Positions 1-64,000 of a stretch of 64,000 nucleotides of DNA are shown in pieces. Both the position numbers and the translations under genes were made by a program. Every line of letters begins with the position of its first letter. Within the stretch, counting starts at the first letter, position 1. Source of the DNA: Squalus acanthias (Eukaryota); contig CM059449.1 of NCBI GenBank assembly GCA_030390025.1, positions 2,294,001 through 2,358,000 on the forward strand. The letters are read 5' to 3'. The notes below the pieces were generated by a model. It saw nothing but the letters and a program-made list of their open reading frames with translations, made no database searches and had not been told where the DNA came from.

Positions 1-379
1 AAAGTTTTAGGCAGAGTCCCTTCATCTGACAGTGGTGTAAAATCTCACGCTCCAAATGCTGTCCGTTACATACTGACAGACATAGTTCCAGAGGTATGGG
101 GCATCTCCAAACATGACCGCTGCCTTGGCAGTCATGATGCTTGCTTCACTGAAGCACTCTCCTCCTCCAACCTCCCCCAGTTCAGAAAAGCAATTCAGAG
201 CTGGTGCTCTTCTCCTTCCCTCTCAGTTCACACTGGCACTCCCTCCCGTTCCCACTTGATGCTGGGGCAGCATTCTCCCTGCCCACTGCCAATTTGTGCT
301 GGCACTTTGCTCCCTCACTTGCATTTTATTCAGTTTTGCTGTGGAGATAAAACAAAATCGGGACCGTTCCCTTTATAAC

Positions 380-600
380 AACAGAAAACGCTGGAAAAAC
401 TCAGCAGGCCAGGCAGCATCCGTGGAGAGAGAAAGAGAGTTAACGTTTCAGGTCGATGACCTTTCATCAGAACTGGGAAGAGCCGGAAATCAAATAGATT
501 TAAGGCCAGGGTAAAGCTGGGAAAAGGGGGAGGGGATAAAGGAACAAAGGGGGAGATGAAGAGACATTAAGAGACATTAAAAGATATGCAAGGCTAGAGG
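380..600 (-). mobile_element. Penelope-like element pseudo-LTR fragment with hammerhead motif
   Basis: Same family as 37955-38350, which adjoins a GIY-YIG ORF. Confidence 0.7.
438..474 (-). ncRNA. Minimal type I hammerhead ribozyme (Penelope-associated)
   Basis: Minus strand reads AGTT-CTGATGA-A-AGGTC-ATC-GACCT-GAAA-CG-T-T-AACT: intact core, 5-bp stem II, 4-bp stem I, palindromic stem III. Confidence 0.7.
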
Positions 601-2985
601 TGGTGTTAATGTGACAGATTAAGGCTGAATGAAGTGTGAAATCCACTGGCAGAATGAAGGACAGCTGCCAGCTTCTAGGAGGAAAAAAAAGGTGGGGGGG
701 GACAAATAAATGGGTGTATACTTTAGTGGATACTTTAGAAAGTGCTCAATAGCCGATGCCGCGGAGCTGCGTTAGTGAAAGCTGTTCTGTTTGTTTAAAG
801 GTTTTACAGTAACAAGAACTCAGCTGTTGCTGTATCAATAGAAGGAATCCCAGGAATTTCTGTTCTTGTAAAACTCGTCTGTGTCCATAGATGGCGCTGC
901 TGCACAGTTTCTCTAAACAGAGCCACTTAACGGAGATATTGGCCCGGGTTTTGCTGTACTGATAACGGTGAGGCTGTCGGTGCTCACCGTTATTACAGGG
1001 TAAAACTGACAGCAACCTCTAGCTTCCGCACATGCGCAGTTAAACGCAGAAATCCGGAAATTGCTGTCAGTGATACCCTGCTCCTCCACAGGCTGCGCTG
1101 TTGCAGTCTTCGCCAATGGAATCTGCACAGAGATCACTGTAATGGTGTGAACTTAGGCTAATTACCCATTATTCTCACTCTAAAGACAGATGAAAAAGTT
1201 AGGGCTTATACAATCAGGAGTATCTGAGTTTTTAACAGCATAATAAGTGATAATTACAGCTGAAGAACCTCTCTGGCCCTGAAAACTTAATTTTACAGGT
1301 GTACAGTCTCATTCCCTCAAGAAAATCAATGGTGCAGATTTTTTTTAAAGTTTAAAAAAAAATAGTTTTACTGTTTTTCTCTTATGTCTCTCCCTTAAAC
1401 CCGTGTGTATGTTCCAATCTTTATTTCGTTCCTGTACAATGATTTGAATGTAATTTATATTTCCTGTTTCTTTCTTCCTGCTTTGCAGTCTGCTTGCCTC
1501 AGTGAGGATTCTTCAATCTGATTGGTTGAAGAGCCTCCCTGCTGCTTGCGCTGCTCACAGATACCATAGATCCCCAGTAGAGTGCACCGCACTGGATCAG
1601 ACACCCGTCGACAGGAAATCTCTGCTGACCAGCCCGCGAAGTGTCTCTGGGCAACTGTACATGAGGTGAACAGTGAAAGCCTTTCCTTTGCTGCTCAGCA
1701 AAATCCGGGCCAATGAGAATAAAACGGACAGAAATTCTTGGGAACAAAAGGCTAAAAAACTGTAAATCTGAAACATCTGGAAACACTCACCAGGTCAGGC
1801 AACATCTGTGGAGGGAATGGAGAAACTCCTTTGTGAAGAAACGTTCAAACCTGAAGCATCAGCTCCTCTATTCTCTCCACACAAGCTGCCTCATCTGTTT
1901 CCAGGATATTTTTTATTTGTTTGAGAGTTTGGCTTCATTCATAAATTGGACAACCCGCTCACATGATGAAGTGTGCTTTTCCTCATTGTCCTGCAGTGAA
2001 ATATGGTACAAATCTACAGAAAACACAGGGTGCTGTTCAATTCAAGATCTTGGGCTTCAGCTGGCCCGAGACAAAAATAGCTCGGTTGGATTGAACAGGT
2101 AGAAGACTTTAAATATTTCCCTCTGTCACATAGAAAATTACAAACCAGAATCCAGGTCGGCAGTGCCATTCAGCTCACTGAGCCTGCTCCACCATTTTGT
2201 TAGCAATAATATCTTTTTAAACTCCATTTCCCCTGTTTCTCCATATCTTGCCATACTCACTAGGTAAGTAACTATCTGCCTTTTAAACACCTCACCTAAT
2301 TCTGTGGTTATGTCCTTCTGGAACACTATATTCCTCATTCTAGCACCCTTTGTGTGAATTTTTCCCCATTGACTTGCTTTTAATTGTTTATTTCTATTGT
2401 AAGATTGTCCTTTATTTTAGAATCCCCAGCAGTCAGAAACTCATCCCCTGTCTACCCCGTCATTCCCTTCATTATTTTAAACACGTTGATCAGATCATCC
2501 TCTAACTGTATCTCCAGAGAACAGATCCTGAATTCACCCAGTCTCTTATGATGACTCAGACCCTTCGTCCCACAGCTCACCCTGGTCAATCACCACTGTA
2601 CTTTCTCCAAGGCCAGTGTCTCCTTCCTATTGTTCCTATAGTCATTCATTTATTACTCCGATCAGTGAGCAGCACTGATTACTTGATAGATCCCCACACA
2701 TTTCTGCAACACACTGAAATAAAACATCAGAGTCACGCTGTTATTTTAATGAAAACTTACTCGCCGCCCAGACAGGTTTGAATGAAGAGAGTTCTTCAGC
2801 CTGTTCTCTTTATCTTTCTGGAATATCAGCCCTGCCTTCTTCCTGTTGCAGCATCCAGCTGTTTCTTCCTTTCACATCAAGATATGAGAATTATTGTCAG
2901 TGATATGAAAAGGGTGTTAATAATGCAGCATGAAAACAATGGGTGACTAATCCAGGTAACTCTGATCTAATTTACAGGGTCCACA

Positions 2986-3043
2986 ATGGAGAATCGCTTA
3001 CTGGCGTCATTCCTATTGTTACAGATTCAGATTACAGCAGCAG
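2986..3043 (+). CDS. BTN-like gene 1, signal peptide exon ([19 protein letters not shown])
   Basis: Acceptor tttacag ends 2977; ATG in ACAATGG context; hydrophobic core; donor CAG|gtaag. Conserved in gene 2. Confidence 0.88.
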
Positions 3044-6000
3044 GTAAGAGACTGGATTAAAGGCATGAAGTCTGGATTATCTGTATAATGTGTGCTGTGA
3101 CAGTATTTAAATGCTATTCATTCTTCAGTTACAGGAGACTTCGAAGTGACCGGTGCAGACAGCCCAGTTCTAGGGACCGTGGGTAGTAGCGTCACGCTGA
3201 ACTGTCGGGTCACACCGAGCTTTGACCTTCTGAGTATGGAACTGGAATGGTTAAAAGCAGATACCCGAGAAACTGTAGTTTTAGTTATAAATGGACGCAA
3301 TCGTGCAAAGTCAAGCAACTACCATGGAAGGACTGAGCTCTTTATGGACAAATTGATTCAGGGAAATATCTCTGTCCATCTAAGCAATGTCCGTATCTCT
3401 GATGAGGGTAAATACAGATGCATCGTGAGCACCAGTTCCTGGGGACATGCAGGAGATGCAGAACTAACAGTAGCCGGTAGGTATTGATACAGAGAACTGA
3501 ATCTGTGAATATAATCACCAAAAATTATTCAGAAATTTACATCCCCGTGTAAAATGTCTGTTTAATTAATTTATAAACAGAGAATACCAACATTGATTCT
3601 TAACTGTTATTGCTGCTTCAGTTTGAGTACATGGAGTTAATGTTCCGTATTGTGATTGGATTGTGGAGGGAATGAAACCGTGCTCGATCCGTTCACTCTC
3701 ATTCTGAACAATCGGTCTCGGGAACACTGGGGATCTTCTACATCTCAATCTGTACAGTGCTCACTGTGGGTGTAGATTCACTGTAGAATGTGTCACTGGG
3801 ACTCTGCACGAACACTTTATCTCATGGCCTGAGATTCCCTCCTCCTGCTGTTCCCTCGATCACAAGACAATTATGGATGAGGAAGGCAGTTCGGGCCATT
3901 TTATTTTAACTAGAAAGACCCTAACTTCCCCATTGGACCTCCAATTGTTTCTTAAACCTCCATGACTCTGTCCAGAGTCCATTCCATGTGTTGATCACTC
4001 TTTGTTTGATGGTCTTGCTGTTACCAGTCTCACATTTACCTTTTACTAGTTTGAACCTGTGTTCACTTGTCCCACTCTCACAATTTAAAGTAATATTTCA
4101 GCTTTACCTTTTCCGTTCATTTAACTACCTATATCTACCTCGATAAGGTCACCTCTCAGAAGCCTCCTTTCCTGGTGCAAATCCCAGGTTTCTCCAGTCT
4201 TTTCCCGTCACTCAGACCCCTGACACTGGGGATGAGTCTGGTGGATCTTCTCCGATCTGCCTCCAGTGTTCAAATGTCTCCCTTTTTTCTCAATGGCCAG
4301 AACTGGACACAGTATTCAAGGTGGGCTCTGACCAGAGCACCGTGCAGTTTGATCGTGGCTTCCTCTGACTTGTAGTCTACTGTTTTTAGCCATTTAGTTT
4401 GGGAGGTTGGGGGAGAGAATGTTGCTCATTTTCCCTTGTGAATACTTCAAGGAAATGATAACTCGGAATATTTCCTATTTTGTGTTTGCCCCCAGTTCTG
4501 ATACTGTTTGAATCATTTATGGTTTTCACTGATTCTCTGACATTCCTGTCACTGCTGTAAGACTGAGGCTTATTTACTGTAATGTTTCACTTCAGCTGCT
4601 GTGCATTTTCCGAGACCTCTCCTGGCCCTTCTCATCACCTGCTGAACGTGTTCCTGCACATTCCTATATTCATCCCAGTGAACCCCTTCTCCTTTCTCCC
4701 AGCAGGATTTATAGCCATTTCTCCTCTTATTTCACTTCAATCTCTTTGTTAATCCATTGAGGGTCAAGTGTGTTTAGCCTGAGCTTCTGATTTCAGATCC
4801 TCACTGTGTTGGAGTCTGAGTCACCCACTGAGTCTGACTGTAACTCATTCATTCCCAGGACTGCAGAGCTGTCGAACTCCTGGCCTCCCTCAGCTTTCTC
4901 CTCCTACAATCTACGGCTTTTAAAAACTCAAGTGTGGCCTCCCCTGATCACAGCTTCATGATTTGCATCCTCTCCAGTCTGTTCTGTACCGTGGTGGAGG
5001 CCTCCTTCTGGGCCTTGGCCCTTCACACCCTTTTGGCAACAATATAAAAATGAGGCCTCCCAAAAAAAGCTTCAAATGATCTGGAGAAAGTAGAAAGAGA
5101 CAAATTCCAAACATTCACATTCTCCGTTATCTGCTGATGTCTCATGGGAGCAGTTTTCCAGCCTAAATATTGGGATTAACCAGGAAACATTGACACTTGT
5201 ACATTGAACCAGATGTGTAAATACCTTTTTAATACAGGAAAACTGGTTTTATAGAATAATAGAATCACACAGCACAGAAGGAGGCCATTCGGCCCATTGT
5301 GCCTGTGCCGGCTCTTTGAAAGTGCTATCCAATTAATCCCACTCCTCTACTCTTTCCCCCTAGCCCTGCAATCTTTTCCTTTTCAAGTATTTATCCAAAT
5401 CCATTTTGAAAGTTTCTATTGAATCTGCTTCCACCGCCCTTTCAGGCAGTGCATTCCAGAACATCATAACTCACTGTGTAAAAAAAGTTCTCCTCATTTC
5501 CCCTCTGTTATTTTGCCAATTATCTTTCTATCTGTGTCCTCTGGTAACTGACCCGCCAGCCAGTGCAAACAGTTTCTCCTGATTTACTCTAACAATACCC
5601 TTCATAATTTTGAACTCCTCAATCAAATCTCCCCATAACCATTTTTGGTCTAAGGAGAACAATCCCAGCTTCTCCAATCTCTCCAAATAACTGAAGTCCC
5701 TGATCCCTGGTGCCATTCTGGGAAATCTCCTCTGCACCCTCTCCAAGGCCTTGACATGTTTCCGAAAGTGTGATGCCCAGAATTGGCCACAATTTTCTAG
5801 CTGATGCCTAACCAGTGTTTTATAAAGGTTTAGCATAGCTTCCTTGCTTTTGTACTCTATGCCTCTAATTATAAAGCCAAGGGTCCCGTATGGTTTTTTA
5901 ACAGGCTTATCAGCTTGTCCTGCAACCCTCAAGGATTTGCGTATGTGAACCCCAGGTTTCTCTAATCCGGTACCCCCTTGAAAATTGTACCATTTTTTAA

Positions 6001-9000
6001 AAATTGCCTCTCCTCATTCATCCTTCCATAATGCATCACTTCACACATCTCTGTTTTAAATTGCACCTGCCATGTGACTGCCCATCTCACCAGTCTGTCG
6101 CTGTCCTCCTGAAGTCTTCTACTACCCTTCTCACTAGATTTCCGAGTTTTGTGTCCTCTCCAAACTTTGAAATTATGCCCTTTATACCCAAGTCCAGGTC
6201 ATTAATATAGTTCAAAAAGAGCAGTGGTCCCAACCCCGACCCCTGGGGGACATCACTGTATTCTTCCCTCCAGTCTCAAAAGCAACCGTTCACCACTACT
6301 GTCTGCTTTCCATTCCTTGGCCAATTTCATATCCATACAGCCCCTTCCCCTTTAATCCCATGAGCTTCAATTTTGCTAAGAAGTCTAACATGTGGTACTT
6401 TATCAAACGCCTTTTGAAATTCCATTTACACAGCATCAACTTCACTACCCTCATCAACCCTCTCCATCATTTCATCAAAGAACTTAATCAAGTTAGTCAG
6501 ATACGATTTGCCGGCTCTCATATTTTTCCAAGTGCCAAGTAATTGTGTCTCAAAGTTTCCCCACCACCGACGTTAGGCTGACTGGCCTGTAATTGCCAGG
6601 TTTTTCCTCTCCCCTTTTTTGAATGGGGTGAAACATCTGCAACCCTGCAGTCCTCGGGCACCTCTCCCATATCTAAGGAAGATTGGAAGATTGTGGCTAG
6701 AGCCTCCGCAATTTTCACCCTTCCCTCAGCAACTGAGGGTGCATCCCACCCGGACCGGGTGACTTTTCTACTTTGATCGCTGACAACCATTTATGAACTC
6801 TTTATTTATTTTTATCCTATCCAATATCGCTATTGCCTCCTCCTTTACTGCGACATTGGCAGCATCCTCCTCTCCAGTGAAGACAGATGCAAAGTACTCA
6901 TTTAGTAGCTCAGCCATGCCCTCTGCCTCCACAGGAAGATCTCCTTTTTGGTCCCTAATTGGCCCCACCCTTCTCTTGACTACCCTTTTTATAAAAGACT
7001 TCAGTGTTCTCTTTTCTATTATCTGCTAATCTATTCTCATACACTCTCTTTGCCCCTCTTATTTCCTTTTTCAGTTCTCCTCTGCACTTTCTGCATTCGG
7101 CTTGGTTCTCTACTGTATTAAGAACCTGACATTTATCACAAGCCTCCTGTTACTGTTTCAGTTTAACCTCAATATCTTTAGACATCCAGCAAGCTGTAGC
7201 TTTGGATGCCCTTGCGTTCGCCCTGATAAGAATGTGTCCAGTCTGTACCTGAACTAGCTCCTCCTTGAAGGCCTCCCACTGCTCATTTACTGTTTTACCT
7301 GCCATTCGTTGTCTCCAATCCACCTTGGCCAGACCCCTTTTCAGCTGACTGAAATGAACCCTCTTCCAGTTGGATATCTTCACTTTTGATTGTTCCTTGT
7401 CTCTTTCCCATTCTCAACCTAATCATATTGTTTCCATTACTGTAATTGGAACTGAATTGGTTCCAGTCACACACATCAGAATCTGAAATATAAATTTGTT
7501 AATATGCACAAATTAATGTTTCTGCCAGTGAGCATGTATTTGTAGTTTATTTTGAAAGTAAATGGATTATTACACTGAAATAAACATTATTTTCTCTGGT
7601 AAACCTTAACATTCTGTTCAGCGAAGAGCTGAGTGAATCTGTCTGGATATGGTAGCCTGGTGTTTATGTACCGTTATGCAATCCGTTCCAGAACAAAACC
7701 CTGTTAAAAGCCTCTCCTGAACCATCCTTTTCAATAATTACACACTGCATGGACCGTATTTATCCAATAGATGTCTTGGTAGAATAAAATAATATGCAGC
7801 TTATTTTCCATATTTGTAGTGTCTGGGAGTCAACCTGAGATCCATGTTGAAGGATTCCATGAGCGAGGAGGGAGTCTTGTGTGTAAATCCAGTGGATGGT
7901 ACCCGGCCCCTGAGGTATCCTGGAGATACACAGATGGACAGAACATTTCTGCACTGTCTAAAACCCTGAATACTACAGAGTCCAGTGGAGCTGTCAATGT
8001 CGAAAGTCACATCAACATCACAAAGGATCTTGGGGAAAGCTACTCCTGTCTGATAAGGAACAGATTGCTCTTCGAGGAAAGAGAAGGGATTATTGAGATA
8101 GCAGGTCAGTGACGAGCCCTCCTCAACAGAGGGTTTATGAAATATTCACATGAACACATTCATCAGGCTGATAGATTTATTGTTTGACATGTCAATGGTA
8201 TCTTAGTTCTACAACAAATAAGTTTGTTTATTTACAGATGAGTTTTTCCCTCAGGAGATGGGAGTTTCAGGATGGAGTGTGGCTTTCTGGATACTCACGG
8301 TTCTCACTGCTATTCTAATAATTGCCGCAGTTCTCTACTGGTTAGAACAATGGAACGGTGTTTTCTATACATGGAAAGAATTGAAAGGTAACATCTTACA
8401 AAAAATGTTTAAAATCTTGAATTGTGAAAACACTGAAATATACAGAAAATCATTTTTTCTTATAATTGTCCAGAATAAGAGGATCCATAGAAACATAGAA
8501 GATAGGAGCAGGAGTAGGCCATTCGGCCCCTCGAGCCTGCTCCGCCATTCAATGAGATCATGGCTGATCATCCAAACTCAGTACCCTGTCCCTGCCTTCT
8601 CCCCATATCCTTGATCCCTTTAGCCTTAAGAAATATATCTATCTCCTTCTTGAATATATTTAATGAATTGGCCTCAACTGCCTTCTGTGGTAGAGAATTC
8701 CACAGGTTCACCACTCTCTGGGTGAAGAAATTCCTCCTCATCTCTGTCCTAAATGGCTTACCCCTTATCTTTAGACTGTGACCTCTTGTTCTGGACTCAC
8801 CCGCCATCGGGAACATCCTTCCTGCATCCAGTCTGTCTAGCCCTGTTAGAATTTTATAAGTTTCAATGAGATCTCCTCTCATTCTTCTAAACTCCAGCGA
8901 GTATAAGCCCAATTGACCCAATCTCTCCTCATACGTCATTCCTGCCATCCCAGGTATCAGTCTGATGAATCTTCGCTGCACACCCTTCATGGAAAGAACA

Positions 9001-12000
9001 TCCTTCCTCAGATAAGGCGACCAAAACTGCACACAATACTCAAGGTGTGGTCTCACCAAGGCCCTGTACAGCTGCAGCAAGACATCCTTGTTCCTGTACT
9101 CAAACCCTCTCGCTACGAAGGCCAACATACCATTTGCCTTCTTAACCGCCTGCTGTACCTGCATGCTTAGCTTCAGCGACTGGTGCACAAGGACACCCAG
9201 ATCTCGTTGCACTTCCCCTTCTCCCAATCTATCGCAGTAACAGTGATTTAATATCACTGCGTTCCATTTCACTAAAGTACATCACAGTACAAACCATCGC
9301 TTACTGATCCGGGATTGGGAAAGCCTGCATTTGGCTGCAGAACTCTGAATTGCTGTTCCATATTCCAGTGGAGTTTCACAGTCTCTCTGTGCTGGATACC
9401 TCCAGCTCTACCTGCTTCACGCCACCTAACACACAGGAAAAAATCCTTACATGTGAACTTACAACAGGTTACATTTTAGATACACGTTTTCCATCATTTT
9501 GAAAAACTGATGCTTGCTGCACTAGAAATGCTACAAACAGAAACAGCCCTGAAATTGCTGTCAGTGACATTAGGAGGAATGGTTAACTGTGTCGTATGTA
9601 ATTCCTTCGTTTGCTATTTCAATTAAATTGAAACATATTTATTTAAGACTACTCATTCTCCTGCGGGCATTCCACATGTGAAGTCAAAACCAAAAGAAAT
9701 CTTCAGCAGGAGCGGGATTGGAGTGTGTCGGGGGGGGGTGGGGGTGGTGGCTGGGAGGGGATCGTGTAGTAAGTAATCAAACCAGGTCTTGTAGATTAAT
9801 CATAGAATGGTTACAGCACAGAAGGAGGCCATTCGGCCCGTCAAGCCCATGCTGGCTCTCTGCAAGAGCACTTCAGCTAGTCCCACTCCCCCCCTCTTTC
9901 CCCGTAGCCCTGCAATTTTTTTTCCTTCAGGTACTTATCCAACTCCCTTATGAAAGCCATGATTGAATCTGCCTCCACCACCCTTTCAGGCAGTGCATTC
10001 CAGATCATAATCAGTCGCTGTGCAAAAAAGGTTTTTCCTCATGTCGCCTTTGGTTCTTTTGCTAATCACCTTAAAATTGTGCCCTCTGGTTATCGACCCT
10101 TTCGCCAATGGGAACAGTTTCTCTCTATCTGCTCTGTCTAGACCCCTCATGATTTTGAGCACCTCTATCAAATCTCCTCTCAACCTTCTCTGCTCTAAGG
10201 AGAACAACCCCAGCTTCTCTAATCTATCCACGTAACTGAAATCCCTCATCCCTGGAATCATTCTCGTAAATCATTTCTGCACCCTCTCGAAGGCCTTCAC
10301 ATCCTTCCTAAAGTGCGGTGCCCAGAATTGCAGACAATACTCCAGTTGAGGCCGAACCAGTGTTTTATAAGGTTCATCATAACTCCCTTGCTTTTGTACT
10401 CTATACCTCTATTTGTGAAGCTCAAGATCCCGTATGCTTTTTTTAACTGCTTTCTCAATCTGCCCTGCCACCTTCAATGATTTGTGCACATATACCCCCA
10501 GGTCTCTCCGTTCATGCACCCCCTTTAGGATTGTACCGTTTAGTTTATATTGCCTCTCCTCATTCTTCCTACCAAAATGTATCACTTCGCACTATTAGAA
10601 GCATAGAAGATAGGAGCAGGAGTAGGCCATTCGGCCCCTCGAGCCTGCTCCGCCATTTAATGAGATCATGGCTGATCATCCAAACTCAGTACCCTGTCCC
10701 TGCTTTCTCCCCATATCCCTTGATCCCTTTAGCCTTAAGAAATATATCTATCTCCTTCTTGAATATATTTAATGAATTGGCCTCAACTGCCTTCTGTGGT
10801 AGAGAATTCCACAGGTTCACCACTCTCTGGGTGAAGAAATTCCTCCTCATCTCAGTCCTAAATGGCTTACCCCTTATCCTTAGACTGTGACCCCCCGCCA
10901 TCGCGAACATCCTTCCTGCATCTAGTCTGTCTTGTCCTGTTAGAATTTTATAAGTTTCAATGAGATCCCCTCTCATTCTTCTAAACTCTAGCGAATATAA
11001 GCCTAATTGACCCAATCTCTCTTCATACATCATTCCTGCCATCCCAGGTATCAGTCTGGTAAATCTTCGCTGCACTCCCTCCATGGCAAGAACATCCTTC
11101 CTCAGATAAGGCGACCAAAACTGCACACAATACTCAAGGTGTGGTCTCACCAAGGCCTTGTACAACTGCAGCAAGACATCCTTGCTCCTGTACTTTCCTG
11201 TGTTAAATTTCATCTGCCACGTGTCCGCCCATTCCACCAGCCTGTCTATATCTTCCTGAAGTCTATCACTATCCTCTACTATTCACTCTCTGTTTCTTGT
11301 CACTTAGCCAATTTTGTATCCATGCTGCCACTGTCTCTTTTATTCCATGGGCTTCAATGTTTTTGGCAAGCCTATTCTGTGGCTCTTTGTCAAACGCCTT
11401 TTGGAAGTCCATGTGCACCACATCCAACCGCATTGCCCTCACCGACACACTCTGATACCTCATCAAAAAACTCGATCAAGTTAGTTAAAATTATTTGCCT
11501 TTAACAAATCTGTGCTGGCTTTCCTTAATTAATTCACAGTTGTCTAAATGACTGTTAACTTTGTTCCTGATTATCGTTTCTAAAAGGTTCCCCACTACCG
11601 AGGTTAAACTGACTGGCCTGTAGTTGCTGGGTTTTTCCTTACACCCTTTTTTTGAACATGGGTGTAACATTTACAATTCTGCAGTCCTCCGGCACCACCC
11701 CCGTATCTAAGGAGATTTGGAAGATTATGGCCAGTAGCTCCGCGATTTCCTCCTCAACGTCCCTCAGCACCCTAGGATGCATCCCCTCCGGTCCTGGTGA
11801 CTTACCAACTTTAAGTACAGACAGCCTTTCTAGTACCTCCTCTATCAATTTTTATCTCATCCAGTATCTCCACGACCTCCTCTTTCACTATGACTTTGGC
11901 AGCATCTTCTTCCTTGGTGAAGACAGTTGCAAAGTACTCATTTACTACCTCAGCCATGCCCTCTGCCTCCATGCGTAGGTCTCCTTTTTGGTCCCTAATC

Positions 12001-15000
12001 GGCCCTACCTCTCCACTTACCCGTTTATTATTTATATGGCGATAGAAGATTTTTGAATTTCCTTTTATGTTAGCTGTCAATCTATTCTCATACTCTCTCT
12101 TTGCCACTCTTATTTTCTTTTTCACTTCCCCTCTGAACTTTCTATATTCAGCTTGATTCACAATTGTATTCTCAACCTGACATCTGTCATACGCGCTCTT
12201 TTTCTGATTCATCTTACACTCTCTATCTCTTTCGTCATCCAGGGAAATTCGGCTTTACAACAGTCCAAGGTGGGATTTGAACTCGTGGATCGTTAATCCA
12301 TTTCTTGACATTACCAGTTACATAACCACTACACTACCACACCTGATGCTAAATGAAATCAATCCCTACAGTAACATCATACATTCTGTCCTTATTTTTC
12401 TACTTCCAATATAAATTCCTATGTCAACATTTATAATGTAAACTTGCCATGTTGTTCCTCCTCCTCCTGCCAGTGGATTTGCTGCAGAGCCTCCACTGGT
12501 TGGAGGATGTAATTACAGCATGACGAGTTTAAATAGACAGTTTCCATTCTAAATGTGAATTAGAAATGTACAATGGAGAAAGCTGGCAGTAAGTGTGTGG
12601 ATTGCGCGTTTTCTTTTAATATTCATTCCATGTTTGCAAGATGTAACACTAACCTCACCCATAACTGTTAGTTAATCACCTGAGTTTATAGCGTTCTGAC
12701 GTAGAGGTGAGAATAATGTGTGCTCTAACTGCACTCCAGGATCCAGCATTATATACTGACTGCTGCATTGTTTGATTTGATAAAACATAAAACCGAACCC
12801 TCCTCTGCCTTGTCGCGTGGTTCGGAGTGGGGGAGGGGCAAGCGAGGGGGAAGGAACATGGTGTTTCTCTTGGGCTCGGAATTTCCTCCTGATTTGTGCC
12901 CAGATACACATAAGAAATAGGAGCAAGGGTAGGCCATTTGGCCCCTCGAGCCTGCTCCACCATTCAATAAGATCATGGCTGATCTTCTACCTCAACGCCA
13001 CCTTCCTGCACTATCCCTATATCCCTTGATTCCCTTAATATCCAAAATTCTATCGATCTCTCTCTTGAATATACTCAACAACTGAGCCTCCACAGCCCTC
13101 TGGGGTAAAGAATTCCAAAGATTCACCACCCTCTGAGTGAAGAAATTTCTCCTTAGCTCAGTCCTAAAAGGCCAACCTCTTATTCTGAGATTGTGACCCC
13201 TGGTTCTAGAATCCCCAACCAGGGGAAACATCCTCCCTGCCTCGACCCTGTCAAGCCCTGTAAGAATTTAGTATGTTTCAATTAAATCACCTCTCATTCT
13301 TCTACACTCTAGAGAATATAGGCCTAGTCTACTCAATCTCTGCTCATAGGATAATCTTCCCCTCCCAGGAATCAGTCTGGTGAACCTTCATTGCACTCCC
13401 TCTATGGCAAGTATATCCTTCCTTAGGTAAGGAGACCAAAACTGTAGACAATACTCCAGGTGTAGTCTCACCAGGGCCCTATATAATTGCAGTAAGATGT
13501 CTTTACTCGTGTACTCAAATCCTCTTGTAATAAAGGCCAACATACCATTTGCTTTCCTAATCGTTTGCTGTACCTGCATGTTAACTTTCAGTGATTTGTG
13601 TACAAGGACACCCAGGTCCCTCTGAACACCAACATTTCCCAATCTTTCACCATTTAAAAAAAATACTCTGCTTTTCTACTTTTCCCAGCAAAGTGAATAA
13701 CTTCACATTTCTCCACATTATATTCCATTTGCCATGTTCTTGCCCACTCACTTAGCTTGTCTATATCCCCTTGAAGCCTCTTTGCATCCTCCTCACAACT
13801 TACATTCCCACCCAGCTTTGTATCAGCAGCAAACTTGGATATATTACATTCGGTCCCCTCATCCAAATCATTGATATAGATTTTGAATAGCTGAGGCCCA
13901 AGCACTGATCCTTGCGGTACCCCACTAGTTACAGCCTGCAACCCGAAAATGACTTGTTTATTCTTGCTCTCTGTTTTCTGTCCGTTAACCAATCCTCAAT
14001 CACTGCTAGTATATTACCCCCAATCCCATGAGCCCTAATTTTGTTTAATAACCTCTTGTGTGGCACCTTACCATAAAAAAAAGCAAACCAAGCACTAGGG
14101 TTTATTTCTTGAGGGATAGAATTGAAAATTGGGGAAGTTATGCTAAACCTGTATCGAACCTTGGTTAGACCACAATTAGAGTACTGTGTACAGTCCTGGT
14201 CACCATATTATAAAAAGGATATAGAGGCACTGGAGAGGGTGCCGAGAAGATTTAAAAGGATGATACCAGAAATGCAAGGGTATACTTATCAGGAAAGGAA
14301 GAACAGGCTGGGTCGCTTTTCTTTTTAAAAAAAAAAGAAGGCTGTGGGGTGACCTAATAGAGATCTTTAAAATTATGAAAAATTTTGATACAGTGGATAC
14401 ACAGAGAATGTTTCCAATTGTGGGGAAGAGCATAACTAGAGGCCATCAATATAAGATAGTCACCAAGAAATCCAACAGGGAATTCAGAAGAAACTTCTTC
14501 ACCCAAAGAGTGGTGAGAATGTGGAACTTGTTACCACAGAGAGTGGTTGAAGCGAATAGTAGGGATGCATTTAAGGGGAGGCTGGACAAGCATATGAGGG
14601 AAAAGGGAATAGAGGGTTATGCAGATAGATTTAGATGAGGAAAGACGGGAGGAAGCTCATGTGGAGCATAAACGCCTGGCATGGACTGGTTGGGCCAAAT
14701 GGCCTGTTTCTGTGCCGTATATCCTGTGTAATCCTATGTAAAAAACCTTATCGAATGCCTTGTGAAAATCCAAATTCACCACATCCACTGGTTCCCCCTT
14801 ATCTATTCTGCTAGTTACAATCTCAAAAAACGAACAGATTCACAACAGATCTAACAGCTCAAAACTGGGCATGCATGAGGCTCTGTGTGTCATCAGCAGC
14901 AGCAGAATTGTATTCCACCACAATCTGTAACATCATGACCTGGCATATCCCTCACTCTACCATTACTATCAAGCCAGGGTCCAATCTTGGTTCAATGAGG

Positions 15001-18000
15001 ACTGCAGAAGAGCATGCCAGGAGCAACACCAGGCGTACCTGGAAATGAGTTGCCACCCTTGTGAACCTACAACACAGGACTACATGCATGCTAAACAACG
15101 GAAGCAGCATGCTATAGACAGGGCTAGGCGATCCCACAATCAATGGATCAGATCAAAGTTCTGCAGTCCTGCCACATCCAGTCATGAATGGTGGTGGACA
15201 ATTAAACAAATAACGGGAGAAGGCTCCATGAATATCCCCACCCTCACTGATGGCGGAGTCCAGTATGTGAATGCAAAAGACAGGGCTGAAGCATTCGCAA
15301 CCATCTTCAGCCAGAAGTGCCGAGACAATGATCCACCTCCTCCTGAGGTCCCCACCATCACAGATGCAAGTCTTCATCCAATTCGATTCACTCCACATGA
15401 TATCAAGAAATGGCTCAGCGCACTGGACACAGCAAAGGCTATGGGCCCTGACAACATCCCGGCTGTCGTGCCGAAGACTTGTGCTCCAGAACTAGCTGTG
15501 CCTCTAGCCAAGATGTTCCAATACAGCTACAACACTGGCATCTACCGGACAACGTGGAAAATTGCCACGGTATGCCCTGTCCACAAAAAGCTGGACAAGT
15601 CCAATCTGGCCAATTACCGCCCCATCAGTCTACTCTCAATCATCAGGAAAATGATGGAAGGGGTCATCGACAGTGCTATCAAGCAGCACTTACTCACCAA
15701 TAACCTGCTCACCGATGCTCAGTTTAGCTTCCGCCAGGACAACTCGGCTCCAGACCTCATTACAGCCTTGGTTCAAACATGGACAATAGAGCTGAATGCC
15801 AGAGGTGAGGTGAGAGTGACGACCCTTGACGTCAAAGCAGCATTTGACTGAGTGTGGCATTAAAATCCCTAGTATAATTGAAGTCAGTGGGAATCAGGGG
15901 TAAAACACTCCACTGGCTGGAGTTATACCTAGCACAAAGGAAGATGGTTGTGGTTGTTGGAGGCCAATCATCTCAGCCCCAGGACATCGCTGCAGGAGAT
16001 CCTCAGGGCAGTGTCCTCGGCCCAACCATCTTGAGATGCTTCAAAAATGACCTTCCTTACATCATCAGGTTAGATGTGGGGCTGTTCGCTGATGATTGCA
16101 GTTTTCAATTCCATTCACAACTCCTCAGCTAATGAAGCAGTCCGTGCCCGCATGCAGCAAGGTCTGGATAACATTCAGGCTTGGGCAGATAAGTGGCAAG
16201 TAACATTCGTGCCACACAAGTGGCAGTCAAAGACCATCTCTAACAAGAGATTGTCTGAACACCTCCCCATGATATTCCATGGCATTGCCATCGTCTAATC
16301 CGCCACTATCAACATCCTGGGGGGTCACCATTGACTGGAAACCTCCTGACTCTCAAGTCTTTCCTCCATCTACAAGGCACAAGGAGTGTGATGGAATACT
16401 CTCCACTTGCAGATTGGAGGGTGGCAAATGTAACCCCACTATTTAAAAAAGGAGGGAGAGATAAAACTGGGAACTACAGACCAGTTAGCCTAACATCAGT
16501 AGTAGGGAAAATGCTAGAGTCTATTATAAAGGATGTGACAACAGGACACTTAGAAAATATCAACGGGATTAGACAAAGCCAACATGGATTTATGAAAGAG
16601 AAATCGTGTTTGACCATCCTACTGGAGTTTTTTGAGGATGTAACTGGTAGAATAGATCAGGGAAAACCAGTGGATGTGGTGTATTTGGATTTTCTGAAGG
16701 CCTTTGATAAAGTCCCACATAAGAGGTTAGTGTGCAAAATTAAAGCACATGGGATTGGAGGTAATATACTGGCATGGATTGAAAATTGTTTAACAGACAG
16801 AAAACAGAGAGAAGGAATAAATGGGTCTTTTTCGGGGTGGCAGGCGGTGACCTTTGGGGTACCGCAGGGATCAGTGCTTGGGCCCCAGCTATTCACAATA
16901 TATATCAATGATTTGGATGAGGGAACCAAATGTAATATTTCCAAGTTTGCTGACGACACAAAACTAGGTGGGATTGTGAGTTGTGAGGAGGATGCAAAGA
17001 GGCTTCAAGGCGATTTAGACAAGTTGAGTGAGTGGGCAAATACATGGCAGATGCAGTATAACGTGGATAAAAGTGAAGTTATCCACTTCGGTAGGAAAAA
17101 CAGAAAGGCAGAGTATTATTTAAATGGTGATAGATTTGGAAATGTTGATGTACAAAGGGACCTGGGTGTCCTTGTACACCAGTCACTGAATGCAAACATG
17201 CAGGTGCAGCAAGCAGTTAGGAAGGCAAATGGTATGTTGGCCTTCATTGCAAGAGGATTTGAGTACAGGAGCAAGGATGTCTTACTACAGTTATACAGGG
17301 CCTGGGTGCGACCACACCTGGAGTAGTGTGTGCAGTTTTGGTCTCTTTACCTAAGAATGGATATACTTGCCATAGAGAAAGTGCAGCGAAGGTTCACCAG
17401 ACTGATTCCTGGGATGGCAGGACTGTCGTATGAGGAGAGATTGAGTCAACTAGGCCTGTATTCAATAGAGTTTAGAAGAATGAGAGGGGATCTCATTGAA
17501 ACGTATAAAATTCTGACAGGGCGAGACAGACTGGATGCAGGGAGGATGTTTCCCCTGGCTGGGGGGTCTGGAACGAGGGGTCACAGTCTCAGGATACGGG
17601 GTAGGACATTTAGGACTGGGATGAGGAGAAATTTCTTCACTCAGAGGGTGGTGAACCTGTGGAATTCTCTACCACAGAAGGCTGTGGAGGCCAAGTCACT
17701 GAATATATTTAAGAAGAAGATAGATAGATTTCTTGACACAAAAAGCATCAAGGGGTATGGGGAGAGAGTGTGAATATGGTATTGAGATAGAGGATCAGCC
17801 ATGATCATATTGAATGGCGGAGCAGGCTCAAATGGCCGACTTCTGCTCCTGTTTTTCTATGTTGCCTGGATGAGTGCAGCTACAACAACACTCAAGAAGC
17901 TCGACACCATCCAGGACAAAGCCGTCCATTTGATTGGCACCCCATCCACCACCTTAAACATCCACTCCCTCCACCACCGGTGCACCGTAGCTGCAGTGTG

Positions 18001-21000
18001 TGCCTTCTACAAAATGCACTGCAGCAACTCGCGAAGGCTTCTTCAACAGCACCTCCCAAACATGCGACCTCCACCACTTAGAAGGACAAGGGCAGCGGGC
18101 GCATGAGAACACCATCACCTCCAAGTTCCCCTCCCAAGTCTCACACCATCCTGACTTGGAAATATATCGGCCTTTCCTTCATCATCGCTGGGTCAAAATC
18201 CTGGAGCTCCCTCCCGAACGCACTGTGGGAGTACCTTCACCACAGGGATTGCAGCGGTTCAAGAAGGCGGCTCACCACCACCTTCTCTGGCAATTATGGA
18301 TGTGCTATAAATGCTGGCCTTGCCTGCGACGCCCACATCCCATGAATGAATATTTTGTAAATTGTGCAAGTAAGATGCACCCAAGTATCTGCAATCTTTT
18401 AAGTCCATCCGTTAAACCCTGCGTGCGAACGAGGACACGTCCCCAGCACCGAAACGAGAGTTTCCTCCAATTGCGTTTTATTGGGGGTCTCAACATTGTG
18501 CCCAGATTCTCAGATGGTCATATGAATCCAGCGTAAATCAGCTGACCCGTAGTGAATTGAAGCTTCCAGCCTCTCCTGTTGCTGCAGAAATCCAGTTCAC
18601 AGGTTGAAAAACCCTGAAGGGTGGCTCATTTTCTGGCTGCACCACTGCTCTTTCTAATGTTGGAGGAGTAGGAGGAGGGAGAGGAGAAAGAGGTCACGAG
18701 ACTCGAGGCCCAAGGGGTTAAGCGCCACAGGAGGAGACTGCACTCCACTCGCAGGTACCCTGCCCACAGTGTGTACAGGCCTGGAATGAGTTATGAGTTG
18801 CTGGCTGTGGTACAGACCGAGGTGGAGGAGAGGTACAATGAGGCGCATGTGTCCACCAGGCAGGTCATGGAGAGAACAATTGGGGAGCTGAAGAGCTGCT
18901 GCAGGTGCCTGGACAGGTGTGGGGTGTACTTCAGTATCCCCCAGAGAGGGTGACTGGGACTGTGGGAGTGCTGCCCCTGCACAACTTGTCATTGATTGAA
19001 GGTCTGGACCTCGAGATCCCAGGAGAGGAGCTGATGGGGACGGAAGATCAAGCGCTGTGTGTCTCGGAGCAGAGGGACACGGCCCTTGTGCAGGAGGCAG
19101 GCGTCCAACAGGCCAGTGCAATCTGAGCGGGCTTGTGATTCAGGTTTTTACCCAAAGAGCCCTCCCCCTGGAGCCGCGAGCAGAAGCCTCACACACTGAT
19201 CCATTCAAGTCAAAACCATTCTTTACAAAAAGTTTAAAGTTTGAACTGTCACCAAGAAATAGATCATTGATATAACACTTTTTCAATTGTTAAAAATTAA
19301 TAAATCTCTAAACAACTAAGTTGTTTAGTTTCAATATAAAATGCTACAAATTTGAAGCAACATTCTGAACAATAAAACTGTACAAGTGCAAACATTTAAT
19401 TTATTGCTTTTAAAACGGAGTCCAAACATTGTAAACTTTATCAACTTTGTATGAATTTTTACACTATAAAACTTTATTAAATTTTAACATCCTTCTTTAA
19501 ATTTTATCACAGGATGAATGTCTTCCACCCCGCCCCCCCCTCCCGCCACTTGGCAACAAGGCGGAGAAAAAGGAGGTCATAGAGATGAGCTCAAATTTCC
19601 CCCCACTCTCTCACCCTCCCTTGGCCCCCACGTTCAGACAAGTTCTTTTGCCAGCTGCCTCCCTCCGCTGCCTACCAGCCACCGTGCAAGACTTTCCCTT
19701 TTGACATCCAATTTTCTAAATTTGCGGACGGCACCAAATTAGGGAGGGGATAGTCAATACTGAGGAGGACTGCAACAAATTACAGGAAGACATTAATAAA
19801 CTTGCAGAATGGGCAATAATTGGCAAATGAAATTCAACACAGATAAATGTGAGGTATTACATTTTGGTAGGAAGAATAGGGAGGTCACTTATTACTTGGA
19901 GGGTGCGGGTCTGGGTGGGTAGAAGAGCAAAGGGATCATAGAATCCTAGAATGATACAGCACAGAAGGAGGCCATTCGGCCCATCGTGCCTGTGCCGGCT
20001 CTTTGAAAGAGCTGTCCAATTAGTCCCACTCCCCGCCCCCTGACCCGCTCTTTCCCCATAGCCCTGAATTTTTTTTCGCTTTCAAGTATTTATCCAATTC
20101 CCTTTTGAAAGTTATTATTGAATCTGCTTCCACCGCTCTTTCAGACAGTGCATTCCAGATCATCATAACTCGCTGCGTAAAAAGAAGAAAGACTGACTTG
20201 CATTTATATAGCGCCTTTCACGACCACCGGACATCTCAAAGCGCTTTACAGCCAAAGAAGCACCTTTAGAGTGTAGTCACAGTTGCAATGTGGGAAACTC
20301 CGCAGCCAATTTGCACACAGCAAGCTCCCACAAACAGCAATCTGATAATAACCAGATAAACTGTTTTTGTTATGTTGATTGAGGGATAAATATTGGCCAG
20401 AAAGAAATTCTCCTCATCTCCCCTCAAGTTCTTTTGCCAAGTACCTTAAATCTGTGTCCTCTGGTTACCGACCCTTCAACCAAAATCGGTACTCCTTAAT
20501 TACTCTATCAAAACCCTTCATGATTTTAAACGCCTCTATCAAATGATAAAAGAAATCGGCCTCCCTCTTGTGGTTGAAATCCAGCACTGTGTCAGCCTTT
20601 CAAATCCCACCCACTGACCTGAACAGGAGATAAAAACATACCTACATTGATAGAAAAACATCCCACGGCGCTTCACAGGAGCGCAACCAGACAAAACCAG
20701 GCACCGAACCAAAGAAAGACACTAGGAGGGGCGACCAAAATGATTCCCCTGGCTGGGGAGTCTAAAAATATGGGGTCGGCCATTTAGGACTGAGATGAGG
20801 AGGAATTTCTTCACTCAGAATGGTGTGAACCTTTGGAATTCTCTACCCCATATGGCAGTGGATGCACAGCCGTTGAGTATATTCAAGGCAGAGGTCGATA
20901 GATTTTTGGATATCAAGGGATATGGGGATAGTGCGGGAAGGTGGAGTTGAGGAAGATCAGCCGCGATCTTATTGAATGACGGAGCAGGCTCGAAGGGCCA

Positions 21001-24000
21001 AATAGCGGGTTGCCCGGCACCACCACGGGATCTCGGAGTACAAATACACAAATCGCTAAAAGTAGCGACACAGGTTAGCAAGGCCATAAAAAAAGCAAAC
21101 CAGGCACTAGGGTTTATTTCTCGAGGGATAGAATTGAAAAGAAGTGAAGTTATGCTAAAATTGTATCGAACCTTGGTTAGACCACACTTGGAGTACTGCT
21201 TACAATTCTGGTCACCATATTATAAAAAGGATATAGAGGCACTGGAGAGGGTGCAGAGAAGATTTACAAGGATGATACCAGAAATGCGAGGGTATACATA
21301 TCGGGAAAGAATGAACGACTGGGTCTCTTTTCGCTTGAAAAGAGAAGGCTGAGGGATGACCTAATTGAGGTCTTTAAAATAATGAAAGGTTTTCATAGAG
21401 TAGATACAGAGCGAGTTTTTCCACTTGTGGGGAAGAGCATAACTAGAGGCCATCACTATAAGATAATCACCAAGAAATCAAATAGAGAATTCAGCAGAAA
21501 CTTCTTTAACCCAAAGAGTGGTGAGAATGTGGAACTCCCTACCACAGGGAGTAGTTGAGGCAAATAGTATAGATGCATTTAAGGGGAGGCTAGACAAGAG
21601 TAGACTGATGGGGCGGTAATTGGCCGGATTGGATTTGTCCTGCTTTTTGTGGACAGGACATACTTGGGCAGTTTTCCATATTGTCGGGGAGATGCCAGTG
21701 TTGCAGCTGTACTGGAACAGCTTGGCTAGAGGCGTGGCTAGTTCTGGAGCACAAGTCTTCAGCACGATAGCCGGGATGTTGTCGGGGCCCATAGCCTTTG
21801 CTGTGTCCAGTGTGCTGAGCCGTTTCTTGATATCATGTGGAGTGAATCGAATTGGCTGAAGACTGGCTTCTGGAATGGTGGGGACCTCAGGAGGAGGCCG
21901 ATATGGATCATCCACTCGGCACTTCTGGCTGAAGATGGTTGCAAATGCTTCAGCCTTGCCTTTTGCACTCATGTGCTGGGCTCCACCATCATTGAGGGTG
22001 GGGATATTCATGGAGCCTCCTCCTCCCGTTAGTTGTTATTTGTTTAATTGTCCACCACCATTCACGACTGGATGTGGCAGGACTGCTGAGCTTTGGTCTG
22101 ATCCGTTGATTGTGGAATCGCTTAGCTCTGTCTATAGCATGCTGCTTCCACTTTTTAGCACGAATGTAGTCCTGTGTTGCAGCTTTCCCACGTTGGCACC
22201 TCATTTTTAGGTACGCCAGGTGCTGCTCCTAGCATGCTCTTCTACACTCATAATGAGGGTTGGTCCCCTGGCTTGAATGTAATGGTAGAGTGAGGGATTT
22301 GCCAGGCCATGAGGTTACAGATTGTGGTGGAATACAATTCTGCTGCTGCTGATGGCCCACAGCGCCTCATGGATGCCCAGTTTTGGGCTGCTAGATCTGT
22401 TCTGAATCTATCCCATTTAGCACGGTGGTAGTGCCACACAACACGATGCAGGGTGTCCTCAGTGTGAGGACAGGACTTTGTCTCCACAGTGACTGTGCAG
22501 TGGTCACTGCCACCAATGCTGTCATGGACAGATGCATCTGCGACAGGTAACTTGGTGAGGATGAGGTCAAGTAGGTTTTTCCCTCGTGTTGGTTCTCTCA
22601 CCACCTGTCGCAGGCCCAGGACTGCTATGTCCTCCAGAACTCAGTCAGTAGTGGTGCTACCGAACCAATCTTGGTGATGGACATTGAAGTCCCTCACCCA
22701 GAGTACATTCTGTGCCCTTGCTACTCTCAGTGCTTCTTCCAAGTGGTGTTCAACATGGCAGAGGGCGGCAGGTGGTAATCAGTAGGAGGTTTCCTTGCCC
22801 ATGCTTGACCTGGGAATTCATGGGGTCCGGTGTCAATGTTGAGGACTCCCAGGGCCACTCCTTCTCGACTGTATACCACAGTGCCGCCACCCCTGGTGAG
22901 TCTGTCCTGCCGGTGGGACAGGACATACCCAGGGATGGTGATGGAGGAGTTTGGGACATTGGCTGAAAGGTATAATTCTGTGAGTATGACTATGTCAGGC
23001 TGTTGCTTGACTAGTCTGTCGGACAGCTCTCCCAATTTTGGCACAAATCCCCAGATGTTGGTGAGGAGAACTTTGCAGGGTTGACTGGGCTGGGTGTGCC
23101 GTTGCTGTTGCCGTGTCGGTAGCTGGTGCCGAGGTCGATGCTGGTTTGTGGTCCGCCTGGTTTCATTCTTTTTTGTTTCGTAGCGGTTTGGTACATCTGA
23201 GTGGCTTGCTCGGCCATTTCAGAGAGCAGTTAAGAGTCAACCACATTACTGTGGGTCTGGAGTCACATATAGGCCAGACCAGGTAAGGACAGCTCATTTC
23301 CTGCCCTAAAAGACATTGGCCCGAAAATTAGACCTAATGCGGGAGAGTACGCACTGTGTACTCTCGCGTATTAGGTCCCGAAGTGCCGGTTTCCTGCATG
23401 CACTGCGCATGCGCGGGAAACCGGCACTTCGTGTATTGCGAAGGGGGCAGTTCCTAAGTGAACCGCGTGCGCGCTACAGGTTGTGCGCATGCAGTGCACT
23501 TAGTTTTTTTTTCAGGTTTCAACGCGCAGGTAAGTGGTGAACATTTTACACAAAGAAAGCAGGCGTAAGACCCCCTTTTAACAAGGTAAGTAGTTAATGA
23601 AGTATTATTTTAAATTTTTTTCAACAGGTTTATCTTTTTTAGAGACTTTAAAGAAAGGTAAGTTTATTTTTATAACTTTTAAAAAGAATTTAAATTTTTT
23701 CAAATTAAATTTTTTGTTTAAAGTGGTTAATTTATTTAACTATAGTCTCTGCTGTTTTTCATTTTGTTTCTGTGGGTGGGATCATGCTGTGCATAATATG
23801 GCTTATGCTGTTGCTTACATAACGGTCACTGCACTTCAAACAGTAATTGTTCGGATGTGGTGCGTGTTTGGGACATCCTGAGAATGTGATCAGTCACTAT
23901 ACAACAACAACAACAACTTGTATTTATACAGCACCTCGAACATAGTAAAACGTCCCAAGGTGCTTCACAGGAGTGTTATCAGACAAAATGTGACACTGAG

Positions 24001-27000
24001 GCACATAAGATATTGGGACAGGTAACCAAAAGCTTGGTCAAAGAGGTTTTAAGGAGCGTCTTTCAGGAGGAGAGAGAGGCGGAGAGGTTTAGGGAGGGAA
24101 TTCCAGAGCTTAGAGCCCAGGCAGCTGAAGGCACGGCCGCCAATGGTGGAGTGATTAAAATCGGGGCTGCGAAGGAGGCCAGAACTGGAGGAATGTAGAG
24201 ATCTCGGAGGATTATGGAGCTGGAGGAGGATACAGAGATTGGGAGGGTTGTAGGGCTGGAGGAGATAACAGAGATAAGGCGGGTTGTAGGGCTGGAGGAG
24301 ATAACCGAGATGGGGGGGCGGGGGGAGTAGGGTGGGGCCATGGAAGGATTTGAAGACAAGGATGTGAATTTTAAAGTTGAGGTGTTGCCAGACTGGGAGC
24401 CAATGTAGTCAGCGAGCGCAGGGGTGATGGGTGAACGGGACTTGGTGCGAGTTAGGACACGGGCAGCAGAGTTTTGGATGAGCTCAAGTTTACAGAGGGT
24501 GGGAGATGGGAGGCCGGCCAGGAGTGTGTTGGAATAGTCAGGTCTGGAGGTAACAAAGGCATGGATTTAGGATTTCAGCAGCCTATGAGCTGAGGCAGGG
24601 GCGGAGAAGGGTGATGTGATCACTCGCTATATAAGGACAAGTCTTCCTTTGTCCCATCCAAACACTGTCTGCTGTCTGAATTTGATTCTTCTCTTATTAA
24701 TGAAAGTTATTCCAAGTCCCATGAAAATCACTGAGACCAGTCAGGAAACTGGAGGTTGTTTCTAATGAAAATCTATTCTCTTCCAGATCTACAGAAGCAG
24801 CTAGAAGACTCAGGTAAGAAGATTTGTGAGAAAATCTCAGCTGTGGTTCCATGGCCCCTCCGTGCAGTGTGTAATTATTGAAAGGGATGATGTCCAGTAT
24901 CAGTGTAGCTGGATTGTATTTTGTCAATAAGTATTGTAATGAATTCTGGTGATATTTATCTGCTCTGTGTGATGTCTCCGCTGAACAGCATCTGTGCTGT
25001 AAGTTTTCCCGAAGGTTTTTACACAGGGTCACACACCATGAGCTGCTCCCTCCTGATCCACAATTACTGTACGACCTCGTTCCCACAGAATGGTCTTACT
25101 GACGGAGATAAGCATCTTCTCACAGTGAGTGGATCCGGCTTCTTTAAGGTTCCTGTCTAGAAGTGGACAGTCCCGAGTGTGGTGGATCCTGTGTGATGTG
25201 CAGCTCTCAGTGAGATATGTCAGTGGTGTCCGGGTCACTGTAAATAAATGACAATCATTGTGTCGCCTGGTTCTGTGATCCATTTATGCTCAGTATTTAC
25301 ACTTTATTATGTGACGGCGCCATTGATGTTATTTTAATCTGTTTTTCAGAGCGGGAAAGGCTTTGGATGTTTGCAGGTGAGAGACTTCAGATCCTGGGGC
25401 TGTGCCGGTTTCTATCTTGTGAAGTTCAGGTTCTGGTTTGTGCGGAGTGTTTAACATTCGTGGGGGAGCCCTGTCAATAACTAAAACATCAGCATTTGCA
25501 TAAGTCCTGTCTGAAACACCGTCTGTCTATAAATACTGCAGTGAGTGAGAGGGGACTGTGCCACAGGGGCAGGGTGGTAACTGATTCCGGACAGAGCTGT
25601 TGTCTATTTCTCCCTGTAACAGCACATGCCACTGAGATTAATATAAAGATTCATCTTTTTCTCAATTCTAAAGGCACAGCCTGAGGTCACACAATCCAGC
25701 TGGGGGTCGGGCCCAGCAGATTCAGTGAGATTCCTGCTCCCAGATCCCTGCTCCAGGCCTGGGCTGTTGGGCTTGAAGCTCCCTGTAGGGAGTTGGATGG
25801 ACAGAGCCCCTCTCAGTGCCTGATAGTCAGAGTCCCAGGCTGCAGGTTCAGCTCACTCCTGCTCACACTGCAGTCACAGTGTAGGTATTGAGCTTTGACA
25901 CTGTGATACTGTCTGAAATATGATGGGGGAGGAAGTGACTGATAAACATTCAGAGTCACACAGCACCTGTAGGAAACAGGGAAAACAGCCGGATGTCTAT
26001 ATGATGGAGATGTTTAAAATCATCTCAGCCTGTCCCTGGTGTGTGTGTATTTTACTTGTCCCTTTCCTACAATTATTGACTCTCAATCTGTTTGGAAGGG
26101 TGAGGGTCTGCTCCTGCTCGCGGGGTGGGGTTCAGGGTCAAAGTGGCTGAATGGGCCGATCCCCAGACAGGAGAGAGACCGAGAGAAATGGTGTAAAAGT
26201 GATTATTTGACTGGGTCCGGTCTGTGTGTGACCTACAGGTACACTGAGCCGGTCCTTACCGGGATTGCACCGGGTGTGAATGTAGAGTTGGGTCTGTGTG
26301 TGACCTGCAGGTACACTGAGCCGGTCCGTACCCGGATTGCACCGGGAGTGAATGTGGAGTTGGGTCTGTGTGTGACCTGCAGGTACACTGAGCCGGTCCG
26401 TACTGGGATTGCACCGGGTGTGAATGTGGAGTTGGGTCTGTGTGTGACCTGCAGGTACACTGAGCCGGTCCGTACCGGGATTGGACCGGGAGTGAATGTG
26501 GAGTTGGGTCTGTGTGATCTGCAGGTACACTGAGCCGGTCCGTACCGGGATTACACCAGGTGTGAATGTGGGTCTGCGAGCTGGGATCAGGCCGCTCCGG
26601 GTTTTTGCTCCTGATCGGTGATGGTTCGAGCTCCAGGTGCCGGACTCAGTTTTATAATTTTATTGCAGAGCCTGTGACTCTGGATCTGAACACAGCGAAT
26701 CCCCTGCTCATCATGTCTGAGGACCAGACCAGTGTGAGACTCGGAGAGGAACCTCAGGAGCTCCCTGACAACCCGAAGAGGTTTGATCCCTGGCCATATG
26801 TCCTGGGATCGGAGGGATTCACATCAGGGAGACACTACTGGGAGGTGGAGGTGGGGGACAAGACTGAGTGGTTTGTGGGAGTGACCCGTGAGTCTGCCGA
26901 GAGGAAAGGGTTTTTCGACCGGAAACCAGAGACCGGATACTGGATTGTGAGGCTGTCCCCCGGAAGTGTCTATTTTGCCTTCACCTCCCCCTCACCGACC

Positions 27001-27213
27001 CGCCTCACCCAGAGTGTGAAGCCCCGGAAGATCGGGGTGTACCTGGACTATGAGGGCGGACAGGTGTCATTTTACAATGCGGACAACATGTCCGAACTCT
27101 ACACTTTCACCCACACTTTCACTGAGAGAATCTTTCCCATCTTCTATCCGGGATCGAATGATGGCGGGAAAAACTCCGCCCCGCTGACAATCTGTGAGGT
27201 TAAAGGTCACTAA
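2986..27213 (+). CDS. Butyrophilin-like gene 1, complete 7-exon model join(2986-3043,3129-3476,7820-8104,8238-8387,24787-24813,25350-25376,26669-27213), 479 aa: SP-IgV-IgC-TM-coiled coil-B30.2
   Basis: All introns are GT-AG and phase 1. Exon lengths 58+348+285+150+27+27+545 = 1440 nt, open to TAA. The domain order is the canonical butyrophilin architecture. Confidence 0.88.
3129..3476 (+). CDS. BTN-like gene 1, IgV exon
   Basis: VTLNC...LEW...YHGRTELF...[20 protein letters not shown] is a B7/BTN V-set signature. In-frame tandem acceptors at 3129 and 3135; donor CCG|gtaggt. Confidence 0.95.
5251..7400 (-). mobile_element. Degenerate CR1 LINE in gene 1 intron 2
   Basis: Broken ORF2 fragments (5528-5932, 6768-6968, 7150-7383) and a CR1 3' tail. 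Confidence 0.85.
7820..8104 (+). CDS. BTN-like gene 1, IgC exon
   Basis: [10 protein letters not shown]...[16 protein letters not shown]...YSCLIRN is the BTN/B7 C-type domain; tttgtag acceptor, CAG|gtcagt donor. Confidence 0.95.
8238..8387 (+). CDS. BTN-like gene 1, transmembrane exon
   Basis: [50 protein letters not shown]; tttacag acceptor, AAG|gtaac donor; same 150-nt length in gene 2. Confidence 0.92.
8489..9232 (-). mobile_element. 5'-truncated CR1 LINE, gene 1-specific
   Basis: [13 protein letters not shown]...WNSLP ORF and (ttctatg) tail; absent at the paralogous site near 56292. Confidence 0.9.
9800..12245 (-). mobile_element. CR1 LINE with a nested younger CR1 at about 10594-11194
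   Basis: CR1 ORF2 fragments; the host sequence resumes after the nested copy. Confidence 0.88.
12905..14835 (-). mobile_element. CR1 LINE with a nested + strand CR1 (about 14072-14740)
   Basis: [12 protein letters not shown] motif on the minus strand; [12 protein letters not shown] and 3' tail on the plus strand. Confidence 0.85.
14850..18350 (+). mobile_element. Non-LTR retrotransposon (CR1/L2-related family) with a nested gene 1-specific CR1 at about 16411-17862
   Basis: RT peptides [22 protein letters not shown] and PQGSVLGP. The nested CR1 is flanked by ttgc and is absent near 59400. Confidence 0.85.
18800..19010 (+). mobile_element. PIF/Harbinger transposase (HARBI1-like) remnant
   Basis: [40 protein letters not shown] matches the C-terminal DDE region of Harbinger nucleases; frameshifted. 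Paralogous copy at about 60360-60560. Confidence 0.75.
19700..20545. mobile_element. CR1 fragments in both orientations, with a gene 1-specific SINE at about 20187-20400
   Basis: [10 protein letters not shown] fragment. The SINE is flanked by an aaagaa duplication and is absent near 61720. Confidence 0.7.
20740..21600 (+). mobile_element. CR1 LINE fragments
   Basis: A CR1 3' end and ORF 20972-21352 ([13 protein letters not shown]). Confidence 0.8.
21600..23315 (-). mobile_element. Non-LTR retrotransposon, APE endonuclease plus start of RT (same family as 14850-18350)
   Basis: [29 protein letters not shown] and KAMGPDNIP motifs. Confidence 0.85.
23900..24620 (-). mobile_element. L2-type LINE 3' portion containing about 2-3 copies of the 36-bp motif
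   Basis: (ttg)n tail on the minus strand and L2-like 3' region; [10 protein letters not shown] repeats in ORF 24063-24359. Confidence 0.65.
24787..24813 (+). CDS. BTN-like gene 1, coiled-coil micro-exon (DLQKQLEDS)
   Basis: 27 nt, phase 1-1, ctcttccag acceptor, CAG|gtaag donor, heptad-like peptide. BTN genes typically carry 21-27-nt heptad exons here. Confidence 0.8.
25350..25376 (+). CDS. BTN-like gene 1, micro-exon before B30.2 (ERERLWMFA)
   Basis: 27 nt, phase 1-1, gtttttcag acceptor, CAG|gtgag donor. Confidence 0.8.
26218..26575 (+). repeat. 72-bp minisatellite, about 5 copies, in the last intron of gene 1
   Basis: Unit gggtctgtgtgtgacctgcaggtacactgagccggtccgtaccgggattgcaccgggtgtgaatgtggagtt. 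Confidence 0.95.
26669..27213 (+). CDS. BTN-like gene 1, terminal B30.2 (PRY/SPRY) exon
   Basis: [11 protein letters not shown]...PDNPKRFD...[14 protein letters not shown]...[16 protein letters not shown] motifs; ttttattgcag acceptor; TAA at 27211-27213. Confidence 0.95.
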
Positions 27214-27289
27214 CAGTAATGGGTCTGTTTCCATCATTTTACCTCCAATTTCAGTTTCTCATTCCATTTCCTCCCGGGTGTTTCTGTGT

Positions 27290-27295
27290 AATAAA
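27290..27295 (+). terminator. Candidate polyadenylation signal of gene 1
   Basis: AATAAA about 77 nt after the stop codon. Confidence 0.55.
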
Positions 27296-27494
27296 CATTT
27301 CCAATTGTAACTCAGTTTGTAATCAGTGTTTGACTGGAACCCCAGCAGGGCCGGGGTCACTGAATAACCCTCCCACCCTCACCCTGCAACTTATCATCCC
27401 CGCCCAACCTGGACTGGAATAGAGTCTCTGCCCCTCCAGAGACCACAGCCTGGAATTCCTGTGGCGATATTACCCGATCAATCTGCGAGGTTAG

Positions 27495-27982
27495 CAGTCC
27501 CGATCCGGAGTGAAGTGTCTGTAACTCAGTCCCGATCCGGAGTAACGTGTCTGTATATCAGTCCTGATCCGGAGTGAAGTGTCTGTAACTCAGTCCCGAT
27601 CCGGAGTGAAGTGTCTGTAACTCGGTCCCGATCCAGAGTGAAGTGTCTGTAACTCAGTCCCGATCCGGAGTGAAGAGTCTGTAACTCAGTCCCGATCCGG
27701 AGTGAAGTGTCTGTAACTCAGTCCTGATCCGGAGTGAAGTGTCTGTAACTCAGTCCCGATCCGGAGTGAAGTGTCTGTAACTCAGTCCCGATCCGGAGTG
27801 AAGTGTCTGTAACTCAGTCCTGATCCGGAGTGAAGTGTCTGTAACTCAGTCCCGATCCGGAGTGAAGTGTCTGTAACTCGGTCCCGATCCGGAGTGAAGT
27901 GTCTGTAACTCGGTCCCGATCCGGAGTGAAGTGTCTGTAACTCAGTCCTGATCCGGAGGGAAGAGTCTGTAACTCAGTCCTG
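27495..27982 (+). repeat. 32-bp minisatellite, 15 copies plus a partial, downstream of gene 1
   Basis: Unit cagtcccgatccggagtgaagtgtctgtaact with exact 32-bp periodicity from 27495 to 27975. Confidence 0.97.
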
Positions 27983-28981
27983 TTGTACCAGCCCCGTGCT
28001 CTCTCCCATGATTATATTCTGGGCAGGGAATTGTTCGGAGGCAGTTTTGAGGGTCAGGTCACCAGGACTCGTGTTTCTGCTCGCAGTGTTTTATATTATT
28101 GCTGTAACAGCATTATTCCAGCACTGGGCTAATCTCCACTTTGGGAGCGACACATAGAGTGGCTAAGCCCAGGGATGTCAGCCCCGGTGTCCAGCTCCTC
28201 CGAGGGATTATTGCCGAATTTCCATCACTTGGTATTAAACAGTTAATGTTTGCAAAGGCTTCTTTCTGTAAAATATATTTTATAAATCTGCTAACGCTAC
28301 AAATGAACAACACGCTTATCGGTGTTTCCATGTCACTGGCTTTTTACAGAGTGAATAAACAGATCCGTGGAAACAATGAGGTTGATTTGAGTAGTGTTTT
28401 ATTCCAGAAATTTGAAGCATTTCCTTGCTCGTGGCCCCGTTGTAGCTTCCAAAAGCTCTTATAATAATGTGTCCGTGACTACACAAACCACTCTGGGTAC
28501 AGGTACATTGTGTATCAGTAAAACAGGTTTATTAAGCATTAAACATCCAGTACAAAGAAGTAATACTGAACAAGAAGATAGTCACAGTCTTGTTCGTTTG
28601 AGCCTCGGCGTTCCTTCCGAGCGACTGTGGCGCGGTCTCTTTATTCTCTTGCTGTGTTCTGTTAACTGAAGCTCCTTCAACTCTGATTCTTGGTGCGTGC
28701 TGCTTTCAGTGTTCAGTATCTTGTATCTTTATACCGTTTCTTTTCCTTTGCCTACGTGACAGCAATCAGCTATCTGACACCTGGTAAATGTCCCTCCTTT
28801 CCTTGTCAGTCACCTCATGACATTTTATGACCTTGTTGATTCCACTCGGTCTCCCTTTGCGCATATCAAAGTGCCTTTATCTTTAGATGTTCTCTTTTCA
28901 AAGACCATTTCCCAAGATGTTTGTCTAAACAGTCTGTCCACTTTATAGTGGTATCCCCTGATTGGAGGGGTCAATTCCTAC

Positions 28982-29925
28982 ATATGAATGTAGGAGGTAT
29001 GATTTGTAAGTTCGCAGGTGACACGAAAATTGATGGAGTGGTAAATAGCGAGGAGGGAAACCTCAGGCTACAGGACGATATAGACGGGTTGGTCAGATGG
29101 ACAGAACAGAGGCAAATGGAATTTAACCCTGAAAAGTGTGAGGTGATGCATTTTGGGAGTACAAACAAGGCAAAGGAATACACAATGAATGGTAGGACCC
29201 TAGGAAGGACAGAGGATCAGAGGGACCTTGGTGTGCATGTACATAGATCCCTGAAGGCAGCAGGACAGGTAGATAAGGTGGTTAAAAAGGCATATGGGAT
29301 ACTTGCCTTCATTAGCCGAGGCATAGAATATAAGAGCAGGGAGGTTATAATGGAGCTGTACAAAACGTGAGTTAGGCCACAGCTGGAATACTGTGTGCAG
29401 TTCTGGTCGCCACACTGTAGGAAGGATGTGATTGCATTGGAGAGGGTGCAGAGGAGATTCACCAGGATGTTACCTGGGCTGCTGCGCTTCAGCTATGAAG
29501 AGAGACTGGACAGGCTGGGGTTGTTTTCCTTAGAGCAGAGAAGGCTGAGGGGGGACCTGATTGAGGTGTACAAAATTATGAGGGGCATAGATAGGGTAGA
29601 TAGAAAGGAACTTTTCCCCTTAGTAGAGGGGTCACTAACCAGGGGGCATAGTTTCAAGGTAAGGGGCAGGAGGTTTAGAGGGGATCTGAGGAAAAACTTT
29701 TTCACCCAGAGGGTGGTTGGAATCTGGAACTCACTGCCTGAAAGGGTGGGAGAGGCAGGAACCCTCACAACATTCAAGAAGCATTTAGATGAGCACTTGA
29801 AACGCCATAGCATACAAGGCTACGGACCAGATGCTGGAAAATGGGATTAGAATAGACAGGGCTTGATGACCGGAGCGGACACGATGGGTCGAAGGGCCTC
29901 TTTCTGTGCTGTATAACTCTGACTC
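28982..29925 (+). mobile_element. 5'-truncated CR1 LINE (same subfamily as 46474-49845)
   Basis: Near-identical to 48900-49835. Confidence 0.9.
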
Positions 29926-30589
29926 TCTTCTCTAACTCTTATCTCTTTTCCATCACATTACCGAATACCATGTCCCTGACAGTCTCCATAAACTTAGCAC
30001 TACATTTCGTTACTTCAGTAATTGAAAACAGAGCCAGTTTCAGTCAGGTTGGCAAAATTTCCCATCCTGCTTTTCTCTCAGCCATTCGCCATTTTATACA
30101 GGCTCTTGGGTTTTTAACATACAATTTCACATATTATAGTTATACAAAAATGTTTACTAAATCATACAAATACACCCTATCCTACACCATTTACTCCACG
30201 TTTTACTGTTTTCAGACTCTTGGCGGCAATCCCGATCTCAGCAATTCTGTGAAGATTCAGGAACATCGGCCTAGAAATTGGTTATGGATAACATTTAATT
30301 AACCTGTACCATGTTCTGTGTAATTTCACACGGTACCGTTATATTTATTTAGCCCATTTCTGTTAAACAGATTAATGACTCGGCTCAAACACCTTGTGTT
30401 TCTCTGCTAATACCACCAACCAGCCAGAGTATTTCAATATAACCTGCATTATATTGGAAAGCAGAGTCTTAACATCACTGGGGAGAAAGATACAATACAC
30501 TTTTCAGTAGATGCTTTATTTTACACTTTAACTGCAAACTCTGATCAGATTTTTTGAGTTTTTTTGCATTGTTTGTACTGTGGGCGTCA

Positions 30590-30810
30590 GGGGTAAAGCT
30601 GACAATTATTGCCTGTTTCTAATTGCCATTGAGAAGGTGGTGGTGAGCCGCCGCCTTGAACCGCCACAGTCCGTGTGGTGAAGATACTCCCACAGTGCTG
30701 TTAGGGAGGGAGTTCCAGGATTTTGACCTATTGACGATGAAGGAACGGCCAATATATTTCCAAATCAGGATGGTGTGTGACTTGTAGAAGAATTTGGAGG
30801 TGGTGCTGTT
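30590..30810 (-). mobile_element. LINE 3' end fragment (family of 14850-18350)
   Basis: Reverse complement of the 18140-18340 region. Confidence 0.7.
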
Positions 30811-31829
30811 ATATAATAATGAAAAACAGCGTCCATTTTGAAGCTGGATCAGCAAGAAAATTCCTAATATAAAAACACAGAAATCCGAGTAGAAAAATGC
30901 TGATGGTGATTTTATCACGTGGTGATGAATGTTTGGCCCAGCACAATAGAAGTGTGAGTAACTGGATCAGAGTTGTGCCGATAATTTACTCCTGTCACCA
31001 TATGGAGCAAGATCAACATGAGAGGTGGGGTAGATTTACTCTGGGTGATGTTTCTTGAGAAATGGTGAATGTTCTCAGGACATTTACAATTCGGTTACAA
31101 ATACCGAGCCGAGGAAATTTTTTCCACAATTCTTCACTGCTTGCTGCACATTGTGCCTGGGAGATAATGTCCCCAATAGGGACTGTTCATAGAATCAGAC
31201 TTAATAAATGTTCATATCCAACCTCACCAAGGGCCCAATCATGAAACTTTCCCATCTCTCACGGTACATGGCACCTTCCCTGCCTGCCTTCCTCTTCACC
31301 TCAGCAAAGTCTAATGGGCAAGTTATACTGCAGGGTGAGAGGGCCTGTCAGACATGCGCTACACTGCAGGGATCTGCATCACCCTCGCTCAACAAATGCG
31401 GTTACATTTTCACACCAGAAGCGAGTGGAAACGACAGTCCACTCTGCAAACATTTAAAACTTCTTTTGTTAATCTTTTAAAGTTCTCAGGTAGTCTTAAC
31501 AAATCCTGTGATAACTTTTCAAACTTCACTTCACACTGGACTATCTTTGCCCACTGAGGGGGAGGCCAGCTCCTCATCGCACTTGTGCTTCACGTGACTT
31601 TGAACACGATTAATCATTCGCTGTTTGCTTCTATACCAGTGTTGGCCAATACATTAACCACTGGCCACATGCGGCTAATTGAGAATCCAAATGTAGCTAA
31701 TTGCATATATGATCAGTAAATAAAAATAGGTAATAGACACCGTCGTTGGGCATGTGATCTTAATACTCATTTGCATGGCGTATCCATGTGTACTTCAACC
31801 TTTGTGCAGTTGTTGCTAAAATGGTAAGA

Positions 31830-32080
31830 TGAAAAGTGGAGGAGAAGCATCCGGGAAGGCGCCAAACACCTCGAGTCTCTTCGCCGGGAGCAAGCGGAAG
31901 CTAAGCACAAGGAGCGCATGTCAACCCAAGCACCCCAGCCACCCGCCCCTTCAACCACCGTCTGCCCCACCTGTGACACAGACTGTAGGTCCCGCATTGG
32001 ACTCATCAGTCACCTTAGAACTCATTTTTAATATGAAAGCAAGTCATCCTCGGTTCCGAGGGACTGCCTAAGAAGAAGAT
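31830..32080 (+). mobile_element. RTE-clade LINE 3' fragment
   Basis: TTVCPTCD..CRSRIGL C2H2-like end and gactgcct(aag)n tail; same family as 44630-45243. Confidence 0.75.
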
Positions 32081-33139
32081 GAAAAGCAGAGTGTGCGAGT
32101 GTTTTCTTTCATTGACTGTTTTACCTCCTTTTGTTATTGAATGGTGGTAGGTGTTTGTTACTAAATATCCTTGTGATGTACATTTACCCGTATTGTGAGT
32201 GTATGTAGGGCATTTTCTACTAGAATTAGTCCATGTGGCTAAAGCGGTGTCACCATTGCCACACCTAGCGGCCAGACAGCAATTTCTATTGGACAACACT
32301 ATTCTATACAAAGCAGTACTAACGAATCATACAGTATAACTTTCCGTCTGTGGCTACTTCACCTGATCTCTGGAAAACAACAGCCTTCAAGCATAATGGT
32401 TCCTGAATTGGATCTAAACTTGAAGGGGAAGAAACTGCAGGGATATGGGAAAAGAGCGGGGAGTGGGACTAACTGGATTGCTCTTCAAAAGAGCTGGCGC
32501 AGACTCGATGGGCCGAGTGGCCTCCTTCCGTGCTGTACTATTCTATGATTCCACGATAGTTTCCTGGGTTACCCCTTTCCCCTTTCTTGTACTTACAAAC
32601 AAATCCTTTATAATCCACACTTTATCTTCACTGGTGGAATAATGTTTAACCCACTTTCAGAGCTGCCTTTCCTCTCCACACATCACTGTTTTGTAACACA
32701 AGTCCGTTTCTTTCAGAGGTGCTGTTCACACATTAGTCACGAAAGATAACTGGCAGTTTCTAAACATTAACATCACACTGGTTAGTGATCAAAAGATTAA
32801 TGAGTGGATTTCTTACCTGCAGAGTTTGTAATCCTTTTCCATTCTAGAAATGTAAAATCGAATGGTTATTTTCTAAACTATTATAAACACCACGGTCATT
32901 CGTATTAATTGCACAGTTTTGGGTCATCAGTTCATTAGAATGAGAAATCTGTAAACCATTACTCACTGATGCTGTGACCGTTAACTTAATTTCCTTTTTA
33001 ATTTTACATCTTGTATTTAGAGATCAAGGGCAGAATGTGTCACTTTTGACAAGAACTCAATCTTATTACTTTTTTTACTTAACTGTCATCAATGTGAACA
33101 GGATAAACTGCAGAGAAATAATGTTGCAACAGGAGTAGA

Positions 33140-33760
33140 AACATAGAAACATTGAAAAATAGGAGCAGGAGTAGGCCATTCGGCCCTTCGAGCCTGGTCT
33201 GCCATTCAATATGATCATGGCTGATCCTCTATCTCAATACCATATTCCCGCTCTCTCCCCATACCCCTTGATGCCATTTGTGTCTAGAAATCTATCTATC
33301 TCCTTCTTAAATATATTCAGTGACTTGGCCTCCACAGCCTTCTGTGGTAGAGAATTCCACAGGTTCACCACCCTCTGAGTGAAGAAATTTCTCCTCATCT
33401 CAGTCCTAAATGTCCTACCCTGTATCCTGAGATTGTGACCCCTCGTTCTAAACCCCCCAGCCAGGGGAAACATTCTCCCTGCATCCAGTCTGTCTAGCCC
33501 TGTCAGAATTTTATACGTTTCAATGAGATCCCCTCTCATTCTTCTGAACTCTAGTAAATACAGGCCTAGTTGACCCAATCTCTCCTCATAAGACAGTCCT
33601 GCCATCCCAGGAATCAGTCTGGTGAACCTTCGCTGCACTCGCTCTATGGCAAGTATATCCTTTCTTAGGTAAGGAGACCAAAACTGCACACAGTACTCCA
33701 GGTGTGGTCTCACCAAGGCCCTGCATAACTGTAGTAATACATCTTGCTCCTGTACTCAAA
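33140..33760 (-). mobile_element. 5'-truncated CR1 LINE
   Basis: ORF 33234-33716 and CR1 tail. Confidence 0.9.
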
Positions 33761-34829
33761 TCAGGAAACTCGGGGGTGGGGTGTCTGAAGCACAAGCACT
33801 CTTGGTAAAAGAGACGGTGAGGGACGGTAACAGGATGTAACTATGGTAGTAGCTAATTATATATAGAGAGATAATAGGGTGGAGACCATTAAAAATGAAC
33901 CAACAACAGAATATGTCTGGTAAATTGAAGTGTGTATAATGGGGTTGCACAGAATGAAAAGAAGTGTAAACACTTATCACAATCACTAGTCAATGATTAA
34001 TTAAATAACATGCCCAATACCTTGTTGAAATGTCCTTTCCCCAGCTGAAATGTAAAAATGTCCAACTATATAAAAATCTTACCTGATATTTTAATTTTTG
34101 TCTTCAGCCCTACAAAAAAGACACAATTTAGAATTACATGTCAAGTGAATAATATTTACTGGCAGTATTTGTTTACCAATGTGGTATATTCTTCTGTGTG
34201 GACACTGGAGTCTCTCCATTTCGAGGTCCCTCGATTAATATTATCTGATACAGTCAAAGATTGTGCAGTTCATGTATATTATGAGTGGTGTAATGTGTAT
34301 TTTCAGGCACGGACACTGGCCATATGCTTTATCAAGTGCTGGGTGATGTATTCAAAGAGAAAAGGACAATGCATTTTATCAGAGAATTTTCTTGGTTCTG
34401 TTACTTCATTTTTTTTTAATTGAGAAACCTGTGTGATGGATCAAAGCGCAATAGTGTGGGACACCAGGAAGGCAGAAACAGTAGAAGAATACCAGGAAAA
34501 ACTGCTTAAGGGACACCATGCTGGGATTTTCAATGCTGGGAGATTCTGGTAAAGAAAAGTATTACAGAAGTGAGGAGGTCCTGGGAAAGAATGAGATAAT
34601 GAGACCGTGCAATGAGTCTTGATTTACAAAGATGCAGGATGATAAGTATTGTGTAGGACAGCATGTGTTCATCTAAGGAAGAAATAAAGAAGCTCAGAGC
34701 AGCGCAGAACATAGAATTATTGATAGAGGCGAGAGACCGAGACCAACACTGTAAACTAGAGAAGAGACAGATTGAATATCAGACTTTTTTACTTGTACCT
34801 TTCCCTGGTGTAAGAAGATCCTCCATATA

Positions 34830-36875
34830 AAAACATAAGACATAGGAGCAGCAGTAGGTCATTTGGCCCCTCGAGCCTGCTCCGCCATTCAATAAGATCA
34901 TGGCTGACCCGATCTTGGCCTCAACTCCACTTCCCTGCCTGCTCCCCATAACCCTCGACTCCCTTATCGTTCAAAAATCTGTCCATTTCCACCTTCAATA
35001 TATTCAATGACCCAGCCTCCACAGCTCTCTGGGGAAGAGAATTCCAAAGATTCACGACCCTCAGAGAAGAAATTCCTCCTCATTTCCGATTTAAAAGGGT
35101 GCCCCCTTATTCTGAAATTATGCCCCCTAGTTCTAGATTCCCCCACGAGGGGAAACATCCTCTCTGCATCTACCCTGTCGAGACCCTTCAGAATCTTATA
35201 TGTTTCAATAAGATTCCCTCTCATTCTTCTAAACTCCAATGAGTATAGGCCCAACCTGCTCAACCTTTCTTCATAAGACAACCCCTTCATCTCCGGAATC
35301 AACCTCGTGAAACTTCTCAACTGCCTCCAATGCAAATATATCCTTCCTTATATAAGGAGACCAAAACTGTACGCAGTACTCCAGGTGTGGTCTCACCAAT
35401 GCCCTGTACAGTTGTAACAGGCCTTCCCTACTTTTATACTCCATTCCCTTTGCAATAAAGGTCAACACTCCATTTGCCTTCCTAATTACTTGCTGTACCT
35501 GCGTGCTAACTTATTGTGATTCATGTACATGGACCCCCCCCCATCCCACCCCAAACCCCACCTCCCCCCGCAAACCCCCCTTCCCCCCCTCCAAACCCCC
35601 CTCCCACCCTCCAAACCCCCCCCTCCAAACCCCCCCTCCCCTCCCTCCTTCCCCTCCCCCTCCCTCCTGCCTCACCCCTCCACCCCTCCTCCCCTCTCCC
35701 TCCCACCCCCCCACCGAAGTGGATAACCTCGCATTTTCCGACATTAAACTCCATCTGCCATATTTTTGCCCACTATCTATATCCCTTTGGAAATTCTTTG
35801 CGTCCTCCACATAATTTGCTTTCCCACCTATCTTTGTATCATCAGCAAATTTGGCTACATTGCACTCAGTCCCTTCATCCAAGTCATTAATATAGTTTGT
35901 AAATAGTTGAGGCCCCAGCACTGATCCCTGCGGCACCCCACTAGTTACAGTTTGCCAACCTGAAAATGACCCATTTATCCAGACTCTCTGTTTTCTGTTA
36001 GTTAGCCAATCCTCTATCCATGCTAATATATTACCCCCAACCCCGTGAGCTCTTATCTTGTGCAGTAACCTTTTATGTGGCACCTTATCGAATACCTTCT
36101 GGAAACCCAAATACACAACATCTACTGGTTCCCCTTTATCTACCCTACTCATTACATCCTCAAAGAACTCCCAGCAAATTTGTCAAAGATGATTTCCCTT
36201 TCATAAAACCATGCTGACTCTGCTTGACGATATTATGATTTTCTAAATGTCCTGCTATCAGTTCCTTAATGATGGACTCCAGCATTTTCCCAATGACAGA
36301 TGTTAGGCTAACTGGTCGATAGTTGCCTGCTTTCTGTCTCACTCCTTTCTTAAATAGGGGCGTTACATTTGTGGTTTTCCAGTCCGCTGGGACCTCTCCA
36401 GAATTCAGGGAATTTTGGTAGATTACAACCAATGCATCCACTATATCTGCAGCCACCTCTTTTAAGGCTCTAGGATGCAGGCCATCGGGTGCAGGGGATT
36501 TGTTCATCTTTAGTCCCATTAGCTTGCCGAGTACTTTCTCTCTAGTTTTAAGTCACCCCAATCGCCCCTTGATTATCCATTATTGGGATGCTTTTAGTGT
36601 CTTCTACCATGAAGACAAATACAAAATATTTGTTCAAGGTCTCCGCCATTTCCCTGTTTCCCATTATTAATTCCCCAGACTCATCCTCTAGGGGACCAAC
36701 ATTTACTTTAGCTACTCTCTTCCTTTTTATATACCTGCAGAAGCTCTTACTGTCTGTTTTTATATTTCTTGCTAGCTTACACTCATAAGCTATCCTCTCT
36801 ATCATTTTTTTAGTCGCCCTTTGCTGTTTTTTTTAAATTTCCCAATCCTCTGGCCTTTCACTATTCTTCGCAACA
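34830..36875 (-). mobile_element. CR1 LINE, interrupted by a C-rich low-quality tract and the gap
   Basis: ORF2 fragments with [19 protein letters not shown] and FADDTK. Confidence 0.88.
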
Positions 36876-36912
36876 TTCCTCCTCCCCTCCCCCCTCCTCC
36901 TCCCCTCCCCCC

Positions 36913-37412
36913 NNNNNNNNNNNNNNNNNNNNNNNNNNNNNNNNNNNNNNNNNNNNNNNNNNNNNNNNNNNNNNNNNNNNNNNNNNNNNNNNNNNNNNNN
37001 NNNNNNNNNNNNNNNNNNNNNNNNNNNNNNNNNNNNNNNNNNNNNNNNNNNNNNNNNNNNNNNNNNNNNNNNNNNNNNNNNNNNNNNNNNNNNNNNNNNN
37101 NNNNNNNNNNNNNNNNNNNNNNNNNNNNNNNNNNNNNNNNNNNNNNNNNNNNNNNNNNNNNNNNNNNNNNNNNNNNNNNNNNNNNNNNNNNNNNNNNNNN
37201 NNNNNNNNNNNNNNNNNNNNNNNNNNNNNNNNNNNNNNNNNNNNNNNNNNNNNNNNNNNNNNNNNNNNNNNNNNNNNNNNNNNNNNNNNNNNNNNNNNNN
37301 NNNNNNNNNNNNNNNNNNNNNNNNNNNNNNNNNNNNNNNNNNNNNNNNNNNNNNNNNNNNNNNNNNNNNNNNNNNNNNNNNNNNNNNNNNNNNNNNNNNN
37401 NNNNNNNNNNNN
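36913..37412. other. Assembly gap (500 N) with poly-C-rich flanks
   Basis: Run of N. Confidence 1.
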
Positions 37413-37954
37413 CCCTTCTTCCCCCCCCCCTCCCTTCTTCCCCCCCCCACCTCCTCCTTCCATGCAAATAACAGGTTGGCTGCCAAGGACTGAAATGTAA
37501 ATTTTATAATAAGAAAATTTCATACAACAAATGGTAATGATCTCAGGATGCATTTATCCTGCAACTTCTGCTGAAACTAAAACACTATTTTGTAGATGAG
37601 TATGCGACACATTATCATTTTTTTAGGGGGGGAACAGAGGGGAGATGAGGGGAGAATAAATTTTGCACCAGTTAAAAGGAAGGATGTCAACATTAGTTAC
37701 AGGAACATGTTTTCAAATTTTGTCAAATATAGGATCATCTGTGGAGGAAGGTTCGCAGCCTCGGACAGCACCATTTCCCACACCAGCCTTCGTTTACCCT
37801 AATTATTGGCAAATTCAGAGGACATTTCTGCTGTGAGTCCATACACACTACATAGAACTCTTACAGCGAGCTGACAAAGAGAAGCAGAGAGCTTCATTCA
37901 TCAGTCTGGATTTCAACCTGGAGATTAGAGGGAATAAAAGAAGAGACTTGTATA

Positions 37955-38895
37955 CAATACAAAAGCAAAATACTGTGGATGTTGGAAATCTGAAATAAAA
38001 ACAGAAAATGCCGGAAACACTCAGCAGGTCAGGCAGCATCTGTAGAGAGAGAAACAGCGTTAACGTTTCAGGTCAATGACCTTTCATTAGAACTGGAAAA
38101 TGTTGGAGATGTAACAGATTTTTAAGCAAGTGTAGGGGCAGGGAAAAGGGGGAGGGGAGGAAAGAACAAAAGGGAAGGTCTGTGATAGGATGGAAGGCTG
38201 GAGAGATTAAAAGGCAAAAGGGATGATGGTGCAAGGCAAAAGGAGATGGTAATGGGACAATTTAAGAAATAAAAGATGATTCTAGATGAAGTGTAAATGG
38301 CAATGGCAGAATCATCGACAGCTGCCATGTGGGAGAGAAAAAAAATTGGGGCCGAGGTTATGGTCTGAAACTGTTGAACTCGATGTTGAGTCCAGAAGGC
38401 TGTAAAGTGCCTAATCGAAAGATGAGGTGCTGTTCCTCAAGCTTACGTTGAGCTTTGTTGGAACAATGCAAGAAGTCGAGGACGGAGAGGTCAGAGTTGG
38501 AGTGGAGCGGAGAATTAAAGTGACAGGCGATCGGAAGCTCGGGGTCACCCTTACGGACTGAATGGAGCTGTTCCGCAAAGCGGTCACCCAATCTGTGTTT
38601 GGTCTCCCCAATGTAGAGGAGACTGCATCGTGAGCAGCGAATACAGTATACCAAATTGCAGGAAGTACAATTAAATTGCTGTTTCACCTGGAAGTAGTGT
38701 TTGGGGCCCTGGACAGTGGGAAGGTTGGAGGTAAAAGGGCAGGTGCTGCATCTCCTGCACTTGAACGGGAAGGTGCCGTGGGGAGGGGAGGGGGTGTTGG
38801 AGGAGTGGACCAGGGTGTCGCGGAGGGAGCAGTCCCTTTGGAATGCTGAAAGGGGCGGTGAGGGAAAGATGTGTTTGGTGGTGGGATCACGGACT
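37955..38895 (-). mobile_element. Penelope-like element 3' part: GIY-YIG endonuclease plus pseudo-LTR with a degenerate hammerhead (38058-38094)
   Basis: CRRCSTC..NLVYCIRCSRCSLLYIGET..RFAE..HF..LGTLQPSGLN; hammerhead core reads CTAATGA instead of CTGATGA. Confidence 0.9.
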
Positions 38896-39094
38896 AGCAT
38901 ACAATGTTCCCTCCAATTTTTGAGTGCGCGGCCCTTTTGAGGGGTTGCGCGGCCCATTCCAATTTCCATGCATGTGCTGTTTTTCCCCATTGTAAAGCTG
39001 GCAAGCGGCCTGCGTGAGATCTCCAGACAGCTACGCAGCTTACAGGAACATTGCTTCCATAAACATAGCCTGTTTCTCAACCTTGGGACATGCC

Positions 39095-39515
39095 AAAGTG
39101 CTTTACCTGGAAGCCAATGAGATACATTCCAGAATGTAGTCACTTTTAATGTAGAAAATGTGGCAGCCAATTTGCACACAGCAAGAGCCCACAAACAACA
39201 ATGTGATAATGACCAGATAATCTGTTTTTAGCGATGTTGGTTGAGGAATAAATATTGGCCCCAGGACACTGGGAGAACTCTCCTGCTCTTCTTCGAAAAG
39301 TGCCATGGTATCTTTAATGTCCACCTGAGAGGGCAGATGGGGCCTCGGTTTAACATCTCATCCAAAAGATAACATCTCCGACAGTGCAGCGCTCCCTCAG
39401 TACAGCAATGGAGTGCCAGCCTACATTATGTGCTCAAGTCTCCAGAGTGGAACTTGAACCCATGACCTTCTGAGTCAGAGGAGAGAGCTCCACCCATTGG
39501 GCCATGGCCAACACT
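39095..39515 (-). mobile_element. tRNA-derived SINE (Deu-domain type)
   Basis: B-box-like gggttcaagttcc near the 5' end; body shared with 20187-20400. Confidence 0.7.
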
Positions 39516-39979
39516 GTAATTACCTGAATTTTTACATCATTGAGTCGAGCTTCTCCAGGTACAAGAAGTGACATCCTATAATTATGTCATACAACATGAA
39601 AAAAGACAGTGAAGCTACTGTTAAAGAACACAACCTGTATAGAATGTCAAAATGTAGAAACATTACCGAGAAAGAGAGATTACTCACCAGATACTGGACC
39701 ACAAACAAGGAACAGACCGAGAAGGAGAGTTCCACACTCCATTTTCATCACTCTGCAAATTCAAAATAAAATGCAATTATTTGAGTGAATTATCTCAGTA
39801 CATTCTCCACAAGCTGGATAAAATCTGACTGGGAATCCGACTGAAGATTATATGGGATTGCTTGGATGTAAATGTCATTCTCAGGTGTCCATACCACAAC
39901 CCACCACAGGACACCCACGGTCCATCAGCCCTGGCTCTGCTCCACAATTTCTCAGACATGAACTCACTCTGTTGCTGGG

Positions 39980-40421
39980 GGGGAGCCCAGGGCGGGGCGG
40001 CTGGTCGGCAGAGGTGTGAACGGACGAACGCTTGAATGATCGGACGAACAATTGAGTGGATGGTCGGGTGGGCGGTGCAAGTGGGACTGGCATGGAACAG
40101 GTTTCTTGGGTTATTGGAGTGGATGTTATCTGTGGCATTTAGTTGGATTGTGATGGTGCTATGTGTTTGTACACTGTGGTGTTGAAATGGGTTGTTTTAT
40201 GTGGAGTTAACTGAGATGTATTATTTTAAATCTAAAAAAAAAATTGTGTGGTATTGTTTGGGGGTATTTGTACTGTAAACATTATTGATTGTTGTAAGAT
40301 TAATCATTGCATTTATATTAACTATAAGGCTGTTTTTAAAGCTTATGTTTTACTGTGATGGATGAATGTAATGGATTTACTATGTAATTGATGAGTGGTA
40401 TTATTGGTTTGAATAAAAGAT
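39980..40421 (+). mobile_element. 5'-truncated retroelement 3' UTR (L1/Tx1-like) with a 16-bp target-site duplication
   Basis: tcactctgttgctggg at 39964-39979 and 40422-40437; GT-rich body; AATAAA at 40412. Confidence 0.7.
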
Positions 40422-40969
40422 TCACTCTGTTGCTGGGCAACAGGCTGCCGTGTGCAAATGCGGAAGTGAATGAAGATCCGGACCTGTTGCTTCCAATGAA
40501 CCCGCTTCCAAAGTTAAATTAAAGAAGCGAGTGGAAGCGGGCGCTTCAGTAAAAGAAGCCCCGTCCCACCTGACTCAGGACAACTTGATGTGGAAAGGTT
40601 CCTGGGGCTGGGCTCACTTCACCAAATGTCCCGCAGCATCAAATGTGGTTAAAGGCCGGGTGCGGGAGCCGAGCTCCGGACTCCCACATTTGCTCCAATT
40701 CACGCCGCGCCCATCCAAAGGGCAGCAAAGTGAAAGCTCTTTTGTGCAGTGAGATTGAGTCGGACCATTTTGTTGGGCGGAAAGCGGCGAAAAGTTTGGG
40801 CGCAGACAGGTTGGTGCCATTTGCTGCTAATGCATTGAGCGAGAGGAATGGGTGGAGAATGGGAGAGCGGCCCCGGGGAGGAGAGGCATAGGCCGGGCTG
40901 GGCTCCTTGCTCACACCCAGGAGCCGGACTGGAGCAGTTCCTGGCCCAGCCGCACCCTCCCCGAACCCG

Positions 40970-43645
40970 GGTTACAGAGACAGAGCTGGAGGAGGTTACA
41001 GAGATGGGGAGGGTTGTAGGGCTGGAGGAGGATAAAGAGATAGGGAGGGTTGTAGGGCTGGAGGAGGTTACAGAGACAGGGAAGGTTGTAGGGCTGGAGG
41101 AGGATACAGAGATGGGGAGGGTTGTTGGGCTGGAGGAGGATACAGAGATGGGGAGGGTTGTAGGGCTGGAGGAGGTTACAGAGATAGGGAGGATTGTAGG
41201 GCTGGAGGAGGTTACAGAGACGGAGAGTGTAGGGCTGGAGGAGGTTACAGAGACGGAGGGTTGTAGAGCTGGAGGAGGTCCGAGATAGGGAGGGGTGTAG
41301 GGCTGGAGGAGGTTACAGAGACAGGGAGGGTTGTAGGGCTGGAGGACGTTACAGAGCTAGGGAAGGTTGTAGGGCAGGAGGATGTTAGCGAGATAGGGAG
41401 TGTTGTAGGGCTGGGGGAGTGTTGTAGGGCTGCAGGAGGTTATCGAGACGGAGGGTTTTAGGGATGGAGGAGGTTATCGAGACGGACTGTTTTAGGGATG
41501 AGGAGGTTACTGAGATGGAGGGTTGTAGGGCTGGAGGAAGATACAGAGATAGGGAGGGTTGTTGAGCTGGAGGAGGTTACAGAAATAGGGAGGGTTGTTG
41601 GGCTGGAGGAGGTTACAGAAATAGGGAGGGTTGTTGGGCTGGAGGAGGTTACAGAGATTGGGAGGGTTGTAGGGCTGGAGGAGGATACAGAGATAGGGAG
41701 GGTTGTAGGGCTGGAGGAGGTTACAGAGACGGGGAGGGTTGTAGGGCTGGAGGAGGTTACAGAGTTGGGGAGGGTTGTAGGGCTGGAGTAGGTTACAGAG
41801 ACAGGGAGAGTTGTAGGGCTGGAGGATGTTAGCGAGATAGGGAGTGTTGTACGGCTGGGGGAGTGTTGTTGGGCTGGAGGAGGTTACAGAGAGGGAGGGT
41901 TGTAGGGCTGGAGGAAGTTAGAGAGATAGGGAGGATTGTAGGGCTGGAGGTGGTTACAGAGTTGGGGAGGGTTGTAGGGCTGGAGTAGGTTACAGAGATG
42001 GAGGGTTGCAGGGCTGGAGGGGGTTACAGAGAAAGGGAGGGTTGCAGGGCTGGAGGAGCTTTCAGAGATAGGGAGGGTTGTGGGGTTGGAGGAGCTTACA
42101 GAGATAGGGAGGGTTGTGGGGCTGGATGAGGTTACAGAGATGGGGAGGCTTCTAGGGCTGGAGGAGGTTACAGAGACACGGAGGGTTCTTGGGCTGGAGG
42201 ATGTTAGAGAGGGTGGGTTGTAGGTCTACAGGAGTTCAGATATAGGGAGGGTTGTAGGGCTGGAGGAGGTTACAAAGATAGGGAGGATTGTAGGGCTGGA
42301 GGAGCTTACAGACATAGGGATAATTGTAGGGCTGAAGGAGGTTACAGGAATAGGGACTGTTGTAGGGCTGGAGGAGGTTACAGAGATGGGGAGGGTTGTA
42401 GGGCTGGAGGAGGTTGCAGAGATAGGGAGGGTTGTAGGGCTGGAGGAGGTTACAGTTAGGGAGGGTGTTAGGGCTGGAGGAGGTTACAGAGACGGAGGGT
42501 TGTAGAGGCTGGAGGAGGTTACAGAGATAGTGTGGGCTGCAGGGCTGGAGGAGGTTACAGAGACAGGGAGGGTTGTAGGGCGGTTAGAGGTGGAGGGTTG
42601 TTGGGCTGGAGGAGTTTAGAGACAGGGAGGGTTGTAGGGCTGGAGGAGGTTGGAGATAGGGAGGGTTGTAGGGCTGGAGGAGGTTAGAGGGACAGGGAGG
42701 GTTGTAGGGCTGGAGGAGGTTACAGAGACAGGGTGGGTTGTAAGTTTGGAGGAGGTTAGAGATAGGGAGGGTTGTAGGGCTGGAGGAGGTTAGAGGGACA
42801 GGGAGGGTTGTAGAGGCTGGAGGAGGTTACAGAGATAGGGAGTGTTGTAGGGCTGGAGGAGATTACAGAGATAGCGAGAGTTGTAGGGCTGCAGACGGTT
42901 AAAGAGAAAGTGAGGGTGTTAGGGATGGAGGAGGTTACAGAGATAGGGAGTGTTGTCGGACTGGAGGAGGTTACAGAGATCGGTAGGGTTGGCGGGCTGG
43001 AGGAGGTTACAGAGATCGTGTGGGTTGTAGGGCTGGAGGAGGTTACAGAGATAAGGAGGGTTGGAGAGGCTGGAGGAGGTTACAGAGAGTGTGGGTTGTA
43101 GGGCTGGAGGAGGTTACAGAGATAGGGAGGGTTGTAGAGGCTGGAGGAGGTTACAGAGATAGTGTAGGTTGTAGGGCTGTTAGAGGTGGAGGGTTGTAGG
43201 GCTGGAGGAGGTTACAGAGATAGGAAGGCTTCCAGGGCTGGAGGAGGTTACAGGGACAGGGAGAGTTGTCGGGCTGGAGGAGGTTAGAGATAGGGAGGGT
43301 TGTAGAGGCTGGAGGAGGTTACAGAGATAGGGAGGCTGCTAGGGCTGGAGGAGGTTACAGAGATGGGGAATGTTGTAGGGCTGGAGGAGGATAGAGATAG
43401 GGAGGGTTGTAGGGCTGGAGGAGATTAACGAGACAGGGAGGGTTGTAGGAGGTTACAGAGATAGGGAGGGGTGGAGGTTTCAGAGATAGGCAGGCTGCTA
43501 GGGCTGGAGGAGGTTACAGAGATAGGGAGGGTTGTGGAGGCTGGAGGAGGTTACAGGGATAGGGATGGTTGTGGAGGCTGGAGGAGGTTACAGAGACAGG
43601 GAGGCTTCCAGGGATGGAGGAGGTTATAGAGATGGAGGATTGTCG
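40970..43645 (+). repeat. About 2.7-kb G-rich minisatellite with a unit of about 36 bp
   Basis: Unit gggagggttgtagggctggaggaggttacagagata with variants. Confidence 0.97.
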
Positions 43646-43647
43646 GG

Positions 43648-44207
43648 CTGCAATGAAGGCCAACATACCATTTGCCTTCCTAACTGCTTGCTGCACCTGC
43701 ATGTTTGCTTTCAGTGACTGGTGTACAAGGACTCCCAGGTCCCTTTGTACATCAACATTTCCCAATCTATCACCATTTAAATAATACTCTTCCTTTCTGT
43801 TTTTCCTACCAAATTGGATAACTTCACATTTATCCACGTTATACTGCACCTGCCATGTATTTGCCCACTCACTCAACTTGTCTAAATCGCCTTGAAGCCT
43901 GTTTGCATCCTCCTCACAACTCACAATCCCACCTAGTTTCGTGTCGTCAGGAAACTTGGAAATATTACATTTGGTTCCCTTGTCCAAATCGTTGATATAT
44001 ATTGTGAATAGCTGGGGCCCAAGCACTGATCCCTGCGGTACCCCACTAGTCACCACCTGCCACCTCAAAAAAGACCCATTTATTCCTACTCTCTGTTTCT
44101 TGTCTGTTAACCAATTTTCAATCCGTGCCAGTTCATTACCCCCAATCCCATGTGCTTTAATTTTGCACACTAACCTCTTATGTGGGACTTTATCAAAGGC
44201 CTTCTGA
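43648..44207 (-). mobile_element. CR1 internal RT fragment
   Basis: [18 protein letters not shown]. Confidence 0.88.
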
Positions 44208-44629
44208 AGTGTTTTCTGCAAAAGAGACATTTCTGCAGTGTCTCCTTCCTATAGTCATTTATTACTCTGATCAGTGAGCTGCACTGATTACTGGATAGAT
44301 CCCCACACATTTCTCCCAGTGTCTCCTTCCTATTGTTCCTATAGTCATTCATTTATTACTCTGATCAGTGAGCAGCACTAATTACTGGATAGATCCCCAC
44401 ACATTTCTGCAACACACTGAAATAAAACATCAGAGTCACGCTGTTATTTTAAAGAAATCTTACTCGCCGCCCAGACAGGTTTGAATGAAGAGAGTTCTTC
44501 AGCCAATTCTCTTTATCTTTCTGGAATACCAGCCCTGCCTTCTTCCTGTTGCAGCATCCAGCTATTTCTTCCTTTCACATCAAGATATGAGAATTATTGT
44601 CAGTGATATGAAAAGGGTGTTAATAATGC

Positions 44630-45243
44630 TGCTGCTTCTTCTTAGGCAGTCACTCGGAACCGAGGATGACTTGCTTCCACATTAAAAATGAGTTCTCAGG
44701 TGACTGAGTCCAATGCGAGACCTACAGTCTCTGTCACAGGTGGGGCAGACGGTGGTTGAAGGGGCGGGTGGGTGGGGTGCTTGGGTGACTTGCGCTCCTT
44801 GCGCTTGGCTTCCGCTTGCTCCTGGCGAAGAGACTCGAGGTGTTCGGCGCCTTCCCGGATGCTTCTCCTCCACTTTGTGCGGTCTTGGGCCAGGGATTCC
44901 CAGGTGTCGGTGGGGATGTTACACTTTTTCAAGGAGGCTTTGAGGGTGTCCTTGAAGCGTTTCCTCTGCCCACCTGGGGCTCACTTACCGTGCCGGAGCT
45001 CCGAGTAGAGCGCTTGTTTTGGGAGTCTCGTATCGGGCATGCAGACAATGTGACCCGTCCATTGGAGCTGATCGAGCGTGGTCAAAGTTTCGATGCTGAG
45101 GATGTTGGCCTGAGCGAGAACACTGACGTTGGTGCGCCTATCCTGCCAATGGATTTGCAGGATCTTGCGGAGGCAGCATTGGTGGTACCTCTCCAGTGCT
45201 TTGAGGTGCCTGCTGTACATGGTCCATGGTCCTGCTGTTCATG
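44630..45243 (-). mobile_element. 5'-truncated RTE-clade LINE, gene 2-specific, with an 11-bp target-site duplication
   Basis: gttaataatgc at 44619-44629 and 45244-45254; CLRKILQIHWQDRRTN..RLPKQALYSEL; the empty site is seen near 2915. Confidence 0.9.
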
Positions 45244-45313
45244 GTTAATAATGCAGCATGAAAACAATGGGTGACTGATCCAGGTAACTCTGATCTAATT
45301 TACAGGGTCCACA

Positions 45314-45371
45314 ATGGAGAATCGCCTACTGGCGTCATTCCTATTGTTACAGATACAGATTACAGCAGCAG
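45314..45371 (+). CDS. BTN-like gene 2, signal peptide exon
   Basis: Same peptide as gene 1 ([19 protein letters not shown]); donor CAG|gtaag. Confidence 0.88.
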
Positions 45372-45456
45372 GTAAGAGACTGGGTTAAAGGCATGAAGTC
45401 TGGATTATCTGTATGATGTGTGCTGTGACAGTATTTAAATGCTATTCATTCTTCAG

Positions 45457-45804
45457 TTACAGGAGACTTCGAAGTGACCGGTGCAGACAGCCCAGTACTA
45501 GTGACCGTGGGTAGTAGCATCACGCTGAACTGTCAGGTCACAAAGAGCTTTGACCCTCTGAGTATGGAACTGGAATGGTTAAAAGCAGATACCCTTGAAA
45601 CTGTAGTTTTAATTAAAAATGGAATCAATCGTGCAAAGTCAATCAACTATCATGGAAGGACTGAGCTCTTTACGGACAAATTTGATCAGGGAAATATCTC
45701 TCTCCGTCTAAGCAATGTCCGTATCTCCGATGAGGGTATCTACAGATGCCTCGTGAGCTCCAGTTCTTGGGGACAGGCAGGAGATGCAGAACTAACAGTA
45801 GCCA
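45457..45804 (+). CDS. BTN-like gene 2, IgV exon
   Basis: Open paralogue of 3129-3476 with both Cys and the Trp intact; donor CCA|gtaggt. Confidence 0.93.
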
Positions 45805-46473
45805 GTAGGTATTGATACAGAGAACTGAATCTGTGAATATAGTCACCAAAATTATTCATAAATTTACATCCCCGTGTAACATGTCTTTTTAATTAATTTA
45901 TAAACAGAGAGTACCAACATTGATTCTTAACTGTTGTTGCTGCTTCAGTTTGAGTACATGGAGTTAATGTTCCGTATTGTGATTGGATTGTGGAGGGAAT
46001 GAAACCGTGCTCGATCCGTTCACTCTCATTCTGAACAATCAGTCTCGGGAACACTGGGGATCTTCTACATCTCAATCTGCACGGTGCTCACTGTGGGTGT
46101 AGATTCACTGTAGAACGTGTCACTGGGACTCTGGACCAACATTTTATCTCATGGCCTGAGATTCCCTCCTCCTCCTCCTCCGATCACAAGATAATTACAG
46201 ATGAGGAAGGCCGTTCGGCCCATTTTATTTTAACCAGAAAGACCCGAACTTCCTCCATTGTCCTCCAATTGGTTCTTAAACCTCTCCAGGGTTTTCTCCT
46301 CCACCACTCTGTCCAGAGTTCATTCCATGTGTTCATCACTCTTTGTTTGATGAACTGGCTGTTACCAGTCTCACATTTACCTTTTACTAGTGTTCACTTG
46401 TCCCACTCTCACAATTTAAAATAATATTTCAGCTTTACCTTTTCCGTTCCTTTAACTACCTATATCTACCTCA

Positions 46474-49400
46474 ACAAGGGGGATGGCGAACAGTCAGAGG
46501 TCGTGGTTCACATTGGTACCAACGACATGGGTAGAAAGAGGGATGAGGTCCTGCAACAAGAATTTAGGGAGCTAGGTAGCAGATCAAAAAGCAGGACCTC
46601 AAAGGTTGTAATCTCTGGATTACTCCTGGTGCCACGTGCTAGTGAGTATAGGAATAGGAGGATAGAGCTGATGAATGCGTGGCTAAAGAGTTGGTGCAGG
46701 AGGGAGGGCTTTAGTTTCCTGGATCACTGAGTCTGTTCAAGTCGGACAGGTTGCACCTGAACCGGAACGGGACCAGCATCCTTGCGGGGAGGTTTGCTAG
46801 TGCTGTTGGGGAGGTGGTGGGGGAGGGGGCGTTAAACTAACTTGGCAGGGAGATGGGATACGGAGTGGAGCTATAGTAGGGGGTGATGCACAGCCAAATA
46901 TAGAGGAAAAAACAAGTCAGCCTGGAAGGCAGAGCAAATATGTAACGGCACAAGGGAGTATGGCAAGGCTGGATGGCATTTATTTTAATGCAAGGAGTCT
47001 TGCGAGTAAGGCAAATGAATTGAAGGTGTTGATGAACACATGGGAGTATGATATTGTTGCTATCACAGAGACATGGTTGAGGGAGGGGCAGGACTGGCAG
47101 CTCAATATTCCGGGGTATAGAATCTTCAGGCGAGACAGAGTGGGGTGTAAAAGAGGAGGGGGTGTCGCAATATTAATCAAGGAGTCAATTACTGCTGTAA
47201 GGAGGGATGATATCTTAGCAGGTTCCTCTAAATGAGGCCATATGGGTGGAACTTAAAAACAAAAAGGGGGCAAGCACTTTGCTGGGTGTGTACTATAGGC
47301 CCCCAAACAGTCAGGGGGAGATAGAGGAACAGATATGTAGGCAAATCTCAGAAGTGTAGAAAAAACAGGGTAATAATAGTAGGGGATTTCAACTTCCCCA
47401 ATATTAACTGGGATAGTCAGAGTATGAAAGGCTTAGAAGGGGCGGAATTCTTAAAGTGCATCCAGGAGAGCTTTTTGAGCCAGCATGTAGAAAGTCCTAC
47501 AAGAGAGGGGGCGGTACTGGACCTAATTCTAGGGAATGTAGCCGGGCAAGTGGTAGAAGTGTCAGTAGGAGAGCATTTTGGTGACGGTGACCATAATTCG
47601 GTGAGATTTAAGGTAGTCATGGAAAAGGACAAAGATGGACCGGAAATAAAGGTTCTAAATTGGGGGAAGGCCGATTTTAATGATAAGGCAGGATCTGGCC
47701 AAAGTGGACTGGGATCAGCTACTTGTAGGAAAATCCACATCAGAGCAGTGGGAGTCTTTCAGAAAGGAAATAGAGCGAGTACAACGCCAACATCTTCCCG
47801 TAAGGGTCAAGGGTCGGACCAACAAGCCCAAGGAACCCTGGCTGTCAAGGGATATACAAGAATGGATTAGGAAAAAAAGGGAGGCTTTTGGCAGATACAA
47901 AGGACTAAAAACAGTGGAAGCCCGAGAGGAGTATAGAAAGTGCAGGGGGGTACTTAAAAAAGAAATTAGGAGAGCGAAGAGGGGGCATAAAAAAACACTG
48001 GCGGGCAAAATAAAGGAAAATCCCAAGGTGTTTTATAAGTATATTAAGGGCAAGAGGATAACCAGGGAAAGAGTAGGGCCCATTTGGGACCAAAGTGGCA
48101 ATCTGTGTGTAGAGCCAGAAGATGTGGGTGAGGTTTTATATGAATATTTTGCATCTGTGTTCACTATCGAGAAGGACGATGTAGGTATAGAAATCAGGCA
48201 GGGGGATTGTGATATACTTGAACAAATTAATATTGAGAGGGAGGAGGTACTAGCGGTTTTAGCGGGCTTAAAAGTGGATAAATCCCCAGGCCCAGACAAG
48301 ATGTATCCCAGGCTGCTGTGTGAGGCAAGGGAGGAGATTGCATGGTCTCTGACACAAATTTTCAGATCCTCTCTGGCCACAGGGGAGGTGCCAGAGGACT
48401 GGAGGACAGCTAATGTAGTACCATTATTCAAGAAGGGTAGTAGCGATAAACCAGGGAATTGCAGGCCAGTGAGCCTAACATCAGTGGTAGGGAAATTATT
48501 GGAAAAAATTCTGAGGGACAGAATTAGTCTCCACTTGGAGAGGCAGGGATTAATCAAGGATAGTCAGCATGGTTTTGTCAGGGGGAGATCATGTCTAACC
48601 AATTTGATTGAATTTTTTGAGAGGGTGACTTGGTGCATGGATGAGGGTAGTGCTGCTGATGTAGTCTACATGGACTTCAGTAAGGCTTTTGACAAAGTCC
48701 CGCATGGTAGACTGGTCAAGAAGGTAAGAGCCCATGGGATCCAGGGCAACTTGGCACATTGGATCCAAAATTAGCTTAGTGGCAGGAGGCAGAGGGTGAT
48801 GGTCGAAGGTTGTTTTTGTGACTGGAAGCCTGTGTCCAGTGGTGTACCGCAGGGATCGGTGCTGGGTCCTTTGCTGTTTGTAGTGTTCATTAATGATTTA
48901 GATATGAATGTAGGAGGTATGATCAGTAAGTTCACAGATGACACAAAAATTGGTGGAGTGGTAAATAGTGAGGAGAGAAGCCTCAGGCGACAGAACGATA
49001 TAGACGGGTTGGTCAGATGGGCAGAACAGTGACAAATGGAATTTAACCCTGAAAAGTGTGAGGTGATGCATTTTGGGAGGACTAACAAGGCAAGGGAATA
49101 CACAATGAATGGTAGGACCCTAGGAAGGACAGAGGATCAGAGGGACCTTGGTGTGCATGTACATAGATCCCTGAAGGCAGCAGGACAGGTAGATAAGGTG
49201 GTTAAAAAGGCATATGGGATACTTGCCTTCATTAGCTGAGGCATAGAATATAAGAGCAGGGAGGTTATGATGGAGCTGTACAAAATGCTAGTTAGGCCAC
49301 AGCTGGAATATTGTGTGCAGTTCTGGATGCCACACTATAGGAAGGATGTGATTGCATTGGAGAGGGTGCAGAGGAGATTCACCAGGATGTTACCTGGGTT

Positions 49401-49845
49401 GGAGCGCTTCAGCTATGAAGAGCGACTGGACAAGCTGGGGTTGTTTTCCTTAGAGCAGAGAAGGATGAGGGGGGACCTGATTGAGGTGTACAAAATTATG
49501 AGGTGGGTAGATAGAAAGGAACTTTTCCCCTTAGTAGAGGGGTCACTAACCAGGGGGCATAGTTTCAAGGTAAGGGGCAGGAGGTTTCGAGGGGATTTGA
49601 GGAAAAACTTTTTCACCCAGAGGGTGGTTTGAATCTGGAACTCACTGCCTGAAAGGGTGGGAGAGGCAGGAACCCTCACAACATTCAAGAAGCATTTAGA
49701 TGAGCACTTGAAACGCCATAGCATACAAGGCTACAGACCAAGTGCTGGAAAATGGGATTAGAATAGACAGGGCTTGATGGCCGGCGCGGACACGATGGGC
49801 TGAAGGGCCTCTTTCTGTGCTGTATAACTCTATGGCTATGATTCT
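46474..49845 (+). mobile_element. Long CR1 LINE (ORF1 esterase C-terminus plus nearly complete APE-RT ORF2 with several stops and frameshifts), gene 2-specific
   Basis: VVHIGTND (SGNH ORF1), YFNARSL..AITETWL (APE), [13 protein letters not shown], 3' tail; the empty site is seen near 4145. Confidence 0.93.
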
Positions 49846-50949
49846 AAAGTCCCCTCTCAGAAGCCTCCTTTCCAGGTGCAAATCCCAGGTTTCTCCAGTC
49901 TTTTCCCGTCACTCAGACCCCTGACACTGGGGATGAGTCTGGTGGATCTTCTCCGATCTGCCTCCAGTGTTCAAATGTCGCCCTTGTTTCTCAATGGCCA
50001 GAACTGGACACTGTATTCAAGGTGGGCTCTGACCAGAGCACCATGCAGTTTGATCGTGGCTTCCTCTGACTTGTCGGCTACTGTTTTTATCCATTTAGTT
50101 CGGGGGTCGGGGGAGAGAATGTTGCTCATGTTCCCTTATGAATACTTCAAGGACATGATGATTCAGAATATTTCCTATTTTGTGCTTGCCCCCAGTTCTG
50201 ATATTGTTTGAATCATTTATGGTTTTCACCGATTCTTTGACATTCCTGCCACTGCTGTAGGACTGAGGTTTTTTTACTGTAATGTTTCACTTCAGCTGCT
50301 GTGTATATTCCGAGACCTTTCCTGGCCCTTCTCATCACCTGCTGAACGTGTTCCTGCACGTTCCTATAGTCATCCCAGTGAACCCCTTCTCCTTTCTCCC
50401 AGCAGGATTTATAGCCATTTCTCCTCTTATTTCACTTCAATCTCTTTGTTAATCCATTGAGGATCAAGTGTGTTTAGCCTGAGCGGATTTCAGATCCTCA
50501 CCGTGTTGGAGTCCGAGTCACCCACTGAGTCTGACTGTAACTCATTCTTTCCCAGGACTGCAGAGCTGTGGAACTCCTGGCCTCCCTCCGCTTTCTCCTC
50601 CTCCTACAATCTACGGTTTTTAAAAACTCAAGTGTGGCCTCCCCTGATCACAGCTTCATAATTTGCATCCTCTCTAGTCTGTTCTGTACCGTGGTGGAGG
50701 CCTCCTGTCTGGGCCTTGGCCCTTCACACCCATTCGGCAACAATATCAAAGTGAGGCCTCCCAAAAAAAGCTTCAGATGATCTGGAGAAAGTAGAAAGAG
50801 AGACATTCCAAACATTCACATTCTCCGTTAACTGCTGATGCCTGATGGGAACAGTTTTCCGGCCTAAATATAGGGATTAACCAGGAAACATTGACACTTG
50901 TGCATTGAACCAGATGTGTAAATATCTTTTTAATACAGGAAAACTGGTT

Positions 50950-51735
50950 TTATAGAATAATAGAATCACACAGCACAGAAGGAGGCCATTCGGCCCATTG
51001 TGCCTGTGCCTACTCTCTGAAAGTGCTATCCAATTAATCCCACTCCCCTGCTCTTTCCCCATAGCTCTGCAATCTTTTCCTTTTCAAGTATTTATCCAAA
51101 TCCATTTTGAAAGTTTCTACTGAATCTGCTTCCACCGTCCTTTCAGGCAGTGCATTCCAGAACATCATAACTCACTGTGTAAAAAAAAAAAAAAATTCTC
51201 CTAATGTTTCCCTCTGTTATTTTGCCAATTACCTTTCTATCTGTGTCCTCTGGTTGCTGACCCACCAGCCAGTGCAAACAGTTTCTCCTGACTTACTCTA
51301 ACAATACCCTTCATAATTTTGAACTCCTTGATCAAATCTCCCCATAACCTTTTTTGGTCTAAGGAGAACAATCCCAGCTTCTCCAGTCTCTCCAAATAAC
51401 TGAAGTCCTGATCCCTGGTGCCATTCTAGGAAATCTCCTCTGCACCCTCTCCAAGGCCTTGACATGTTTCCTAAAGTGTGATGCCCAAATTGGCCACAAT
51501 TTTCCAGCTGATGCCTAACCAGTGTTTTATAAAGGTTTAGCATGGCTTCCTTGCTTTTGTACTCTATCCCTCTAATTATAAAGCCAAGAGTCCCGTATGG
51601 TTTTTTAACAGGCTTATCAGCTTGTCCTGCAACCCTCAAGGATTTGCGTATGTGAACCCCAGGTTTCTCTAATCTGGTACCCCCTTGAAAATTGTACCAT
51701 TTTTAAAAAATTGCCTCTCCTCATTCATCCTTCCA
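50950..51735 (-). mobile_element. CR1 3' part, paralogous to 5251-6028
   Basis: Colinear with the CR1 in gene 1 intron 2. Confidence 0.85.
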
Positions 51736-51981
51736 GTCACACACATCAGAATCTGAAATATAAAAGTTTGTTAATACGCACAGATTAATGTTTCTGCCAG
51801 TGAGCATGAATTTGTAGTTTATTGTGAAAGTAAATGGATTATTCCACTGAAATAAACATTATTTTCTCTGGTAAACCGTAACATTCTGTTCAACGAAGAG
51901 AGGAGTGAATCTGTCTGGATATGGTAGCCTGGTGTTTATGTGCTGGTCTGGTAACCAGAGGTTGATAGTTCAAATCCCCCG

Positions 51982-53426
51982 TGGGGATGGCCTTAGCAAG
52001 GTGTTCGTCGTCATCGATGACATGTTGAAGGCTGCGAAGAACATGGCGTAGTTTTTCCGCTCCGGGGAAGTACTGGACGACGTAGGGTACTCTGTTGGTT
52101 GTGTCCCGTGTTCGTCTTCTGAGGAGGTCTATGCGGTTTTTCGCTGTGGCCCGTCGGAACTGTCGATCGACGAGTCGAGCGTCATATCCCGTTCTTACGA
52201 GGGCGTCTTTCAGTGTCCGTAGGTGTCCATCGCGTTCCTCCTCGTCTGAGCAGATCCTGTGTATTCGCAGGGCTTGTCCATAGGGGATGGCTTCTTTAAC
52301 GTGGTTAGGGTGGAAGCTGGAGAAGTGGAGCATCGTGAGGTTGTCCGTGGGCTTGCGGTAGCTTGAAGTGCTGAGGCGTCCGTCTTTGATGGAGATTCGT
52401 GTGTCCAAGAATGAAACCGATTCTGAGGAGTAGTCCATGGTGAGTTTGATGGTGGGATGGAACCTGTTGATGCTATCGTGTAGTCCTTTCAGTGATCCTT
52501 CGCCGTGGGTCCAAAGGAAGAAGATGTCGTCGATGTATCTGGTGTACAGCGTTGGTTGGAGGTCCTGTGCAGCGAAGAAGTCTTGCTCGAACTTGTGCAT
52601 GAAGATGTTGGCATATTGGGGTGCGAATTTGGTCCCCATGGCTGTTCCGTGTGTTTGGGTAAAAAAATGGTTGTCGAAGGTGAAGACATTGTGGTCAAGG
52701 ATGAAGCGGATGAGTTGTAGGATGGCGTCCGGAGATTGGCTGTTGTTGGTGTTGAGTACTGAGGCTGTCGCAGTGATGCCGTCATTGTGGGGGATATTGG
52801 TGTAGAGTGCCGATACGTCCATTGTGACGAGGAGTGTTCCTGGTTCAACTGGTCCATGAGTGCTGAGTTTCTGCAAGAAGTCTGTAGTGTCGCGACAGAA
52901 GCTGGGGGTTCCCTGTACGATGGGTTTCAGGATGCCCTCGACGTACCCAGAGAGGTTCTCACACAGGGTTCCGTTGCCTGATACGATAGGACGTCCGGGT
53001 GTGTTGGCTTTGTGTATCTTTGGGAGGCAGTAAAAGTCTCCTACGCGGGGAGTACGTGGGATGAGAGCGCGTAGGATGTTTTGAAGGTCTGGATCGAAGG
53101 TCTTGATCAGTCTATTGAGTTGGCGGGTGTGTTCTTTGGTCGGATCTGCGGGTAGCACAAAGGCTAACACAAGAACCTACACAGATTGACAGGATATGCA
53201 GCCAGCAGGTGGTTTGACACGTTGGACCCCCTGGGACACATCTCATTGTCTTGGCTATGCTCTTTGATGTAGGAAAGATTTGAATATATTTTGTCTGTGT
53301 TTAAATTGTGAATTCTGGGAGATTCTCTCACTGCTAAACTTACCTGACGAAGGAGCGAACTGCTCCGAAAGCTTGTAAAATTAAATAAATCTGTTGGACT
53401 ATAACCTGGTGTTGTGCGACTTCTCA
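51982..53426 (-). mobile_element. Young Penelope-like element: open RT ORF (minus) with an inverted pseudo-LTR (plus, about 53157-53426)
   Basis: About 390 stop-free codons with LPKIHK..GRPIVS, MDVSALYTNI, GTAMG, RYIDD and FLD; CpG-rich; truncated before GIY-YIG. Confidence 0.93.
53340..53378 (+). ncRNA. Minimal type I hammerhead ribozyme in the Penelope pseudo-LTR
   Basis: TTAC-CTGACGA-A-GGAGC-GAACT-GCTCC-GAAA-GC-T-T-GTAA: core, perfect stem II, stem I TTAC/GTAA, palindromic AGCT stem III. Confidence 0.75.
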
Positions 53427-55015
53427 TTTTTATAAAGGTTTAGCATAGCTTCCTTGCTTTTGTACTCTATGCCTCTAATTATAAAGCCAAGGGTCCCGTA
53501 TGGTTTTTTAACAGGCTTATCAGCTTGTCCTGCAACCCTCAAGGATTTGCGTATGTGAACCCCAGGTTTCTCTAATCCGGTACCCCCTTGAAAATTGTAC
53601 CATTTTTTAAAAATTGCCTCTCCTCATTCATCCTTCCATAATGCATCACTTCACACTTCTCTGTTTTAAATTGCACCTGCCATGTGACTGCCCATCTCAC
53701 CAGTCTGTCGCTGTCCTCCTGAAGTCTTCTACTATCCTTCTCACTAGATTTCCGAGTTTTGTGTCCTCTCCAAACTTTGAAATTATGCCCTTTATACCCA
53801 AGTCCAGGTCATTAATATAGTTCAAAAAGAGCAGTGGTCCCAACCCCGACCCCTGGGGGACACCACTGTATTCTTCCCTCCAGTCTCAAAAGCAACCGTT
53901 CACCACTACTGTCTGCTTTCCATTCCTTGGCCAATTTCATATCCATACAGCCCCTTCCCCTTTAATCCCATGAGCTTCAATTTTGCTAAGAAGTCTAACA
54001 TGTGGTACTTTATCAAACGCCTTTTGAAATTCCATTTACACAGCATCAACTTCACTACCCTCATCAACCCTCTCCATCATTTCATCAAAGAACTTAATCA
54101 AGTTAGTCAGATACGATTTGCCGGCTCTCCTTTATTAACCCATATTTTTCCAAGTGCCAAGTAATTGTGTCTCAAAGTTTCCCCACCACCGACGTTAGGC
54201 TGACTGGCCTGTAATTGCCAGGTTTTTCCTCTCCCCTTTTTTGAATGGGGTGAAACATCTGCAACCCTGCAGTCCTCGGGCACCTCTCCCATATCTAAGG
54301 AGGATTGGAAGATTGTGGCTAGAGCCTCCGCAATTTTCACCCTTCCCTCAGCAACTGAGGGTGCATCCCACCCGGACCGGGTGACTTTTCTACTTTGATC
54401 GCTGACAACCATTTATGAACTCTTTATTTATTTTTATCCTATCCAATATCGCTATTGCCTCCTCCTTTACATTGGCAGCATCCTCCTCTCCAATGAAGAC
54501 AGATGCAAAGTACTCATTTAGTAGCTCAGCCATGCCCTCTGCCTCCACAGGAAGATCTCCTTTTTGGTCCCTAATTGGCCCCACCCTTCTCTTGACTACC
54601 CTTTTTATAAAAGACTTCAGTGTTCTCTTTTCTATTATCTGCTAATCTATTCTCATACACTCTCTTTGCCCCTCTTATTTCCTTTTTCAGTTCTCCTCTG
54701 CACTTTCTGTATTCGGCTTGGTTCTCTACTGTATTAAGAACCTGACATTTATCACAAGCCTCCTGTTACTGTTTCAGTTTAACCTCAATATCTTTAGACA
54801 TCCAGCAAGCTGTAGCTTTGGATGCCCTTGCGTTCGCCCTGATAGGAATGTGTCCAGTCTGTACCTGAACTAGCTCCTCCTTGAAGGCCTCCCACTGCTC
54901 ATTTACTGTTTTACCTGCCATTCGTTGTCTCCAATCCACCTTGGCCAGACCCCTTTTCAGCTGACTGAAATGAACCCTCTTCCAGTTGGGTATCTTCACT
55001 TTTGATTGTTCCTTG
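53427..55015 (-). mobile_element. CR1 segment nearly identical to 5817-7400
   Basis: Direct comparison with gene 1 intron 2. Confidence 0.88.
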
Positions 55016-55615
55016 TCTCTTTCCCATTCTCAACCTAATCATATTGTTTCCATTACTGTAATTGGAACTGAATTGGTTCCAGTCACACACATCAGAATCT
55101 GAAATATAAAAGTTTGTTAATACGCACAGATTAATGTTTCTGCCAGTGAGCATGAATTTGTAGTTTATTGTGAAAGTAAATGGATTATTCCACTGAAATA
55201 AACATTATTTTCTCTGGTAAACCGTAACATTCTGTTCAACGAAGAGAGGAGTGAATCTGTCTGGATATGGTAGCCTGGTGTTTATGTGCTGGTCTGGTAA
55301 CCAGAGGTTGATAGTTCAAATCCCCCGCCCCCCTCTACATGACAGTTATTGAAACTGAATTCAATAAATCTATTAGTTTGTGGGTCAGGACCAGCACAAA
55401 CGTCCCACTGCAATTATCCCAATTTAGATCCAGTACCACATCTGTACCAACTGATGGCAGAGGTCAAGAACAGCGATCCGTTCTGGAACAAAACCCTGTT
55501 AAAAATCCTCTGCTGAACCATCCCTTTCAATAATTACACACTGCATGGACAATATTTATCCAACAGATGTATTAGTAGAATAAAAAATTATGCAGGTTAT
55601 TTTCCATATTTGTAG

Positions 55616-55900
55616 TGTCTGGGAGTCAACCTGAGATCCATGTTGAAGGATTCCATGAGCGAGGGGGGAGTCTTGTGTGTAAATCCAGTGGATGGTACCC
55701 GGCCCCTGAGGTATCCTGGAGATACACAGATGGACCGGACATTTCTGCACCGTCTAAAATCCTGAATACTACAGAGTCCAGCGGAGCTGTCAATATCGAA
55801 AGTCACATGAACATCACAAAGGATCTTGGGGAAAGCTACTCCTGTCTGATAAGGAACAGATTGCTCTTCGAGGAAAGAGAAGGGATTATTGAGATAGCAG
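55616..55900 (+). CDS. BTN-like gene 2, IgC exon
   Basis: Open 285-nt paralogue of 7820-8104 with intact splice sites. Confidence 0.93.
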
Positions 55901-56048
55901 GTCAGTGACGAGCCCTCCTGAACAGAGGGTTGATGACATATTTATGAAATATTCACATGAACACATTCACCAGTCTGATAGATTTATTGTTTGACATGTC
56001 AATGGTATCTTAGTTCTACAAGAAATAAGTTTGTTTGTTTATTTACAG

Positions 56049-56198
56049 ATGAGTTTTTCCCTCAGGAGATGGGAGTTTCAGGATGGAGTGTGGCTTTCTG
56101 GATATTCACGCTTCTCAATGCTATTCTAATAATTGCAGCTCTTCTCTACTGGTTTGAACGATGGAATGGTGTTTTCTATACATGGAAAGAATTGAAAG
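56049..56198 (+). CDS. BTN-like gene 2, transmembrane exon (gene 3'-incomplete in this window)
   Basis: [50 protein letters not shown]; intact splice sites. Confidence 0.9.
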
Positions 56199-56849
56199 GT
56201 AACATCTTACAAAAAATGTTTAGAATTGTGTAAACACTGAAATATACAGAAAATCATTTTTTCTTATAATTGTCCAGAACAAGATGATCCATAATCTCGC
56301 AGTAACAGTGATTTAATATCACTGCGTTCCATTTCACTAAAATACATCACAGTACAAACCATCACTGACTGATCCGGGATTGGGAAAGCCTACATTTGGC
56401 TGCAGAACTCTGAATTGCTGTTCCATATTCCAGTGGAGTTTCACAGTCTCTCTGTGCTGGATACCTCCAGCTCTACCTGCTTCACACCACCTAACACACA
56501 GGAAAAAATCCTTACATGTGAACTTACAACAGGTTACATTTTAGATACACGTTTTCCATCATTTTGAAAAACTGCTGCTTGCTGCACTAGAAATGCTATA
56601 AACAGAAACAGCCCTGAAATTGCTGTCAGTGACATTAGGAGGAATGGTTAACCGCGTCATATGTAATTCCTTTGTTTGCTATGTCAATTAAATTTAAACA
56701 TTTATTTAAGACTACTCCGTCTCCTGCGGGCATTCCACACGTGAAGTCAAAACCAAAAGAAATCTTCAGGTGGAGCGGGATATGAGCATGTTGGGGGGTG
56801 CTGGGAGGGGGTCGTGTAGTAAGTAATCAAACCAGGTCTTGTAGATGAA

Positions 56850-58630
56850 TCATAGACTGGTTACAGCACAGAAAGAGGCCATTCAGCCCATCAAGCCTGT
56901 GCTGGCTCTCTGCAAGAGCACTTCAGCTGGTCCCTTTCCCCGTAGCCCTGCAAATTATTTTCCTTCAGGTACTTATCCAACTCCCTTTTGAAAGCCACGA
57001 TTGAGTCTGCCTCCACCACCCTTTCAGGCAGTGCATTCCAGATCCTAACCACTCGCTGTGTAAAAAAGGTTTTTCCTCATGTTGGCTTTGGTTCTTCTGC
57101 CAATCACCTTAAAACTGTGCCCACAGGTTCTCGACCCTTCCATGAGTGGGAACAGTTTCTCTCTATCTACTCTGTCTAGACCCCTCATCATTTTGAACTC
57201 CTCTATCAAATCTCCTCTCAACCTTCTCTGCTCTGAGGAGAACAACCCCAGCTTCTCTAGTCTATCCACGTAACTGAAGTCCCTCATCCCTGGAATCATT
57301 CTCGTAAATCTTTTCTGCACCCTCTCTAAGGCCTCACATCCTTCCTAAAGTGTGGTGCCCAGAATTGCAGACAATACTCCAGTTGAGGTCGAACCAGTGT
57401 TTTATAAAGGTTCATCATAACTCCCTTGCTTTTGTACTCTATACCTCTATTCGTGAAGCCCAGGATCCCGTATGCTTTTTTTAACTGCTTTCTGAATCTG
57501 CCCTGCCACCTTCAACAATTTGTGCACATATAACCCAGGTCTCTCTGTTCATGCACCCCCTTCAGGATTGTACCATTTAGTTTATATTGCCTCTCCTCAT
57601 TCTTCCTACCAAAACGTATCACTTCGCACTTTGAGAACATGGCAGATGGAATATAATGTGGATAAATGTGAAGTTATCCACTTTGGTAGAAAAAACAGAA
57701 AGGCAGAGTATTTCCTAAATGGTGAAAGATTGGGGAATGCAGATGCTCAAAGGGACCTGGGTGTCTTTGTACATGAGTCACTGAAAGTGAATGTGCAGGT
57801 GCAGCAAGCCATTAGGAAGGCAAATGGTATGCTGGCCTTCATTACAAGATGATTTGAGCTCAGGCGTAAAGAAGTCTTACTCCAATTATATAGGGCCTTG
57901 GTGAGACCACACCTGGAGTACTGTGTACAATTTTGGTCTCCTTACCTAAGGAACGACATACTTGCCATAGAGGGAGTGCAACGAAGGTTCACGAGATTGA
58001 TTCCTGGGAAGGCGGGACTGTCGTATGAGAAGAGATTGAGTAAACTAAGCCTGTATTCTCTTGAATTCAGAAGAATGAGAGGGGATCTCATTGAAGCATA
58101 CAAAATTATTACAGGGCTTGATGGGATGGATGCTGGGAGAATGTTTCCCTTGGCTGGGGAGTCTAGAACCAGAGCCCACAGCCTCAAGATAAAGGGTAGG
58201 CCATTCAGGACTGAGATGAGCAGAAATTTCTTCACACACAGGGTGGTGAATCTTTGGAATTCTCTACCCCAGAGGGCTGTGGAGGCTCAGTCATTGGGTA
58301 TATTCAAAACAGAAGTCGATAGATTTCTGACTAGTAAGGGCATCAAGGGATATGGCGATAGGGCCGGTGAATGGAGTTGAGGCAGAAGATCAGCCATGAT
58401 CTCATTGAATGGCGGAGCAGGCTCGAAGGGCCGAATGGCCTACTCCTGCTCCTATTTCTTATGTTCTTATGTTCTGTGTTAAATTTCATCTGCCACGTGT
58501 CCGCCCATTTCACCAGCCTGTCTGTCTTTTTGAAGTCTATCACTGTCCTCCACTATTCACTCTACTTCCAAGTTTTGTGTCATCTGCAAATTTTGAACTT
58601 GTGCGCTGTATACCCAAGTCCAAGTCATTG
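56850..58630 (-). mobile_element. CR1 (paralogue of 9800-11280) with a nested + strand CR1 at about 57633-58472
   Basis: The host resumes at tctgtgttaaattt; nested ORF 57898-58380. Confidence 0.88.
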
Positions 58631-58632
58631 AT

Positions 58633-59890
58633 GGAAAATGATGGAAGGGGTCATCGACAGTGCTATCAAGCGGCACTTACTCACCAATAACCTGCTCACC
58701 GGTGCTCAGTTTAGGTTCTGCCAGGACCACTTGTCTCCAGACCTCATTACAGCCTTGGTTCAAACATGGACAATAGAGCTGAATGCCAGAGGTGAGGTGA
58801 GAGTGACGACCCTTGACGTCAAAGCAACATTTGACTGAGTGTGGCATCAAGGATCCCTAGTAAAATTGAAGTCCGTGGGAATCGGGGGTAAAACACTCCA
58901 CTGGCTGGAGTCATACCTAGCACAAAGGAAGATGGTTGTGGTTGTTGGAGGCCAATCATCTCAGCCCCAGGACATCACTGCAGGAGTTCCTCAGTGCAGT
59001 GTCCTCGGCCCAACCATCTTGCGATGCTTCAAAAATGACCTCCTTTACATCATCAGGTTAGATGTGGGGATGTTCGCTGATGATTGCAGTTTTCAATTCC
59101 ATTCACAACTCCTCAGCTAATGAAGCAGTCCATGCCCACATGCAGCAAGGTCTGGACAACATTCAGGCTTGGGCTGATAAGTGGCAAGTAACATTCGTGC
59201 CACACAAGTGGCAGTCAATGACCATCTCCAACAAGAGATTGTCTAACCACCTCACCGTGATATTCCATGGCATTACCATTGTCTAATCCGCCACCATCAA
59301 AATCCTGGGGGTCACCATTGACCAGAAACCTCCTGACTCTCCAAAGCCTTTCCACCATCTACAAGGCACAAGTCAGGAGTGTGATGGAATACTCTCCACT
59401 TACCTGGATGAGTGCAGCTACAACAACACTCAAGAAGCTCGACACCATCCAGGACAAAGCCATCCTCTTGATTGGCAGCCCATCCACCACGTTAAACATC
59501 CACTCCCTCCACCACCGGCGCACCGTGGCTGCAGTGTGTGCCTTCTACAAAATGCACTGCAGCAACTCACGAAGGCTTCTTCAACAGCACCTCTCAAACA
59601 TGTGACCTCCACCACTTAGAAGGACAAGGGCAGCAGGCGCATGAGAACACCATCACCTTCAAGTTCCCCTCCCAAGTCACACACCATCTTGACTTGGAAA
59701 TATATCGGCTTTTCCTTCATCATCGCTGGGACAAAATCCTGGAACTCCCTCTTGAACGCACTGTGGGAGTACCTTCACCACAGGGACTGCAGCAGTTCAA
59801 GAGGGCGGCTCACCACCACCTTCTCAATGGCAATTATGGATGTGCAATAAATGCTGGCCTTGCCTGCGACGCCCACATCCCATGAATGAA
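58633..59890 (+). mobile_element. LINE RT/3' part paralogous to 15646-18350, without the nested CR1
   Basis: Colinear homology. Confidence 0.88.
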
Positions 59891-61999
59891 ATTTTTTTTA
59901 AATTACGCACGTAAGATGCACCTAAGTATCTGCGATCTTTTAAGTGCATCTGTTAAACCCTGCGTGTGAATGAGTCTCCGCCCCCAAACTAGGCCACACC
60001 CCAAGCCCCGAAACGAGCGTTTCCTCCAATTGCGTTTTATTGGGGGTCTCAACATTGCGCCCAGATTCTCAGATGGTCATATGTATCCAGCATAAATCAG
60101 CTGACCCGTAGTGAATTGAAGCCTCCAGCCTCTCCTTACGCTGCAGAAATCCAGTTCACAGGTTGAAAAACCCTGAAGGGTGGCTCATTTTCTGTCTGCA
60201 ACAGTGCTCTTTCTAATGTTGGAGGAGTAGGAGGAGGGAGAGGAGAAAGAGGTCACGAGACTCGAGGCCCAAGGGGTTAAGCGCCACAGGAGGAGACTGC
60301 ACTCCACTCGCAGGTACCCTGCCCACAGAGTGTACAGGCCTGGAATGAGTTATGAGTTGCTGGCTGTGGTACAGACCGAGGTACAATGAGGTGCATGTGT
60401 CCAGCAGGCAGGTCATGGAGAGAACAATTGGGGAGCTGAAGAGCTGCTGCAGGTGCCTGGACAGGTGTGGGGGTGTACTTCAGTATCCCCCAGAGAGGGT
60501 GACTGGGACTGTGGGAGTGCTGCCCCTGCACAACTTGTCATTGATTTAAGGTCTGGACCTCGAGATCCCGGGAGAGGAGCTGATAGGGACGGAAGATCCA
60601 GCGCTGTGAGTCCCGGAGCAGAGGGACACGGCCCTTGTGCAGGAGGCAGGCGTCCAACAGGCCAGTGCAATCTGAGCGGACTTGTGATTCAGGTTTTTAC
60701 CCAACGAGCCCCCTCCCCCCGCGGCCACGAGCAGAAGCCTCACACACTGATCCGTTCAAAGTCAAAACCATTTTTTACAAAAAGTTTAAAGTTCCAACTG
60801 TCAACAAGAAATAGATCATTTATATAACACTTTTTCAATTGTTAAAAATTAACAAATATCTAAACAACTAAGTTGTTTAGTTTCAATATAAAACACTACA
60901 AATTTGAAGAAACATTCTGAACAATAAAACTGTACAAGTGCAAACATTTAATTTATTGTTTTTAAAATGGAGTCCAAACATTGTAAACTTTATCAACTTT
61001 GTACGAATTTTTATAATATCATAAAACTTTAGTAAATGTTAACATCCTTCTTTAAAGTTTTATCACAGGATGAATGTCTTCCACCCTCTCCTGCCACTTG
61101 GCAACAAGGAGGTCATAGAGATGGGCTCAAATTTCCCCCACTCTCTCACCCTCCCTTGTCCCCCACGTTCAGACGAGCTCTTTTGCCAGCTGCCTCCCTC
61201 CGCTGCCTACCAGCCACCATGCAAGACTTTCCCTTTTGACATCCAATTTTCTAAATTTGCGGACGACACCAAATTAGGGAGGGGATAGTCAATACTGAGG
61301 AGGACTGCAACAAATTACAGGAAGACATTAATAAACTTGCAGAATGGGCAATAATTGGCAAATGAAATTCACCACAGATAAATGTGAGGTATTACATTTT
61401 GGTAGGAAGAATAGGGAGGTCACTTATTAGTTGGAGGGTGCGGGTCTGGGTGGGTAGAGGAGCAAAGGGATCATAGAATCCTCGAATGATACAGCACAGA
61501 AGGAGGCCATTCGGCCCATCGTGCCTGTGCCGGCTCTTTGAAAGAGCTGTCCAATTAGTTCCACTCCCTGCCCTCTGCCCCACTCTTTCCCCATAGCCCT
61601 GAATTTTTTTTCGCTTTCAAGTATTTATCCAATTCCCTTTTGAAAGTTATTATTGAATCTGCTTCCACCACCCATTCAGACAGTGCATTCCAGATCATCA
61701 TAACTCGCTGCGTAAAAAGAAATTCTCCTAATAAGTTCTTTTGCCAAGTACCTTAAATCTGTGTCTTCTGGTTACTGACCCTTCAAGCATTGCAATCAAA
61801 CACCTATATCAAATGATTTTATTCAATTTATTTAATTAACTGAATTTAAATTCCCCAACTGCCGTGGTCAGATTTGAACTCATCTCTTTGGATTATTAGT
61901 CCAGGCCTCTGGATTACTAGCCCAGTGACATTACCACTACACTACATTCCCCTTATCGAACTATCAAATCCCCTACCACTATTGCTCTTCCACTCTTCC

Positions 62000-62560
62000 C
62001 CCCTGTGCAGCTGAGCCATTCGTGGTGCCGTGGACTTGACTCTGGCTGCACTCCCCAGAGGAACCATCGCAGTCACCAGTACTCAGAACAGAATACTGGT
62101 TGGAGAGCGCGATGCACTTCGGGGACTCTTGCACTACCTGCCTGGTCCTCCTCCTTCTCTCTGGCGGTCACCCATTCCCTCTCTGCCTGCACACTCTTAA
62201 GCTGCGGGGTGACCACCTCGAGAAACGTGCGATCCACGTAACTCTCAGCCTCGCGGTTGCACCGCAGTGACTCCAGCCGCCGCTCAAGCTCCGAAACCCA
62301 GAGCTCGAGTTGCTGTAGCTGGCGACACTTCTTGCACATATGGTTGTCCAGGCTACGCGAAGCGTCCAGGACTTCCCACATGGCACAGGATGTGCACTCC
62401 ACGGGACTGAGCTGTCCTGCCATGCCTCTATTTAATAGACTAAGAACTAACTTAGCAGAAATAAACTTAAAACTCAACAAAAAACACTCACCAGCTACTC
62501 ACCAATCAGCTCCTTCCCTTGTGTCACTTTTTATACCTGCTGTCCTGTGATGTCACACCT
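62000..62560 (-). mobile_element. CR1 5' region and ORF1 N-terminus (zinc finger and leucine zipper)
   Basis: MAGQLSPVECTSCAMWE..HMCKKCRQLQQLELWVSELERRLESL. Confidence 0.8.
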
Positions 62561-62809
62561 TGGTTTTTTTTGGACTCCTGGACTTTTCTCCTCTCTGCTC
62601 CAGTTCCTGGCTAGGTCCGCTCCTCCTTGGCTGCTCAGTGAGTCTGCAAGAGGAGACAAGTTAGAGACAGTTCAAACCCTCTACACAGCAGTTTAAATTA
62701 GTTACTGTGGAAGTTTACAAGATAGAGAGTTGTATGTTGCTTCACTCCCAGTCTCCAGCCCCACTTCGAAGGGGAAATGGTTTTTCCACCACTTTTTATA
62801 CTACCCCAC

Positions 62810-64000
62810 CCCAGCAAAGGCTATGGGCCCCGAAAACATTCCAGCTGTCCTTCTGAGGACTTGTGCTCCAGAACTAGCCGCACCTCTAGCCAAGCTGTTC
62901 CAGTACAGCTACAACACTGGCATCTGTCTAACAATGTGGAAAACTGTTCTGTCCACAAAAAGCAGGACAAATCCAATCCGGCCAATTACCGCCCCATTAG
63001 TCTACTCTCAATCAATGTAAGGTGTCGTCAATAGTGCTATCAATTGCCACTTACTCACCAATAACCTGCTCACCGATGCCCAGTTTTCTGTTACGCCAGG
63101 ACCACTCTGCTCCAGACCACATTACAGCCTTGGTCCAAACATGGACAAAATAGCTGAATTCCAGAGGTGAGGTGAGAGTGACTGCCCTTGACATCAAGGC
63201 AGCATTTGACCGAGTGTGGCTTCAAGGAGCCCGAGTAAAATTGAAGTCAGTGGGCAGCGGGGAAAACTCTCCACTGGCTGGAGTCATACCAAGCACAAAG
63301 GAAGATGGTTGTGGTTGTTGGAGGCCAATCATCATAGCCCCGGGACCTCACTGCAGGAGTTCCTCAGGGCAGTGTCCTTGGCCCATCCATCTTCAGCTGC
63401 TTCATCAATGACCTTCTCTCCATCATAAGGTCAGAAGTGAGGAGGTGTGCTGATGATTGCACAGTGTTCAGTTCTATTCGCAACTCCTCAGATAATGAAG
63501 CAGTCCATTCCCGCAGGCAGCAAGTCCTGGACAACATTCAGGCTTGGGCTGATAAGTGGCAGGTAACATTTGTGGCACACAATGGTCAGGCAATGACTAT
63601 CTCCAACAAGAGGCAGTCTAACCACCACCCCTTGACCTTCAACAGCATTACCATCGCCGAATCCCCCACCATCAACATCCTAGGGGTCACCATTGACCAG
63701 AAACTTAACTGGACCAGCCACTTAAATACTGTAGCTGCAAGAGCAGGTCAGAAGCTGGGGATTCTGCAACAAGTGTCTCACCTCCTGACTCCTCAAAGCC
63801 TTTCCACCATCTACAAGGCACAAGTCAGGAGTGTGATGGAATACTCTCCACTTGCTTGGATGAGTGCAGCTCCAACAACACTCAAAAAGCTCAACAGCAC
63901 CCAGGACAAAGCAGCCCTCTTGATTGGCACCCCATCCATCACCTTAAACAGTCAATCCCGACAGCACTGGCGTACCGTGGCTGCAATGTGTACCATGTAC
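62810..64000 (+). mobile_element. LINE RT region (family of 14850-18350)
   Basis: [25 protein letters not shown]. Confidence 0.85.

Follow-up and report, generated by a model that had tools for sequence, protein, structure and literature searches.

Expanded shark butyrophilins in Squalus acanthias with a fast-evolving B30.2 exon likely exchanged with TRIM genes, and an IgV-less candidate partner

The butyrophilin genes found in the window (the whole stretch of 64,000 nucleotides analyzed, C26:2294001-2358000 in the 3.7-Gb genome) belong to an expanded group of shark butyrophilins, which we propose to be membrane-anchored sensors whose B30.2 domain is under selection and exchanged with TRIM genes, likely assisted by a partner encoded head-to-head with them. 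A probability of about one half is assigned to this reading. The IgV-bearing type is called A (A1 and A2 in the window) and the IgV-less type P; the nearest named proteins of both come from sharks. As judged from the sequences, the evidence points to the cytoplasmic end of A and not to its IgV.

Butyrophilins have already been described in four cartilaginous fish, with lineage-specific duplication and, in three cartilaginous fish, a location on the MHC chromosome (accessible sections of Marenco et al. 2026, PMC12841164). The basic claim of the original prediction was therefore known, and the family is not new. Three observations are new: the 19 close A copies have a fast-evolving B30.2 with variation on the ligand pocket, the A B30.2 is nested among neighboring TRIM exons and shares exon-bounded DNA with them, and an IgV-less butyrophilin, P, lies on the opposite strand and is kept without an IgV in two other sharks. 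By comparison, those sections of PMC12841164 contain neither a count of copies nor an analysis of selection, and mention no exchange with TRIM genes and no partner without an IgV, and a search of the open-licence literature, with subscription papers outside its scope, returned no report of an IgV-less butyrophilin, a head-to-head pair or an exchange of exons between butyrophilin and TRIM genes in sharks.

Gene A1 is composed of seven coding exons (Table 1), with all introns in phase 1 and bounded by GT-AG, and has one open frame of 477 aa, or of 479 aa if a second AG of the IgV exon, 6 nt upstream at 3129, is used as the acceptor. Since this AG is mutated in 6 of the 19 copies, the downstream acceptor is likelier. 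The sequence features of a butyrophilin were observed: a signal peptide (SP), an IgV, a BTN-type IgC, a single transmembrane (TM) segment and two 27-nt heptad micro-exons followed by a PRY-SPRY exon, in phase 1 throughout. The N-terminus has the order SP-IgV-IgC-TM, and the RING-B-box-coiled coil of TRIM proteins (A33/NF7-like) is absent. The PDB relatives of the IgV are B7-H3, MOG, BTN1A1 and BTN3A. The complete SP-IgV-IgC-TM-micro-exons-B30.2 gene that had been predicted is confirmed at the sequence level by the seven exons, the single open frame and Pfam matches (V-set, PF22705, PRY and SPRY) that are all above the cut-off. Its direct orthologue is the Heterodontus protein XP_067865250.1 (‘butyrophilin subfamily 1 member A1-like’ in RefSeq), with an identity of 70% in the IgV, 83% in the IgC, 84% in the TM and 70% in the B30.2. 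Both proteins form a clade in the IgC tree (support 100/99).

Table 1. Exons of A1, A2 and the P relic, in positions of the window.
Feature	Position	Strand	Remarks
A1 signal-peptide exon	2986..3043	+	ATG, hydrophobic leader, phase-1 GT donor
A1 IgV exon	3135..3476	+	V-set (Pfam) 48.6 bits; alternative acceptor at 3129
A1 IgC exon	7820..8104	+	BTN-type IgC PF22705, 79.8 bits; joined to TM exon in 4/4 runs
A1 transmembrane exon	8238..8387	+	hydrophobic stretch; GT..AG joint 8104/8238
A1 27-nt juxtamembrane micro-exon 1	24787..24813	+	AG/GT, phase 1
A1 27-nt juxtamembrane micro-exon 2	25350..25376	+	AG/GT, phase 1
A1 B30.2 (PRY-SPRY) terminal exon, TRIM (A33/NF7-like) type	26669..27213	+	PRY 82.4 bits, SPRY 85.7 bits
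P relic micro-exon 2	32817..32843	-	99% match to intact P copy
P relic micro-exon 1	34083..34109	-	97% match to intact P copy
P relic IgC, first 34 nt	37456..37489	-	runs into C-rich stretch and N gap 36913-37412
P relic signal-peptide exon	39688..39748	-	97% match to intact P copy; faces the start of A2 at a distance of 5.5 kb (head-to-head)
A2 signal-peptide exon	45314..45371	+	colinear with A1
A2 IgV exon	45463..45804	+	83% aa identity to A1
A2 IgC exon	55616..55900	+	94% aa identity to A1
A2 TM exon	56049..56198	+	remaining exons beyond window, C26:2359640-2363625

The genome was searched with the IgV, and at least 113 matches and at least 19 close copies (79-100% identity) were obtained with 150 of the 428 candidates scored. 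Sixteen of these 19 A copies are located on C26, in both orientations from 0.08 to 2.53 Mb, and three on C3359. Fourteen are open and five are broken, where single-base breaks may reflect assembly errors. A lineage-specific expansion, as had been proposed, was thus found in this shark; the term tandem array was right about multiple copies and understated their number (at least 19), their two orientations and their spread over two contigs. The second copy of the window, A2, begins 42,328 bp downstream of A1 and is colinear with it, at 92-98% DNA identity. Its B30.2 exon (C26:2363088-2363625, 5 kb past the end of the window) carries a 7-bp deletion relative to the nearest sister copy, with a stop at codon 388, about halfway through the B30.2. 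Because of this frameshift, A2 does not have the full architecture and is a truncated form or a pseudogene; what had been said of a paralogue 42.3 kb downstream holds for its four open exons in the window and fails for its B30.2. Additionally, C26 contains a second butyrophilin-like family at 6.0-7.6 Mb (14 IgV and 16 IgC among the matches listed), several single butyrophilin-like genes and, among the matches listed, hundreds of B-box and B30.2 exons. A switchable cassette was considered for inverted pairs of B30.2 exons near 5.1 Mb and rejected, since an assembly gap lies between the two members of the pair examined, one of which is frameshifted.

Selection was analyzed in the 14 open A copies (91 pairs). 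Mean amino acid identity among them was 95% in the IgC, 86% in the IgV and 79% in the B30.2. The B30.2 reached a pN/pS of 1.75 (codon bootstrap 95% 1.27-2.53) and an ML omega of 1.97, a value that recombination or conversion can inflate, while the IgV gave 0.87 and 1.07 and the IgC 0.86 and 0.71, respectively. dN exceeded dS in 88 of the 91 pairs for the B30.2, in 31 for the IgV and in 39 for the IgC, the pairs not being independent of each other. The B30.2 exon of A would therefore be under diversifying selection; with an omega near 1, itself a high value, the IgV indicates that the ectodomain of A is not strongly conserved either.

The variation in the B30.2 was concentrated in columns 40, 42, 66, 68, 83, 102, 104 and 159, with four to eight residues each (mean over columns, 1.9). 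When the B30.2 of A was aligned with alpaca BTN3 and human BTN3A3, these columns fell in the pocket region of BTN3 around W350-H351-Y352 and W391. Eight residues were observed at the W350 position, four at Y352 and three at W391, and the position of His351 is a Trp in all 14 open copies, so the phosphoantigen His is absent. The basic residues of the alpaca BTN3 pocket, which we take to be K393, R412, R418 and R469, face mostly Asp, aromatic or small residues in A, with four to five residues at each position among the copies. Trp350, His351, Tyr352 and Trp391 are described as residues of the BTN3 pocket in the accessible sections of PMC10533412 and PMC7348870. A basic pocket with His351, the mark of B30.2 domains that bind phosphoantigen in the manner of BTN3, was not found in A, and the composition of the A pocket argues against phosphoantigen sensing. 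The pattern of variability resembles that of the finTRIM and TRIM5 loops under selection, as presented in the accessible portion of PMC2657112.

The A exons were compared with a set of 19 TRIM-type exons, of which three end RING-B-box genes (2.74, 2.95 and 4.24 Mb on C26) and 16 were assigned by sequence alone. Column variability in A and in these exons was correlated (Spearman 0.52). The A1 B30.2 is 80-82% identical to the best non-butyrophilin exons of C26 (among the matches listed); identity is 72-81% with its paralogues and 70% with the orthologue of Heterodontus. By DNA, its nearest B30.2 exon is of the TRIM type (p 0.091) rather than a paralogue (0.102), and identity with TRIM-type exons reaches 91%. 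The dS between A and TRIM-type exons ranged from 0.036 to 0.217 (mean 0.107; 0.071 among A copies). In the 30 kb upstream of the two TRIM-type exons with the lowest dS to A1 (C26, 17.65 and 17.80 Mb), no RING or B-box exon was detected on the same strand. The DNA homology begins at the first codon of the exon and in no case within the intron before it; on the 3' side it runs as far as the stop or takes in about 250 nt of the 3' UTR. Of the 540 nt, the first 89 contain all eight sites diagnostic for A versus TRIM, and TRIM states occur at sites 70-89 in several A copies; this is the pattern expected if conversion tracts faded toward the unshared intron. A test for the longest tract shared by A and TRIM was marginal (p=0.031).

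In a B30.2 protein tree of 40 rows, the A exons were placed inside a shark TRIM clade (97/98), apart from other shark and bony-vertebrate butyrophilins, and a split between butyrophilins and TRIMs was rejected (AU p=0.016). The same mixing was observed in two other sharks: a Hemiscyllium butyrophilin whose ectodomain belongs to a different lineage falls with the TRIMs of carpet sharks (100/99), and a Heterodontus A-type protein falls with TRIMs of its own genus (94/94). The sequences of the Hemiscyllium and the second Heterodontus protein come from automatic annotation and could be chimeras. The Squalus ectodomain orthologue of the Hemiscyllium protein is 63% identical in IgV and IgC and only 45% in the B30.2 (AU p=0.043, a second rejection affected by long branches). 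Monophyly of the A exons was not rejected (AU p=0.31 for DNA and p=0.19 for protein including the Heterodontus A), and 13 of the 14 A exons formed one clade in the DNA tree (94/96). Given these results and the marginal tract test, A may instead have captured its B30.2 once, long ago, with slow change since.

The second gene type, P, has the plan SP-IgC-TM-two 27-nt exons-B30.2, on the strand opposite A, and an intact copy with an open frame of 360 aa was found at C26:2394079-2378252. Its IgC matches PF22705 (41.1 bits) and does not have the W-x-P-x-P loop motif of other butyrophilin IgC domains. No IgV was found between the signal-peptide and IgC exons in any of six copies, a gap-free span of 1.0-3.2 kb; an IgV-like match in one P intron (E=0.011, 29%) was rejected for having no IgV motifs. 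The orthologues annotated in Heterodontus (347 aa) and Pristiophorus (366 aa) have no IgV either, are 70-90% identical by domain and form one clade with P (100/100) in both the IgC and B30.2 trees, where the P B30.2 groups with that of Pristiophorus (99/93). In Heterodontus, the A and P proteins are encoded on a contig of identical length. A search of 50%-representative proteins revealed no further P orthologue. The IgV-less Polyodon model XP_041090230.1 was discarded as a relative, since it did not group with P in the IgC tree, and P is therefore not traced beyond sharks.

Five of the six P copies with an IgC are head-to-head with an A gene, 1.8-15 kb apart, and 8 of the 16 A genes of C26 have a P leader exon facing them; A1 has no adjoining P gene. 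All exons are intact in two of the five P copies with an IgC on C26, one of which faces a broken A, and P decays faster than A. A P relic overlooked by the original prediction was found in the window (minus strand, 39748-32817). About 4.4 kb of the sister copy, with the remainder of its IgC exon and its TM exon, has no sequenced counterpart at the N gap 36913-37412, and the sequenced 27213-30813 does not contain the B30.2 exon. The pairing of BTN3A1 with BTN3A2 depends on the IgC (accessible text of PMC5798315), so P is, by analogy, a natural candidate for a common subunit of A. A prediction of the complex between the A and P IgC domains scored 0.37, one control scored 0.43, and the Heterodontus P protein modelled by AlphaFold without an alignment had a pLDDT of 40.8. 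The expectation of a heteromer partner in the cluster thus gains a candidate in P and loses the one that had been named, the frameshifted A2.

These data could also be read as birth-and-death of a B7-like co-regulatory butyrophilin, spread by segmental duplication in an unstable, TRIM-rich chromosome arm, with B30.2 similarity and variability acquired passively by conversion with selected TRIM donors and with P as a hitch-hiker in the duplicated cassette. We consider this rather unlikely. Passive variation is difficult to reconcile with dN exceeding dS more consistently in A than in its supposed donors (72 of 171 pairs in the TRIM-type exons), even though the omega of the IgV and IgC is near neutral and the abundance of B30.2 and B-box exons on C26 would favor such conversion. 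Similarly, the five broken A copies and the breakage of most P copies fit a process of gene decay, but the other 14 A frames remain open and three shark lineages retain a P with an open frame and no IgV.

The A copies as ancient ligands of gamma-delta TCRs, with an IgV engaging germline V-gamma and each copy selecting T-cell subsets in the manner of BTNL3/8 or Btnl1/6, is a reading that we judge unlikely. It is suggested by the canonical butyrophilin architecture of A, the differences in the IgV among copies, the candidate heteromer partner P and the combinatorial nature of mammalian Btnl heteromers (as described in the accessible part of PMC7387338); nevertheless, the selection signal lies in the B30.2 and not in the IgV, His351 is missing from every open copy, and the butyrophilin family is retained in squamates without gamma-delta T cells, according to the accessible sections of PMC12841164. 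The presence of MHC class I-like exons on the same contig is also in its favor. There, 15 class I alpha-2 matches were detected at 30.7-38.4 Mb, 28 Mb from the A cluster, and the ORFs inspected at one class I locus gave no indication of its lineage. The strongest class I and class II alpha matches were on unplaced contigs, no match for PBX or proteasome genes was found on C26, and the search of the genome for MHC class II beta gave none. This reading is compatible with the sensor proposal, as the exterior of A could still bind a TCR.

Regarding expression, the intron between the IgC and TM exons is skipped at GT..AG by contigs from the four runs examined, and a contig of one run covers both exons with a match that ends exactly at the TM donor. 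No run is recorded as RNA, their RNA nature being deduced solely from this GT..AG joint. Since about 2.5% of sites differ between the spliced contigs and A1, splicing is demonstrated for the family and not necessarily for copy A1. No joint from TM to micro-exons to B30.2 was present among the joints listed, and one run contig reads from micro-exon 1 through micro-exon 2 unspliced. Micro-exon 1 was found in 18 of the 19 A copies (the 19th lies beyond the stretch examined) and micro-exon 2 in all of them; in 18 of the 19, the micro-exons and the B30.2 are ordered and in frame, with orthologous introns, and the model of the Heterodontus orthologue has the same exon junctions as A1. The splice from the TM to the B30.2 in A rests on this conservation. 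That the B30.2 exon is a separate gene and the butyrophilin terminates after the TM exon, as the repeat-filled 16.4-kb intron, the joints listed and the TRIM-like B30.2 might suggest, is very improbable given this conserved order, frame and set of junctions, a TM exon without a stop that ends in a phase-1 donor, the absence of any RING or B-box match between the TM and B30.2 exons, and the 25-68% of sampled words around A1's own B30.2 that are contained in the runs splicing IgC to TM.

In the sensor model that we favor, the B30.2 of A would have been swapped with neighboring TRIM genes by gene conversion within a B30.2-rich chromosome arm, and each copy would be a membrane-anchored sensor for a different intracellular ligand, probably derived from pathogens or stress. 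Binding would be signalled inside-out, by way of the ectodomain as in BTN3A1/2A1, toward a lymphocyte receptor, and P would pair with A through the IgC and control its delivery to the surface, as BTN3A2 does for BTN3A1. A more speculative extension, which we put forward tentatively, is a shark sensor array combining pathogen-selected B30.2 domains from a TRIM pool with an ancient IgV-less subunit under a shared bidirectional promoter, which would report many cytosolic ligands to lymphocytes; mammalian phosphoantigen sensing might then be what is left, in one fixed form, of a general inside-out system. With 14 natural pocket variants on a near-constant scaffold, the idea of butyrophilins as general inside-out sensors becomes directly testable, and an IgC-only butyrophilin conserved across distant sharks isolates IgC pairing from TCR binding. 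If the plain reading holds, this is merely another shark butyrophilin cluster.

Some of these features have counterparts in known systems. The Heterodontus orthologue of P, XP_067865452.1, is annotated as ERMAP-like, and the likeness consists of one extracellular Ig, a TM and a B30.2. The Ig content is the reverse, however: ERMAP retains the IgV and is not known to have an IgC, whereas P has a BTN-type IgC and no IgV. The exon plan of A is that of human BTN3A1/BTN3A2/BTN2A1, in which the B30.2 is an intracellular sensor, as is proposed by analogy for A. The human BTN3 system also forms IgC-dependent heteromers with a truncated partner (accessible text of PMC5798315), for which P is the candidate in the shark; the truncation differs, P being without the IgV and BTN3A2 without the B30.2. 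Moreover, His351 is replaced in A by an invariant Trp flanked by hypervariable positions, and the A B30.2 groups with shark TRIMs and not with the butyrophilins of bony vertebrates. In teleost finTRIMs, the B30.2 loops are under positive selection and have been shuffled between immune gene families, as described in the accessible portion of van der Aa et al. 2009 (PMC2657112). The finTRIM/NLR-B30.2 system and A are both expanded families with a selected, shuffled B30.2; in the former the exchange takes place between cytosolic TRIM and NLR genes, whereas in the shark the recipient would be a transmembrane protein of the Ig superfamily.

Several LINE fragments were common to A1 and A2, the complete gene of the shark butyrophilin family A in the window and its paralogue, with identities of 92–98%, and therefore predate the A1/A2 duplication. 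LINE reverse-transcriptase fragments fill the introns at positions 8476–22400 and 46800–64000 of the window. The period-72 minisatellite upstream of the B30.2 exon was common to the paralogues.

Repeats of the window and other BTN-like or B7/BTN-like loci (C, contig; C26, CM059449.1)
Feature	Location	Details
Minisatellite, period 72	window 26219–26571	4.9 copies; immediately upstream of A1 B30.2 exon
Minisatellite, period 32	window 27495–27980	15 copies
Minisatellite, period 36	window 40985–43650	76 copies; between leaders of A2 and P (IgV-less butyrophilin)
Single divergent BTN-like genes	C26:18 kb, 1.57, 5.41, 5.49, 5.55 and 31.58 Mb	
B7/BTN-like IgV exon clusters	C16:52.1–52.7 Mb, C4:43.4–43.9 Mb, C3806	30–40% identity (150 of 428 candidates scored)

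Elsewhere on C26, the A gene at 2399165, which carries a stop within its own IgC, is followed by a duplicated IgC-TM-micro-exons-B30.2 block lacking SP and IgV (2421197–2430347). B30.2 exons were also observed as a back-to-back inverted pair at 5114467–5116224 and as similar pairs at 4.63, 4.94 and 5.06 Mb, with a spacing of 0.7–3 kb within pairs among the matches listed for this contig. Since the one pair examined spans an N gap, these inverted pairs are possibly scaffolding artefacts.

A second BTN-like expansion was located at C26:6.0–7.6 Mb and on C2738, its C26 part comprising 14 IgV (150 of 428 candidates scored) and 16 IgC matches. The B30.2 exons of this expansion form their own clade, unrelated to the TRIM-type exon of A. 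The IgC search gave no match to A at the tabulated IgV clusters. The strongest MHC class I matches were on the unplaced contigs C3751, C3487, C812 and C3328, one of which had a class II alpha match and one a proteasome-subunit match.

Regarding other fishes, Hemiscyllium XP_060706374.1 has its ectodomain orthologue in the single BTN-like gene at C26:5.55 Mb. The paddlefish butyrophilin model Polyodon XP_041090230.1 also lacks IgV and is unrelated to P, its IgV absence being either an independent loss or an annotation artefact.

What the first reader, a model, noticed from the sequence alone, without database searches (positions are those of the whole stretch)
45457..45804. Excess amino-acid change in IgV between the two paralogues
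Hand alignment of 110 IgV codons (3146-3475 vs 45474-45803) gives 19 codons with an amino-acid change and only 4 purely synonymous ones. Five changed codons carry two substitutions (P>K, R>L, R>I, I>D, K>I) and several alter charge. The signal peptide is identical and IgC differs at about 6 of 95 residues. This suggests diversifying selection on the ligand-binding domain. The counts are small, so significance is not established.
Basis: partly seen in the sequence, partly recalled or inferred. Interest (0 to 1): 0.7.

Follow-up and report, generated by a model that had tools for sequence, protein, structure and literature searches.

The report
Fast-evolving IgV in shark butyrophilin duplicates
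Two neighbouring shark butyrophilin-like immune genes differ at 19 of 115 residues in their outer Ig domain, mostly on predicted surface loops; this likely reflects modest selection for different binding partners, but the pair alone does not prove it and such patterns are common in immune gene families.

Summary
The counts are exact: 19 amino-acid-changing and 4 silent codons, five double-hit, identical signal peptide, IgC 6/95. The genes are tandem shark butyrophilin-like paralogues (IgV-IgC-TM-B30.2); gene A is an intact 479-aa ORF. The 19:4 ratio itself shows nothing: neutrality predicts 19.3:6.5 for 28 differences (P=0.19), and omega is 1.0-1.6, not significant. Against the paralogous intron clock (5.0%) there is a signal: silent changes match it (5.5 vs 4.8), replacements run 1.85x faster (P=0.05-0.11 with intron overdispersion), 2.3x on variable/surface codons (P=0.017) and about 3-4x near membrane-distal loops, while IgC runs at 0.59x. 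Both copies carry derived changes (7 and 10). Two of three counterparts of human gamma-delta-TCR contact residues differ (P=0.07). Public contigs show spliced transcripts and at least four IgV forms in one RNA-like run. Verdict: probable but unproven diversifying selection (about 55%); the main rival is relaxed constraint plus segmental exchange as in chicken BG genes. An ordinary immune-family pattern; modest interest.

The parts
2986..3043 (+). Gene A signal-peptide exon (coding part)
   Evidence: tblastn to P0004/P0005; GT donor; joint 3043>3129 in RNA-like run X6
3129..3476 (+). Gene A IgV exon
   Evidence: Pfam V-set; AG/GT; model pLDDT 90.9, TM 0.88-0.91 to MOG/BTN3A; an X6 contig matches 3270-3461 with 0 differences
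7820..8104 (+). Gene A IgC exon
   Evidence: Pfam C2-set_3, BTN3A2-like IgC; X6 loose end after 3476 continues into this exon's first bases
8238..8387 (+). Gene A transmembrane exon
24787..24813 (+). Gene A 27-nt linker (heptad-type) exon, predicted
   Evidence: best-scoring AG..GT micro-exon against the P0004/P0005 linkers; keeps frame; no read support
25350..25376 (+). Gene A second 27-nt linker exon, predicted
   Evidence: no read support
26669..27213 (+). Gene A B30.2 (PRY-SPRY) exon with stop codon
   Evidence: Pfam PRY and SPRY
45314..45371 (+). Gene B signal-peptide exon (coding part)
45457..45804 (+). Gene B IgV exon (the finding); 29 of 348 nt differ from gene A
55616..55900 (+). Gene B IgC exon
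56049..56198 (+). Gene B transmembrane exon; its linker and B30.2 exons were not found before the window end
5818..7460 (.). Intron-2 tract nearly identical between A and B (8 differences in about 1625 aligned sites; partner 53428-55076): likely recent sequence exchange
36913..37412 (.). 500-N assembly gap between the two genes

Best explanation
These are two intact-looking tandem paralogues of a shark butyrophilin-like gene (IgV-IgC-TM-B30.2) whose IgV surface has likely been under modest diversifying selection since duplication, so that the copies would present different binding surfaces to a partner (by analogy with mammalian BTNs, a gamma-delta TCR V region or a partner BTN; a pathogen ligand is also possible). 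Shown: gene structure, counts, silent changes at the intron rate, replacements at 1.85x the intron rate and concentrated on variable/surface codons, changes on both lineages, spliced transcripts of the family in an RNA-like run. Inferred: selection as the cause, surface exposure (from family hydrophobicity and DSSP, not computed accessibility), and the partner. Occasional exchange between copies keeps parts of the introns alike while the IgV stays different (inferred from one near-identical tract).
For:: IgV nonsynonymous 22.5 observed vs 12.2 expected at the intron spectrum (Poisson P=0.007, overdispersed P=0.05), synonymous 5.5 vs 4.8; 69 variable/surface codons (classed from 60 relatives, leaving out A, B and the two closest) 17.5 vs 7.5 (overdispersed P=0.017); IgC 6 vs 10.1; distal loops 2.9-3.8x under five boundary definitions (overdispersed P 0.001-0.016 by substitutions, 0.007-0.08 by changed codons); proximal loops 0.68x; transversions 18 vs 11.2 expected given 28 differences (P=0.008), 0 of 4922 sliding noncoding windows reach 18 (max 15); double-hit codons 5 vs 2.1 (P=0.03); invariant Cys, Trp, Arg, Gly, Asp untouched; the five changes at core-type positions are G/V, V/I, V/I, L/F, V/L; 7 A-derived, 10 B-derived, 2 ambiguous (P=0.63), so not one decaying copy; 5 of 5 listed IgV variants absent from the A/B pair are replacements, with third states at codons 52 and 106; six listed DNA pieces inside IgV differ from A at 95/897 sites vs 52/1317 for six noncoding pieces; four X6 contigs overlapping 3270-3354 differ from A by 0/192, 9/118, 17/140 and 39/283; positions 46 and 98, counterparts of BTN3A1/BTNL3 TCR-contact residues, both differ.
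Against: No within-exon dN/dS test is significant (omega 1.0 with free kappa). Intron divergence is overdispersed (variance/mean 2.8; 2 of 17 windows >=29 differences), so the whole-domain excess by changed codons has P=0.09-0.11. Core codons are not visibly constrained in rate (1.07x) and the TM exon also runs at 1.19x, which fits general relaxation. Loop definitions were chosen after seeing the data and many tests were run; strict DSSP loops give in-vs-out P=0.20. An older donor is not excluded (expected silent 8.9, P(<=5)=0.12, P(<=6)=0.22). The changed sites are not significantly those that differ between the two outgroups (8/19 vs 32/96, P=0.31). IgV is the more divergent Ig domain in only 14 of 24 non-overlapping relative pairs. 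Read tables showed 40 of 222 variant rows and 32 of 3671 pieces, assembly collapses simple variants, and one listed upstream piece is 15% divergent, so some IgV forms may be just older paralogues. TCR-contact overlap, 2 of 3, has P=0.07.
Confidence: 0.55

Rival explanations
1. Relaxed constraint after duplication: IgV (and TM) evolve near neutrally and the exon happens to lie in a locally fast or older segment.
For: 19:4 equals the neutral ratio; ML omega 1.0 with free kappa; core 1.07x and TM 1.19x the intron rate; noncoding windows reach 29-30 differences per 348 sites.
Against: Silent changes sit on the intron clock while replacements do not; the excess is in transversions and on surface codons; IgC 0.59x and signal peptide 0 changes; no stop or frameshift in the exons seen; both lineages affected.
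Confidence: 0.22
2. Segmental exchange (gene conversion or micro-recombination) brought IgV cassettes from older paralogues, as described for chicken BG genes, raising divergence without selection; intron homogenisation lowers the reference rate.
For: Recent exchange between these copies is visible in intron 2 (5818-7460, 0.5% divergent; duplicated pieces in B); more divergent IgV forms exist in the family; BG precedent (PMC5043582 abstract and passages); silent count does not exclude a 1.85x older donor.
Against: Differences are spread from 3169 to 3476 with no obvious cassette; an older donor should add transitions and silent changes, but IgV transitions (11/348) equal the intron rate (226/7523). 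The converted tract was left out of the background.
Confidence: 0.18
3. A and B are two divergent alleles (haplotypes) of one locus placed in tandem by the assembly; the IgV excess would then be balancing selection or chance.
For: A 500-N gap lies between the genes; same orientation.
Against: No collinear flank upstream of 2613/44316; 5% intron divergence with different repeat insertions; at least four IgV forms in one RNA-like run need more than one diploid locus.
Confidence: 0.05

Closest known systems
Chondrichthyan 'butyrophilin subfamily 1 member A1-like' proteins (Heterodontus francisci XP_067865250.1, P0004; Pristiophorus japonicus, P0005)
   Same: Same architecture and subfamily: IgV 70% and 67-68%, IgC 82% and 81% identical to gene A; in that pair too IgV (65%) is less conserved than IgC (78%).
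   Different: Names are automatic annotations; no function or selection study was found in my searches.
Chicken BG genes (butyrophilin family)
   Same: Head-to-tail multigene family; IgV variation mostly in membrane-distal loops; exchange between copies (PMC5938342 abstract and passages; PMC5043582 abstract and passages).
   Different: For BG IgV those papers report no dN/dS evidence of selection (for example 7 silent: 12 replacement) and cassette swapping; BG dimers use a CDR1 cysteine, absent here; the shark genes have IgC and B30.2 (that BG lacks them is recalled).
Human BTN3A1/A2/A3, BTN2A1 and BTNL3
   Same: Same fold (TM 0.88-0.89) and architecture; their IgV CFG face is used in gamma-delta TCR recognition (PMC7083227, PMC6868513 passages).
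   Different: About 30% IgV identity, orthology not shown; hominoid BTN3A IgVs are homogenised by concerted evolution (PMC6790196 passages), the opposite of the divergence here.

Membership tests
Butyrophilin / butyrophilin-like family | Extracellular IgV domain of MOG/BTN type | tested here: met
   Pfam V-set; PDB hits CD276, MOG, BTN1A1, BTN3A; fold TM 0.88-0.91
Butyrophilin / butyrophilin-like family | BTN-type IgC domain | tested here: met
   PF22705 above cut-off in both genes
Butyrophilin / butyrophilin-like family | Single TM segment, short heptad-type exons, cytosolic B30.2 (PRY-SPRY) | tested here: met
   Gene A: TM exon, two predicted 27-nt exons, PRY+SPRY, 479-aa ORF. Gene B: only TM seen within the window.
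Butyrophilin / butyrophilin-like family | Orthology to mammalian BTN1A1, BTN2 or BTN3; MHC linkage | not tested
   No tree built; no genome held
gamma-delta TCR-binding BTNs (BTN2A1, BTNL3) | Direct binding of the IgV CFG face to a TCR gamma V region | not testable with these tools
Domain under positive (diversifying) selection | dN significantly above dS within the domain | tested here: not met
   P=0.29-0.93 in four tests; about 5 silent changes give little power
Domain under positive (diversifying) selection | Replacement rate above a neutral reference (paralogous introns) | tested here: inconclusive
   1.85x; P=0.007-0.04 Poisson, 0.05-0.11 overdispersed; surface subset P=0.017
Domain under positive (diversifying) selection | Site-model evidence (M7/M8) across many sequences | not testable with these tools
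   Only two full IgV coding sequences were available; relatives came as proteins, reads as partial tables

The most novel reading that the evidence does not exclude
Sharks carry a multi-copy butyrophilin family whose IgV is hypervariable under selection at the very positions that human BTN3A/BTNL3 use for gamma-delta TCR recognition, so different copies select different shark TCR V families (or race a pathogen ligand): BTN-TCR pairing would be as old as jawed vertebrates and, unlike the homogenised human BTN3 IgV, driven to diversify.
Probability: 0.15. Interest if true: 0.65.

Novelty: new member of a known kind. Interest (0 to 1): 0.3.

Why it matters
Fast-evolving ligand-facing Ig domains in duplicated immune genes are expected, so the pattern alone is not surprising. 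It matters modestly because my searches found no study of butyrophilin evolution in cartilaginous fish (open-licence library only, listings and abstracts), and these fish are the oldest lineage with gamma-delta T cells (recalled). A pair that is 95% identical in introns but differs at two TCR-contact counterparts is a ready-made reagent pair for asking whether shark BTNs are TCR ligands.

Tried and rejected
Whole-genome search: no genome is held, so other paralogues could not be pulled out. Within-exon dN/dS by four methods: not significant. The naive Fisher test against introns (P=0.007) was rejected as too liberal because introns are overdispersed. Pseudogene or one-sided decay: rejected (no stops, AG/GT sites intact, 7 vs 10 derived changes). 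CFG-face specificity: not supported (2.55x vs 2.09x on other surface; the CFG set was drawn up from recalled Ig topology). Recurrence at sites that differ between the outgroups: not significant. A family-wide rule that IgV is fastest: not supported, 14 of 24 pairs, with some IgC values distorted by gene-model errors. Mapping to seven BTN2A1 mutagenesis sites (3 of 7 differ, P=0.09) rests on recalled numbering and is not counted as evidence. Homologue searches gave only two close relatives; the 149 other representatives listed were not used. No model coordinates were available, so accessibility was not computed. No listed run is on record as RNA; X6 is guessed RNA and behaves like it (exon-only cover in the non-repeat part, a GT-AG joint). 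The TM-exon codon counts were out of frame and were replaced. Two shark-genome preprints (passages only) mention butyrophilins only for rockfish; their supplements are closed. Earlier scan findings: three look-ups, nothing returned. No complex prediction was run, since no candidate partner was in hand.

Full report
What the locus is. The window holds two same-strand copies of a butyrophilin-like gene. The closest named relatives are shark proteins annotated BTN1A1-like (Heterodontus P0004, Pristiophorus P0005). tblastn with them, splice-site checks and Pfam give gene A as signal peptide 2986-3043, IgV 3129-3476, IgC 7820-8104, TM 8238-8387, two predicted 27-nt linker exons (24787-24813, 25350-25376) and a B30.2 exon 26669-27213, together a 479-aa ORF without internal stops. 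Gene B has the first four exons intact (45314-45371, 45457-45804, 55616-55900, 56049-56198); its later exons were not found before the window ends. The IgV model (pLDDT 90.9) matches MOG and BTN3A (TM 0.88-0.91). A 500-N gap lies between the genes; no whole genome is held.

Observation. In addition the IgV/IgC junction codon differs (Val/Met) and the TM exon differs at 6 of 49 residues.

The ratio is not evidence. About three in four random changes are replacements. Simulation with the substitution spectrum of the paralogous introns gives 19.3 replacement and 6.5 silent codons for 28 differences; P(silent<=4)=0.19. Nei-Gojobori omega is 1.27 (P=0.49), 1.58 with kappa 3 (P=0.29); pairwise GY94 gives 1.0 with free kappa and 1.63 with kappa 3 (LRT P=0.93, 0.31).

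The intron clock gives a borderline signal. Collinear noncoding DNA differs at 377 of 7523 sites (5.0%; one near-identical tract left out, which raises the background), IgV at 29 of 348 (8.3%), IgC at 8 of 285, TM at 9 of 150. The naive P of 0.007 is too small: 17 non-overlapping noncoding windows have variance/mean 2.8 and two reach 29-30 differences; negative-binomial P=0.08. Split by kind, silent changes follow the intron rate (5.5 vs 4.8) and replacements exceed it (22.5 vs 12.2, 1.85x; overdispersed P=0.05 by substitutions, 0.09-0.11 by codons). The excess is all transversions (18/348 vs 151/7523; transitions 11/348 vs 226/7523), and 0 of 4922 sliding noncoding windows reach 18 transversions. 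Double-hit codons are 5 vs 2.1 (P=0.03), though noncoding differences cluster too (96 of 377 within 2 nt vs 11 of 29).

Where the changes are. Classing codons by 60 relatives (A, B and the two closest left out), 69 variable/surface codons carry 17.5 replacements vs 7.5 expected (P=0.017) and 46 core-type codons 5 vs 4.7, all small hydrophobic swaps or G/V. Invariant residues are untouched. Membrane-distal loops (BC, C'C'', DE, FG) run at 2.9-3.8x under five definitions and proximal loops at 0.68x, but the definitions are partly post hoc and the strict DSSP set gives in-vs-out P=0.20. The CFG side is not special (2.55x vs 2.09x). By the P0004-BTN3A alignment and the column table, the Arg of BTN3A1 'SSLRQ' (BTNL3 H61) is position 46, the Tyr of 'YF' (W115) is 98 and the Lys of 'YEKAL' (E124) is 107; these are named as TCR-contact or function-critical positions in PMC6868513 (passages). 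Positions 46 (R/L) and 98 (I/L) differ between A and B, 107 does not, 106 does; P=0.07 for 2 of 3. With the two outgroups, 7 changes are A-derived, 10 B-derived, 2 ambiguous, so neither copy is simply decaying.

Public reads. Four of 24 listed runs were laid on 2613-4140. X6 (guessed RNA) covers only exons in the non-repeat part, shows the GT-AG joint 3043>3129 that the three other runs lack, and continues from 3476 into the IgC exon. One X6 contig equals gene A over 3270-3461, so the A sequence there is not an assembly error; three more overlapping contigs differ by 9/118, 17/140 and 39/283, which needs more than one diploid locus. In the other three runs (three coded organisms) introns mostly appear as single deep contigs while the IgV core breaks into many forms; the six listed pieces inside IgV differ from A at 95/897 sites, the six listed noncoding pieces at 52/1317 (hand sums from table 8, values). 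Of 13 listed IgV variant positions 12 are replacements; the 5 not present in the A/B pair are all replacements. Limits: 40 of 222 variant rows and 32 of 3671 pieces were shown, assemblers collapse simple variants, depth is not copy number, one noncoding piece is 15% divergent (older paralogues exist), and B-type letters at 3169, 3174 and 3228 are fixed in all four runs.

Against. Besides the non-significant dN/dS: core and TM codons run at about the neutral rate (1.07x, 1.19x), which fits general relaxation; intron 2 shows recent exchange between the copies (5818-7460, 0.5% divergent, with duplicated pieces in B), so divergence time is patchy; a 1.85x older IgV donor is not excluded by silent sites (P=0.12-0.22); changed sites are not enriched among those that differ between the outgroups (P=0.31); among relatives IgV is the more divergent Ig domain in only 14 of 24 non-overlapping pairs; and many tests were run.

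Mechanism. Most likely (0.55) the duplicated receptors are both functional and selection has favoured different IgV surfaces while IgC and signal peptide stay constrained; the partner is inferred from mammalian BTNs (gamma-delta TCR V region or partner BTN via the CFG face; PMC7083227 and PMC6868513 passages), and a pathogen ligand is as compatible with the data. Rivals: relaxation plus rate noise (0.22), BG-like segmental exchange (0.18), alleles placed in tandem (0.05).

Known context. Chicken BG IgV variation lies mostly in distal loops without dN/dS support and with cassette exchange (PMC5938342 abstract and passages; PMC5043582 abstract and passages); hominoid BTN3A IgVs are homogenised (PMC6790196 passages citing Afrache 2017, which I did not read). 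Five searches (listings and abstracts, open-licence library only) showed no study of selection on shark butyrophilins; subscription papers and closed supplements could hold one. Verdict: a real observation, a weak original argument, a probable but unproven selection signal, and a new member of a familiar pattern. Interest 0.3.

Noticed in passing
window 5818-7460 vs 53428-55076; 51525-51981 vs 53428-53638 and 55077-55327: A 1.6-kb intron-2 tract is 99.5% identical between the paralogues against 95% around it, and gene B carries duplicated pieces of it (251 bp 100% identical): likely recent gene conversion or unequal crossover.
   Followed up: partly
window 8238-8387 vs 56049-56198: The TM exon differs at 6 of 49 residues, including Thr>Asn inside the hydrophobic stretch of gene B; rate 1.19x the intron rate.
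   Followed up: partly
window 3476 vs 45804: The last IgV exon base differs (G vs A), changing the junction codon Val>Met and the -1 position of the splice donor in gene B.
   Followed up: no
window 7942-7950 vs 55738-55746: Gene A has an extra IgC N-glycosylation sequon (N42) that is Asp in gene B.
   Followed up: no
window 36913-37412: A 500-N scaffold gap separates the two genes.
   Followed up: partly
window 40985-43650, 27495-27980, 26219-26571: Minisatellites: 36-bp x76 just upstream of gene B, 32-bp x15 after the gene A stop, 72-bp x5 before the B30.2 exon.
   Followed up: no
window 26669-27213: B30.2 domains of shark TRIM (A33/TRIM39-like) proteins are 69-75% identical to that of the close relative P0004, about as close as gene A's own (70%): possible B30.2 exon sharing between shark BTN and TRIM genes.
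   Followed up: no
window 3129 and 3135: Two in-frame AG acceptors 6 nt apart at the IgV exon start; the listed X6 joint uses 3129.
   Followed up: partly
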